The position numbers and the translations under genes were made by a program. Positions 1-42,241 of a DNA stretch of 42,241 nucleotides are shown piece after piece. The stretch covers positions 1 to 42,241 of the forward strand of contig JAGVGS010000126.1 of NCBI GenBank assembly GCA_020057015.1, in the 5' to 3' direction. The first letter of the stretch is position 1. The number at the start of each line of letters is the position of its first letter. The notes beneath the pieces are model-generated. The model ran no database searches. It was not told where the DNA came from and saw only the letters and a program-made list of their open reading frames with translations. Source of the stretch: Candidatus Omnitrophota bacterium (lineage in GTDB: Bacteria; Omnitrophota; Gorgyraeia; Aquiviventales; Aquiviventaceae).

Positions 1-1254
1 CACGCAGTGGGCGGACAGGATGGCTACAAATTCACCCCGGGCCAGCTCAATGCCCCGGTTAAGGGCCCGACCATAGCTAAACTCGGCGTCGGAAATTGAA
101 AGCACAGTGCAACCAAGGGCCTGCGCGATGTGGACTGTCCCATCAGTACTCTCATTGTCGACTACAATAATTTCAATACGGCCTACACCGCGTTGAGCCT
201 GAATAGCGCGCACCGATGATCTCAACCACTGCGCTTCATTCTTGCTGCGCACGATTACCGATACGCTGACGGGTGCTTGATCCGACACCCTCGGTGACAC
301 CGCGCTTCCCCACTCCAAATGCCCGAAGGTGAGCGGCTGTCCTTCTATAAGTTCGTAGCGTAGCGTGCAGCTGCTCAACCGGCTCGCCAGATCGGCCGAG
401 ACACCCTCCGTCCCCTCCCGAAATGCCACAGCATCGGTCGTCACCAGGTCTCCAGGCTGTAGAGGTCGAGCGGCTACCACAGTCGGTTGGGTTTGCTCGA
501 TTCGATCAAGCTCGTCTGGCGTTGCCGATGAGGTGGTCTGACCCGTCACGTACAGCAAGCGGCTCGCGTTGTTGACGTCACGTCGCACACTCAATAACCG
601 TTGCAGCGACGGCGCCTGTCCAGAAGCGCAATGGACTTTGAGCACCACGGAGGAGACGCCAAGGCAGATGGCGGAGCGAACATCCTCGATGCGATCGATA
701 TCGCAGAGATAACTCAACGGCCAACCCCATTGCTTGAACCGGTGGATATGCGCGAGCATCTCTTCGCGCATCAAGGACATCGCGGGGGATTCAAGAATGA
801 GGCTCCATACCGGGAGCATCAGCCGTACCATCGCTGCGACGTCGTGATCGGTTATGGACGTCACCGTGATCAAGCATGGTCGTATCGTGGGAACAGAAGC
901 CGTGCCCCATTGAGCACCCTTGGATAATTCAGCATGGAGATAATACCCCATGGGATTGAATCGTTCGCAAGCAATCCATGTCTCCAGATCCACGGGGGCA
1001 GCTATCCATGGGAGCACGGCGGGCCAATGGCGCAGTACATTGGCGAGTTGCTCAAACGAAAGACCTGCCTGCGGCGAGGACGGCCCATGCACCGGAAGGA
1101 TCACGCCATCCCATGGTGGAGACACCGTCAGCATATCGTCCAACTGCACGCCGTCGATTATGTCAAAGTACCCAAACACAGTTGTCCCTACCTCGAACGC
1201 TGCACCTCGTGCGGAAGGAGCCGCCAACCGTTCATGGAGCACGTTAAGATTCAT
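1..1254 (-). CDS. Fusion protein, C-terminus cut by the window edge: degenerate NeuB-like barrel + SAF-like domain + family-2 glycosyltransferase (GT2)
   Basis: Absent from the supplied ORF track because it has no stop in the window. The ATG at 1254-1252 lies one nt after the TAA of the upstream NeuB gene, and the frame stays open for all 418 codons to nt 1 (1254 is a multiple of 3). Hand translation starts MNLNVLHERLAAPSARGAAFEV. YLCDIDRIEDVRSAICLGVSSVVLKVH aligns to the GYSDH...ALGAEVIEKH block of the NeuB paralogs here. RPLQPGDLVTTDAVAFREG is SAF-like. VSVIVRSKNEAQWLRSSVRAIQAQRGVGRIEIIVVDNESTDGT is a GT2 N-terminal signature. Confidence 0.8.
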   Translation of the reverse strand, partial: MNLNVLHERLAAPSARGAAFEVGTTVFGYFDIIDGVQLDDMLTVSPPWDGVILPVHGPSSPQAGLSFEQLANVLRHWPAVLPWIAAPVDLETWIACERFNPMGYYLHAELSKGAQWGTASVPTIRPCLITVTSITDHDVAAMVRLMLPVWSLILESPAMSLMREEMLAHIHRFKQWGWPLSYLCDIDRIEDVRSAICLGVSSVVLKVHCASGQAPSLQRLLSVRRDVNNASRLLYVTGQTTSSATPDELDRIEQTQPTVVAARPLQPGDLVTTDAVAFREGTEGVSADLASRLSSCTLRYELIEGQPLTFGHLEWGSAVSPRVSDQAPVSVSVIVRSKNEAQWLRSSVRAIQAQRGVGRIEIIVVDNESTDGTVHIAQALGCTVLSISDAEFSYGRALNRGIELARGEFVAILSAHCV

Positions 1255-1255
1255 T

Positions 1256-2317
1256 TTACTCCAACATGTCCAGCTGGATCACGGTATCGATGGAAATCCG
1301 TATCTTGGCCTTGCGATTTACCACACTGTGGAGCTGTTGAGGCGCTAAGCCGGTGCCGGGATTCTTAAAGACCAGCATGTCTCCGCTGATACGCTGCCCT
1401 GGTGCGATTTCTCGTTGCGAGACAATTGACACATGGTATTTCTTCCGGGTTGCGGTCTCTTGGGTAGACACGCTCTTATCGCCGTTGCCAAGCGCGCGTG
1501 TGGTGTCTTGAATCGCTTTGACCATTATCGTAAATTCCGCCGGCGTTAGCGATAGTTTGTGGTCGAAGCCCACCATATCGTGATCGAGCGTGAAATGGCG
1601 CTCGACAGCTACCGCACCCAACGCTACTGCTGTTAATGTGGGCCCGTAGCCAAGCTCGTGTCCCGAGTAGCCCACGGGAACTCCATAGCGGCTGCGCAAC
1701 ACGGGGATGAGCGACAGGTTCGACGCTTCGACGGGTTGCGGATAGGCAGAGACGCAATGCATCAAGATCAGTGGTGTCTTAGATCGCATAAACACGTCCA
1801 CGGCCTCATCCAGTTCCTGCCACGTGCACATTCCCGTCGACATCATGACTGGCTTTTGTGTTCCGGAAACACATTCCAATAGTGGCACGTTAGTCACACT
1901 GTGGCTCGCGATCTTGTATGCGGAGACGCCAAGTCGTTCCAAAAATTCCACCGACGGAATATCGAACGGCGTCGCGAGGAATCGCACGCCAAGGGCCTTA
2001 CTGGCCTGCTGTAATTGCACGTAGTTGTCCCATCCGAATTCCAGATGCTCTCGAATCTGCCGATACGTACTGCCAAATGTCGGAAACCGCCCATCGGCAG
2101 CATCGAGCACTGAGTTGATCGCTAATCCGTCCACATCCCGCTTCTGGAATTTCACGATCAGGGCACCAGCTTTCACAGCCGCCTCAATAAGATTCAGGGC
2201 CAACCCAAGATCTCCATTGTGGTTGAGACCAATCTCAGCAATAGGAACGCATGGATGCCCTGGCCCGAGAGAAAGCCCAAGGAATGTTACGGCAGCCGGC
2301 AGGGGGAGAGTCGTCAT
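1256..2317 (-). CDS. NeuB-family nonulosonic (sialic/legionaminic/pseudaminic-type) acid synthase, full length with SAF domain
   Basis: 353-aa ORF. It carries the IAEIGLNHNGDL motif, the GYSGHE and VERHFTLD metal-site blocks, and a C-terminal SAF-like VSQREIAPGQRISGDMLVFKNPGTG. ATGA start/stop overlap with the upstream gene at 2314-2317. Confidence 0.9.
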   Translation of the reverse strand: MTTLPLPAAVTFLGLSLGPGHPCVPIAEIGLNHNGDLGLALNLIEAAVKAGALIVKFQKRDVDGLAINSVLDAADGRFPTFGSTYRQIREHLEFGWDNYVQLQQASKALGVRFLATPFDIPSVEFLERLGVSAYKIASHSVTNVPLLECVSGTQKPVMMSTGMCTWQELDEAVDVFMRSKTPLILMHCVSAYPQPVEASNLSLIPVLRSRYGVPVGYSGHELGYGPTLTAVALGAVAVERHFTLDHDMVGFDHKLSLTPAEFTIMVKAIQDTTRALGNGDKSVSTQETATRKKYHVSIVSQREIAPGQRISGDMLVFKNPGTGLAPQQLHSVVNRKAKIRISIDTVIQLDMLE

Positions 2318-3057
2318 GAGCGCTCGGCGTTCTGTGTTGAATTGGAGGAGATTATCTCAAGGAACCGTGGCGCCAGCAATTCGGCGAGCTGCCATCCCTT
2401 CAGATCATGGATGCAAACCGGCGCAAAAACATCATCAATTGGAATAACGCCTAATCGCTTCCCATAGAGGCTTCTTCCAAGGATGACTTCACGTTTTGCC
2501 ATCGACATGAGTCCAAAGAGCTCTCGATACACAGTCTGCTTATGCGACTTTGCGGTTTCACTACCGTATGTCACAAGATATGGCGCTTGATCGGGATCCA
2601 ACATCCAATGAGGGTGCCGCTCAGGCAACACAGCTATCGCTGAATCGAGCTCTCGAGAGAGCACTGTCTCGATAAATGAGTCAATCAGACCTCTCGAGCG
2701 AAAGGGATAGGTAACGAACAACACGAGAATCCATTCGGGCAGGTACTCTTCATGCGCCCCAAGCCATTCGACCGCATGATGCAACACATGGGGCGCAGAA
2801 GCCTCCGGATTAGCCAATGCCGCAGGACGGATAAACGGAACATCGAAGCCAGCCTCTTGACAAAGCGTGGCAACATGCTCGCTATCCGTTGAAACGACTG
2901 CACGCTCCACGTACCTGGACTCCGCCACCGCACGCTGCGTATACGACACTAATGGACGCTGGGCGAGCTGAGGACGCTGCCCATTAGAGAACTCATGGTC
3001 CGCTCCTGAAATAGGGATTACCGCAGCGATTCGAGGTCGATTGTTGACGGGCCTCAT
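2314..3057 (-). CDS. Divergent acylneuraminate cytidylyltransferase (NeuA-family) paralog lacking the canonical CTP-binding loop
   Basis: 247 aa. VVSTDSEHVATLCQEAGFDVPFIRPAALA is paralogous to IVSTDSEEIATVSRAVGAQVPFLRPAELA of the neighbouring gene. The N-terminal loop reads IPISGADHEFSNGQRPQL instead of IPARGGSKSIPRKNL. ATGA overlap at 3054-3057. Confidence 0.7.
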   Translation of the reverse strand: MRPVNNRPRIAAVIPISGADHEFSNGQRPQLAQRPLVSYTQRAVAESRYVERAVVSTDSEHVATLCQEAGFDVPFIRPAALANPEASAPHVLHHAVEWLGAHEEYLPEWILVLFVTYPFRSRGLIDSFIETVLSRELDSAIAVLPERHPHWMLDPDQAPYLVTYGSETAKSHKQTVYRELFGLMSMAKREVILGRSLYGKRLGVIPIDDVFAPVCIHDLKGWQLAELLAPRFLEIISSNSTQNAERS

Positions 3058-3791
3058 GAGGTCACCATGCCAGCCGTTGCGCCTGCTGCAGCGTGGTGGC
3101 GTAAGATCGATTCTGCAAGGAACACATCATGCACCTCATCGATATTGACCGAGCGTTCTACGGGCATGACATAGGCGCGGCAGTCACGTCCAGTGAAGGA
3201 GTTATCCTCTAAGAGTACCGATCGTTTCGTGAGGTAGAGCGCGCCGTTGCGGATGTACACAGGGGGCAGCTGTTGCCGTGGACGCATATTCTCCTCATCT
3301 TGATCCACATAATTCACGAGTCGATTGCCATCCACAATGCGCTTCATCCGCAACGGATGGTGACCTCCCACCTCAACAACACTGATCACCGCATCGGCCA
3401 GTGTCGAGATGAGCAGGTCAATTGCAGCATCGATATCTGCGGCTGACCGAAATGGGCATGTCGGCTGCAGCATCACCGCGATGTCGTATGGCCTACCATC
3501 CATTCGCTCAAGCGCTCGCAGCGCGTGTTGCATAACAGGAAGGGATAGCACGGTATCCGCGGCCAGCTCAGCCGGCCTAAGAAACGGCACCTGGGCTCCT
3601 ACCGCTCGACTCACTGTTGCGATTTCCTCGCTATCTGTTGACACAATCCAGCGGTCCAGACGGGCAGATCGCTTGGCCGCTTCAATGGTGTAGGCAATCA
3701 AGGGCTTTCCCGCCAGCGGGACAAGATTTTTCCGCGGGATCGACTTCGACCCTCCCCGCGCAGGAATGACTCCAAGAACCGTCGGTGGCAT
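3054..3791 (-). CDS. Acylneuraminate (CMP-nonulosonic acid) cytidylyltransferase, canonical NeuA type
   Basis: VLGVIPARGGSKSIPRKNLVPLAGKPLIAYTI signature. I prefer the ATG at 3791 (MPPTVLG), which has GAGGTGA 5 nt upstream, over the track GTG at 3800. Confidence 0.9.
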   Translation of the reverse strand: MPPTVLGVIPARGGSKSIPRKNLVPLAGKPLIAYTIEAAKRSARLDRWIVSTDSEEIATVSRAVGAQVPFLRPAELAADTVLSLPVMQHALRALERMDGRPYDIAVMLQPTCPFRSAADIDAAIDLLISTLADAVISVVEVGGHHPLRMKRIVDGNRLVNYVDQDEENMRPRQQLPPVYIRNGALYLTKRSVLLEDNSFTGRDCRAYVMPVERSVNIDEVHDVFLAESILRHHAAAGATAGMVTS

Positions 3792-3812
3792 GCGTGTCAC
3801 CTCGGATTGCGC

Positions 3813-4832
3813 TCAATAACCTCGTGTAATATCAACAACATTGACGAGGGGTTCATTGCGTAGATAGCGCCTCACATTTTCCGCCATCAGCGAATACTCG
3901 CCTTCCCAATACCGTTGGCTCAACCCCGCGATGTGAGGAGTCAAGATGACGTTAGAAAGTCGCCACAGTGGAGAGTCGGCCGGCAGTGGCTCATGCGCAA
4001 AAACATCCAGCCCTGCCCCCGCAATGGTCCGCCGCGTTAAAGCATCAACCAGATCAGCTTCCTTCACAGTTTCTCCACGACCCACATTAATAAAGAAGGC
4101 CTGCGGCTTCATCTTGTTGAACACGGCAGCGTGAAACACCTCTTTAGTGCTCGAAGTGAGGGGAAGAAGATTGACGACATAATCCGCCTCCTGAACCGCC
4201 TGACCAAGCTGCTCCAGCGTGTAAAGACGGTCAACCCAAGGCGGGGATGGAGAAGCAAGACTTCGCTTGATCGCCACGACACGCATCCCAAGTGCTTCGC
4301 AGATATTACTGAATCGGCGGCCGACTTCTCCCAATCCGACAATCAAACAGGTTTCTCCCTCTAGGTCATGGATCTGGTCGAAGTGCCGATCCATATTTTC
4401 CCGGTCAAGGCGTCCCTCTGCCCGAAGCTGCCAACACGACTGGAACCCTCGCGCGAGCGCACAGAGAAAGGCAAGAATCGTGGCAACCATGGGCGCCACC
4501 ATCACCCCTTTACTGTTGGTGACGATAATGCCTCGTTCCAATACCGCCTGGCCCAATGCCCGATCCACTCCAACAGAGCCAAAATGAATCCATCGCAGCG
4601 AGGGAAGTCTCGCAATGAGACTTGGAGTAATACGGTTGCCCCAATATACTTCGATGGCCTCTGCGGATACCTGGCTTTCGCGACCCGCATTGAACTCAAC
4701 GACCGCAACACCTGGGAAACCCTGCTGCAACTGATGGAGCATCTGCTTAGGCACATGGTAAAGCTGCAGAGGCAAAAATAGATCGCAACCAATCGTTAAG
4801 CGCCGCGAGGTTCCAACTGTCGCGTAACTCAT
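3813..4832 (-). CDS. D-isomer-specific 2-hydroxyacid dehydrogenase, NAD-binding
   Basis: GLGEVGRRFSNICEALGMRVVAIKR Rossmann motif, plus NVGRGE, GAGLDVFAHEPLP and ILTPHIAG motifs. Start moved to the ATG at 4832 (MSYATVG), which removes the 53-nt overlap with the upstream gene that ends at 4840. Confidence 0.85.
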   Translation of the reverse strand: MSYATVGTSRRLTIGCDLFLPLQLYHVPKQMLHQLQQGFPGVAVVEFNAGRESQVSAEAIEVYWGNRITPSLIARLPSLRWIHFGSVGVDRALGQAVLERGIIVTNSKGVMVAPMVATILAFLCALARGFQSCWQLRAEGRLDRENMDRHFDQIHDLEGETCLIVGLGEVGRRFSNICEALGMRVVAIKRSLASPSPPWVDRLYTLEQLGQAVQEADYVVNLLPLTSSTKEVFHAAVFNKMKPQAFFINVGRGETVKEADLVDALTRRTIAGAGLDVFAHEPLPADSPLWRLSNVILTPHIAGLSQRYWEGEYSLMAENVRRYLRNEPLVNVVDITRGY

Positions 4833-4839
4833 AACGTGT

Positions 4840-5997
4840 TCAGGCCCGTACCGTTGCCGGCAACCGATATCCGCTGTGACGGACAAAAGCATAGCGCTCT
4901 TTCATATCATTCGTCACCTGCACCCCGAGACCATCCGTGTCAGGCAGGATCAGTTCACCAGCACGAATCGTGGGAGGGCATACGAACATTTCAGTACTGA
5001 TCTGCAACGGAACCCGAGGCAACTCGAGGTATGCGATCGAAGGCATCGCACAGGCAAGATGAGCATTGGCAGCAAAAGCGATCGCGCTCCCCCAGACATG
5101 CAGTGCAACCGAAACACCTGACGCCTCGGCCAGATCGACGATTGCCTGTCCTGCGCTCAATCCGCCGCAATAGGTCACATCCGGCTGAAGAATATCCACA
5201 GCTGGAACGCGCAGAATGGCTTGAAACTCGTCGGCCCCATTAAGTGCTTCCCCGCTCGCAATTGGGATTGTGGAGGCACAATGGACGGCGATCAACCCCT
5301 CAAGATCATCTGGACTCACCGGCTCCTCGAGCCACCGAAGCCCAAACGACTGCAGATCACGAATCCGTTCCAAGGCCACCTTAGCATCCCATGGAGGGAT
5401 GATGGTTCCCATAATGGCATCAACCATCAGTTCCCGGTTATGCCCCAACGTTCTTCGTGCAGCAGCCACTCGCTCCAAATCGTGCTCCCACGATTGGTAA
5501 CCCACCCGCATCTTATAGTTAACAAACCCTTCTTCGAGAGCCGCTTGTATATCGGCCTCGATCTCGTCAGGCTTCCACTGTGCCGATCCCCCGCTAGCGT
5601 AGACCTTCACCGGACCCCGCCACGCATCACGCATGAGTCGATGAACCGGTTGTCGAAGCGCCTTGCCCGTGATGTCCCAGAGAGCAATGTTGATCGCACC
5701 GGCGACACTCTTGATGAGGCCGCTTCTCCCAACAAACGGCACCTGTGTGAGTCGCTGGGTAGTCTGATCTGGCTCTAAAGGGTTCGCCCCTAAAAGGAAT
5801 TCGCGGAGAAACGCCGTGGTCGGCGTCACCAACTCTGGAGCATATACGCCAGCATAGGTCTCACCGAACCCTACAAGACCCGCATCAGTATGGACTTCAA
5901 CGATGCCGATACTTTTCACGCCGAGTGGTTGCCCAAACACGTGTCCGTTGCCGTAGGGCGACGACAAGGCATACCCGTGGACATCGGTGATCTTCAT
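4840..5997 (-). CDS. Enolase-superfamily enzyme (mandelate racemase/muconate lactonizing family; probable sugar-acid dehydratase)
   Basis: 385 aa. N-terminal capping domain MKITDVHGYAL...GFGETY, and barrel motifs KMRVGY, LMVDA, WLEEP and DILQPDVTYCGG. ATGA overlap at 5994-5997. Confidence 0.85.
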   Translation of the reverse strand: MKITDVHGYALSSPYGNGHVFGQPLGVKSIGIVEVHTDAGLVGFGETYAGVYAPELVTPTTAFLREFLLGANPLEPDQTTQRLTQVPFVGRSGLIKSVAGAINIALWDITGKALRQPVHRLMRDAWRGPVKVYASGGSAQWKPDEIEADIQAALEEGFVNYKMRVGYQSWEHDLERVAAARRTLGHNRELMVDAIMGTIIPPWDAKVALERIRDLQSFGLRWLEEPVSPDDLEGLIAVHCASTIPIASGEALNGADEFQAILRVPAVDILQPDVTYCGGLSAGQAIVDLAEASGVSVALHVWGSAIAFAANAHLACAMPSIAYLELPRVPLQISTEMFVCPPTIRAGELILPDTDGLGVQVTNDMKERYAFVRHSGYRLPATVRA

Positions 5998-8135
5998 GCG
6001 CCAACCAGCGATCGAGCCAACCGCTCGGAACCGCAGCCATCCAGCGTTCCAAAAACATCATGCAGAACGGTCTCGAGTCGCTGCATGTACTCGCGACGAA
6101 ACGCTGCATCCTCGAGCAGCCGGCCAACCGAATCGCGCAAGCTCTGCGGCTCGCCAGGGCTCAACACCGGCTTGTCCACCACGAAAAATGGGCTGAGATC
6201 CAACTGCCGATGGGAACCTAAGAGCACGGCAGGAACTCCGAAAGCAATGGCTTCAATTGCCGTGGAGGAATAGGTGCTCACCAACAGATCAGCCTGTTCC
6301 AGCCATTCGTAAATTTCGCCCTGGCGCACGATCTCGACGTTGGTGACGGGCCGCCCCGTCTTGCGACTCCACGTCTCGAGCACGACCCGAACCTGCTCTG
6401 GAGAAATCTTCGGGTGTGGCTTGAAGATCAAGTGGACCCGCGGGTCTCCGGAAAACGCCTCCAGCACAAACTGCGTGACGAACCGGGTGTCATACAGTCC
6501 CGGGGCGATCAGCACGCGAGCTGGATGCGCTTCGCATCGAGCGCGCTCGCGCGCCGTGCGGGCGCGCGCCCAGACCGGATCCATCCTGGCTGCCTCAGTG
6601 ACGACGATCTGCTCCGGTGATAAGCCTCGAGCGATCAGCATCCGGCGGCTGAGTGACCCGTCCACCGTATATATGTCCGCTTGCGGAAGGCCAGGACTGC
6701 CAAATGCGGTGGACGCGAGCTCCTTCGGCCGCCCGGTATAGAGCCATTTCATCGGCGCCACCGGACCGTGCTGCATGGCGACGATCCGTGCACCAGGCAC
6801 CCGCCGTGCGCCGCTCAGCAACGCACGTCCTCCGAGATATTCGAAGGAGTACACGACTGCCGTGTCTGGCCTGAGCCGGCGTAATGCCGCCTCAGCCAAC
6901 TCTTCTTGCAGCAAGAGAAACGGCCAGCGCACCAGTACCGATTCCCAGAGCATATGACGAAACAGCGGCTCCAACTGCAATCCATGCCACTCCCACGCTG
7001 AACGGTATGCATGCGTGCGGGTCATCCGCCAGAACCGCAGCGCATCGAGCATGCTAAGATACATGGCCGCCACCCGGCGCACGGATCCGTACGCTTCCAG
7101 CACGATATGCGGGATATCGCGCCACTGCGGCTGGCGCAACATCGCCCGTTGGGCCGCTGCGACGCGTGGAGCAATGTATGCTCGTCCGTAAATGCCTGCG
7201 ATATAGATCGTCTCGTGCGGTGAAGTCTTCCGCGCGCGCTCGATGGATTCACCGTAGTACACGTCTTCCCATCGACCAAATCGTTGACGCCAAAACTCGG
7301 GCCACGTAAATGCTGCAAGCCGGAGCCGACCACCCTGCTCGTGGTGGCGCGGTGATCTAGCGTCGTACCGCCGGGCCCATCGCACAGCGCTGGCAACACC
7401 CCACGCCGCACGCGCACGCATGGCAATCAGCCGCGGCCAAACACATTGCGGCTGGCCCACGGTGGCCGTGTCGCAGGGCACTTGCTGATCCGCGCATATC
7501 TGACGGATGGCCTGAACGATCGCGGCGTCGCCGACAACTATGCACCGACCATAGGCGCCAGTCGCCAGGCGGCGCTGCACAGCATCCAATCGCACGCAGG
7601 CAGACCAGACCTGATCAAGCGGCGTGTTTTTCTCCGACACTTTCATATACCACCAAAGCCGCCCAAATCGTTTGGCCCATGAGGATCCGCCGACAGTCTG
7701 CGCCGCACGTTCCAAGGATTCCCGGAGGTCAGCGACCCAACGATTGATCGACTCAGCCACCTCCTCGGCGTAGGCGTCAATCTCATGGAGGCCTAGGCGA
7801 ATATCGCACGGACCTGCCCAATACGAGCGCACCGCATCCGTCACTTCGCCCCGAGCCTCATCGACGAATGCCAAGATTTCGAGCCGATCGGTCGGATGCC
7901 CAGCACCCCGCGCCAGCAGACGATGTAGAGTCCGGCGCACATGCTTAGGCGCTGCCGCTTCATAGTCGAGTACTAATAAAACGGTGCCGTGGAAAGCTAC
8001 CCCATCAACCCGCGAGCTTTCCACTTGGCTTTGACAGGCGTTGTCAATGCCCAAGGACGAAGGGTTCCGGGTGGTTGCCCATGGCCCCCCGCCCTGAGCT
8101 CTACATCTTGAGCTTGGGATGGCCTTCTGCGTCAT
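5994..8135 (-). CDS. Large TagB/TagF(SpsB)-like GT-B transferase for CDP/CMP-activated donors, with ~450-aa N-terminal region of unknown function
   Basis: ~713 aa. Four ordered motifs resemble the glycerophosphotransferase family: AMQHGPVAPMK, VLIAPGLYDTR, LIFKPHPK and ADLLVSTYSSTAIEAIAFGVPAVLLG. The start is either ATG 8135 (TGATG overlap with the upstream stop) or GTG 8138. The CDS is solid; the function is inferred. Confidence 0.6.
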   Translation of the reverse strand: MTQKAIPSSRCRAQGGGPWATTRNPSSLGIDNACQSQVESSRVDGVAFHGTVLLVLDYEAAAPKHVRRTLHRLLARGAGHPTDRLEILAFVDEARGEVTDAVRSYWAGPCDIRLGLHEIDAYAEEVAESINRWVADLRESLERAAQTVGGSSWAKRFGRLWWYMKVSEKNTPLDQVWSACVRLDAVQRRLATGAYGRCIVVGDAAIVQAIRQICADQQVPCDTATVGQPQCVWPRLIAMRARAAWGVASAVRWARRYDARSPRHHEQGGRLRLAAFTWPEFWRQRFGRWEDVYYGESIERARKTSPHETIYIAGIYGRAYIAPRVAAAQRAMLRQPQWRDIPHIVLEAYGSVRRVAAMYLSMLDALRFWRMTRTHAYRSAWEWHGLQLEPLFRHMLWESVLVRWPFLLLQEELAEAALRRLRPDTAVVYSFEYLGGRALLSGARRVPGARIVAMQHGPVAPMKWLYTGRPKELASTAFGSPGLPQADIYTVDGSLSRRMLIARGLSPEQIVVTEAARMDPVWARARTARERARCEAHPARVLIAPGLYDTRFVTQFVLEAFSGDPRVHLIFKPHPKISPEQVRVVLETWSRKTGRPVTNVEIVRQGEIYEWLEQADLLVSTYSSTAIEAIAFGVPAVLLGSHRQLDLSPFFVVDKPVLSPGEPQSLRDSVGRLLEDAAFRREYMQRLETVLHDVFGTLDGCGSERLARSLVGA

Positions 8136-8884
8136 CACCAGCAGCTCACCATGTAGTACATGCCATTACTGTGACCTCGAACGTCCTTCTCCGGGCACGA
8201 CGTCACAAACGTCCCGCCGCCGGATTCAATCATTGGTTTAAAAATGCCCTCCGACGAACCGTGACTGTTCTCCTGCATGACGACATGGCCGCCCGGCTTC
8301 ATGAACTTCCGAATCGAGGCGTAGAATCTTCGATGGATCCGCCAATCAGGATCAAATGCCCTAATATTGGTATCCGAAGCGTCGCGCGGCAGGAAGTGCG
8401 GCGGATTGCTGACCACCAGGTTCCACTGCTCCTCGACCGGAATCCCATCGAGCACATCCGACTGGTAGATGTTCACCAATGATTCGATGCCATTATAGGC
8501 TGCCGTCCGGCGCGCCATCTTCACCGCCACCGGATTAATATCGGCCAGCGTGAGCCGTTCGCAGAACCCGTTCGCTAGCAGCGAATAGCCAATGTAGCCT
8601 GGTCCAGCGCAGAATTCGAAGATCCGGTCGCATCGCGTAAAACCGAGCGTCACGAGCGCGCGCAGGTAATCCGCACCGACGGTAATACCTTCGCCGTGCA
8701 GTTTTGGCGTATCGAAGACGACGACGCCATTATACATCACGGCTCGCTCCGGCAGTGTGACGCAGCCCACGGTTCGCAGCATGCGCCGCTGAGCCTTGCG
8801 TGCCAACACTCGAGCCAACATATGGGCCGGGTATCGTTCGATAATCCGGAAATCGATACTCTTGTCTACGTACACTCTACTCAT
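8135..8884 (-). CDS. Class I SAM-dependent methyltransferase, small-domain type with NPPH (N/DPPY-like) motif, probable N-methyltransferase
   Basis: 249 aa. FEFCAGPGYIG (motif I), LADINPVAV, and LVVSNPPHFLP (motif IV of amino-group methyltransferases). ATGA overlap at 8881-8884. Confidence 0.8.
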   Translation of the reverse strand: MSRVYVDKSIDFRIIERYPAHMLARVLARKAQRRMLRTVGCVTLPERAVMYNGVVVFDTPKLHGEGITVGADYLRALVTLGFTRCDRIFEFCAGPGYIGYSLLANGFCERLTLADINPVAVKMARRTAAYNGIESLVNIYQSDVLDGIPVEEQWNLVVSNPPHFLPRDASDTNIRAFDPDWRIHRRFYASIRKFMKPGGHVVMQENSHGSSEGIFKPMIESGGGTFVTSCPEKDVRGHSNGMYYMVSCW

Positions 8885-10314
8885 CGATGCGGCCCACCCC
8901 CATTGTCCTCATCTTCATCTCCGCGACGTATCGCAGCCACCGTCGCTTGCCGTTCATGTTCGCCAAGCCGACAAATGGTGTAGCGGTATTTTCCGGATGC
9001 CGAAAGTGGAATCGCATCAACCAGACAAACATCGACGCGACAATCCGGCCCCATGACTCGAAGTACCGCTTCTGATAATTCTCGCAACTGGGTTTCGCTC
9101 GGACGTGACCCGCGCGGGACAAGCTTGAGCTCAACCCGATCGATCGCCTCTTGCACCAGTTGGGTCTTCGCGACCCACCCCTTATTCAGCACGACTCCAA
9201 GAAAATGGATAAAATATTCGGCCGGTATGACGGTACCATCGCTGCGGCGGAAACAATCCATCGAGCGGCCGGTCACATGATCAAGCAGCGCGAGCCCACG
9301 GCCGCAACTGCACGTTTGTGGGCTGAGCACGCCGCGGTCGCCGATTCGATAGCGGATTAACGGCATGGCAAAATTCGCCAGCGAGGTGACGACGATCTCT
9401 CCTTCCATCCCTGGAGGACACGGCGCACCGTCGTCATCAAGCACCTCCACGATCATGGTTTCCATGTTAATGTGTAGCCCCTCATGCTGTCCGCACTCCG
9501 TCGCAATGCAGGACACCTCGCGCGAACCATACTGATCAAAAACCGGACAGCCAAACGTGCGTTCGATCTGCGCCCGAATGGCCGGATAGAGCGTGCCGGA
9601 AGTGCTGACCACCGCGCGCTGTGGCGGCAGCGATACACCGGCCTGCTGGGCATAGCGAGCCAACTCGTAGACCGCGTGCGCATAGCCGTAAAGCACCGCG
9701 GGGCCGGCGCGGCGAATCGCCTGGATATAGGCCTGCATCCGCTGCGGCGTAAGCCGGAAGGCGTTGAGCGTCACGCGATTGTTGATCCACCCCGTCAGCG
9801 TGCCTTTCCAGCCTATGCTGCCGTGCAGGATGTCGCGCTCCGAACCCCATACCCTGATCAAGCGCTCGCCCGGCCTCCAACCGCTCCATTCAAACTCTAC
9901 GAGCTTCTTGGCTTCGGAATGGATCCGATAATGCGCATCCTGGATCACGGTGACCGGTTCGCCCGTCGATCCACCTGAACGGTTGGTATACCATCGGCGC
10001 AACGCCAGGTCGTCGGACTTCAGCTCCTCGAACTGCTCACTAAGAATCGCTTTGGTCAGCACCGGCAGCTTGTTCAGTCTGACGTCCTCCGGACTGTGGG
10101 CTCCGGAGGCTTCAAACTGCCGCCGATAGTAGGGAACATGGTGCCAGCAGTGCTCGAATAGGGCCCGAAGCCGCTCATGCTGGTACGCTTCCAGGACATC
10201 CTGCGGCTGCCACTGCATCCTCCGGTAAACAGCAGCCTGTCGATCAATGACCGGATACGGTGTCCGAAGTCGGCGTGCGGTGAGCGCTATACGTGAGCGC
10301 ACCCATTCAGTCAT
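8881..10314 (-). CDS. CapK / phenylacetate-CoA ligase (F390 synthetase)-like adenylate-forming enzyme
   Basis: 477 aa. YTNRSGGSTGEPVTV adenylation P-loop, with length and architecture typical of PaaK/CapK proteins in capsule loci. ATG at 10314. Confidence 0.8.
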   Translation of the reverse strand: MTEWVRSRIALTARRLRTPYPVIDRQAAVYRRMQWQPQDVLEAYQHERLRALFEHCWHHVPYYRRQFEASGAHSPEDVRLNKLPVLTKAILSEQFEELKSDDLALRRWYTNRSGGSTGEPVTVIQDAHYRIHSEAKKLVEFEWSGWRPGERLIRVWGSERDILHGSIGWKGTLTGWINNRVTLNAFRLTPQRMQAYIQAIRRAGPAVLYGYAHAVYELARYAQQAGVSLPPQRAVVSTSGTLYPAIRAQIERTFGCPVFDQYGSREVSCIATECGQHEGLHINMETMIVEVLDDDGAPCPPGMEGEIVVTSLANFAMPLIRYRIGDRGVLSPQTCSCGRGLALLDHVTGRSMDCFRRSDGTVIPAEYFIHFLGVVLNKGWVAKTQLVQEAIDRVELKLVPRGSRPSETQLRELSEAVLRVMGPDCRVDVCLVDAIPLSASGKYRYTICRLGEHERQATVAAIRRGDEDEDNGGGPHR

Positions 10315-10322
10315 GGGATTGG

Positions 10323-12263
10323 TTACCGTCTGACCGTCTCAGCTAAGCCGATGCGGGATGTTTCCATCTGCGCCATCGGCTGGTACAACATCGTCCGCAT
10401 CCACACTCCCAGTGCGGTCATAATCCATCGCAGGCGTGTGCGGCTCTCCGAGACATCGCTGTGGTCAGTCAGCAAACGGTCAAGCTCAGCGTGATCGAAC
10501 AATCCCGAGGCTCGCAGCACATCCCAGGCTGGTTCCATCACACCTCGAAATGCTCCAGATGCAAACCACTCCTGCAGCGGCAGCCCGAACCCGCTCTTGG
10601 CCCGATACGCCAGCGCCGACCCGAACCGTCGAGCCGCCAGCCGCTTGAGAATGACCTTCGTTCCCAGCCTCGTCCATCCGGTCAACGCCGCTCCTGAATC
10701 AATTTTGAGCCGCGTGGGCAGCGTCTTCGCAAACTCCACCACGCGGTGATCCAAAAACGGCACGCGGTTCTCGATACTGCGCGCCATCGACATGCGGTCC
10801 TGTCGCATGAGCGCATCGACCAGGAACGTGCGTTGCTCGTAGGTTATCAATCGCTCGAGCGGATCAGACTCCGACGCCGACTCCCACAAGGCCCGGCGCG
10901 TTTCCAAGGCCTTCGGCATGGAGAATGCCGGATAGAGCCGGCTGACCTGTTCGGGATCACCAAATGCCGAGAGCCCGATCAGCATGCCATCGTGGTCTCT
11001 GAACGGTGCCAGCCGCGGTCGCAAACGGCGCCAAATCGCCGTTCCACCAGGATACCGTCCTAATTGAATAAGCCGCGCGGCCGTCGCGAACCGTTGGTAG
11101 CCGCCAAAGACTTCGTCGGCGCCTTCACCGCTGAGCAGCACCGTCACGTAGCTTCTGGCCAGACCGGACAAGCGCAAGATGCCGAGGCTGTTCGGATGGT
11201 TCAACGGCAGGTCATGATGCCACGTCGCGTCCTCAAACATCTCGGCCGAGCATGCAGCATCCAGAACCGTTTTATGCCCAACCAGACCCAGCGCCGTTGT
11301 AACCATATCGATCTGCGGCTCTTCGCTGTATGTAGCTTCGCGAAAGATCACCGAGATGGCATCGAACAAACCGGGATGCTCGCGCACCGCCCACGCGCTG
11401 ATCAGCGATGAATCGATTCCCCCGGAGAGCTGACAGCCAACCTTGACATCGCTGATAAGTTGATAACGAATGCTCGAGCGCATGAGCGACTCCAGCGCCA
11501 CCTCATTCTCCGCCGGGCCACGCGACAATGGGGCATAGGACGGAATCTGCCAATATCGGATCGTTCGGATCTGACCGTCCTGTATGGTCATATGCGTTCC
11601 TGGTTCAACAGCGCGCACGCCAGCCCACAACGATTCGGGTTCCGCCACATAGCGAAAAAGTAAATATTCACTTAACCGATCGACATTGAGCGCCCGCGTG
11701 AAGGATGGGTGACATAAGAATGCTTTAATCTCGCTCGCATAGAGCACCACCCTGCCTCGGACATAATAATACAAAGGCTTGATTCCTAGGCGGTCACGCG
11801 CCAGCCAAACCGCGCCAGTCTGTGCGTCGAGCACAGCAATGGCAAACATGCCGTTAAGCTTCGAAAGCATAGCTGGCCCTTCCCGTTCATACAACACCAG
11901 GGCCACTTCCGTGTCGGACTGGCTCTGAAAACATATCCCCTCGTTGATCAGCGATGCCCGCAGTTCGCGGTAATTATAAATCTCGCCATTGAGCATCATG
12001 GCGAATCGCCCTGACGAACTGATCATCGGTTGCCGGCCGTGCTCTGACAAGTCCAGAATACTGAGTCGACGAAAGCCCATCGCCGCAGGATATCGATCCG
12101 CCACCTCACCGTTTGATGGCCAGCCAATGAATGCCTTCGCATCGGGCTGGAGGAAGACAAATCCTTCATCATCCGGCCCTCGATGGGTGAGCGCCCTCGT
12201 CATCGTAGCCAACACGTCTGGCCGCACGCCTCCGTTATCCAACACTCCGACCAGTCCGCACAT
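10323..12263 (-). CDS. asnB: Asparagine synthase (glutamine-hydrolysing) family amidotransferase
   Basis: 646 aa. Starts MCGLVG (Cys2 Ntn nucleophile). The GATase domain is followed by SGGIDSS, the PP-loop of the synthetase domain. Confidence 0.9.
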   Translation of the reverse strand: MCGLVGVLDNGGVRPDVLATMTRALTHRGPDDEGFVFLQPDAKAFIGWPSNGEVADRYPAAMGFRRLSILDLSEHGRQPMISSSGRFAMMLNGEIYNYRELRASLINEGICFQSQSDTEVALVLYEREGPAMLSKLNGMFAIAVLDAQTGAVWLARDRLGIKPLYYYVRGRVVLYASEIKAFLCHPSFTRALNVDRLSEYLLFRYVAEPESLWAGVRAVEPGTHMTIQDGQIRTIRYWQIPSYAPLSRGPAENEVALESLMRSSIRYQLISDVKVGCQLSGGIDSSLISAWAVREHPGLFDAISVIFREATYSEEPQIDMVTTALGLVGHKTVLDAACSAEMFEDATWHHDLPLNHPNSLGILRLSGLARSYVTVLLSGEGADEVFGGYQRFATAARLIQLGRYPGGTAIWRRLRPRLAPFRDHDGMLIGLSAFGDPEQVSRLYPAFSMPKALETRRALWESASESDPLERLITYEQRTFLVDALMRQDRMSMARSIENRVPFLDHRVVEFAKTLPTRLKIDSGAALTGWTRLGTKVILKRLAARRFGSALAYRAKSGFGLPLQEWFASGAFRGVMEPAWDVLRASGLFDHAELDRLLTDHSDVSESRTRLRWIMTALGVWMRTMLYQPMAQMETSRIGLAETVRR

Positions 12264-12266
12264 CGT

Positions 12267-14090
12267 TCACACGTCCTTCGCCGCTGAAGCGTCCGCCGTC
12301 TCGCGACCCATTTGCTGATACCGCGACAACTGCGCGAACCGGGAATCTGGGCTGGCAAGCAGCTGCTCGTATGTGCCTTCCTCAATAATCCGACCCTTGC
12401 TAAGAACGTACAGATAATCACATGTCCTAATTGTGGAAAGTCGATGCGCCACCACCACAAGCGTCATGCGACCCCGCAGGCGCTCAAACTGTTGCTGCAA
12501 TCTGGCTTCGGTATCATAATCAAGCGCACTCGTCGCCTCATCAAGGATCAATAACTCCGGTGTTCTGAACAGCTCACGCGCGATGGCCAACCGTTGCCGT
12601 TGTCCGCCGGAGAGCTTCACCCCACGATCTCCCACTGGCGCATTGAGCTGAAGGGAATGGGTCTGCAATACATCCTCTAGCAGCGATGCGGCCACGGCCA
12701 TATCAAGCCTTTTCCGGCACTCGGCATCCCGCGTCTCATCGCAGGCCCACAGCGTGATGTTCCTTGCCAGGGTGTCTTGGAACACAACATTGTCTTGCGC
12801 CACGAATCCGATGCGACGCCGCCAGATCGGTAAGTTCAGCTCGCTATACGGCATACCGTCGAGCAAGACCTGGCCCGCACTTGGCCGGCGCACGCCAGTG
12901 ATCAAGTCGAGCAGTGTCGACTTCCCTGACCCAGACTCCCCGACGATCGCGACGATCTGCCCTTTCGGAATCCTCAGACTCACGCGATCGAGGATCGTGG
13001 TGCCGTCCAATGCCACAGACACACCCTGCAGAGTAATCGCATCACGAAACGAACCGGGCTCGCGATGACCAAGCGGCTCCGTGTGCGCCTGGGCATCCCG
13101 CAGCGTCTCATCAAACATCCGGATACTGCCAGTGCTCCCGCAAAAGGTCTGCCACCCGTTCTGCACTGCCAGCAGCTTTTGCAGGATGCGATAAAAAATG
13201 AGCAGCGTCACCAACAGCTCTGCCATCGGGCGGTGAAGCACCGCCACCTGGTAGACCAGCAGCCCCATCACGATCATGCCTGCGATCGGTTCGCTGAACG
13301 CTCGCAACAGCCCGGCCAAGCTGCTCAGCCGAAACTGATACCCGGCCAGGCGTTCGATGCGCTGCTCCAGCGCGGCCTGGACTGCCGGCATGGTATGCGT
13401 CGCCCTGAGGTATTTGAAGAAATGGAAGAACTGGATGAGCTGCTGCTGGAAGACTGCGTTGCCCTCGGACGTAAGCTGCGAAAACCGTCTCGATATGTCA
13501 GCCAGCCACCGCATGGCCACCGCCAACAGCGCTCCTGCCGCCGCTGCGATCAGCCAGAGCCTCCAATCGAGCACCACCGAGGCCATAACGTACACGCTCA
13601 AGTACAGAAGCCCTGACATGATCCCGGTGAACTGGCCGAACGCGCTAACCGTTACCTCAATTTCCCGTGTCATGACATTGCTGAGGTAGCCTGTGTCGCG
13701 TTCAATCGAATGTTGGTAATCGATCGACGCGTAGGCCACCATCAAGCGCCGCCGCAACTCCCGCAGCAGCCGAGCCATCAGATAGCCGTTCAGGATTTCC
13801 TGCACGCATTTGACGGCGGCTACAGCGCTCAACATCCCGAGAATGAACCACGCGATGCCGGTCAGTGTCGTGCCGACCCCAAGCCGATCGAGCAGGCTGT
13901 ACAACAACCGGCTCAGCATGGAGCCCGTGGCACCTTGCCCACCCGCCATTTGATCAAGAAATGGAAGGAATAGAGTGATGCCGATACCTTCACACAGTCC
14001 GCCAACTGTCGCGATCACAATGAACAGCGGCAGCAGTCGACCGGTGTAGCGGTAAAACACTCGCAGGTATCTCACAAACGATGAAATCAT
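12267..14090 (-). CDS. ABC exporter half-transporter (fused TMD-NBD, MsbA/PglK-like)
   Basis: 607 aa. N-terminal ~300 aa hydrophobic six-helix domain, Walker A GESGSGKST, signature LSGGQRQRLAIAR, Walker B LLILDEATSALD. ATGA overlap at 14087-14090. Confidence 0.9.
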   Translation of the reverse strand: MISSFVRYLRVFYRYTGRLLPLFIVIATVGGLCEGIGITLFLPFLDQMAGGQGATGSMLSRLLYSLLDRLGVGTTLTGIAWFILGMLSAVAAVKCVQEILNGYLMARLLRELRRRLMVAYASIDYQHSIERDTGYLSNVMTREIEVTVSAFGQFTGIMSGLLYLSVYVMASVVLDWRLWLIAAAAGALLAVAMRWLADISRRFSQLTSEGNAVFQQQLIQFFHFFKYLRATHTMPAVQAALEQRIERLAGYQFRLSSLAGLLRAFSEPIAGMIVMGLLVYQVAVLHRPMAELLVTLLIFYRILQKLLAVQNGWQTFCGSTGSIRMFDETLRDAQAHTEPLGHREPGSFRDAITLQGVSVALDGTTILDRVSLRIPKGQIVAIVGESGSGKSTLLDLITGVRRPSAGQVLLDGMPYSELNLPIWRRRIGFVAQDNVVFQDTLARNITLWACDETRDAECRKRLDMAVAASLLEDVLQTHSLQLNAPVGDRGVKLSGGQRQRLAIARELFRTPELLILDEATSALDYDTEARLQQQFERLRGRMTLVVVAHRLSTIRTCDYLYVLSKGRIIEEGTYEQLLASPDSRFAQLSRYQQMGRETADASAAKDV

Positions 14091-15676
14091 GACCGCCTCT
14101 CGAGCGTCGTCGCGCGTGGCATCTTTCGAATCACTGAGGACACTTCGTCAAGAACTGTCTCCTCACGCAGTTGCGCCGACTCATAATCACCACGCAAGCA
14201 GAACGCCCGGACGAACGCATTGGTCTTGGGCTCATGCGCCCGAGCCTCGAGTTGCTCGCGCAATCCGGACGGATGAGCCGGATCCACGTCGACCCAAACA
14301 CAGCGCTCGCGAATGGCCGCCGCCCCGTGCTCTGTAAAATTCCGCAGCCCGATGTGGAAATAGACGACTGGCTTGTCTGTCGCCATGGCGATACATGATG
14401 CCCCAGAAATGATGTCGAAGACAAACACGTCGGCTTGATCCAGACAGTTCTCCAGCCAGCCGGTCAGCACTCGACCGGTGTTTCTGGAAGCAAGCGCCGG
14501 ATGGCAGCGCTCCTTTGGATGCCGCTTGAGAATAAGGTTGGGAAACGCCTCAAAGAGCGCCTCCTGCCACCTGAAGTAAGCTTGGTCGGCCCACACGTGG
14601 AAGGGTCCATATCGCTGTTGGCCGTAGAACTGACTCGGAACATACATGAACGTCTTGCCTTCTAGATTCCCAAGCGTCTTGATCGGCGCGCCCGTGTGTT
14701 GCGCGCGGATGAAATTCGAATCGCTGCATACATAGCGCGGCGCGTCATAAAGAGGCCTTCGGTATTGGGCGTTATCAGGCACGTGACGGCCAGCTTCACC
14801 GTAACCGATGAACACATTGGGATACGTTCGCTCGCCATAACCAAACACGGGTTCGTCATGGGCGGATTCAATGCCATCTCCATGAGACACGCTCACGACA
14901 GGCACCTGATGGTAGCGTGCGAGGGCTGCCATGAACCGGTACTCGAGTGCCAAGAGCGTCCCGCTCAGCACAACGTCATATCGGAAGGGGCCAGGTAGAC
15001 CGTCGGAGGACCGCGCGAACACGTGCTGGCGCACCAGCTCCGCAGGCGTGCGTGGATCCCCTGGAAGCTCCAGCATATCCCACAGCTTCAGCACGCACAT
15101 CTGCAACTCATTCAACTGCGCATCCCGGTCAGGAATTGGAATCCTGGTTAGTGTGCGATAGTCAGCCCATAACCCCGCTGCCGTGAATCCACGGCTCAAG
15201 AGCTTTGGGCAAACGCCGGGGCCTTTCACCCAAATCCGCTTCGCGCCTCGAAACAAATGGCCTGCCCTGATCATGTCGCCGGTTGAAAGCATGGTCCGTT
15301 TATATTCCGAGAGCTTCCAGCGGATGCCGTGCCGGTCCATCGCCACGCGGAAATCCTTCCGATCTAGCGCGATGCCGTCTAGGAGATCGCGGTAGCTGGT
15401 ATATGGGAAGGAGGTGAGTGCGGGCGGCAGCATATCGGCTGGTGGCGCGTACGGACCTTGGAGCTCGTTCCATAACAAGATGTAACCGGTCAAAATCCGC
15501 ATGAGGTCGTGGAAGAAGATCGCCGTGACGTTGAGGTATGGCGCGGCGTGCGACTCGCACCGTCGAAACGCGTCCAGCAGCGCCTCGTAGGCCACCAGGC
15601 ACTGCGCGTTGTCGCGCTCGATGGAGGCGTTCCCGACGCCCTCGACGGTCTTGGATCCAATTACCACGCGGTCCAT
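14087..15676 (-). CDS. Second, more diverged TagF/SpsB-like GT-B transferase
   Basis: Shows the same ordered motifs as the 5994-8135 protein: VSVSHGDGIES, TFMYVPSQFYGQQR, LILKRHPKE and ADVFVFDIISGASCIAMATDKPVVYFH. The start is uncertain: ATG 15676, GTG 15667 (GGAGG 9 nt upstream), or the track start 15712. Confidence 0.55.
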   Translation of the reverse strand: MDRVVIGSKTVEGVGNASIERDNAQCLVAYEALLDAFRRCESHAAPYLNVTAIFFHDLMRILTGYILLWNELQGPYAPPADMLPPALTSFPYTSYRDLLDGIALDRKDFRVAMDRHGIRWKLSEYKRTMLSTGDMIRAGHLFRGAKRIWVKGPGVCPKLLSRGFTAAGLWADYRTLTRIPIPDRDAQLNELQMCVLKLWDMLELPGDPRTPAELVRQHVFARSSDGLPGPFRYDVVLSGTLLALEYRFMAALARYHQVPVVSVSHGDGIESAHDEPVFGYGERTYPNVFIGYGEAGRHVPDNAQYRRPLYDAPRYVCSDSNFIRAQHTGAPIKTLGNLEGKTFMYVPSQFYGQQRYGPFHVWADQAYFRWQEALFEAFPNLILKRHPKERCHPALASRNTGRVLTGWLENCLDQADVFVFDIISGASCIAMATDKPVVYFHIGLRNFTEHGAAAIRERCVWVDVDPAHPSGLREQLEARAHEPKTNAFVRAFCLRGDYESAQLREETVLDEVSSVIRKMPRATTLERRS

Positions 15677-16518
15677 CCTCCATCTACGATCATGTTGGTG
15701 CCGGTTACCCACTGCGATGCGTCGGACACGAGGTACAGTACAGCGCTGCCTAAATCATCCACGGTCGCCATGCGCTTGAGCATTGTCCGATAGGTATAGT
15801 TCTCCACGAACTCCGGCGCCTGATTATTGTAGACCCCGCCCGGTGAAAGACAATTGACCCGGATGTTCTTGCCCTGCCAGTACGAGGCCAGATAGCGCGT
15901 GAAGTTGATCAGGCCGCTCTTCGTCGTCGCGTAGGCGATGCTGGAGTTGATCTTGGAATTGCCGTAAATCCGTTGGTCACAGGCCACCACACCGTAGACT
16001 GAGCCGATATTGAGAATGACTCCGCTGCCCTGCTTCACCATCTGACGGCCCACAGCCTGACAACAGAGGAAAGCACCGGTTAGGTTTACGTCCAAGTTGG
16101 CCTGCCATACCTCCAGCGGGAACTCCTCGAACTCGCAAAGGCTGCCACTGAACACTGTCAACTGCTGGGCAGCCGCGTTGTTGATGAGCACGTCGATGCG
16201 GCCGTAGCGCTTGACGACCGACGCCACCGTCTCGGCAACCTGCGGCTTCTTGCTGATATCTACCCCAAAGCCCATCGGCTTGGTCTGGAACCGGTCGCCA
16301 AGGCCGCGCGCCAACGACTCACAGACAGCGGCATCAAGGTCGAAGAGCACGACGTTCGCGCCGACCTCGCTGAGGACCTCGCTGTAATAGCGTCCAAGTC
16401 GTCCGGCTCCGCCCGTCAGGATGACCGTGCGACCCTTCATGTCATACCACCGACGTAATCGTTCCAAGCGATCGGCTGCGTAGGTAGCGACTGCCGTTGG
16501 CAATTCATGCGACGCCAT
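15661..16518 (-). CDS. Short-chain dehydrogenase/reductase (SDR)
   Basis: VILTGGAGRLG cofactor motif and catalytic YATTK (YxxxK). Start re-called to ATG 16518 (MASHEL) because AAGGAG lies 8 nt upstream. The track start 16542 would overlap the upstream gene by 38 nt. Confidence 0.85.
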   Translation of the reverse strand: MASHELPTAVATYAADRLERLRRWYDMKGRTVILTGGAGRLGRYYSEVLSEVGANVVLFDLDAAVCESLARGLGDRFQTKPMGFGVDISKKPQVAETVASVVKRYGRIDVLINNAAAQQLTVFSGSLCEFEEFPLEVWQANLDVNLTGAFLCCQAVGRQMVKQGSGVILNIGSVYGVVACDQRIYGNSKINSSIAYATTKSGLINFTRYLASYWQGKNIRVNCLSPGGVYNNQAPEFVENYTYRTMLKRMATVDDLGSAVLYLVSDASQWVTGTNMIVDGGWTAW

Positions 16519-17572
16519 GGCGCATACTCCTTCTTGGTTCATGGCTTGGGAGAGGGGGCTCCGGCTGTAAGTGAGTTGCTACGTGCACACGCCGTCCAGT
16601 TGCTGAGGATTTCAGAGCAGCCAACCCAGCCCTCAACACATGGAGGCCGGTGGCGAGATCAGTCAGCGGCAGTTCACGACGCTCCGCCACTCGAATTAGG
16701 TGCCGAAGTTCATCGAGGTAGGTCTGATTGATATCGTAGTTGCATAACACCACAAGATCCTCCCACTCTTTGCGCGCAGGCCGGTAGATGCGGACGCGGT
16801 CTCCGAGCAGCTCCCACTCGATTGTCCCCTCGCGCCCCGCAACCTGGAGACTGCGGCGGTAGGTGCGCTGCACGAAATCGAGCTCAATTTCCGAGAGCAT
16901 GCCGCCGGCATGTTCCAGCACCATCATCGCCACGTCTTCGACGTCGAGGCCGAAGGCCCGGCTGCGCGCGACCGCCGTGACCGAGGCGATCGGCCCAAAC
17001 AGCCAGAACGCGTGGTCGAGCTCATGGATGCTGGTCAGCACCACGCCGCCGCCGAGATCATTGCGCGCCTCGTAGCGCGTCTTGAAATCCGCCCACGCAT
17101 GGCAGGTGGGTAAGTATTCGCCGAACTGCATGCGGCTATACAAGGCCTCGCCGATGTCGCCCCGCTGCAGCGCTTGGCGGATCGCAACCAGGGCAGGATG
17201 GAATCGGAGGTTGTGGCCCAACAGCACCTGCGCTCCGGTTTCCTGCGCGCGCTGCATCAACAACTCAAGCCCGTCTGTTCGATGCGCCAATGGAACCTCA
17301 ACCAGGACCGCCGCGCCGATCTCCACGGCCCGGGTCAGCGGCTCCATATGCAGCGCCGTCGGCGTACCGATGATCACGATGGCCGGGTTGCGAGCGAACG
17401 CTTCGTCAGGATCGGTAATAGTCGTGAACTCATCACCCAGTAGCGTCCGAGGCAGCCGCGCGTTGCGGCGCAACACAGAAATATTCCGGTGGCCCATCGC
17501 GAGGAGATTGCGCACATGCCGCTCACCAATCGAACCTAGCCCAATCACTAAGACTTCCCCATCAAACGGCAT
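16505..17572 (-). CDS. Gfo/Idh/MocA-family NAD(P)-dependent oxidoreductase
   Basis: VLVIGLGSIGERHVRNLLAMGH N-terminal Rossmann motif. The ATG at 17572 overlaps the upstream TGA by 1 nt (TGATG). Confidence 0.85.
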   Translation of the reverse strand: MPFDGEVLVIGLGSIGERHVRNLLAMGHRNISVLRRNARLPRTLLGDEFTTITDPDEAFARNPAIVIIGTPTALHMEPLTRAVEIGAAVLVEVPLAHRTDGLELLMQRAQETGAQVLLGHNLRFHPALVAIRQALQRGDIGEALYSRMQFGEYLPTCHAWADFKTRYEARNDLGGGVVLTSIHELDHAFWLFGPIASVTAVARSRAFGLDVEDVAMMVLEHAGGMLSEIELDFVQRTYRRSLQVAGREGTIEWELLGDRVRIYRPARKEWEDLVVLCNYDINQTYLDELRHLIRVAERRELPLTDLATGLHVLRAGLAALKSSATGRRVHVATHLQPEPPLPSHEPRRSMRHGVA

Positions 17573-18555
17573 CAATACTCCCGTACGCGAAACGTGGCAA
17601 AGAGGATGTCGCCAGCACAGACCCGATCCAGCAGGCGCAAGAGACCGATGTATCCGGCCCGCAGCCAGACCGAGGAGGCAACGGCGCGGGCGATCGACCG
17701 CTCCAGCTGCACCAATCGCGTCGGCAACAGCGGCACCTTGCCGCGAATCGTCATCGTGCCCGTCGCCCAGCGGCCAAGCTCGAGCCCCACCCGCTGACCG
17801 AGCGCACGCAGCGTCCGGATATCATAGTGATATAGATGCCCCGGCTCCAGGAACATATCCCAGTCATGCCGGCTCAGCCGCGACATCCAACGGTTCAAAC
17901 TGGCCACATTCGGCACGCCGATCAGCAGCTCTCCGGACGGTGCGAGGCAGCGGACAGCTTCACTGAGCACCGCGGTCGGATCCGGCAGATGCTCGACAAC
18001 ACCAAGCAGCGCGATCACGGCGAACCGCTCATCCGAAGGCAGTTCGCCGAGCATCCCGACGCGCACATCCAGACCAAGTTCGGCGCGCGCAAACGCAACT
18101 GCTCGAGAATCCAGATCGATGCCGGTCACGCGATATCCTCGCAGTTGCGCCCGGAACAGAAACTGCCCGGCGCCGCATCCGACGTCCAGTAGGCGAGCCG
18201 GAGGCTGCACACGCAGCAACGACAGCTCATCACAACTGGATGCCGGGCGCGTGCCGGCTAACCGCACCTTGCTGGCCGAGGCCTCGAAGCACACAGAGGC
18301 GGCGGTGTAGAGCTCATCCGGTGAGCGGCCATCTGAGACGGCCACGGTTCGCAGCAGTCCACAGGTTCGACACTGCTCGATGCGCACCTGCACGCGCAGT
18401 CCGCGGTCGAGCCCATCCGGAACCGTGTCGAGCGCAGAATCGACGCTCCGGCAGAGACGAAACCCCGCCTCCGCCGCTTGGCAGACCGGGCAGACCGCGA
18501 CGATGGCCGCCTGCGCTCCGTCCGGCTGACGATCAGTCGTCAGCGTTGCCGTCAT
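17572..18555 (-). CDS. Class I SAM-dependent methyltransferase with N-terminal Cys4 zinc-ribbon
   Basis: CPVCQ...CRTCG pair, followed by motif I LLDVGCGAGQFL. Start re-called to ATG 18555 (MTATLTTD), which forms an ATGA overlap with the stop of the upstream fusion gene. The track start 18699 would overlap that gene by 148 nt. Confidence 0.8.
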   Translation of the reverse strand: MTATLTTDRQPDGAQAAIVAVCPVCQAAEAGFRLCRSVDSALDTVPDGLDRGLRVQVRIEQCRTCGLLRTVAVSDGRSPDELYTAASVCFEASASKVRLAGTRPASSCDELSLLRVQPPARLLDVGCGAGQFLFRAQLRGYRVTGIDLDSRAVAFARAELGLDVRVGMLGELPSDERFAVIALLGVVEHLPDPTAVLSEAVRCLAPSGELLIGVPNVASLNRWMSRLSRHDWDMFLEPGHLYHYDIRTLRALGQRVGLELGRWATGTMTIRGKVPLLPTRLVQLERSIARAVASSVWLRAGYIGLLRLLDRVCAGDILFATFRVREY

Positions 18556-20342
18556 GGAGTGTACACCAAACTCGTATCGACTTGCTGACGTTGCAACGCC
18601 CAGAGCGTCTCCCGATGCACCCAGCTCGGATTCATCTCTGTCAACGTCTTCAAGATGGTTTCGGTAGAGATGTAGAACGCCGAGCGACCCTCGTGGCACC
18701 GACGAGCAACTTCCCGCATCAAGTCGTAGTCTTCCTGGTAGTCTAGCGTCAGGCGGAACCGTTCCCCACGGTGCTCCGGGTCAGCCTGGAGGAGGCTGTT
18801 ACGGCAAATCCAGTCCGAATCCAGATACCATGTCAGGTGTTCGGTCTGCCGGCGGTTGGTAATCGCCCGGTGCAGGCGTCGCAGCGTACGCACATCAATG
18901 ACTTCACAGTCCATACCGATGGGCAAACCGGTCGTGCGCGTGAAATCCAGGCTGTGCTCCAGATGGTGGGCCAGCGCCCGCTCAATGTACTCACAGCTGA
19001 CAAACTGGTCATCTCCAGTCACCCGCACCAAGACGTCCCACCCGAACGCGTCGGCTGTTTGCACCATCCGGCCCATGACGTCTTCCGGCTCACCGCGGAA
19101 ACACGGCACACCGATCTCACCCGCCAGCGTTTCCAGCGCGTCATCCTCCGAACGCACGGTCGTCGCCAGCGCCACCTGTCCGATCCGCCCAGGATACGAG
19201 ATCAACCGCTTGAGCAAATATCCCAACGTCGTGTAGCGGTCATAGAACGGCAGCAGCGCCTTGCGCGGCAGGCGCGACGAAGCCAGGCGCGCGTTGCAGA
19301 ACACGCCGATCCGCTGTGTAAAAAGCGCTTGGGTGAGATGCGTTCCGGGGGCCAGCGGTGCGGCAGGCTGGCGACCAATGGCACGGAGTGCCCGCATGGA
19401 TCCGTGGTAGCTCCCATCGCGGACCAGTGCCAGCTCCTGCGCACTGATTGGCTGTCCAGCATCGAGTGGCTGGACCGCAATGACGGTTCGTTTCATCTCC
19501 TCTTGATACCCTCGCTCCGGCGGTAAGAAGATGCGCTGATCCTGGCCTACCGCGGCCACCGCCTGCTCAATCCCACGGACCATGAGGGCGAACTCCTGCG
19601 GCTCCAACGCGCTGTAGTAGTCCTCTCGACGCTCGGCGCGGTGCAGGGTGACGTGCTTTTCAATCACTTGAGCACCTAGGCTCACCGCAAGCGAGGGAAC
19701 CTGAATCGCTGCAGGATCATCGCCGGCCAGATGATCGGAGAGCCCAATGCGTGCTCTGGGGAAAATTCTTGCCAGTTTGGGAATTTTCCAGAGCTCCAAC
19801 TCATTAAGATGGATGCCCTGAGCCGGCGGTCCACCCGGCGCATCCGCCAACTTCGGGAATGACTGATACCCATGCAATACGATGGTCTCGTGCTCCGGTC
19901 CTAGGCGATCAAAAAGGTCAAAAAGATCGATGAGCGGGGTCCCGCCTGTCCCAACGGCAATGGGTAGCCCCAGCTCACGGACGCCGTCAAGTACCACCGG
20001 GTTATCAATATCGGCCGAGTGGATCTTCACCGCCTGCACCTGATCTTTTGCCGAGCAAACGACGCGCAAGCTGAATGGTCCGGAGACCTCTACCCAGACG
20101 CCCAACCTCATCTCGCTACAAGCGGTAATGATGTCGTTCCAGACATCCGCGGAAAAGGCGATGCGCTTGAAGTAGGCGTAGTCCGGATGGTCACGTGAAA
20201 CGACCTCGTCGGGATCGAAGATTTGGAACTTCACCGCGGATGCTCCAGCCTCACGCATCGCGTGCGCCAAACGCAGAAGATAGTCTCGATCGCCCTCATG
20301 AATGCAGGCAAATTCTGCTACGCACTGCACCGCTCGACTCAT
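18552..20342 (-). CDS. Tri-domain fusion: NeuB-like synthase barrel + SAF domain + SpsF/PseF-type cytidylyltransferase
   Basis: 596 aa. N-terminus: AEFACIHEGDRDYLLRLAHAMREAGASAVKFQIF, GLSDHL, VIEKHVTL. Middle: VIAVQPLDAGQPISAQELALVRDG (SAF-like). C-terminus: IGVFCNARLASSRLPRKALLPF, plus LVRVTGDDQF (cytidylyltransferase). Confidence 0.85.
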   Translation of the reverse strand: MSRAVQCVAEFACIHEGDRDYLLRLAHAMREAGASAVKFQIFDPDEVVSRDHPDYAYFKRIAFSADVWNDIITACSEMRLGVWVEVSGPFSLRVVCSAKDQVQAVKIHSADIDNPVVLDGVRELGLPIAVGTGGTPLIDLFDLFDRLGPEHETIVLHGYQSFPKLADAPGGPPAQGIHLNELELWKIPKLARIFPRARIGLSDHLAGDDPAAIQVPSLAVSLGAQVIEKHVTLHRAERREDYYSALEPQEFALMVRGIEQAVAAVGQDQRIFLPPERGYQEEMKRTVIAVQPLDAGQPISAQELALVRDGSYHGSMRALRAIGRQPAAPLAPGTHLTQALFTQRIGVFCNARLASSRLPRKALLPFYDRYTTLGYLLKRLISYPGRIGQVALATTVRSEDDALETLAGEIGVPCFRGEPEDVMGRMVQTADAFGWDVLVRVTGDDQFVSCEYIERALAHHLEHSLDFTRTTGLPIGMDCEVIDVRTLRRLHRAITNRRQTEHLTWYLDSDWICRNSLLQADPEHRGERFRLTLDYQEDYDLMREVARRCHEGRSAFYISTETILKTLTEMNPSWVHRETLWALQRQQVDTSLVYTP

Positions 20343-20508
20343 GAGGCCTCACGCCTGTTAGGCAATGGTTGCTGCCATGAGTATTCTTGGCTCATGATCG
20401 ACGAATCCCTCGCCACATATAGGAACCATATACGTTTTGCCTAGTTAGAAACGCCCTGTTTCTCGAACGAATCGCTCTGGAAAATGCGATGCAACACTGC
20501 TGCATACG

Positions 20509-21318
20509 CTATTTCGGAAATCGTGAGCGGACGAACGTGGTGATGGAGCGTTCTGATGGAGTCGGCTCCTTGACTGGGCTTCCAAGCAGCATTTCTACCT
20601 CTCGGATCATTCGTACCATTTCTCGTAGTTCCTCGGGCACCACCGATAACACATGATCCGTACCCGGCAACGACTTGTCGAGCGTGAAATGCTTCTCAAT
20701 AACCTCGGCTCCAAGGGCAACCGCCACAACGGGAGCTAATACCCCAATCGTGTGATCAGAGTAACCAACACGGTATTGAGGAAATGCCGCCTTCAAGGTT
20801 TGAATGACACTCAAATTGGCCTGCTCTGGCGGGCAGGGATATTGCGTCGTACACTGCATGAGGTATAGATCCTTCACGTTAGGTAAATGCGCCACCGCCT
20901 CTTGAACTTCATGTAGGGCTGCCATACCAGTCGAAAGAAACACCGTTGGCACGTACCGATTATTGAGGTAGTCGAGCAGCCTGAAATTTAACATCTCGGA
21001 TGAGGCCACTTTTATCTTGCGCAGACCGAGCCCCTCAACTAAGAATCGCGCTCGTTCCAAGCTGAACGCACTACTCAAAAACTCCACGCCCTGTGCCTCC
21101 GCGACGGCCTTCAACTCGTAATGTAACTCATCTGGCACATGAACCTTCGTAAACCATTCCCGCTCAGGGTCGTCCTCGCCCACTTCAGATCCGAGGTAGG
21201 ATTGGAGCTTCACAATATCCGCGCCAGCCTCCGCCGCCTCCACAATCATTCGGCGGGCCAGTGTCCAATCACCGATGTGGTTTTCCCCGATCTCCGCAAT
21301 CACAATTGTCCGACCCAT
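20509..21318 (-). CDS. NeuB-family synthase barrel without SAF domain
   Basis: 269 aa. IVIAEIGENHIGDW, VGYSDHTIG, VIEKHFTLDKSLPGTDH. The protein ends at the linker where the SAF domain would begin. AGGAG lies 7 nt upstream of ATG 21318. Confidence 0.85.
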   Translation of the reverse strand: MGRTIVIAEIGENHIGDWTLARRMIVEAAEAGADIVKLQSYLGSEVGEDDPEREWFTKVHVPDELHYELKAVAEAQGVEFLSSAFSLERARFLVEGLGLRKIKVASSEMLNFRLLDYLNNRYVPTVFLSTGMAALHEVQEAVAHLPNVKDLYLMQCTTQYPCPPEQANLSVIQTLKAAFPQYRVGYSDHTIGVLAPVVAVALGAEVIEKHFTLDKSLPGTDHVLSVVPEELREMVRMIREVEMLLGSPVKEPTPSERSITTFVRSRFPK

Positions 21319-21336
21319 TACGCGACTCCTGTCCTC

Positions 21337-22065
21337 TCATGCTAGACTGCTATCTACCTGCTCTGCCCCCGGGCAGCGGTCGAACCCGAAGCGGCGCAGG
21401 GTTTCCAGCGGCCATGCAGCCTTGAGTTGTGCCCAGCCCTGCCCTCGCCGACCATCATCGGCCGTCATGCTCAAGCGATGCTCCCGGTGAAAAAGCACGG
21501 GGGCATCAATCGTCACAACGCAAGCCCCACCAGAAAGCAACCGCAAGTACAGGTCATATTCTTCCCAGAAAAAATTCCGATACCCTCCGACTCGTACCAC
21601 GGCGGACCGGCGTAGTAGCACGCCACCAGCCATCCAGGTGAAGAGATTCTCCACGTGTGGCCGCAATACTTCTAACCGATCCCCATCGACAATCCAATAT
21701 GCGGGAATGACAATATCCACGCTCGACTTGCCGGTCGCACCGAGCAAGCGCACGAGCGCGTCTTGATCGAACCAATCATCTGAATCCAGCCGGACGACGA
21801 ATGTGCCGCGAGCTCGCGACAACGCGGTATTGCACGCAGCCGCCAGCCCCCGCTGCTGCGGATGACGCACGATGGTCAGCGCGGATGCCACTTCTTCCGC
21901 CAACACCGTTGCGGTTGCATCAGTTGATCCATCATCCACGACCACTATTTCGTACGCGTCTACCGGCAGCGCCTGTGCGCGGACGCTCGTAAGACACGCC
22001 GGGAGATAGTCCGCCTGGTTGTGCGTGGCAATGAGTACGCTGACAACAGGTGACGCTGCGGTCAT
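21337..22065 (-). CDS. Family-2 glycosyltransferase (GT2)
   Basis: VSVLIATHNQADYLPACLTSVRAQ...YEIVVVDDGSTDAT and the DXD motif VRLDSDDW. Start re-called to ATG 22065 (MTAASPV), giving an ATGA overlap with the upstream stop. Confidence 0.85.
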   Translation of the reverse strand: MTAASPVVSVLIATHNQADYLPACLTSVRAQALPVDAYEIVVVDDGSTDATATVLAEEVASALTIVRHPQQRGLAAACNTALSRARGTFVVRLDSDDWFDQDALVRLLGATGKSSVDIVIPAYWIVDGDRLEVLRPHVENLFTWMAGGVLLRRSAVVRVGGYRNFFWEEYDLYLRLLSGGACVVTIDAPVLFHREHRLSMTADDGRRGQGWAQLKAAWPLETLRRFGFDRCPGAEQVDSSLA

Positions 22066-22853
22066 GACCGTGGGCGCCCGAGTTCGGCGATATCGACGAT
22101 CTTCGTGATCCGGATTTCCTGCTTCTCCTGCCACCATGCCCGGCTGATCTCCCGGATCTTAGCCTCAAGTCCTTCGACTGCAGCTTGGCTACTTTGGAAC
22201 AGCGTGGTCGACGTGTAATACGCAACAAAAACCTCGGGAGACGGAAACCGAAGTGGGTTGATAAATTGATGAAACGTACACGCACCAAACGTCTGGCGAA
22301 GGAGGGGCTCGTACTTCCGGATATCCGAGAAGCCGGGAGCATAGACACTTGGTAAGAATGGGGTAGCGCGTCGATGGATCTCAAGCAATTCGCGGGCATT
22401 TTCATCCGGCGAGCCCATGATGTAAACTCGGCCTGTGGGGCTGAGATGTTGCCTCATCTTGGCTACAACGCGTGCCACGTCCATGTAGTAGATCGCGAAA
22501 TTGCAGAGGATCAGATCGAACCGCTCCAGCCCCAGCTCGACCTGATCTCCAGATGCTTTGAGAAATCGCACATTCGTCAGACCTCGAGCCGCAGCGGCTT
22601 GCCGTGCTGTATCCAGCAAGGCCTCCGAGAGGTCGATACCCAAGCCGCTCCGGCATTTCGTAACTACCCCGAACAACTGATGGCCGTTGCCGCAACCAAT
22701 ATCGAGCACTGTCTCGGATAGTTGGGGCTTAGCCAGGTCGAGAAACCACTCGGTCAGGTCCCTTGTCCCGTATGCCTGCTGAATAGCAATACGGTCCTCC
22801 AACGGCTTGGCCTGCTCATAGAGCTGACTGAACTGTTCCACCGTAACCTCCAT
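22062..22853 (-). CDS. Class I SAM-dependent methyltransferase
   Basis: Motif I VLDIGCGNGHQLFG. The start is uncertain: ATG 22853 (MEVTVEQ) leaves a normal ~47-aa lead-in to motif I but has no clear SD. The track start is a TTG at 22979. Confidence 0.75.
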   Translation of the reverse strand: MEVTVEQFSQLYEQAKPLEDRIAIQQAYGTRDLTEWFLDLAKPQLSETVLDIGCGNGHQLFGVVTKCRSGLGIDLSEALLDTARQAAAARGLTNVRFLKASGDQVELGLERFDLILCNFAIYYMDVARVVAKMRQHLSPTGRVYIMGSPDENARELLEIHRRATPFLPSVYAPGFSDIRKYEPLLRQTFGACTFHQFINPLRFPSPEVFVAYYTSTTLFQSSQAAVEGLEAKIREISRAWWQEKQEIRITKIVDIAELGRPRS

Positions 22854-23089
22854 GCAATTTCGATGTGATGCACCGACCTCACTCGAGCTCCACACGTCTG
22901 ATACCGGTTGCTTATGCGGACACTGGAATCCGTCAAGACGATGAACGACAAAGAAGGTCACCGATATTACCGGCGACAAGCATGTTCATCAGCGGTGGGC
23001 TCATCAAACCGAGCGTAATGCGCATAGGCACAGCGGGCACCCGTTGAAACAACTCCGGGTAAACCTAATGATGCGCCTGACCCATAGCA

Positions 23090-23755
23090 TCAGGCTATCT
23101 CACGCAAGAGCATGAAAGCCTCGGCTGCGAGCCGACCGCACTGTGCGCCGCGCGTTTGGGCCCTAGCCCGCAACATCTCCGGGCTGCGCGGATGCGGGGC
23201 GCTCCGACTCTCGCGTTCATAGGCGGCCATAGCGCTCAGTTTGCGGTCAAGCTGCGCGGAAATATCCTGAAAGACTGTTGGGACGAATGCCTCCGACACT
23301 CCGGGGAACACCTGTTCGGTGCCCGAGGGCACCTCATAGGCCAGGACGCGGCGGACGAAGGGCGCAGCAAATGGCCGCAGCGCGATGTTCGATGCCTGTG
23401 CCACTGCGCGATGATCCTGATGTAAATCACCCCCAAAGCACGTGTAGATGAGCTCTGGCCGCACTTCAGCCACCGTGCGCTCGAGTGCTTCAAGCAGCTC
23501 CTGGAAATGCAGCGATAGCTGTTCATCCGGCAGGTCTAAGAACCGGAGCCCGGCGTAATCGAGGATGTCTTGCGCCGCCTTGGCACATGCCTTCTCCTCT
23601 TCAATCATGTCCGCGTTGTAGACCCGGCTGTATGCGCGGTTGCAGACCACGCATACGTCCACACGGTCACCATGATCCACGTGCCGGGCGATTGTTCCGC
23701 CACAACCCAGCACCTCATCATCCATATGCGGAGCGATGATCAAGATCTGTGCCAC
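23090..23755 (-). CDS. PIG-L/LmbE-family N-deacetylase
   Basis: ILIIAPHMDDEVLGCGGTIARH signature, plus HQDH downstream. Start re-called to GTG 23755, with GGGGGA 5 nt upstream. The track start 23902 would overlap the radical SAM gene by 113 nt. Confidence 0.85.
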   Translation of the reverse strand: MAQILIIAPHMDDEVLGCGGTIARHVDHGDRVDVCVVCNRAYSRVYNADMIEEEKACAKAAQDILDYAGLRFLDLPDEQLSLHFQELLEALERTVAEVRPELIYTCFGGDLHQDHRAVAQASNIALRPFAAPFVRRVLAYEVPSGTEQVFPGVSEAFVPTVFQDISAQLDRKLSAMAAYERESRSAPHPRSPEMLRARAQTRGAQCGRLAAEAFMLLREIA

Positions 23756-23789
23756 GTGTGTCCCCCGCGCTTTACTGCTGAGGCTCTTC

Positions 23790-25364
23790 TCAACTGCCTC
23801 TGGTATCGTAGGTACTCGCACTCGCTTCAACCCGTTCGGCCAGATGGTGCAACGTATTCCTGCCCTTGGGGCTCTTTCGGAACGCCTCAATATTACCTCC
23901 AAAGACCTTGACCCAGTTCTTGGACATTTGCTGCCGGTAGAATTCGCTCAATTCTGCATTGGCCTTCTTAAACATCCTCTGCAGTGTTTCATCCGGCAGG
24001 TCAGTCATGTTCACGGGAATCTGGTCTAGAGACCAATCCTGACAAATATAACGGTCGTGGAAATCTTTGTCGTCTTTGATACGACCAGTTTGTTTGCACC
24101 ACTCATAGAGCCCAGTACCCGGAAAAGGCACACAACCAAATATCTTCTGCGCTCGGTAATGACCATAGGAAATATTCTTGATCAGCTGCACCGTATCCTG
24201 CAACGTTTCCTCGTTCTCACCCGGCTGCCCAAACATCAGACCATATTCACAGTAGATATTGTTTTCGCGAGTTAATTGTACAGCCTCGTAGATCTGTTTC
24301 ACCGTCGTCTTCTTCGACATCGTTTCCAAAATTCTTTGGTTGCCGGATTCGAGACCATAATACACAGCGATGCACCCGGACGCTTTGAGCAGGCGAGCGA
24401 TTTCAGGTGTGACGGTATTGACGCGTCCCGAACAGTTGTATTTGATCTTGATGCCACGCTGAAGAATCCCCTCGCAGAAACTCCTGATCTTGTTCTCGCT
24501 CAGCATCAACAAATCGTCAACGATGTAGAAGCCGTTGAGATTGTAAGTATCGACCAGATACTCCATTTCGTCCAAGAGATCATCGAAGGGGCGGATTCGA
24601 TATGCATTGACACGAAAACAGAAATCACACGCGTAGGGACACCCACGACCCGTGACAATTGGGAGCACACGGTCGTTCATCTCAAATGGGTAGAACTTAG
24701 GGGTGCGGATATAGCTTTCAATAGGATAGAGGTCCCAGGACGGCCAGCCAACCTCCTTTTTTGTGACCTCGCTGGGCAAGAAAGGCTTGCCCGTATTGAA
24801 GTATGCACCGTCTTTCATATACGAGATGCCCTGGACATCCTCCAGCCCTTGTTCACCTGCCAAAGCACTCATCAACGACACGATCGTAATTTCAGCCTCT
24901 CCTATTGCGGCAATATCCGCCCCTGTCTCCCTTAGCGCAAACTCAGGGATGGGACTGGGGAGTGCCCCCCCAAGAATGATCGTGGCATCGGGAACAACAG
25001 CCCGAATAATATTGCATATACGTTTAACTTCCTTGAACATAGGATACAGAGCACCTATGCCGAAGATCTTTACACCGCTCTGGACCACCTCCTTGGCTAT
25101 CTCAATATCGTCATATGACCACATGCTCGTATCCGTAATGTTCACATCAATCCCGCAACGCCGCATCGCCGTGCTAATATAACCTGGGCCTAGTGGCATG
25201 AGTTTTTTTCTATAGTAATCATTTGGTATGATCAGCATCGCCCGCATCCCGTTGAGCACCGGGTAATTGATCTTCTGCACGGTGCGTTCTTTCATCCTGA
25301 TCGCTGTAGACCAGGGACTGGTCGTCAGCGGCTTACCGTCTGTCGTCACCTTGCTACTGCCCAT
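23790..25364 (-). CDS. Cobalamin(B12)-binding radical SAM enzyme (class B radical SAM, methyltransferase-like)
   Basis: 524 aa. N-terminal B12-binding-type Rossmann (RAMLIIPNDYY...KIFGIGALY...ATIILGG), followed by the TGRGCPYACDFCF CxxxCxxC cluster motif. Visibly lower GC than its neighbours. Confidence 0.9.
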   Translation of the reverse strand: MGSSKVTTDGKPLTTSPWSTAIRMKERTVQKINYPVLNGMRAMLIIPNDYYRKKLMPLGPGYISTAMRRCGIDVNITDTSMWSYDDIEIAKEVVQSGVKIFGIGALYPMFKEVKRICNIIRAVVPDATIILGGALPSPIPEFALRETGADIAAIGEAEITIVSLMSALAGEQGLEDVQGISYMKDGAYFNTGKPFLPSEVTKKEVGWPSWDLYPIESYIRTPKFYPFEMNDRVLPIVTGRGCPYACDFCFRVNAYRIRPFDDLLDEMEYLVDTYNLNGFYIVDDLLMLSENKIRSFCEGILQRGIKIKYNCSGRVNTVTPEIARLLKASGCIAVYYGLESGNQRILETMSKKTTVKQIYEAVQLTRENNIYCEYGLMFGQPGENEETLQDTVQLIKNISYGHYRAQKIFGCVPFPGTGLYEWCKQTGRIKDDKDFHDRYICQDWSLDQIPVNMTDLPDETLQRMFKKANAELSEFYRQQMSKNWVKVFGGNIEAFRKSPKGRNTLHHLAERVEASASTYDTRGS

Positions 25365-25506
25365 GGAACCTGCCTGCCTCCTGATATCTGGCTGAACCTG
25401 ACATCTTCACCCTTAGGAAGACTGCTATGCAACTCATCCTTGCGAGGTTCCCTTACCTCATCAGTACCCCTGACACGTACGGCTCTGCAGACGACCTCAC
25501 TCGAAT

Positions 25507-26451
25507 CTAGGTCAACAAGGCTGGATCGACCAATTCCCAGCGCTCTTTACCCTGTGCTTCGCGCTGACTAAACCACTCCACATACCGCCGCACGCCATCT
25601 TTGAACAGAGTAACGGCCTCCCAACCCAGCTCTTGTCTCGCTCGCTCGCTCTTGACCTCTTTACCAGAGAAATCACCTGGGCGGCCTTCGGTGTGAACAA
25701 TTTCCACCTGACCGATGACTTCCCGAATCGTCTCGGCGATCTGAAGGATTGAAACTGGTGCGCGACCATCGAGATTGTAGATCCGATTCTTCGCTATCGA
25801 CCGCAACGCTAGAACATTGCCCTCGGCTAAGTCCTCCACGTAGACGAACTTTCGAAACTGCTTCCCATCTCCGGCAATGGTTAAGGGCTGTCCCGTAAGC
25901 GCCTTACGTACAAAGATTGGGATAACCGCACCATCGCGGGCGCGTGGTCCGTAAGGGATGCCGAAGCGCAGAATTGTGTACTGCAGGCCGTAAAGCTGCT
26001 GGTACGCACGGCAGTAGGACTCTCCGGCGAGCTTTGTGGCCGTGTAGAGATGGGAGGGCGACGGAATCTGCGTCTCCTCATCCACCACACTTTCGCGGCT
26101 ATCACTGTAGACCCACGTCGTACTGCCATAGACAACGCGCTTAACCTTGGCGCGACGCGCAGCCTCAAGTACGTGGAGCGTACCTCGGGTGTTCACGTTC
26201 TCAGAATAGACCGGGTCGTCGAAAACATCCTTTACATCAGCAACGGCGGCAAGGTGAATCACCGCATCGACCGCTGTCATAGCGATACGCAGCGTCTCCA
26301 GGTCGAGCAGGCTTCCGATCTGATGTTCGACAGCCTCGTGGTATGGCGACCGCCGCTGATCAAAGATCCGTGGTGTGACCCCATGTGCCAGTAAGCGATC
26401 CACCACATGCGAACCAATAAACCCTGCACCACCTGTCACTAACACTCTCAT
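25507..26451 (-). CDS. NAD-dependent nucleotide-sugar epimerase/dehydratase (extended SDR)
   Basis: [21 protein letters not shown], and catalytic YTATK. ATGA overlap at 26448-26451. Confidence 0.85.
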   Translation of the reverse strand: MRVLVTGGAGFIGSHVVDRLLAHGVTPRIFDQRRSPYHEAVEHQIGSLLDLETLRIAMTAVDAVIHLAAVADVKDVFDDPVYSENVNTRGTLHVLEAARRAKVKRVVYGSTTWVYSDSRESVVDEETQIPSPSHLYTATKLAGESYCRAYQQLYGLQYTILRFGIPYGPRARDGAVIPIFVRKALTGQPLTIAGDGKQFRKFVYVEDLAEGNVLALRSIAKNRIYNLDGRAPVSILQIAETIREVIGQVEIVHTEGRPGDFSGKEVKSERARQELGWEAVTLFKDGVRRYVEWFSQREAQGKERWELVDPALLT

Positions 26452-27467
26452 GATTGCCCCTCCCCTCTATTGCCCGCCTGATAATACAACGGCACACACC
26501 AATGGTTGCTTGCAACCCAATCCGTGTTTGGTAACTCCACAGCGTGCTTCAAGATCCGATGACACGGCTGATCATAGACTCGGCCTGTCGATTTCTCGAT
26601 TGGTTGGAACACAATATACTTGTAAAGTCCGGAGATCATGCCTTCAGGCAGCCGCAACCGAAGGGTGTATTGGGAATCAAACGTTTGGGCAGCATAAGCG
26701 TTCTTCCAAGCCACGATGTCTGGCATGCGTTCAGTTTGAATCACTCCGAGTGCCGCCGTGAATTCACTGAGCCGATAGTTGAGCCCCTGAACCGTGTATT
26801 CGAACTTGCCGTAGTTGCGGTATTGTTTCGAGAAGGCCACGAGCTCCGGACGGCGGGAGACGAGCATGCCTCCCTCCCCTGTGGAAATGGTTTTGGTCGC
26901 GTAGAACGAATATACGCCCGCGTCCCCCCAACTGCCGGGTCTTTTCCCGTGCCAGCTCGCTCCGTGGGCGTGCGCGCAGTCTTCCAGCAACCAGATGTTC
27001 CGCTTCCGACAGTAGGCTGCGATCTGCTCAACATCGAAGGCAATATGGCCTCCAATGTGTACGAGCCAAGCGGCCTTCGGCTGGTAATATTCGGCCTTTT
27101 TCTGGAAGTCCTCAAATGACATACAGAGGTCTTCTCGATTACAATCCACAAACTGCACCTGCCCTCCCGCTCTGAGGACACTTAACGGTGTCGCCATGAA
27201 CGTGTTGGACGGGCAGAGCACCGTCTTCCCTCTAACCCCGATGAAGTCCAGGGCCGCCATGGCCCCCCCAGCCCAGCTAGAGAAGGCAACGCTCGGTAAC
27301 TCATTCCACGTCGTCCAACGTGCCTCAAATTCTTCTGTAAAGCGTCCTTCGGACCAACGTTGCGATGTAATCACCTCGTCCCACATCAAGTGCAACCGTT
27401 CTCGATCCGCCGAATCAAACCCAATCGTGAATCGAGAGGCATCGGGATAGACCGTACCAACCGCCAT
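26448..27467 (-). CDS. DegT/DnrJ/EryC1/StrS-family PLP-dependent sugar aminotransferase
   Basis: EDCAHAHGA and the SFYATKTISTGEGGMLVS lysine motif. I prefer ATG 27467, where GGAGG sits 9 nt upstream, over 27476, where it directly abuts the ATG. Confidence 0.85.
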   Translation of the reverse strand: MAVGTVYPDASRFTIGFDSADRERLHLMWDEVITSQRWSEGRFTEEFEARWTTWNELPSVAFSSWAGGAMAALDFIGVRGKTVLCPSNTFMATPLSVLRAGGQVQFVDCNREDLCMSFEDFQKKAEYYQPKAAWLVHIGGHIAFDVEQIAAYCRKRNIWLLEDCAHAHGASWHGKRPGSWGDAGVYSFYATKTISTGEGGMLVSRRPELVAFSKQYRNYGKFEYTVQGLNYRLSEFTAALGVIQTERMPDIVAWKNAYAAQTFDSQYTLRLRLPEGMISGLYKYIVFQPIEKSTGRVYDQPCHRILKHAVELPNTDWVASNHWCVPLYYQAGNRGEGQS

Positions 27468-27506
27468 GTCCTGCATCCTCCCCCATCAGTGTTGTTCAGT
27501 TGCAAC

Positions 27507-27538
27507 AACCGGTTCTTTAGTAGCCGATCCAACCGGTT
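27507..27538. repeat. Two copies of CAACCGGTT (perfect 8-bp palindrome AACCGGTT), centres 24 bp apart, in the 5' region of the aminotransferase gene; possible operator
   Basis: Read directly: AACCGGTT at 27507-27514 and 27531-27538, 30-70 bp upstream of the start at 27467/27476, inside a 222-bp intergenic gap. Confidence 0.3.
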
Positions 27539-27698
27539 TACAGAATCACGCGATCGTCTCTTGCAGACCACCCTGAAGTTTCACCCGACGCTCCCTCCCC
27601 AGTCGCGCTTGGCGGTCGCGTCTATTCAAGGCTAGCTAGATGCCCGCCGGGCAGACTTGGGTGCGCTGAGGGTTGTAGTCATGCGTGTCATTGCTCTG

Positions 27699-27875
27699 CT
27701 AAAACAACGTGTAGATAAACGGAGCCACGGCCGAACTTTGGCTAAACATGACAAGACCGACAAATAGCAACAGCACTACCACCATCGGAATCATCCACCA
27801 GATCCGCTCCCGCCAAAGATACTGCAATAACCGACCGATAACTCCGGCCCGTAACACCGCACCGCGTAATCCCAT
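27699..27875 (-). CDS. Small membrane protein, DUF5989 / SxtK-like (58 aa)
   Basis: Not in the supplied track (under 60 aa). ATG 27875 has AGGAG 5 nt upstream. Translation: MGLRGAVLRAGVIGRLLQYLWRERIWWMIPMVVVLLLFVGLVMFSQSSAVAPFIYTLF. It has one TM helix and the C-terminal APFIYTLF tail that I recall as typical of DUF5989 proteins, which sit next to carbamoyltransferases. Confidence 0.75.
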   Translation of the reverse strand: MGLRGAVLRAGVIGRLLQYLWRERIWWMIPMVVVLLLFVGLVMFSQSSAVAPFIYTLF

Positions 27876-27883
27876 CCTAGCTC

Positions 27884-29716
27884 CTATCGCTGCACAGCAG
27901 CCGTGGCCTTTGCGACAGCACCCGGCAGCTCGATTGACGATTTCTTGACCAGATGATCACCCAGGACCAGCCAATCGATGCCGCTGGCTAAGAACGTCTT
28001 AATGGCATCGGCTGGGGTATTGACCATCGGCTCGCCTCGTAGGTTAAACGACGTGTTGAGCACGACCGGCACGCCGGTCCGGTCCGCAAACCGGCTGATT
28101 AGTTCCGCGTACCGGGGGTTGGTCTTGCGCGAGACCGCCTGCATGCGTCCGGTGCCATCAGCATGCGTCACCGCAGGAATGACCGCGCGCTTCTCTGGAC
28201 GCACGTCTGCCACGTAGAGCATGAACTGTGCGGGGTAATGGCGCTCCGGCTCCTGGAAGTCCATGTACTCAGGGACAGCCTCCATCAGAATCGAGGGAGC
28301 GAAGGGACGAAACGGCTCACGGAACTTGATCTTCTCATTGACGATCAACTTCATGTCAGCCCGTCGGGGGTCGGCTAGGATGCTGCGGTTACCTAGCGCG
28401 CGCGGGCCCCATTCTGAACGGCCCTGGTACCAGCCCACTACCAGTCCATCAGCGAGTGCCCCGGCCACTTGGTCCAATAGCTCCCGGTCATCGCTCAGCC
28501 GCTGCGCCGAGAGCCCGCGCTCACGCAATGCGGCCTCAATCTGTCCCTCGCTGTAGCCCCCGCCCCAGTAGGCATGCTCCATGACAAAGGTGCGAGGCTG
28601 CTGCAGCAGCACGTGGTGTACCCAGAGAGCCGCTCCGACAGCGCCCCCAGAATCGCCGGCCGCCGGCTGGATGTAGATCTCCTTAAACGGCGTTTCACGC
28701 AGCAACCGTCCGTTCGCCACGCTGTTGTACGCGACACCGCCCGCAACGCACAGCTTCGATAAACCAGTGTCCTTGTGCAGCTGCCGCGCGATGCTCAGGA
28801 GGGCTTCTTCGGTGGCCAGCTGAATGCTGGCGGCTACATCGGCGTAGTACTCGTTCTGCTTCAGCGCGCGCGTATCCCACGTCTCTGGTAGCCCGCTGCT
28901 GCGCGTGTAGAACTCAGACTCCGGCACCCGCGGCTCGCCGAAAAGGCCCACTAGCTTCGGGCTGAACGAGTGCCGATCCGAATAGTGATAGCTTAGATAC
29001 GACAGGTCTAACTGGAAGCCTCCGTCCGCATCCTGGTGCAGAATTTTGGCGACCTTGTCCAGGTACCGCGGCGTGCCGTAGGGCGCCATGCCCATGACTT
29101 TGTACTCACCCTCATTTACCTCGAAGCCGAGGAAAGCAGTGAAGGCTGAGTACAGCAGCCCCAGCGAATGCGGGAACCGGATTTCTTTTGTCAGGACCAG
29201 CTCGTTGCGCCCCTGCCCATTCCAGGTGGCGCGTCCGTAGCCCACGGCCGTGGTCGTCCATTCGCCCACCCCATCGACTGTCAGCACCGCGGCTTCGCGG
29301 TAGGGCGAACAGAAGAATGCACTGGCTGCATGCGAGAGATGGTGCTCTGAGAATAGGATACGCTCCCCCGGAATGCCCAGGCGCTCCTGGATCAGGTTGC
29401 GCGTCCAGAGCTTCTCCTTCAGCCACTGGCTCATGGCCTCGGCAAAGGGCCGCCACGAGCGCGGGTAGGTGGCCACACTGGTTTGCAGGATGCGCTGGAA
29501 TTTTACGAAAGGCTTCTCGTAGAACACGACATAATCGAGCTCCTGCGGGCGGATCCCGGCCTGCTGCAGGCAGAACTGAATGGCCAGGTCTGGAAACCTG
29601 AAGTCATGCTTCTTGCGGGAGAAACGCTCCTCCTCGGCGCACGCCACCAGCTGGCCATCGCGCAGCAGTGCTGCCGCCGCGTCGTGGAAATAGCAGGAAA
29701 TGCCGAGGATATGCAT
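27884..29716 (-). CDS. NodU/CmcH-family carbamoyltransferase
   Basis: 610 aa. MHILGISCYFHDAAAALLRDGQLVACAEEERFSRKKHD N-terminal domain, and VLNTSFNLRGEPMVNTP C-terminal domain. Confidence 0.9.
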   Translation of the reverse strand: MHILGISCYFHDAAAALLRDGQLVACAEEERFSRKKHDFRFPDLAIQFCLQQAGIRPQELDYVVFYEKPFVKFQRILQTSVATYPRSWRPFAEAMSQWLKEKLWTRNLIQERLGIPGERILFSEHHLSHAASAFFCSPYREAAVLTVDGVGEWTTTAVGYGRATWNGQGRNELVLTKEIRFPHSLGLLYSAFTAFLGFEVNEGEYKVMGMAPYGTPRYLDKVAKILHQDADGGFQLDLSYLSYHYSDRHSFSPKLVGLFGEPRVPESEFYTRSSGLPETWDTRALKQNEYYADVAASIQLATEEALLSIARQLHKDTGLSKLCVAGGVAYNSVANGRLLRETPFKEIYIQPAAGDSGGAVGAALWVHHVLLQQPRTFVMEHAYWGGGYSEGQIEAALRERGLSAQRLSDDRELLDQVAGALADGLVVGWYQGRSEWGPRALGNRSILADPRRADMKLIVNEKIKFREPFRPFAPSILMEAVPEYMDFQEPERHYPAQFMLYVADVRPEKRAVIPAVTHADGTGRMQAVSRKTNPRYAELISRFADRTGVPVVLNTSFNLRGEPMVNTPADAIKTFLASGIDWLVLGDHLVKKSSIELPGAVAKATAAVQR

Positions 29717-29721
29717 CTGCG

Positions 29722-30108
29722 TCAGCCTTCCAGCCTGGCCGCGTCGAGCGTATCCGGCAGCGATGCACGCGGCACCCAGCGCGAGCCCTCGCGCCGGCGC
29801 ACCATCAACGGGTCAGCCATCAGCCGCACGAACACCGCGAAAGGCAGCAGGACCACGAAATATACGCCGGTCATCACCCAGGTGCCCAAGATCCCGAGGA
29901 CGCGCATCACCCGTGGGGCTAGCCATCGGCCCCAGGGCAGCAGACCCAATGCTATGCAGGCCATCGTAATCACGCGGGCGACCCAACCGGTGAAGAGGTG
30001 ATGCCCGATGCTGTGCGCCACGCGCCAGATACCCATCGCATAGCAGACAAACAGGATGGTCAGCGCGATCTCGCGGCTTTGCCTGCGGGTGGAACGCGGA
30101 TTATCCAT
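29722..30108 (-). CDS. SxtJ-like small membrane protein
   Basis: 128 aa with 3-4 hydrophobic helices. The tail [28 protein letters not shown] resembles SxtJ-family proteins, and the gene lies immediately upstream of the carbamoyltransferase. 8-nt overlap with the UXS stop. Confidence 0.6.
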
Positions 30109-31060
30109 GCGTCGGTTTTACGTTCTCCAGCATCATCGCCTGCCGAAACCATGCCACGGTCTTGGGCAAGCCCTCCTGCAGCCGCATCGTCGGCTCCCAC
30201 TTCAGCAGCCGGCGCGCCAGGCTGATATCCGGCTGACGCTGCTTCGGATCATCCTGCGGCAGGGACTGGAACACGATGCGGCTCTTGCTGCCGGTTGCGT
30301 GCAGCACCTGCTCGGCCAGCTCCAAGATCGTAAACTCTTCAGGATTGCCTATATTGACCGGGTCATGATAATCCGAAGCCGCCAGCCGCATAATGCCCTC
30401 GACCAAGTCATCAACATAGCAAAACGAGCGCGTTTGCTTACCATCACCAAACGCGGTCAGCGGCTCGCCGCGCAATGCCTGGCTGATGAACGCTGGAATC
30501 GCCCGGCCATCCGCCAGCCGCATCCGGGGCCCAAATGTATTAAAGATACGCACGATCCGCGTATCCACGCCATGCGCGCGATGGTAGGCCATCGTCATCG
30601 CCTCGGCAAACCGCTTGGCTTCGTCGTACACTCCGCGCGGCCCAACCGGATTGACATGGCCCCAGTAACTTTCCACCTGAGGATGCACATGAGGATCGCC
30701 GTAGACTTCAGAGGTCGAGGCCAGCAGGAACTTGGCCTTCTTAGCCTTGGCAATCCCTAGCGCGTTGAGCGTGCCCAACGAACCCACCTTGAGCGTTTGG
30801 ATGGGGAATTTCAGATAATCGATTGGGCTGGCTGGAGAGGCAAAATGCAGGATAAGGTCGATCGCCCCTTCTGGGACGATCGGCTTGCTAATATCGTGCC
30901 GGATGAGCTGAAAAGCACGATTGGCAGCAAGGTGGGCAATATTGCGTTCGCTGCCGGTGATGAAGTTATCAATGCATAACACCGCATCGCCGGCAGCCAG
31001 GTATTGATCGCACAGATGCGAGCCAATGAAGCCAGCCCCTCCGGTGATCAGTACTCTCAT
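30101..31060 (-). CDS. uxs: UDP-glucuronate decarboxylase (UDP-xylose synthase)
   Basis: Collinear with the UXS family throughout: [96 protein letters not shown] overlap at 31057-31060. Confidence 0.92.
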
Positions 31061-31380
31061 ATGCCGGCTCGGACCGTGGCGGCTTCAGGATCTTGGGCGC
31101 TGGATGCGGCATCTACGCCCGGCGGCGATTGGGCGGCTGAAGCCTCGAGACGGCGCAACAGCCTAATACCCCGGTGCTTATTGGGGGTGCGCTTGATGAA
31201 ACCCCGGCGCTCCAGGGCGTTAAGCCGATCCACCGCGGATTTGTAGGAGGCGATCTGACAACCCGCCTGGATCTCACGGATGAGGGGACCTTGCCGGTGC
31301 TCGGCCATGAACTGCCGAACAAAATCCAGCACGATCTGCTGCTTGTGAGTAACGATACACCTTGGCAGGAAAGCTCCCAA
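31057..31380 (-). CDS. LexA-type winged-helix DNA-binding domain protein without an S24 peptidase domain (putative cluster regulator)
   Basis: 107 aa. [65 protein letters not shown] aligns with the LexA N-terminal domain, and the tail is Ala/Ser/Pro-rich. The only in-frame start is the TTG at 31380, with no clear SD. Confidence 0.65.
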
Positions 31381-31419
31381 AGGAATAGTACAATATTTTA
31401 TTGCAACGAATAGAGGCTT

Positions 31420-31448
31420 AATTTAGCCTAGCGCTGAAGATACGTCAA
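31420..31448 (-). promoter_or_regulatory. Sigma70-type promoter: TTGACG - 17 nt - TAAATT
   Basis: The minus strand reads TCTTGACGTATCTTCAGCGCTAGGCTAAATTAAGCCTCTA, within an AT-rich 120-bp gap upstream of the LexA-like gene. An imperfect inverted repeat, TAGGCTAAA/TTAAGCCTC (31413-31430), overlaps the -10 element. Confidence 0.55.
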
Positions 31449-31500
31449 GACTTTTTGTCCCAAGCTTTCCACCGGAGATCGCTCACTTATGGTGATATTT

Positions 31501-32622
31501 TTAGGAAGCCGCTGCGAGTTGGGCGATGCGGGTAATCTGCTCGAGGGATAATTCTGGAAACATCGGCAAGGCAAGCAGTTCCTTCACTGCACTGTCGGCA
31601 TGGGCAAAGGCTTTGCCCTGCAATCCCAGCGCGCTTAAGGCCGGCTGGGCCGGTAATGTCGATGGATAATACACCTGGCAGCCGATCCCGGCACTAGTTA
31701 AGCGCGCTTTCACCTCATCGCGCCGTGTCGAGCGCACACAGAACTGGTGATACACGTGCTGATAGCCAGGCAGCTCCTTGGGCGTCTCAACCAGGGCCCC
31801 GGACTTGGCAAACGCCGCTCGGTACCGCTCAGCATTCGCCCGACGCGCGCTATTCCACGCATCCAGGTGCCGCAATTTGACCCGCAGGATCGCCGCCTGC
31901 AGCTCGTCCAATCGGCTATTGCGCCCCATCATGAGGTGCCAGTACTTCTCCTTGCTGCCGTGCACGCGCAGCAAGCGCACCTGATCAGCGGTCGCTTGAT
32001 AGTTCGTGACCACCATGCCTCCGTCGCCGTAGCCGCCCAGGTTTTTGGTCGGGAAGAAACTGAGCGCGCCGGCATCGCCGAAGGCCCCTGCCCGTCGCCC
32101 CTGGTACTCTGCGCCGATCGCTTGGGCGCAGTCTTCGATCACCTTAAGGCCATGGCGGTGCGCGATCGCCTGCAGCGCGTCAACCGCATAAGGGTGCCCA
32201 TAGAGATGGACCGGGAGAAGGGCTTTGGTCTTAGGCGTGACGGCCGCTGCCACCTGGTCGGGGTCGATGTTATACGTCGCGAGTTCAATGTCGACGAAGA
32301 CCGGGATGGCCCCGACGGCTACGATGGCTTCCGCCGTAGCGAAGAAACTGTAGGCCGTCGTGATGACCTCATCACCCGGACCGATGCCGCACGCGCGCAG
32401 GGCCAGCTCCAGCGCATCGGTGCCCGAGGCCACGCCGATGGCATGCCTTGTCCCGCAGTACGCTGCCACCTCGCGCTCCAGGACTTCCACCTCCGGCCCC
32501 AGGATGAATTGGCCGCGGTCGAGGACCTGCTGGATCGCTGTGTCGATTTCCGGCTTAATCGAGCGGTACTGCGCTCGGAGGTCGAGCAGCGGGATGGTTA
32601 GTGGGGCGCGGACTGACGTCAT
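31501..32622 (-). CDS. DegT/DnrJ/EryC1/StrS-family PLP-dependent sugar aminotransferase
   Basis: 373 aa. LPVHLYGHP, EDCAQAIGA, and the SFFPTKNLGGYGDGGMVV lysine motif. Its ATG overlaps the upstream TAA by 1 nt at 32622. Confidence 0.88.
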   Translation of the reverse strand: MTSVRAPLTIPLLDLRAQYRSIKPEIDTAIQQVLDRGQFILGPEVEVLEREVAAYCGTRHAIGVASGTDALELALRACGIGPGDEVITTAYSFFATAEAIVAVGAIPVFVDIELATYNIDPDQVAAAVTPKTKALLPVHLYGHPYAVDALQAIAHRHGLKVIEDCAQAIGAEYQGRRAGAFGDAGALSFFPTKNLGGYGDGGMVVTNYQATADQVRLLRVHGSKEKYWHLMMGRNSRLDELQAAILRVKLRHLDAWNSARRANAERYRAAFAKSGALVETPKELPGYQHVYHQFCVRSTRRDEVKARLTSAGIGCQVYYPSTLPAQPALSALGLQGKAFAHADSAVKELLALPMFPELSLEQITRIAQLAAAS

Positions 32623-33566
32623 TAAGCCACAGGATGCGCCTTAAACCATTCCACCGTCCGACGCAATCCCTCATCAAAGTTCACGCTGCCCTGCCACTTC
32701 AGCAGGTTCTGGGCCTTGCTCGCATCGGCATAGGTGCGGTACACGTCGCCAGCGCGCTTGGGCTGAAAGGCGGGCGGCACCGAGAGCCCCATGATCTTGT
32801 TCAGCCGCTCGAGCAGGTCGAGGACCGTGTGCTCTTCGCCCAGCGCCACGTTGAAGACTTGCGCATCGCCAACGCCCTTCACCTGCGAAGCGAGAATAGT
32901 CGCATCGGCTACATTGTCGACGTACGTGAAATCGCGCGACTGCTTGCCGTCGCCGTAGATCGGCGGCGACTGCCGCTTCAGCAGCGAGACGATAAACTTC
33001 GGGATAACCACCGCATAATCGTTCTCCAGGCTCTGGCGCGGCCCGAACACGTTGAAGTACCGCACCGCCACCGTTTCCAGCCCGAAGCCGCGATAGTACA
33101 ATCCGCAGAGCAGCTCGTCCATGAGCTTCGAGGCGGCATACGGCGAGACCGGGTTGGTCGGGTCCTGCTCCGTCATGGGGACTTTCGTGGCTTCGCCGTA
33201 GACCGAGCTCGAGGAGACCACCACCACGCGTTTGACCTTGTGCTGCACCGCCTGGTCCAGCAGGTTCGTCGTGCCCATCACGTTGACATCCATATAACCG
33301 TAGCTGTCGGCCATTGACTTCGGTACGCTGCGCCAGGCCGCCACGTGCAGGATGAATTCGATCCCGGCGCAGGCTTTGCCTATTAAGGCGCGATCGCGGA
33401 TATCGCCTTGCAGGAACTCCACCTTGTGGCGCACCTCGGCAAGATTCTCCAGCCGGCCCGAAGAGAGGTCATCGAGCACCCGGACCTGGTGTCCGGCCGC
33501 CACCAGCCGGTCGGTGATATGCGACCCGATGAACCCCGCTCCGCCCGTCACCAAATAGCGACTCAT
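32622..33566 (-). CDS. WbpP/TviC-like NAD-dependent UDP-N-acetylhexosamine (uronate) 4-epimerase
   Basis: [62 protein letters not shown]. Start re-called to ATG 33566, with AAGGAG 6 nt upstream. The track start 33680 overlaps the upstream gene by 104 nt. Confidence 0.85.
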   Translation of the reverse strand: MSRYLVTGGAGFIGSHITDRLVAAGHQVRVLDDLSSGRLENLAEVRHKVEFLQGDIRDRALIGKACAGIEFILHVAAWRSVPKSMADSYGYMDVNVMGTTNLLDQAVQHKVKRVVVVSSSSVYGEATKVPMTEQDPTNPVSPYAASKLMDELLCGLYYRGFGLETVAVRYFNVFGPRQSLENDYAVVIPKFIVSLLKRQSPPIYGDGKQSRDFTYVDNVADATILASQVKGVGDAQVFNVALGEEHTVLDLLERLNKIMGLSVPPAFQPKRAGDVYRTYADASKAQNLLKWQGSVNFDEGLRRTVEWFKAHPVA

Positions 33567-33576
33567 GGTAGGCTCC

Positions 33577-34920
33577 TTAGAGTTTGATGATCTTGGGCGA
33601 GCGCTTGCCCAGCGACCCGTACAAGTTGCGCGTATCCACGATGACCGGCAGATGCCGGAGCACCAGTTCATAGTTGACATGCGAGTGGTTGGTCAGCAGC
33701 ACCGCCGCGCTGCAACGCTTGAGGGCCGCGGCGGTTAGCGGCAGCGAGCGGGCTTTGGCTCCGTTCAGCTCCATCGTCGGGACGTAGGGATCATGGTAGA
33801 CGACGTCGGCCCCCTTGTCCTTGAGAATCCGCGCCACATCATAGGAAGGAGAGTCGCGCAAGTCGCCAACATCCTTCTTGTAGGCCATGCCCAGCAACAG
33901 CACCCGCGCGCCCCGCAGCGCCTGGCGCTTGGCATTGAGGGCCTCGGAGACCTTGTTCACCACGTAGCGCGGCATGGCGGTGTTGATTTGGGTGGCCAGC
34001 TCGATGAAGCGCGCCTCTTCCCCGAAGCTGCGCACCTTCCAGGCCAGGTACATCGGATCCGAGGGAATGCAGTGCCCGCCGATCCCAGGGCCGGGATAAA
34101 AGGGCATGAAGCCGAAGGGCTTGGTCTTGGCCGCATCGATGACTTCCCACACATCGATCCCCATCCGATCGCAAATAAGGGCGATCTCGTTGACCAGGCC
34201 GATATTCACCGCGCGGAACGTATTCTCCAAGAGCTTGACCATTTCCGCCGCCTTGGCAGAGCCCACGGGCACCGTCCGCTGAATCGCCGTGCCGTACAGC
34301 GCCGTGGCCAGGCGCGTGCACACGGGCGTGATGCCGCCGATCACCTTGGGGATGTTGCGGGTCTGGTAGGTGGGGTTGCCTGGGTCGATCCGCTCCGGAG
34401 AAAACGCCAGGCTGAAGTCCCGCCCGACGACCAGGCCCCGGGCCTGCATGGCCGGCAGGATCACCTCGTCGGTCGTCCCGGGATACGTGGTGCTCTCCAG
34501 CACGATGAGCTGCCCGCGGCGCGCGCGGCGCGCGATCTGCTCGGTGGCCGAGACGATGTACGACATATCCGGCTCGCGGGTCTTGCGCAGCGGCGTGGGC
34601 ACGCAGATGATGATCGCGTCCTGCTGCCCCAGCACGTCAAACGACGAGGTGGCCTGCAGCCGGCCGCTCTTGTGCAGCCGACGCAGCTCCTCATTCGGGA
34701 CATCCTCGATGTAGGAGCGCCCGCGGTTGACCCCCTGCACGCGGCGCGCATCCAGGTCGATGCCGGTGACGCGAAAGCCTTCCTTGGCGAACTCGATGCA
34801 CAACGGCAGCCCGACGTACCCTAACCCGATCACCCCAATGCGTGCTTGGCGCCGGGCAATCCGGCGGGCTAATTGGCCCAGCGGGCCCGTGCTCGGTACG
34901 CCTGCCCCACCTCGTGCCAT
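33577..34920 (-). CDS. Nucleotide-sugar 6-dehydrogenase of the UDP-GlcNAc/UDP-ManNAc dehydrogenase (WbpO/TviB/WecC) type
   Basis: 447 aa. IGVIGLGYVGLPLCIEFAKEGFRVTGIDLD, and the catalytic-Cys region GGHCIPSDP. GAGGAGG lies 7 nt upstream of ATG 34920. Confidence 0.88.
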   Translation of the reverse strand: MARGGAGVPSTGPLGQLARRIARRQARIGVIGLGYVGLPLCIEFAKEGFRVTGIDLDARRVQGVNRGRSYIEDVPNEELRRLHKSGRLQATSSFDVLGQQDAIIICVPTPLRKTREPDMSYIVSATEQIARRARRGQLIVLESTTYPGTTDEVILPAMQARGLVVGRDFSLAFSPERIDPGNPTYQTRNIPKVIGGITPVCTRLATALYGTAIQRTVPVGSAKAAEMVKLLENTFRAVNIGLVNEIALICDRMGIDVWEVIDAAKTKPFGFMPFYPGPGIGGHCIPSDPMYLAWKVRSFGEEARFIELATQINTAMPRYVVNKVSEALNAKRQALRGARVLLLGMAYKKDVGDLRDSPSYDVARILKDKGADVVYHDPYVPTMELNGAKARSLPLTAAALKRCSAAVLLTNHSHVNYELVLRHLPVIVDTRNLYGSLGKRSPKIIKL

Positions 34921-34932
34921 GATGCAGCCTCC

Positions 34933-35913
34933 TCAACTACCGCGTCGGTTCTTTGATGCTCCAAGCAACGGTTCCCACCAGGCACGGTGCGCCTGGTACC
35001 ACGCCACAGTGCGCTGCAGCCCCTGCGCCCACGAAACTTTGGGCCGCCAGCCGAGCGCGCGCAGCCGCTGATCCTCCATGGCGTAGCGCCGGTCATGCCC
35101 CAGGCGATCGGAGACAAAAGCCAATGCCTCTGCCGAGGCTCCCGCAGCCGCCAGGACCGCTTGCACCGTGGCGAGGTTCGTTTGCTCCGTGCCGCTGGCG
35201 ATATTATAAATGCTGCCGACTTGTCCCTGCCGGATCACCACCTCGAGCGCCGAGCAAAAATCATCCACGTACAGCCACATCCGCCGCTGCTGTCCGTCGC
35301 CATATACCGGCACGCTCTGGCCCTGCAGCGCGCGCGCGGCAGCTAGAGCGATGAGCTTTTCCGGCCATTGGCCGGGCCCAAAAATATTCGTGGGCCGGAC
35401 AATCAACACTGGCAGCGCGTAGTTCTGGTGAAAAACTTGTGCCAGCAAATCGGCCCCGGCCTTGCTCACCGCATACGGGTTGCGCGGCCGCAGCGGCGCG
35501 CTCTCATCAACCGCCCCGGTGAGGATGGGCCCGTACACCTCATCCGTGCTGACATGCACGAGGCGGGCCACCCGGCCCTCGCGGACTTGCTGCAGCACGA
35601 CATGCGTGCCTTCGATGTTCGTGCGCAAGAAACGGCTGGCGTCCGCGAGCGATCGATCGACGTGCGTCTCCGCGGCAAAATGCACCACCACCTCGCAACC
35701 GCTTAGCGCGCGGCGTACGGCCGCAGGATCGCACACATCGCCATGCCAAAATTGGTAGCGACCCGGCGAAGGCAACGGCCCCAGCCGGTCAATTGATCCG
35801 GCATAGGTCAGTGCATCCAAATTGCAGAGCTCATCCTGAGGATGCTGCCGACGCCACCACTGCAGAAAATGCGCCCCTAGAAATCCCGCGCCGCCGGTGA
35901 CGCCGAGCTTCAT
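34933..35913 (-). CDS. rfbB: dTDP-glucose 4,6-dehydratase-like (RmlB/RfbB family)
   Basis: MKLGVTGGAGFLG, LDALTYAGS, HFAAETHVDRSL, VSTDEVYG, NPYAVSKAG, NIFGPGQWPEKLI, YGDGQQRRMWLYVDD. Confidence 0.85.
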   Translation of the reverse strand: MKLGVTGGAGFLGAHFLQWWRRQHPQDELCNLDALTYAGSIDRLGPLPSPGRYQFWHGDVCDPAAVRRALSGCEVVVHFAAETHVDRSLADASRFLRTNIEGTHVVLQQVREGRVARLVHVSTDEVYGPILTGAVDESAPLRPRNPYAVSKAGADLLAQVFHQNYALPVLIVRPTNIFGPGQWPEKLIALAAARALQGQSVPVYGDGQQRRMWLYVDDFCSALEVVIRQGQVGSIYNIASGTEQTNLATVQAVLAAAGASAEALAFVSDRLGHDRRYAMEDQRLRALGWRPKVSWAQGLQRTVAWYQAHRAWWEPLLGASKNRRGS

Positions 35914-35934
35914 ACCCGCTGCCGAGACGCCGCG

Positions 35935-37227
35935 TCAGGCGCGGCCCACGCTGATGTACCGGAACCCCAGCGCTTTCATCCGCGCCGGATCGTAGATGTT
36001 GCGGCCATCCACAATCAGCGGCTGGCGCAACAGTTTCTTCAGGCGGGCGAAATCCAACTCCTTGAACTCGTTCCATTCGGTGAGAACCGCCAGACAATCG
36101 GCCCCGCGCGCCACCTCATAGGGGTCTTGGCACATCTTCACCTTCGGCAGCAGATGCGCCGCCTCCTTCATGGCCTGCGGGTCAAAGGCCTTGACGGTCG
36201 CCCCCTCGCCTTCCAGGTACTCAATGACATCGATCGCCGGCGCGTAGCGCATATCGTCCGTATTCGGCTTAAACGCCAAGCCGAGCACCCCCACGGTCTT
36301 GCCGCGCACCACCCACAGGGCTTTTTGGATCTTCTGCGCGAAGCTGCGCTTGGCCAGCTCATTGGCGTTGCGCACAGCTTTGAGGAGCTCGAAGTCGTAC
36401 CCCAGCTGCTCGGAGATCTTGATGAACGCCTCCACGTCCTTGGGGAAGCAGAACCCTCCGTAGCCCGCGCCGGCGTTGAGAAACGAGCGGCCGATGCGCG
36501 GGTCCAGCCCCATGCCGTCGGCCACCTGCTGCACGTCGGCCCCGGCGCGCTCGCAGACCTGGGCCACGGCGTTAATGAAGGAGATTTTCATGGAGAGATA
36601 AGAGTTCGAGGCGTGCTTGATCAGCTCCGCGCTGCTGATATCGGTGATTACCAGCGGGGCGCCCAGCGGCTTATACAGAGCCACGAGCAGGTCCTTCGCC
36701 CGCTTGCTCTCGACCCCCAGCACCACGCGGTCGGGCTTCATGAAGTCCTGGATGGCCGTGCCTTCGCGGAGAAACTCGGGGTTAGACGCGACGTCGGCGA
36801 TGTGCTTCTTGCGGTGGTAAGTCTTGATGGTGTGGGCGATCCATTTGCCCGTTTGTACGGGGACCGTAGATTTCTCCACGACCAGCCGATAGCCCGGCAG
36901 GTGCTCGGCGATGGAGCGGGCGACATCTTCCACGTAGGCGAGGTCCGCTTCCCCGGTCGCCTTCTGCGGGGTGCCCACGGCGATGAAAATGATGATGGAC
37001 TTATCGATCCCTTCCTTGAGCGAAGTCGTAAACGCCAGCCGCTTCTCCCGCACGCCCCGCTTGACCAGCTCCTCGAGGCCCGGCTCGTAGTAGGGCATGA
37101 TGCCCTTTTTCAGGTTGGCGATGCGCTTGACATCGTTGTCCACCACGATGACCTCATGACCCAGGTCGGCGAAACACGCTCCGGTCACCAGCCCCACATG
37201 CCCTGCCCCTACGACACTGATGTCCAT
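35935..37227 (-). CDS. ugd: UDP-glucose 6-dehydrogenase
   Basis: 430 aa. MDISVVGAGHVGLVTGACFADLGHEVIVVDND, and GGFCFPKD at the catalytic Cys. Typical bacterial Ugd length. Confidence 0.92.
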   Translation of the reverse strand: MDISVVGAGHVGLVTGACFADLGHEVIVVDNDVKRIANLKKGIMPYYEPGLEELVKRGVREKRLAFTTSLKEGIDKSIIIFIAVGTPQKATGEADLAYVEDVARSIAEHLPGYRLVVEKSTVPVQTGKWIAHTIKTYHRKKHIADVASNPEFLREGTAIQDFMKPDRVVLGVESKRAKDLLVALYKPLGAPLVITDISSAELIKHASNSYLSMKISFINAVAQVCERAGADVQQVADGMGLDPRIGRSFLNAGAGYGGFCFPKDVEAFIKISEQLGYDFELLKAVRNANELAKRSFAQKIQKALWVVRGKTVGVLGLAFKPNTDDMRYAPAIDVIEYLEGEGATVKAFDPQAMKEAAHLLPKVKMCQDPYEVARGADCLAVLTEWNEFKELDFARLKKLLRQPLIVDGRNIYDPARMKALGFRYISVGRA

Positions 37228-37286
37228 GTATCCCTCAAGGTGTGATGGTGTTACAGCGGCGGCTGAAGTGCCAAACAGGATGAGTT

Positions 37287-37315
37287 ATTATAGATGCCCG
37301 CGCCTTAGCTGGCAA
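37287..37315 (-). promoter_or_regulatory. Sigma70-type promoter: TTGCCA - 17 nt - TATAAT, upstream of ugd
   Basis: The minus strand reads ACTTGCCAGCTAAGGCGCGGGCATCTATAATAACTCA. The -35 element and spacer overlap the lptD stop codon (37305-37307), and the -10 element lies 60 nt upstream of the ugd ATG. Confidence 0.55.
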
Positions 37316-40300
37316 GTAATGGAGAGAACGGGCTGCTCTGGGAGCCGATCTTAGGCTGGTGGTACGAGGTGGAGGTTTCAATCGGCATATTCGGATAGGC
37401 CTTCAAGGTCAGCGCGAGGAAGAGCTCCTCGCCAAATTCCCGGTCCACGCGATACACCACCTCGCCGATCCAATCGTGCAGGTCGCGGCGCAGACTGTAC
37501 TGGTATTCGCGCATGTTGACGAGGCGCTTGGCTCCACCGGCGACTTCCTTCCAAGTCAGCCGATGGAACGTGCCGATCTGCCATTTGGAGCTCAAGCGCT
37601 TATCAAACTGGAACACCGTTTCGGTCTTGTCGTTCTGGCTGTAGCGATGTCCCGTGCCGAAATACCACTGCCCCAAGGGCAACAGGTCTAGGCCGCCCTT
37701 CGCGCCAAGGGCGAGTTCCTCATAGGCAGGCGCTTGAATCTCCGGCGCATAACGGGCATCGGCATCCATCCGCCCCCCAACGAGCACGAGGTCAAGGTTC
37801 CACCGCTGGATGCGGTCATCCCGGGTGCCTGCCACAAAGTGGCTGGGAATGCTCCAATCCGACTCAAAGCGCATCCACGGCCAAGGATACAGCTCCACAT
37901 CAAAGAGCCAGTCCCCCCACCGCCCCCCCTGCTTATTACCCTGCCCGTGGTAACTGTAGGGCAGCGTGATCAAGGCCCGCGCGAGATCCACGCTTTGCAG
38001 CCGCTTCTTGTCCCCTACGGGCCGCCGCGTCTGCAGTTTGTTCTCGAACCCCAGGGTGATCACGTTGCTGGGGCTGCCCGCGGCAGCAAAATTCAGCAGA
38101 CTGTTGGGCACCGTAGGCTGGTGGAGGTAGTTGTAGGCCACCGTCGGCGTCAGCACGTGGCGCAGGCCATTGATGTTCAGGCCCAGCGCGTTGGTCGCGG
38201 TGGAGAACAGGCGGAAGAGCTTGAGGCTCGCATCCATACCGGTATTAAATTGCCCGCTCAAGAAATCGCGCCGCCCCTCGCGAGATGCCCCCTGGATGTC
38301 CTTGGTGTAGTACGTCTGCCGCACCCCGGCTTTCGGGGTCAGCTCCAGCGGCCGCAGCCAGTTCAGGGCGTAGCGAAACTGCTGGAACCAGTCGAGCCGC
38401 ACGACGTCCTCATCCGCATCCGAATGCTTGGTCTTGCTCTGCAGGTTGGCAAAATCCAGCTTGCTCTCAGAGAAGAGCCACGTGTCCCCGACTTGCTGCT
38501 GGCGCACGTCGAGCGTCAACTGCGGCAGTGCTTCTTGGCCCACCGTTTGGAAGCGGTTGAGGCGCTTGCGGAACAGGCTGGTAAACGTATAGTTGGGGTC
38601 GCTCGTCACCGAAGAGATGAAGCTCTCGGCTTCGTTGTCGTTCATAAACTCTTCGCGGAAAAGCAGATCCTTGCGGAAATTCTCATCGCTGTACTTTTGC
38701 AGATCCGTAATCACCGTGGTGTCGGGCAGCGGCTGCCAGCGGTGGCGCCAGAGCACGCGGTAGCGCTGCAACGCAGCCCCCTTCGGCAACGACGCCTTGG
38801 GGTCAATGACGCGGCTGTTGGGCTCCTCGTTATAATAGACCTTCAGCAGCCCCTTCCCCCAGTCGCGGCTCTCCACTTGGTGGTCCACGCCGAAGCCCCA
38901 CCCGAAGGTCCTGCGCCAATCCACCTTCACCGTGCCTTTCTGATTGGCCGGCAGCTCATAACGATAGCCCATGAGGACAAACTGCTCCCAGGGCTTCTTC
39001 TTGCCCGGAATGATAAAAAACGGCATCTCGCGATCGGCCAGCACCGCATAGGGGAGATAGATGAATGGGAGTTTGTCCACCACGAAGGCGGCACTGCGTA
39101 CGCGGGCCAGCTTGTCCTCCGCGAAGATGATCGCGCGACGGCCCGCAAACTTAAAGTGCGGGGGCTCCAGCTCGCAGGAGGTCAAGTACCCCGGGCTGAC
39201 CTGATACACCCCCTCGGCAATGGATTCGATGCTGCGCCCATGCTCATGCCAGGGCGGCGTGGAAACCGTCCCTTCCAGAAATCGGCCCTTCTTGCGCTCA
39301 AAATTGTAGTGCACCATTTCGCCGCGGAAGACTTGCGCCCCGTCTTCCAGGCGCACGTGGCCTTCGGCATAGGCATCTTTGGTGTCGGTAAAGAGCGTCA
39401 GGTGATCGCACGTCATAAACGCCTCGCCGTAGACCACCTCGACATCCCCCTCGGCGATGGCGATTTTGCGGTCCGGAGAAACGCTCATCTGCCGGGCGTT
39501 GATCTGCACGGCCCCGGCAGGCGGGCGCGGGCGATCCTTGAGGCTGGCGGTGGGCGATGGGGGGGCCGGCTTCGTCGTCACGACGACAGGGGACAACTCC
39601 ACCCCGCCGGTGGCATCCACCGCTGCAGGGGCCTCATCGAGGGTCTCGGCCGGGGCCTCCTGGACGACCTGCGCAGGACGCTCCTCGTCAAGAGGCGCGG
39701 CCGCCACGAGGGGAGCTGCCGCTGCTTCCTCTGCGCGGGCACCCGTCGGTGGCGACGATATCGCTTCAGCCGTGCGGGCCGCCTTCACGCGCGTCCGCTG
39801 TGCTGCCCGCGAGGCCTCTGCCGCAGCTTCGGCGCGCTGTTTCGCACGCTGTTGTTGGTGCTTGGCTTGCTCCTGAGCGGCTTTCTGCAGGGCGAGCAGC
39901 TCCTGGTCCCAGCGCGCGCGCTCGGCCGTCAGGCGGCGCTGCTGGGCGTTGCGCGCGGCTTTCGCGCGATGGCGCTGCTGCTCCTCTTGCTTCAGCTGCG
40001 CTTGCAGGCGCTCAAAGCGCTCCGGCGAGAGCTGCTCAAAAGGACGCGTCGTTTCCAACCGCTGCTCGCACAGTTGGCGGTAGAGCTGCAACCGCTCGTC
40101 TGCCGGTGTCAGCGCTTCCAGCTTTTCGATGCGGCTTAAAGCCGCCTCATACGCGCCCTGCTTCAAGAGGCTCCGCAGGTCCTTCCAGAGTTCATCGATA
40201 AAGGACTGTTGCGCGTGAGGCGCTTGGGAAGGGGTGTCGGAAGGAGTCGCCGCATCGGCAGCGTGGGAGAGGGTTGGCGCAAAGCACCACTCAGGCAGCC

Positions 40301-40352
40301 CCAGCAGGGCCGCGAGCAGGGCGGCTAAGACGCGCAGACGAGAGGGCTTCAA
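37305..40352 (-). CDS. lptD: LPS-assembly outer-membrane protein LptD (OstA) with long N-terminal extension
   Basis: OstA-N-like block IAIAEGDVEVVYGEAFMTCDHLTLF...AYAEGHVRLEDG, then a ~700-aa beta-barrel-type region. Start re-called to TTG 40352, which gives the signal peptide (M)KPSRLRVLAALLAALLGLPEWCFAPTLSHA/ADA. The track ORF runs on to 40844 and would overlap the transaldolase gene. Confidence 0.85.
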   Translation of the reverse strand: MKPSRLRVLAALLAALLGLPEWCFAPTLSHAADAATPSDTPSQAPHAQQSFIDELWKDLRSLLKQGAYEAALSRIEKLEALTPADERLQLYRQLCEQRLETTRPFEQLSPERFERLQAQLKQEEQQRHRAKAARNAQQRRLTAERARWDQELLALQKAAQEQAKHQQQRAKQRAEAAAEASRAAQRTRVKAARTAEAISSPPTGARAEEAAAAPLVAAAPLDEERPAQVVQEAPAETLDEAPAAVDATGGVELSPVVVTTKPAPPSPTASLKDRPRPPAGAVQINARQMSVSPDRKIAIAEGDVEVVYGEAFMTCDHLTLFTDTKDAYAEGHVRLEDGAQVFRGEMVHYNFERKKGRFLEGTVSTPPWHEHGRSIESIAEGVYQVSPGYLTSCELEPPHFKFAGRRAIIFAEDKLARVRSAAFVVDKLPFIYLPYAVLADREMPFFIIPGKKKPWEQFVLMGYRYELPANQKGTVKVDWRRTFGWGFGVDHQVESRDWGKGLLKVYYNEEPNSRVIDPKASLPKGAALQRYRVLWRHRWQPLPDTTVITDLQKYSDENFRKDLLFREEFMNDNEAESFISSVTSDPNYTFTSLFRKRLNRFQTVGQEALPQLTLDVRQQQVGDTWLFSESKLDFANLQSKTKHSDADEDVVRLDWFQQFRYALNWLRPLELTPKAGVRQTYYTKDIQGASREGRRDFLSGQFNTGMDASLKLFRLFSTATNALGLNINGLRHVLTPTVAYNYLHQPTVPNSLLNFAAAGSPSNVITLGFENKLQTRRPVGDKKRLQSVDLARALITLPYSYHGQGNKQGGRWGDWLFDVELYPWPWMRFESDWSIPSHFVAGTRDDRIQRWNLDLVLVGGRMDADARYAPEIQAPAYEELALGAKGGLDLLPLGQWYFGTGHRYSQNDKTETVFQFDKRLSSKWQIGTFHRLTWKEVAGGAKRLVNMREYQYSLRRDLHDWIGEVVYRVDREFGEELFLALTLKAYPNMPIETSTSYHQPKIGSQSSPFSPLLAS

Positions 40353-40384
40353 CAGAGACTCACAGGGACTTCCACGTGGTGTCT

Positions 40385-41092
40385 TTAGGGCCGGCGAGAG
40401 GCCGCCGGCCGCGCGGCCAGGCTCGCCGGGGGCTTCGTCGACTTGGCCGATGCCGGCAGCTTTTCCCAATCCTTCAGAAAACGCTCCAGCCCGCTGTCGG
40501 TCAGCGGATGCTTCACCAGGGCTTCTAGCACGCTGAAGGGCATCGTGGCGATGTCCGCCCCCAGGCGCGCCGCCGCCACCACATGAAGGGGGTGGCGCAC
40601 GCTGGCCACGAGGATCTGCGTGGTAAAGCCGTAGTTCGTGTAGATGGTCTTGATGTCGGCAATCAGCGCCATCCCATCCTGGCTGATATCGTCCAGCCGC
40701 CCCACGAAGGGCGACACGAAGAAGGCGCCGGCTTTCGCCGCCAGCAGCGCCTGAGAGGCCGAGAAACACAGGGTCACGTTCACGCGGATCTTGCGCTGGG
40801 AAAGCTGCCGGGTCGCCTTGAGCCCCTCTTTCGTCAGCGGGCACTTGACGATAATGTTCGGGTGCAGCTTCGAGAACTCCACGCCTTCGGCGACCATGCC
40901 CTCGGCATCGCGTGAGACGGTCTCCATGCTCACCGGGCCATCTACCGTCTCGCAGATCTCCTTGAGCAGCGGAAAGAACTCTTTGCCTTCTTTGGCCACC
41001 AGGCTGGGGTTGGTGGTGACCCCGTCAATCGCGCCCCAGCTGACCGCTTCGCGCAGCTCAGCCAAATTGGCGGAATCCAGAAAAATCTTCAT
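40385..41092 (-). CDS. tal: Transaldolase / fructose-6-phosphate aldolase (short, type 3B)
   Basis: [39 protein letters not shown] (Schiff-base Lys), [25 protein letters not shown] lies 8 nt upstream of the ATG. It has a ~23-aa Pro/Ala/Ser C-terminal tail. Confidence 0.92.
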
Positions 41093-41157
41093 GCGTGAGG
41101 CCTCCCGTGGGCAGTTTTGGAAGCTTTTACTTTACACTGCCCTCTCGAGCCTGTCCA

Positions 41158-42241
41158 CTACCGTTGCAGCGAGGCCTGCCACACGACCACGCGATTGCGC
41201 CCTTCGTGCTTGGCCGCGTACAAGGCCTGGTCCGCCCGCTCGACCAGGGCTTCCAGCGTGGCCCCCTGGGAAGGATAGACCGCCAGCCCGATGCTCACCG
41301 TCTGGGAGAGCAGCTCATCATAGGCGCGGATCGGATGCACTTCCACCAGCTGCTTCAGGCGCTGCGCGATCGGTAGGGCCTGTGCGATGTCGGTTTCCGG
41401 CAGCAGGATGACGAACTCTTCCCCGCCAAAGCGGCCCATCAAGTCGATGTCGCGCAAGTGCCCGCGTATCAGCTGGGCGACATCGCGCAGCACGACATCG
41501 CCCACCAAGTGGCCGTACGTGTCGTTCTTCTCCTTGAAGCGGTCCAGATCCACCATCAACAGCGCGCACTCGCGCTGCTGGCGCCCGGCGCGTTGCAATT
41601 CATCCAGCGCGCGCTCGTTGAAGTGCCGCCGCACCCAGACGCTGGTCAGCGCATCGGTCACCGCCAGCGCCTCGACGCGCTTGTACAGATGCACGCGCAC
41701 GAGCTGCATCGATAGCTGATGGGCGACCACCGCAAACAGCTCTTGGTGGACGGCACCTAAGCCTTCGGCAATGAGCGCTCCGGCGAGGTGCTGCCGGCGC
41801 CACAAGGGGGCCGCCACCCAAGACGCCTGCGGCAGCGCCCACGCGCGAGGGTTCAGGCGGTCTGCGGTCGCCTGGCGCACTACGGCCTGTTCAGCCTCCT
41901 CCAGAGCCCCCACCGTCAAGGTCACTTGCCCGCTCTCCCGCACGGCACGCCAGGCCTTCGCCGGGCCCTCCTCCAGGTGCAGCAAACGCATCCGCTCCAC
42001 CCCCAACAGCCGGGGAGCGATTTCCATGAACGCGGCGACGAGCGCTTCCAGATGCAGCGCGCGGTTGGTCTCCTTCGTGACTTGGTACAGGTTGACCAGC
42101 TCGGCGATGCGCTGCTCCAGGTCTTGTGTCGTGCTATCAAAGCTCAGCACCGCCTGCGAATGACCAGCGAGCTTGGCCAGCGCGTCCTGGCGGCGCTGGC
42201 GGGCGGCGGCCATCTCGCGCGCATCCTGCTGCCGCTGGGCC
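41158..42241 (-). CDS. GAF-like sensor + GGDEF diguanylate cyclase, probably N-terminally truncated by the window edge
   Basis: GGEEF active site (RFGGEEFVILLPE), with an RxxD I-site (RDID) five residues upstream, and DLDRFKEKNDTYGH. The first ATG is at 42213, but the frame stays open to nt 42241 (AQRQQDARE-M...). Confidence 0.85.
   Translation of the reverse strand, partial: AQRQQDAREMAAARQRRQDALAKLAGHSQAVLSFDSTTQDLEQRIAELVNLYQVTKETNRALHLEALVAAFMEIAPRLLGVERMRLLHLEEGPAKAWRAVRESGQVTLTVGALEEAEQAVVRQATADRLNPRAWALPQASWVAAPLWRRQHLAGALIAEGLGAVHQELFAVVAHQLSMQLVRVHLYKRVEALAVTDALTSVWVRRHFNERALDELQRAGRQQRECALLMVDLDRFKEKNDTYGHLVGDVVLRDVAQLIRGHLRDIDLMGRFGGEEFVILLPETDIAQALPIAQRLKQLVEVHPIRAYDELLSQTVSIGLAVYPSQGATLEALVERADQALYAAKHEGRNRVVVWQASLQR

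Follow-up and report, generated by a model that had tools for sequence, protein, structure and literature searches.

Which sugars would be made by a surface-glycan locus that carries four NeuB-type synthase modules and three cytidylyltransferase modules, and are the surplus copies working enzymes, decaying duplicates or folds recruited for other roles? The window analysed here is a whole contig of 42,241 nt, the end of which falls inside g01. According to the gene calls, all genes are carried by the minus strand and many neighbours overlap by 4 nt, in agreement with the co-directional cluster of the preliminary description (Table 1). Its four synthase modules were recovered at the same coordinates, whereby g02, g16 and g17 were identified by Pfam and g01 by hhalign and AF2 modelling. 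The former three are intact and the g01 N-terminus is catalytically degenerate; of the cytidylyltransferase modules, two (g04 and the C-terminus of g16) are canonical and the third, g03, is a full-length paralog devoid of the CTP-binding P-loop. Judged from sequence, this locus of an uncultured Gram-negative bacterium is predicted to encode the synthase in three working copies and one "dead" copy, and the activating enzyme in two working copies and one "dead" copy. Complete synthase and CMP-transferase pairs are given twice (g16 alone; g02 with g04), g17 being a third intact synthase, and dehydratase/aminotransferase front ends are likewise found twice (g29/g28 and g22/g23). With moderate confidence, we favour the reading that 1-37 kb forms a single co-transcribed surface-glycan locus, in which two recurrent cassettes for CMP-activated, sialic-acid-like 3-deoxy-2-ulosonic sugars, independent of each other in evolution, are joined.

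Table 1. Genes and gene groups of the window with their coordinates, strand and predicted identity.
Gene(s)	Position	Strand	Identity
g01	1..1254	-	N-terminal ~320 aa degenerate NeuB-like (beta/alpha)8 barrel + SAF; GT2 from aa ~331; truncated by contig end
g02	1256..2317	-	intact NeuB barrel (251.7 bits) + SAF (32.8 bits), Pfam; catalytic residues kept
g03	2314..3057	-	CTP_transf_3 paralog (25.7 bits) without CTP-binding P-loop
g04	3054..3800	-	canonical NeuA/PseF-type CMP-ulosonic acid synthetase; CTP_transf_3 77.7 bits
g05	3813..4892	-	D-2-hydroxyacid dehydrogenase family; 2-Hacid_dh_C 169 bits
g06	4840..5997	-	enolase-superfamily (MR/MLE), acid-sugar-dehydratase-like; MR_MLE_C 194.7 bits
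g07	5994..8138	-	714-aa surface-carbohydrate protein
g08-g11	8135..14090	-	MTS-type methyltransferase, PaaK-like adenylate-forming ligase, AsnB-like amidotransferase, TMD-NBD ABC exporter (MsbA/PglK/HepA-like)
g12	14087..15712	-	conserved 541-aa protein, function unknown, closes cassette A
g13, g14, g15	15661..18699	-	SDR (PtmA-like), GFO/IDH/MocA oxidoreductase (PtmF-like), SAM methyltransferase
g16	18552..20342	-	bifunctional NeuB barrel + SAF + SpsF-type cytidylyltransferase fusion; NeuB 104 bits, CTP_transf_3 57 bits
g17	20509..21318	-	SAF-less NeuB barrel (233 bits), complete catalytic set
g18	21337..22137	-	small soluble 'type I' GT2 (DDGS...LDSDD)
g19-g23	22062..27476	-	g19 methyltransferase, g20 PIG-L deacetylase, g21 B12-binding radical SAM enzyme, g22 SDR dehydratase/epimerase, g23 DegT aminotransferase
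g24-g32	27884..37227	-	carbamoyltransferase, 128-aa unknown, 3 more SDR dehydratases/epimerases, LexA-type DNA-binding protein, second DegT aminotransferase, 2 NDP-sugar 6-dehydrogenases

The relationship of the synthases was assessed with a crude NJ tree (200 replicates) including NmNeuB, CjPseI, BsSpsE, 6NCS and a Legionella-type protein as references. The three intact barrels share pairwise identities of 26-37%, and the NeuB domains of g16 and g02 were found to form separate clades, each supported by 200/200 replicates, with all five references outside, only some of which, 6NCS not among them, are biochemically or genetically characterised. In this tree, both clades thus appear free of any characterised NeuB, PseI, SpsE or Legionella-type reference, and the paralogs do not fall into one characterised clade. 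Cassettes A and B both recur across phyla and are widespread in public genomes, as revealed by the synteny search which had been proposed earlier.

Cassette A (about 14.1-27.5 kb) comprises a deacetylase, a short NeuB, a NeuB-CTP fusion, a methyltransferase, a GFO and an SDR, and its synteny was identified in L001, L004 and the P0017 locus. The fusion protein g16 belongs to a family of more than 100 clusters and the NeuB-SAF-CTP arrangement recurs as a Rosetta-stone fusion; within the family, E10, K38, K106, H204, E228, H230 and D241 are invariant, Q40 and R308 near-invariant, and the P-loop residues R352, S355, R357 and K361 conserved in the CTP domain. Its SAF segment aligns with N. meningitidis NeuB up to residue 327, the Arg314 equivalent included, and SAF is called by Pfam in close relatives. 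As described earlier, g17 is a barrel without SAF, and no SAF remnant was found in the 166-nt spacer behind it; alignments with 6NCS, 1VLI, 8H2C and 2WQP revealed the E, K, Q, K, S, E, H, E, H and D equivalents all to be present. Short NeuB homologs (268-274 aa) occupy the same position in all three syntenic loci and group with g17 in only 106/200 replicates; neither g17 nor g02 reaches the equivalog cut-offs for NeuB and PseI. L001 possesses two NeuB domains and a single CTP domain within +/-10 kb, which would be consistent with g17 and g16 serving one pathway rather than two sugars.

Downstream of the fusion, g13-g15 represent a conserved trio with identities of 54-77% to its syntenic counterparts in L001 and L004, and its Pfam families recur in unchanged order in the P0017 locus; the FlagModPtmA model reaches 142.7 bits here, which is below its cut-off. 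Syntenic homologs of g12, for which Pfam, NCBIfam and PDB yielded no match, follow the SDR in L001 (47%) and L004 (24%). On the other side, g19-g23 were assigned to front end and tailoring in cassette A, with g20, g22 and g23 showing 60-78% identity and synteny in L001 and L004. The position of g18 is that of a PseG-like gene in L001, L004 and the P0017 locus; across 92 loci, g18-like GT2 and NeuC/PseG-like genes (5/13 vs 13/29) showed no clear mutual exclusion.

Cassette B, located at 1-6 kb, unites the new NeuB clade of g02 with an active and a dead CTP protein, 2-hydroxyacid enzymes and a GT2 to which a dead domain of NeuB or CTP type is attached, and its synteny was found in L086, L087/L088, L089-L092 and L004. 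In a 32-member alignment of the g02 family, Asn319 is invariant where NmNeuB has Arg314, and Ser138-His139 is invariant instead of Gly-Glu134. Arg314 of NmNeuB, a contact residue for the N-acetyl group of the sugar, is reportedly essential for catalysis; it was targeted by mutagenesis, as the R314A and R314K structures are among the Foldseek matches of g01. The sugar pocket of the g02 clade is therefore predicted to be altered, and the aldose accepted by g02 is probably a different one, because the SAF-derived Arg of canonical NeuB is an invariant Asn here. Two tandem NeuA-type genes had been described for 2314-3791; both are present, but g03 lacks the P-loop and g04 begins at 3800, with 3791 being an internal ATG. 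The P-loop of g04 is intact, and its PseF model score is 157.7 bits as compared to a cut-off of 205.7. Active CTP domains are recurrently linked or fused to 2-Hacid_dh, LarA, Ldh_2 and MR_MLE: the g05 counterpart is fused to an active CTP_transf_3 in L086 and L090, and a LarA-type domain takes its place in a CTP-LarA fusion in L087. In NCBIfam, g06 comes closest to talarate/galactarate and galactonate dehydratases without reaching any of the cut-offs, and a g06-type gene together with a 2-HADH adjoins a g02-type or short NeuB in L004 and L091.

The preliminary description of g01 as a degenerate NeuB with SAF fused to a GT2 proved right. Pfam identified the GT2 and, below threshold, SAF (E 0.003) and missed the NeuB domain, and phmmer against the PDB found nothing; comparison of g01 and three relatives with a NeuB+SAF alignment by hhalign gave 99% probability (E 4.7e-18, 263 columns). 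The AF2 model (pLDDT 79.9) shows a (beta/alpha)8 barrel plus SAF, and its top 11 PDB matches in Foldseek are all NeuB-family structures. As read from the hhalign alignment, g01 has Tyr, Asp, Val and Lys instead of the equivalents of Lys129, His215, Glu234 and His236, i.e., at those catalytic Lys/His/Glu positions that could be mapped. The g01-type SAF has Ala or Glu at the Arg314 equivalent and would therefore be unable to supply this Arg in trans. The GT2 part is of 'type II', whereby VDNxSxD...SAHC replaces DxD. Homologs are full-length in L086 (518 aa) and split in L087 (310 aa SAF protein and 224 aa GT2). In g03, which is 31% identical to g04 over 222 aa and thus over its full length, 'PARGGSKxxPxKN' is changed to 'PISGADHEFSNGQRP', 'QPT' to 'VTY' and 'NID..D' to 'IHD', rendering it a probable pseudoenzyme.

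Dead domains of both types recur as stable GT2 fusions in many phyla, and, whatever the lineage, one of the two is always found with a soluble GT2, either in the same protein or next to it. The deadNeuB-SAF-GT2 fusion is found in the window and in L086; GT2 domains homologous to g18 occur in fusion with dead CTP-like domains (L006, L007, L009, L012, L021, L063) or with NeuB-CTP (L016), and a single 1042-aa protein combines NeuB-SAF-CTP-GT2-deadCTP. Loss of the catalytic residues and the rarity of g01 relatives (15 matches in 1.8 billion representatives, single-sequence search) would suit functionless pseudo-paralogs left from a tandem duplication. However, g01 and g03 are intact ORFs translationally coupled to their neighbours; g03-type proteins are 55% (L086) and 47% (L087) identical across unrelated contigs and have the replacement motifs in common, and among g01-type proteins identity is 31-35%, the SAF segment is strongly conserved and the fold is predicted with confidence. 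Given this and the recurrent GT2 fusions, decay is regarded as very improbable: both types, with 31-55% identity and own invariant motifs in distant lineages, appear not to be functional enzymes of the ancestral type and yet to be conserved.

From these domain identities, residue patterns and gene contexts we infer the following scheme for the two-cassette locus. Cassette A would start from a nucleotide-linked amino sugar, processed by the g22 dehydratase, the g23 aminotransferase and the g20 PIG-L de-N-acetylase and tailored by the B12-radical-SAM enzyme and SAM methyltransferases. The freed sugar may then be condensed with PEP by SAF-less g17 and/or the g16 synthase domain, and CTP activation of the product would fall to the SpsF-type domain fused in g16, always followed by PtmF/PtmA-like oxidoreductases and a methyltransferase. 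Cassette B would use its own synthase from the separate clade, probably with another aldose, and its own active CMP-transferase g04, coupled to the alpha-hydroxyacid/alpha-carbon enzymes g05 and g06. For the dead copies, a non-catalytic role as partner modules or in ligand binding may be proposed. Since NeuB and NeuA alike form dimers, such copies could dock a GT2 onto the pair of synthase and CMP-transferase or onto the ulosonic-acid ligand of this pair. The docked GT2 might either release the free aldose from its nucleotide, a step for which no PseG or NeuC gene is present here, or glycosylate or transfer the ulosonic acid. As claimed earlier, acetyltransferase and NeuC/LegG/PseG-type genes were not found: Pfam/NCBIfam scans of every large ORF of the contig detected no hexapeptide/GNAT acetyltransferase, Epimerase_2 or GT28, and tblastn of the contig gave no match to the PseG-like, NeuC, WbqC, formyltransferase, hexapeptide and PtmE-like proteins of related loci. 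Neither branch is hence complete on the contig, as N-acetyltransferase, nucleotide-sugar hydrolase and 2-epimerase are not encoded there. Of the two explanations offered beforehand, several ulosonic acids or recruited duplicate folds, each holds in part and both may apply at once, more than one ulosonic acid branch being plausible.

Retained PEP- and metal-binding residues in all three synthases, the PtmA/PtmF-like and LegB/LegC-like front-end genes and the domain count of L001 would also be consistent with an ordinary Leg/Pse cluster with paralog inflation, in which one nonulosonic acid (e.g., a derivative of Leg or Pse) would be made by three isoenzymes, g17, g16 and g02, that are redundant or specific to certain conditions, and activation by g04 and the C-terminus of g16 would be redundant as well. 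This is considered distinctly unlikely, given the low identity of the barrels, the separate clades of g16 and g02 and the two invariantly substituted pocket positions of the g02 family; moreover, each clade has its own conserved neighbourhood in distant phyla, a pattern to which recent redundancy would not give rise. The same substitutions, together with the recurrent ties of active CTP domains, the cassette B of L086 and L090, which comes without aminotransferase or acetyltransferase, and the occurrence of g02-type genes in Magnetococcales, would suit a cassette B product other than a 5,7-diamino nonulosonic acid, as would a recent report on Magnetospirillum, in which unassigned CMP-sugars and CMP-activated ulosonic acids of elongated backbone are described. 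Here, g02 would condense PEP with another aldehyde (e.g., a uronic or other acid sugar provided via the two NDP-sugar dehydrogenases) to a new ulosonic or ulosaric acid, the second alpha-hydroxy-acid centre of which would be remodelled by 2-hydroxyacid dehydrogenase, LarA-type or enolase-superfamily enzymes prior to CMP activation. This proposal derives purely from gene context, g04 is most similar to PseF, and fusion of a reductase to CTP_transf_3 can mean no more than epimerisation of an ordinary NulO, as shown by EpaA (a CTP_transf_3-reductase fusion) and the SDR EpaB, which convert Pse to 8ePse (PMC12053666); it is thus rated rather unlikely. A chimeric assembly, joining unrelated sugar clusters of different organisms, might be suspected from the GC content, which ranges from 0.51 to 0.65 along the window, and from the fact that every protein tested is a singleton at 90% identity. 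Orientation and tight packing, however, continue without a break, the L004 contig, present in several samples, has cassette A adjoining cassette-B elements (short NeuB, GT2-deadCTP, MR_MLE, 2-HADH), and in L087 and L091-L092, too, a g02-type module occurs alongside a second NeuB set, which makes a chimera hardly conceivable.

Multi-synthase NulO loci as the one reported here have precedents: Leptospira loci harbour several NulO synthases and CMP-synthetases, two of each (PMC3438082), and Acinetobacter possesses add-on conversion modules with extra CTP_transf_3 fusions (PMC12053666, PMC5595891). Considering these and the wide distribution of both cassettes, the uniqueness ascribed to the locus was overstated. 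The usual order of Leg-type loci is GFO-CTP-SDR-NeuB (PMC4481668), and in Kuenenia products of a deacetylase/formyltransferase NulO cluster were described (SugarBase preprint). An undescribed pathway may be put forward as a hypothesis, and the recurring gene sets, which have never been studied, probably make undescribed sugars or use undescribed enzyme partnerships.

For transfer of the products, g07 is a candidate CMP-NulO-dependent transferase: its sequence had no match in the PDB and matched TIGR04326 (O_ant_LIC13510 family), TIGR04396 and a BFO_1060-family glycosyltransferase domain below cut-off. Finally, g08-g11 were assigned to tailoring and export and g24-g32 to nucleotide-sugar supply and tailoring.

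Three clear NeuB domains were identified where the preliminary description had placed them, i.e., in g02, in g16, where the domain is fused to a cytidylyltransferase, and in g17, all of them scoring above the Pfam gathering threshold for NeuB (PF03102, 22.1 bits; see the table). In addition, g02 was found to possess a SAF domain, g16 carries a C-terminal CTP_transf_3 domain and no SAF was detected by Pfam in g17. Alignments to the structures of NeuB, PseI and SpsE revealed that Glu25, Lys53, Lys129, His215, Glu234, His236 and Asp247 (NmNeuB numbering) are retained in all three proteins, as are the Glu/Lys/Gln set for PEP binding, both metal-binding histidines and the Glu/Asp pair, and these catalytic positions were found to be invariant in 48 members of the g16 fusion family (26-65% identity) as well as in 32 members of the g02 family. 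The SAF segment of g16 can be aligned to NmNeuB through residue 327, whereby the equivalent of Arg314 within the SAF KRPG motif is kept (R308, at least 90% conserved in the fusion family). In g02, Asn319 occupies this position and is invariant over the 32-member alignment; equally invariant are Ser138-His139, as compared to Gly-Glu134 in NmNeuB, and a family-specific insert. The family of g02 is large, with members of 50-65% identity. The g17 protein genuinely stops after the barrel; the 166-nt spacer behind the gene encodes no SAF remnant and the syntenic homologs are likewise short (268-274 aa).

Positions of the features discussed, in the window and in related loci of other genomes (scores are Pfam bits)
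Feature	Sequence	Position	Strand	Length	Assignment
Sugar locus	window	1-37 kb	-		genes of the sugar locus
Cassette B	window	1-6 kb	-		g01 to g05 and neighbours
g01	window	1-1254	-		predicted degenerate NeuB with SAF, fused to GT2; cut by the contig end
g02	window	1256-2317	-		NeuB (251.7) with SAF
g03	window	2314-3057	-		CTP_transf_3 (25.7)
g04	window	3054-3800	-		CTP_transf_3 (77.7)
Ligase and amidotransferase genes	window	8881-12263	-		PaaK/DVU_1553-like adenylate-forming ligase; AsnB-type glutamine amidotransferase
Cassette A	window	14.1-27.5 kb	-		g16, g17 and neighbours
g16	window	18552-20342	-		fusion of NeuB (104.1), SAF and CTP_transf_3 (57.2)
g17	window	20509-21318	-		NeuB (233.4) without SAF
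B12-radical-SAM gene	window	23790-25364	-		B12-binding radical SAM enzyme
Carbamoyltransferase gene	window	27884-29716	-	610 aa	NodU/CmcH type
Neighbouring gene	window	29722-30108	-	128 aa	no family match
LexA-type gene (g27 region)	window	31057-31380	-	107 aa	winged-helix DNA-binding domain alone
Promoter-like site	window	31448-31420			sigma-70-like
Chromosomal context	window	37-42 kb	-		LptD-like outer-membrane protein, transaldolase, GGDEF protein
LptD-like ORF	window	37305-40844	-	1179 aa	outer-membrane protein
Transaldolase ORF	window	40385-41092	-		transaldolase
Four-domain gene	L016	9992-13120		1042 aa	NeuB-SAF, active CTP_transf_3, type I GT2, dead CTP-like domain
LarA fusion	L087	8019-10004			active CTP_transf_3 with LarA-type domain
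Dehydrogenase fusion	L086	4224-6023			active CTP_transf_3 with D-2-hydroxyacid dehydrogenase
Dehydrogenase fusion	L090	1787-3523			active CTP_transf_3 with D-2-hydroxyacid dehydrogenase
Orphan fusion (D7XPN1)	L015	9974-11770		598 aa	NeuB-CTP_transf_3 fusion of the g16 family

The fourth module had been described as a degenerate NeuB with SAF fused to a GT2. Its N-terminus yielded no Pfam NeuB match even at E<=1 and a sub-threshold SAF match alone, and neither phmmer against the PDB nor a word-indexed homolog search returned a match. When phmmer was run exhaustively over 1.8 billion representatives, 15 weak relatives were identified; in the resulting alignment of 16 sequences, SAF was found in 14, and four are recognisable NeuB proteins. 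When g01 and its three nearest relatives were compared by hhalign with a NeuB+SAF alignment, the match amounted to 99% (E 4.7e-18, 263 columns). The AlphaFold model derived from the 16-sequence alignment (pLDDT 79.9, as compared to only 34.5 for AF2 on the single sequence) possesses eight beta/alpha repeats followed by a SAF-like domain, and the top 11 matches of this model in a Foldseek search of the PDB all belong to the NeuB family (E 1.7e-10 to 1e-8), with generic TIM barrels appearing first at E 1e-5. As profile comparison, structural model and Foldseek agree, the preliminary reading of g01 was upheld. The positions of Lys129, His215, Glu234 and His236 are however occupied by Tyr, Asp, Val and Lys in the hhalign alignment, in which the N-terminal region of Glu25/Lys53 does not align. 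Because the fold and profile matches are found together with replaced catalytic residues, the N-terminal domain of g01 (approximately 320 aa) is, as judged from its sequence, a NeuB homolog and not a functional member of the family, and it is predicted that it cannot be a PEP-condensing enzyme of the usual type. The idea that g02 or g17 could receive the missing Arg314 in trans from the SAF domain of g01 was ruled out at the residue level, as g01 has Glu at the aligned position and most of its relatives have Ala.

A corresponding picture was obtained for the cytidylyltransferases, for which a CTP_transf_3 (PF02348) score above 22.6 bits and the N-terminal P-loop PARxxSxxxPxKN were considered. 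The g04 protein is canonical (P-loop 'PARGGSKSIPRKN'), and the C-terminus of g16 carries the P-loop 'ARLASSRLPRKA', of which R352, S355, R357 and K361 are invariant in 48 family members. The assumption of two tandem NeuA-type genes was correct insofar as g03 is a full-length paralog of g04 (31% identity over 222 aa), but its Pfam match covers the N-terminal half only and the signature motifs are lost: the P-loop is replaced by 'PISGADHEFSNGQRP', 'QPT' by 'VTY' and the acidic 'NID..D' by 'IHD', changes which the homologs of g03 in the related loci L086 and L087 share. Both g04 (157.7 bits) and g03 (56.8 bits) remain below the cut-off of the PseF equivalog TIGR03584 (205.7).

The synthases, too, stay below the respective equivalog cut-offs, with 300.3 (g02), 262.0 (g17) and 116.6 bits (g16) for the NeuB model TIGR03569 (399.65) and 240.6, 193.5 and 94.8 bits for the PseI model TIGR03586 (340.25). 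The preliminary description had considered that all paralogs might fall into one characterised clade. In a crude neighbour-joining tree with few characterised references (barrel region only, 200 bootstraps), which besides family members and Legionella-type NeuBs comprised NmNeuB 2WQP, C. jejuni PseI 8H2C, B. subtilis SpsE 1VLI and Leptospira 6NCS (the four structure barrels being reconstructed from alignments), the fusion clade and the g02 clade were recovered in 200/200 replicates each, with no reference inside either, and g17 joined the short NeuBs at the syntenic position of L001 and L004 in 106/200. Crude as it is, this tree does not unite the paralogs in a single characterised clade. PseI clusters with none of g02, g16 and g17, and g16 and g02 are located outside the Leg-type clade formed by the Legionella NeuB and the NeuBs of GFO-CTP-SDR loci, the support of which is 96/200 only. 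The best PDB match of both g17 and g02 is 6NCS, a short Leptospira NeuB. One alternative is that g16 simply represents SpsE and SpsF joined on one polypeptide, and indeed the best PDB sequence matches of its halves are SpsE (1VLI) and 6OEW, a 250-aa cytidylyltransferase which we take to be SpsF-like; this explanation was weakened by the SpsE barrel residing outside the fusion clade.

Inspection of related loci over +/-7-10 kb each documents that the arrangement is recurrent across genomes and not a one-off, as both cassettes were found in public genomes. The g16 fusion family comprises more than 100 protein clusters, the hosts among metagenome-assembled genomes being Planctomycetia, Nitrospirae, Acidobacteriota, Desulfobacterota, Elusimicrobiota, Cloacimonadota, Pelagibacteraceae and archaea; the fusion is further present in cultivated Bacillus stercoris, and a Paenibacillus protein (P0096) is named among its members. 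The nearest relatives of g16 (60-65% identity; L001, L004 and the locus of P0017) share the neighbourhood found in the window. The order of cassette A is DegT, SDR, PIG-L deacetylase, (WbqC), (a PseG-like or unknown protein of approximately 320 aa) and short NeuB, followed by (formyltransferase), fusion, methyltransferase, GFO/IDH/MocA, SDR and an unknown g12-like protein, whereby in the window a methyltransferase and the small GT2 g18 replace WbqC, the PseG-like gene and the formyltransferase. For cassette B, L086 combines a CTP_transf_3-2-Hacid_dh fusion with g03-like (55%) and g02-like (65%) genes and a 518-aa g01-like SAF+GT2 protein (35%, 408 aa). L087/L088 possess a g03-like gene (47%), a CTP_transf_3-LarA-type fusion, a g02-like gene (60%), a stand-alone g01-type protein of 310 aa and a 224-aa GT2, followed by a classical NeuB-NeuC-CTP set. 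In L089-L092 and L004, a g02-type or short NeuB adjoins a GT2 of 380-466 aa, with 2-Hacid_dh, Ldh_2 or MR_MLE enzymes and CTP_transf_3 close by. Fusions of an active CTP_transf_3 to a LarA-type domain (nickel-pincer 2-hydroxyacid racemase/epimerase) were observed in one lineage and fusions to a D-2-hydroxyacid dehydrogenase in two.

The glycosyltransferases of these loci are of two types, with type I (g18) possessing the usual DDGS...LDxDD motifs and type II (g01 and all GT2s of cassette B) possessing VDNxSxD...SAHC without DxD. The C-terminal domain of the 435-466-aa GT2 proteins (L004, L089, L090 and L092) is matched better by a profile of dead CTP-like domains, i.e., domains having lost their catalytic residues, than by that of active ones (E 1e-25 to 4e-10), and the GT2 which follows the fusion in L006, L007, L009, L012, L021 and L063 likewise consists of GT2 and a dead CTP-like domain. 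In a Cloacimonadota MAG (L016), NeuB-SAF, active CTP_transf_3, type I GT2 and a dead CTP-like domain are united in one protein, which is a Rosetta-stone link of the g16, g18 and g03-type functions.

The window, i.e., the entire 42,241-nt contig, ends inside g01 and comprises approximately 35 tightly packed genes, which all reside on the minus strand and show frequent 4-nt start/stop overlaps. According to Pfam and NCBIfam scans, 1-37 kb is one large sugar locus encoding, next to the NeuB and cytidylyltransferase genes, two GT2 enzymes, two NDP-sugar 6-dehydrogenases, four SDR dehydratases/epimerases, two DegT aminotransferases paired with dehydratases (g29/g28 and g22/g23), a carbamoyltransferase, a B12-radical-SAM enzyme, a PIG-L deacetylase, four SAM methyltransferases, an adenylate-forming ligase, an AsnB-type amidotransferase and an MsbA/PglK-like ABC exporter (g11), the latter being a candidate for export. 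For transfer, g07 is a candidate based on weak matches to the BFO_1060/TagB-like NulO-transferase family; neither for g07 nor for g12 were PDB relatives detectable by sequence. The segment from 37 kb onward is chromosomal context and identifies the organism as Gram-negative. Eight housekeeping and sugar proteins checked against a collection of 15 billion proteins were all singletons at 90% identity.

As had been stated beforehand, acetyltransferase and NeuC/LegG/PseG-type genes are absent: domain scans identified no Hexapep, GNAT, Epimerase_2 or GT28 domain in any large ORF of the window, and tblastn of PseG-like, NeuC, WbqC, formyltransferase, hexapeptide-transferase and PtmE-like proteins from the related loci returned nothing within it. 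A full Leg or Pse pathway is not encoded on this contig, and the missing genes may be located elsewhere in the genome. It was hypothesised that a GT2 stands in place of PseG/NeuC; among 92 loci, g18-like GT2 and NeuC/PseG-like genes showed no clear exclusion (5/13 versus 13/29, as counted in loci with SpsF-type CTP and in flanks of +/-10 kb only).

The number of four NeuB and three CTP modules by itself does not constitute a new kind of system, because loci with several synthases and several activators have been documented for Leptospira, Acinetobacter and, with SpsE/SpsF, B. subtilis. With the Leg pathway of Campylobacter jejuni and Legionella, the window shares the NDP-sugar 4,6-dehydratase, DegT aminotransferase, NeuB synthase and CTP_transf_3 activator, and GFO/IDH/MocA and SDR (PtmF/PtmA-like) genes beside the activator are common to both. 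Leg-type loci frequently follow the order GFO-CTP-SDR-NeuB (PMC4481668), and the PtmF/PtmA-like pair would be their hallmark. In contrast, LegH, LegG (NeuC) and the PtmE nucleotidyltransferase are missing from the window, where synthase and activator are fused, the NeuB clade is apart from the Legionella type and equivalog scores are below cut-off. The sps operon of Bacillus subtilis (SpsC/D/E/F/G/M) provides the legionaminic acid of the spore crust, with SpsE (NeuB) and SpsF (CTP_transf_3) acting consecutively and with the GT2 SpsA and the TagB-like SpsB residing in the same operon (PMC7439481); in the window both functions are on one polypeptide, no SpsD or SpsG homolog is present and a SAF-less NeuB is found in addition. 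The NulO cluster of Leptospira interrogans encodes several aminotransferases, two NulO synthases and two CMP-NulO synthetases, which was read as more than one NulO being formed (PMC3438082). It also has a NeuB fusion, but to a phosphatase and not to CTP_transf_3, and possesses LegH and LegG homologs, and neither dead NeuB/NeuA paralogs nor GT2 fusions were described there (PMC3438082); the Leptospira O-antigen families LIC13510 and LIC12162 were encountered either in the window or in loci related to it.

For Acinetobacter baumannii, add-on modules for NulO conversion were reported, namely AciABCD/E and EpaA/EpaB (PMC5595891, PMC12053666), whereby EpaA joins CTP_transf_3 to an aldo-keto reductase and acts jointly with the SDR EpaB in converting Pse to 8ePse (PMC12053666). 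These modules resemble the window in that a core NulO pathway is accompanied by an additional CTP_transf_3 in linkage or fusion with a redox enzyme, and by analogy EpaA/EpaB may be regarded as the best precedent for g04 with the 2-hydroxyacid dehydrogenase g05 and for the CTP-2HADH and CTP-LarA fusions. However, the partners seen here are of the D-2-hydroxyacid dehydrogenase, LarA and enolase-superfamily types, and cassette B brings its own synthase (g02), dead paralogs and GT2, none of which a conversion module needs. Candidatus Kuenenia stuttgartiensis possesses a Leg-type cluster with two legF, in which a deacetylase and a formyltransferase reside between legB/legF/legC and neuB/legF/legG, and its CMP-NulOs were detected with a free amine, a formyl group and +14 Da (10.64898/2026.04.20.719630). 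PIG-L, WbqC, formyltransferase and methyltransferase are placed correspondingly in L001, L004 and the P0017 locus, a likeness by gene type; the window differs in having neither formyltransferase nor LegG and instead a B12-radical-SAM enzyme, extra methyltransferases and a carbamoyltransferase.

In the literature searched, descriptions were found neither of the NeuB-SAF-CTP fusion family as such, nor of the g02-type clade with Asn for Arg314, nor of conserved dead NeuB/NeuA paralogs and their GT2 fusions, nor of CTP-2HADH and CTP-LarA fusions; a paper on the LarA superfamily nowhere mentions CTP fusions or ulosonic substrates (PMC11770544). The window holds three intact synthase barrels, two intact activators and two dehydratase/aminotransferase pairs; both enzyme types have dead copies, which are conserved between lineages and, physically or genomically, tied to GT2, and the active cassette-B activator is repeatedly fused to enzymes acting at the alpha-carbon of carboxylic acids. 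Based on sequence, fold and context, we infer the following functional reading. The locus would comprise at least two ulosonic-acid branches, of which cassette A would resemble a Leg/Pse-type diamino-NulO route with de-N-acetylation and methylation, in parallel to Kuenenia. The synthase of cassette B would possess a changed sugar pocket, and its redox or epimerase partners recall EpaA/EpaB but would act with a synthase of their own. NeuB and NeuA are dimeric enzymes; the dead NeuB and NeuA domains would most plausibly serve as non-catalytic partners or ligand-binding modules which couple a soluble GT2 to the synthase/activator pair, and this GT2 might either be the missing nucleotide-sugar hydrolase feeding NeuB or glycosylate or transfer the ulosonic acid.

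It was considered possible, if rather unlikely, that cassette B represents a new CMP-activated 3-deoxy-2-ulosonic acid system organised by pseudoenzymes. Such a system would consist of a g02-type NeuB with Asn for Arg314, an active CMP-transferase to which 2-hydroxyacid dehydrogenase, LarA or enolase-type enzymes are coupled or fused, and an 'SAH-type' GT2 in which, or next to which, a dead NeuB or dead NeuA domain is always present. If this holds true, the product of cassette B may be dicarboxylic or chain-modified, and the dead paralogs would be obligatory heteromeric partners or ligand-binding modules assembling a complex of GT2, synthase and activator. To our knowledge, a pseudoenzyme-organised metabolon is known for no sialic-acid-like pathway.

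Sialic-acid-like sugars shape how hosts, phages and other microbes see bacterial surfaces, and their known biosynthesis amounts to a handful of model pathways, i.e., Neu5Ac, Pse, Leg and a few epimers. Beyond these models, two large uncharacterised NeuB clades with conserved gene partners of their own were found, together with a widespread synthase-activator fusion, which extends from SAR11 relatives to Bacillus, catalytically dead but conserved copies of both pathway enzymes in attachment to glycosyltransferases and a recurring tie of CMP activation to 2-hydroxyacid chemistry. Mass spectrometry now detects CMP-activated ulosonic acids fitting no known pathway (SugarBase preprint, 10.64898/2026.04.20.719630). 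The cassettes provide concrete candidate genes for such compounds and a case in which the organisation of a sugar pathway by pseudoenzymes can be put to the test, and experiments are feasible because the cultivable B. stercoris and the Paenibacillus protein carry the fusion. The B. stercoris fusion (L015) is an orphan gene, neighboured by an ammonium transporter, a PAP2 phosphatase, an M23 peptidase, a GNAT, a cardiolipin synthase, a MerR regulator and urease, with no further sugar genes nearby, which renders this bacterium a genetically tractable host for learning the product of the fusion.

Several minor observations concern the remaining genes of the locus. The B12-binding radical SAM enzyme is encoded in cassette A between deacetylase and dehydratase, its matches are BchE/PhpK/C-methylase-like and all below cut-off, and genes of this sort are also found in L001, L007, L012, L034, L038, L063, L082 and L091; that a C-methylase of this class extends the carbon backbone is pure conjecture. 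The adenylate-forming ligase and AsnB-type pair is located between cassettes A and B and could serve acylation or carboxyl amidation of one of the sugars, with AsnB-like genes flanking the cassettes also in L006, L012, L016, L089 and the P0017 locus. The carbamoyltransferase and its 128-aa neighbour suggest an O-carbamoylated sugar in the glycan. Rfam and terminator scans of the window revealed no RNA families and no enrichment, respectively, and the sole promoter-like site from the scan lies just upstream of g27 in a rare intergenic gap. The LexA-type protein embedded in the sugar operon is devoid of an S24 peptidase and may be a locus-specific regulator. GC content is approximately 58% overall and 0.51-0.60 over most of the sugar locus with its minimum at 24-26 kb, as compared to 0.63-0.65 in the flanking chromosomal genes, a profile typical for horizontally exchanged glycan loci. 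Finally, the LptD-like ORF is unusually long, with LptD domains from approximately aa 445 onward only, and, when called from the first start codon, shares 460 nt with the transaldolase ORF; its true start is probably downstream of the called one.
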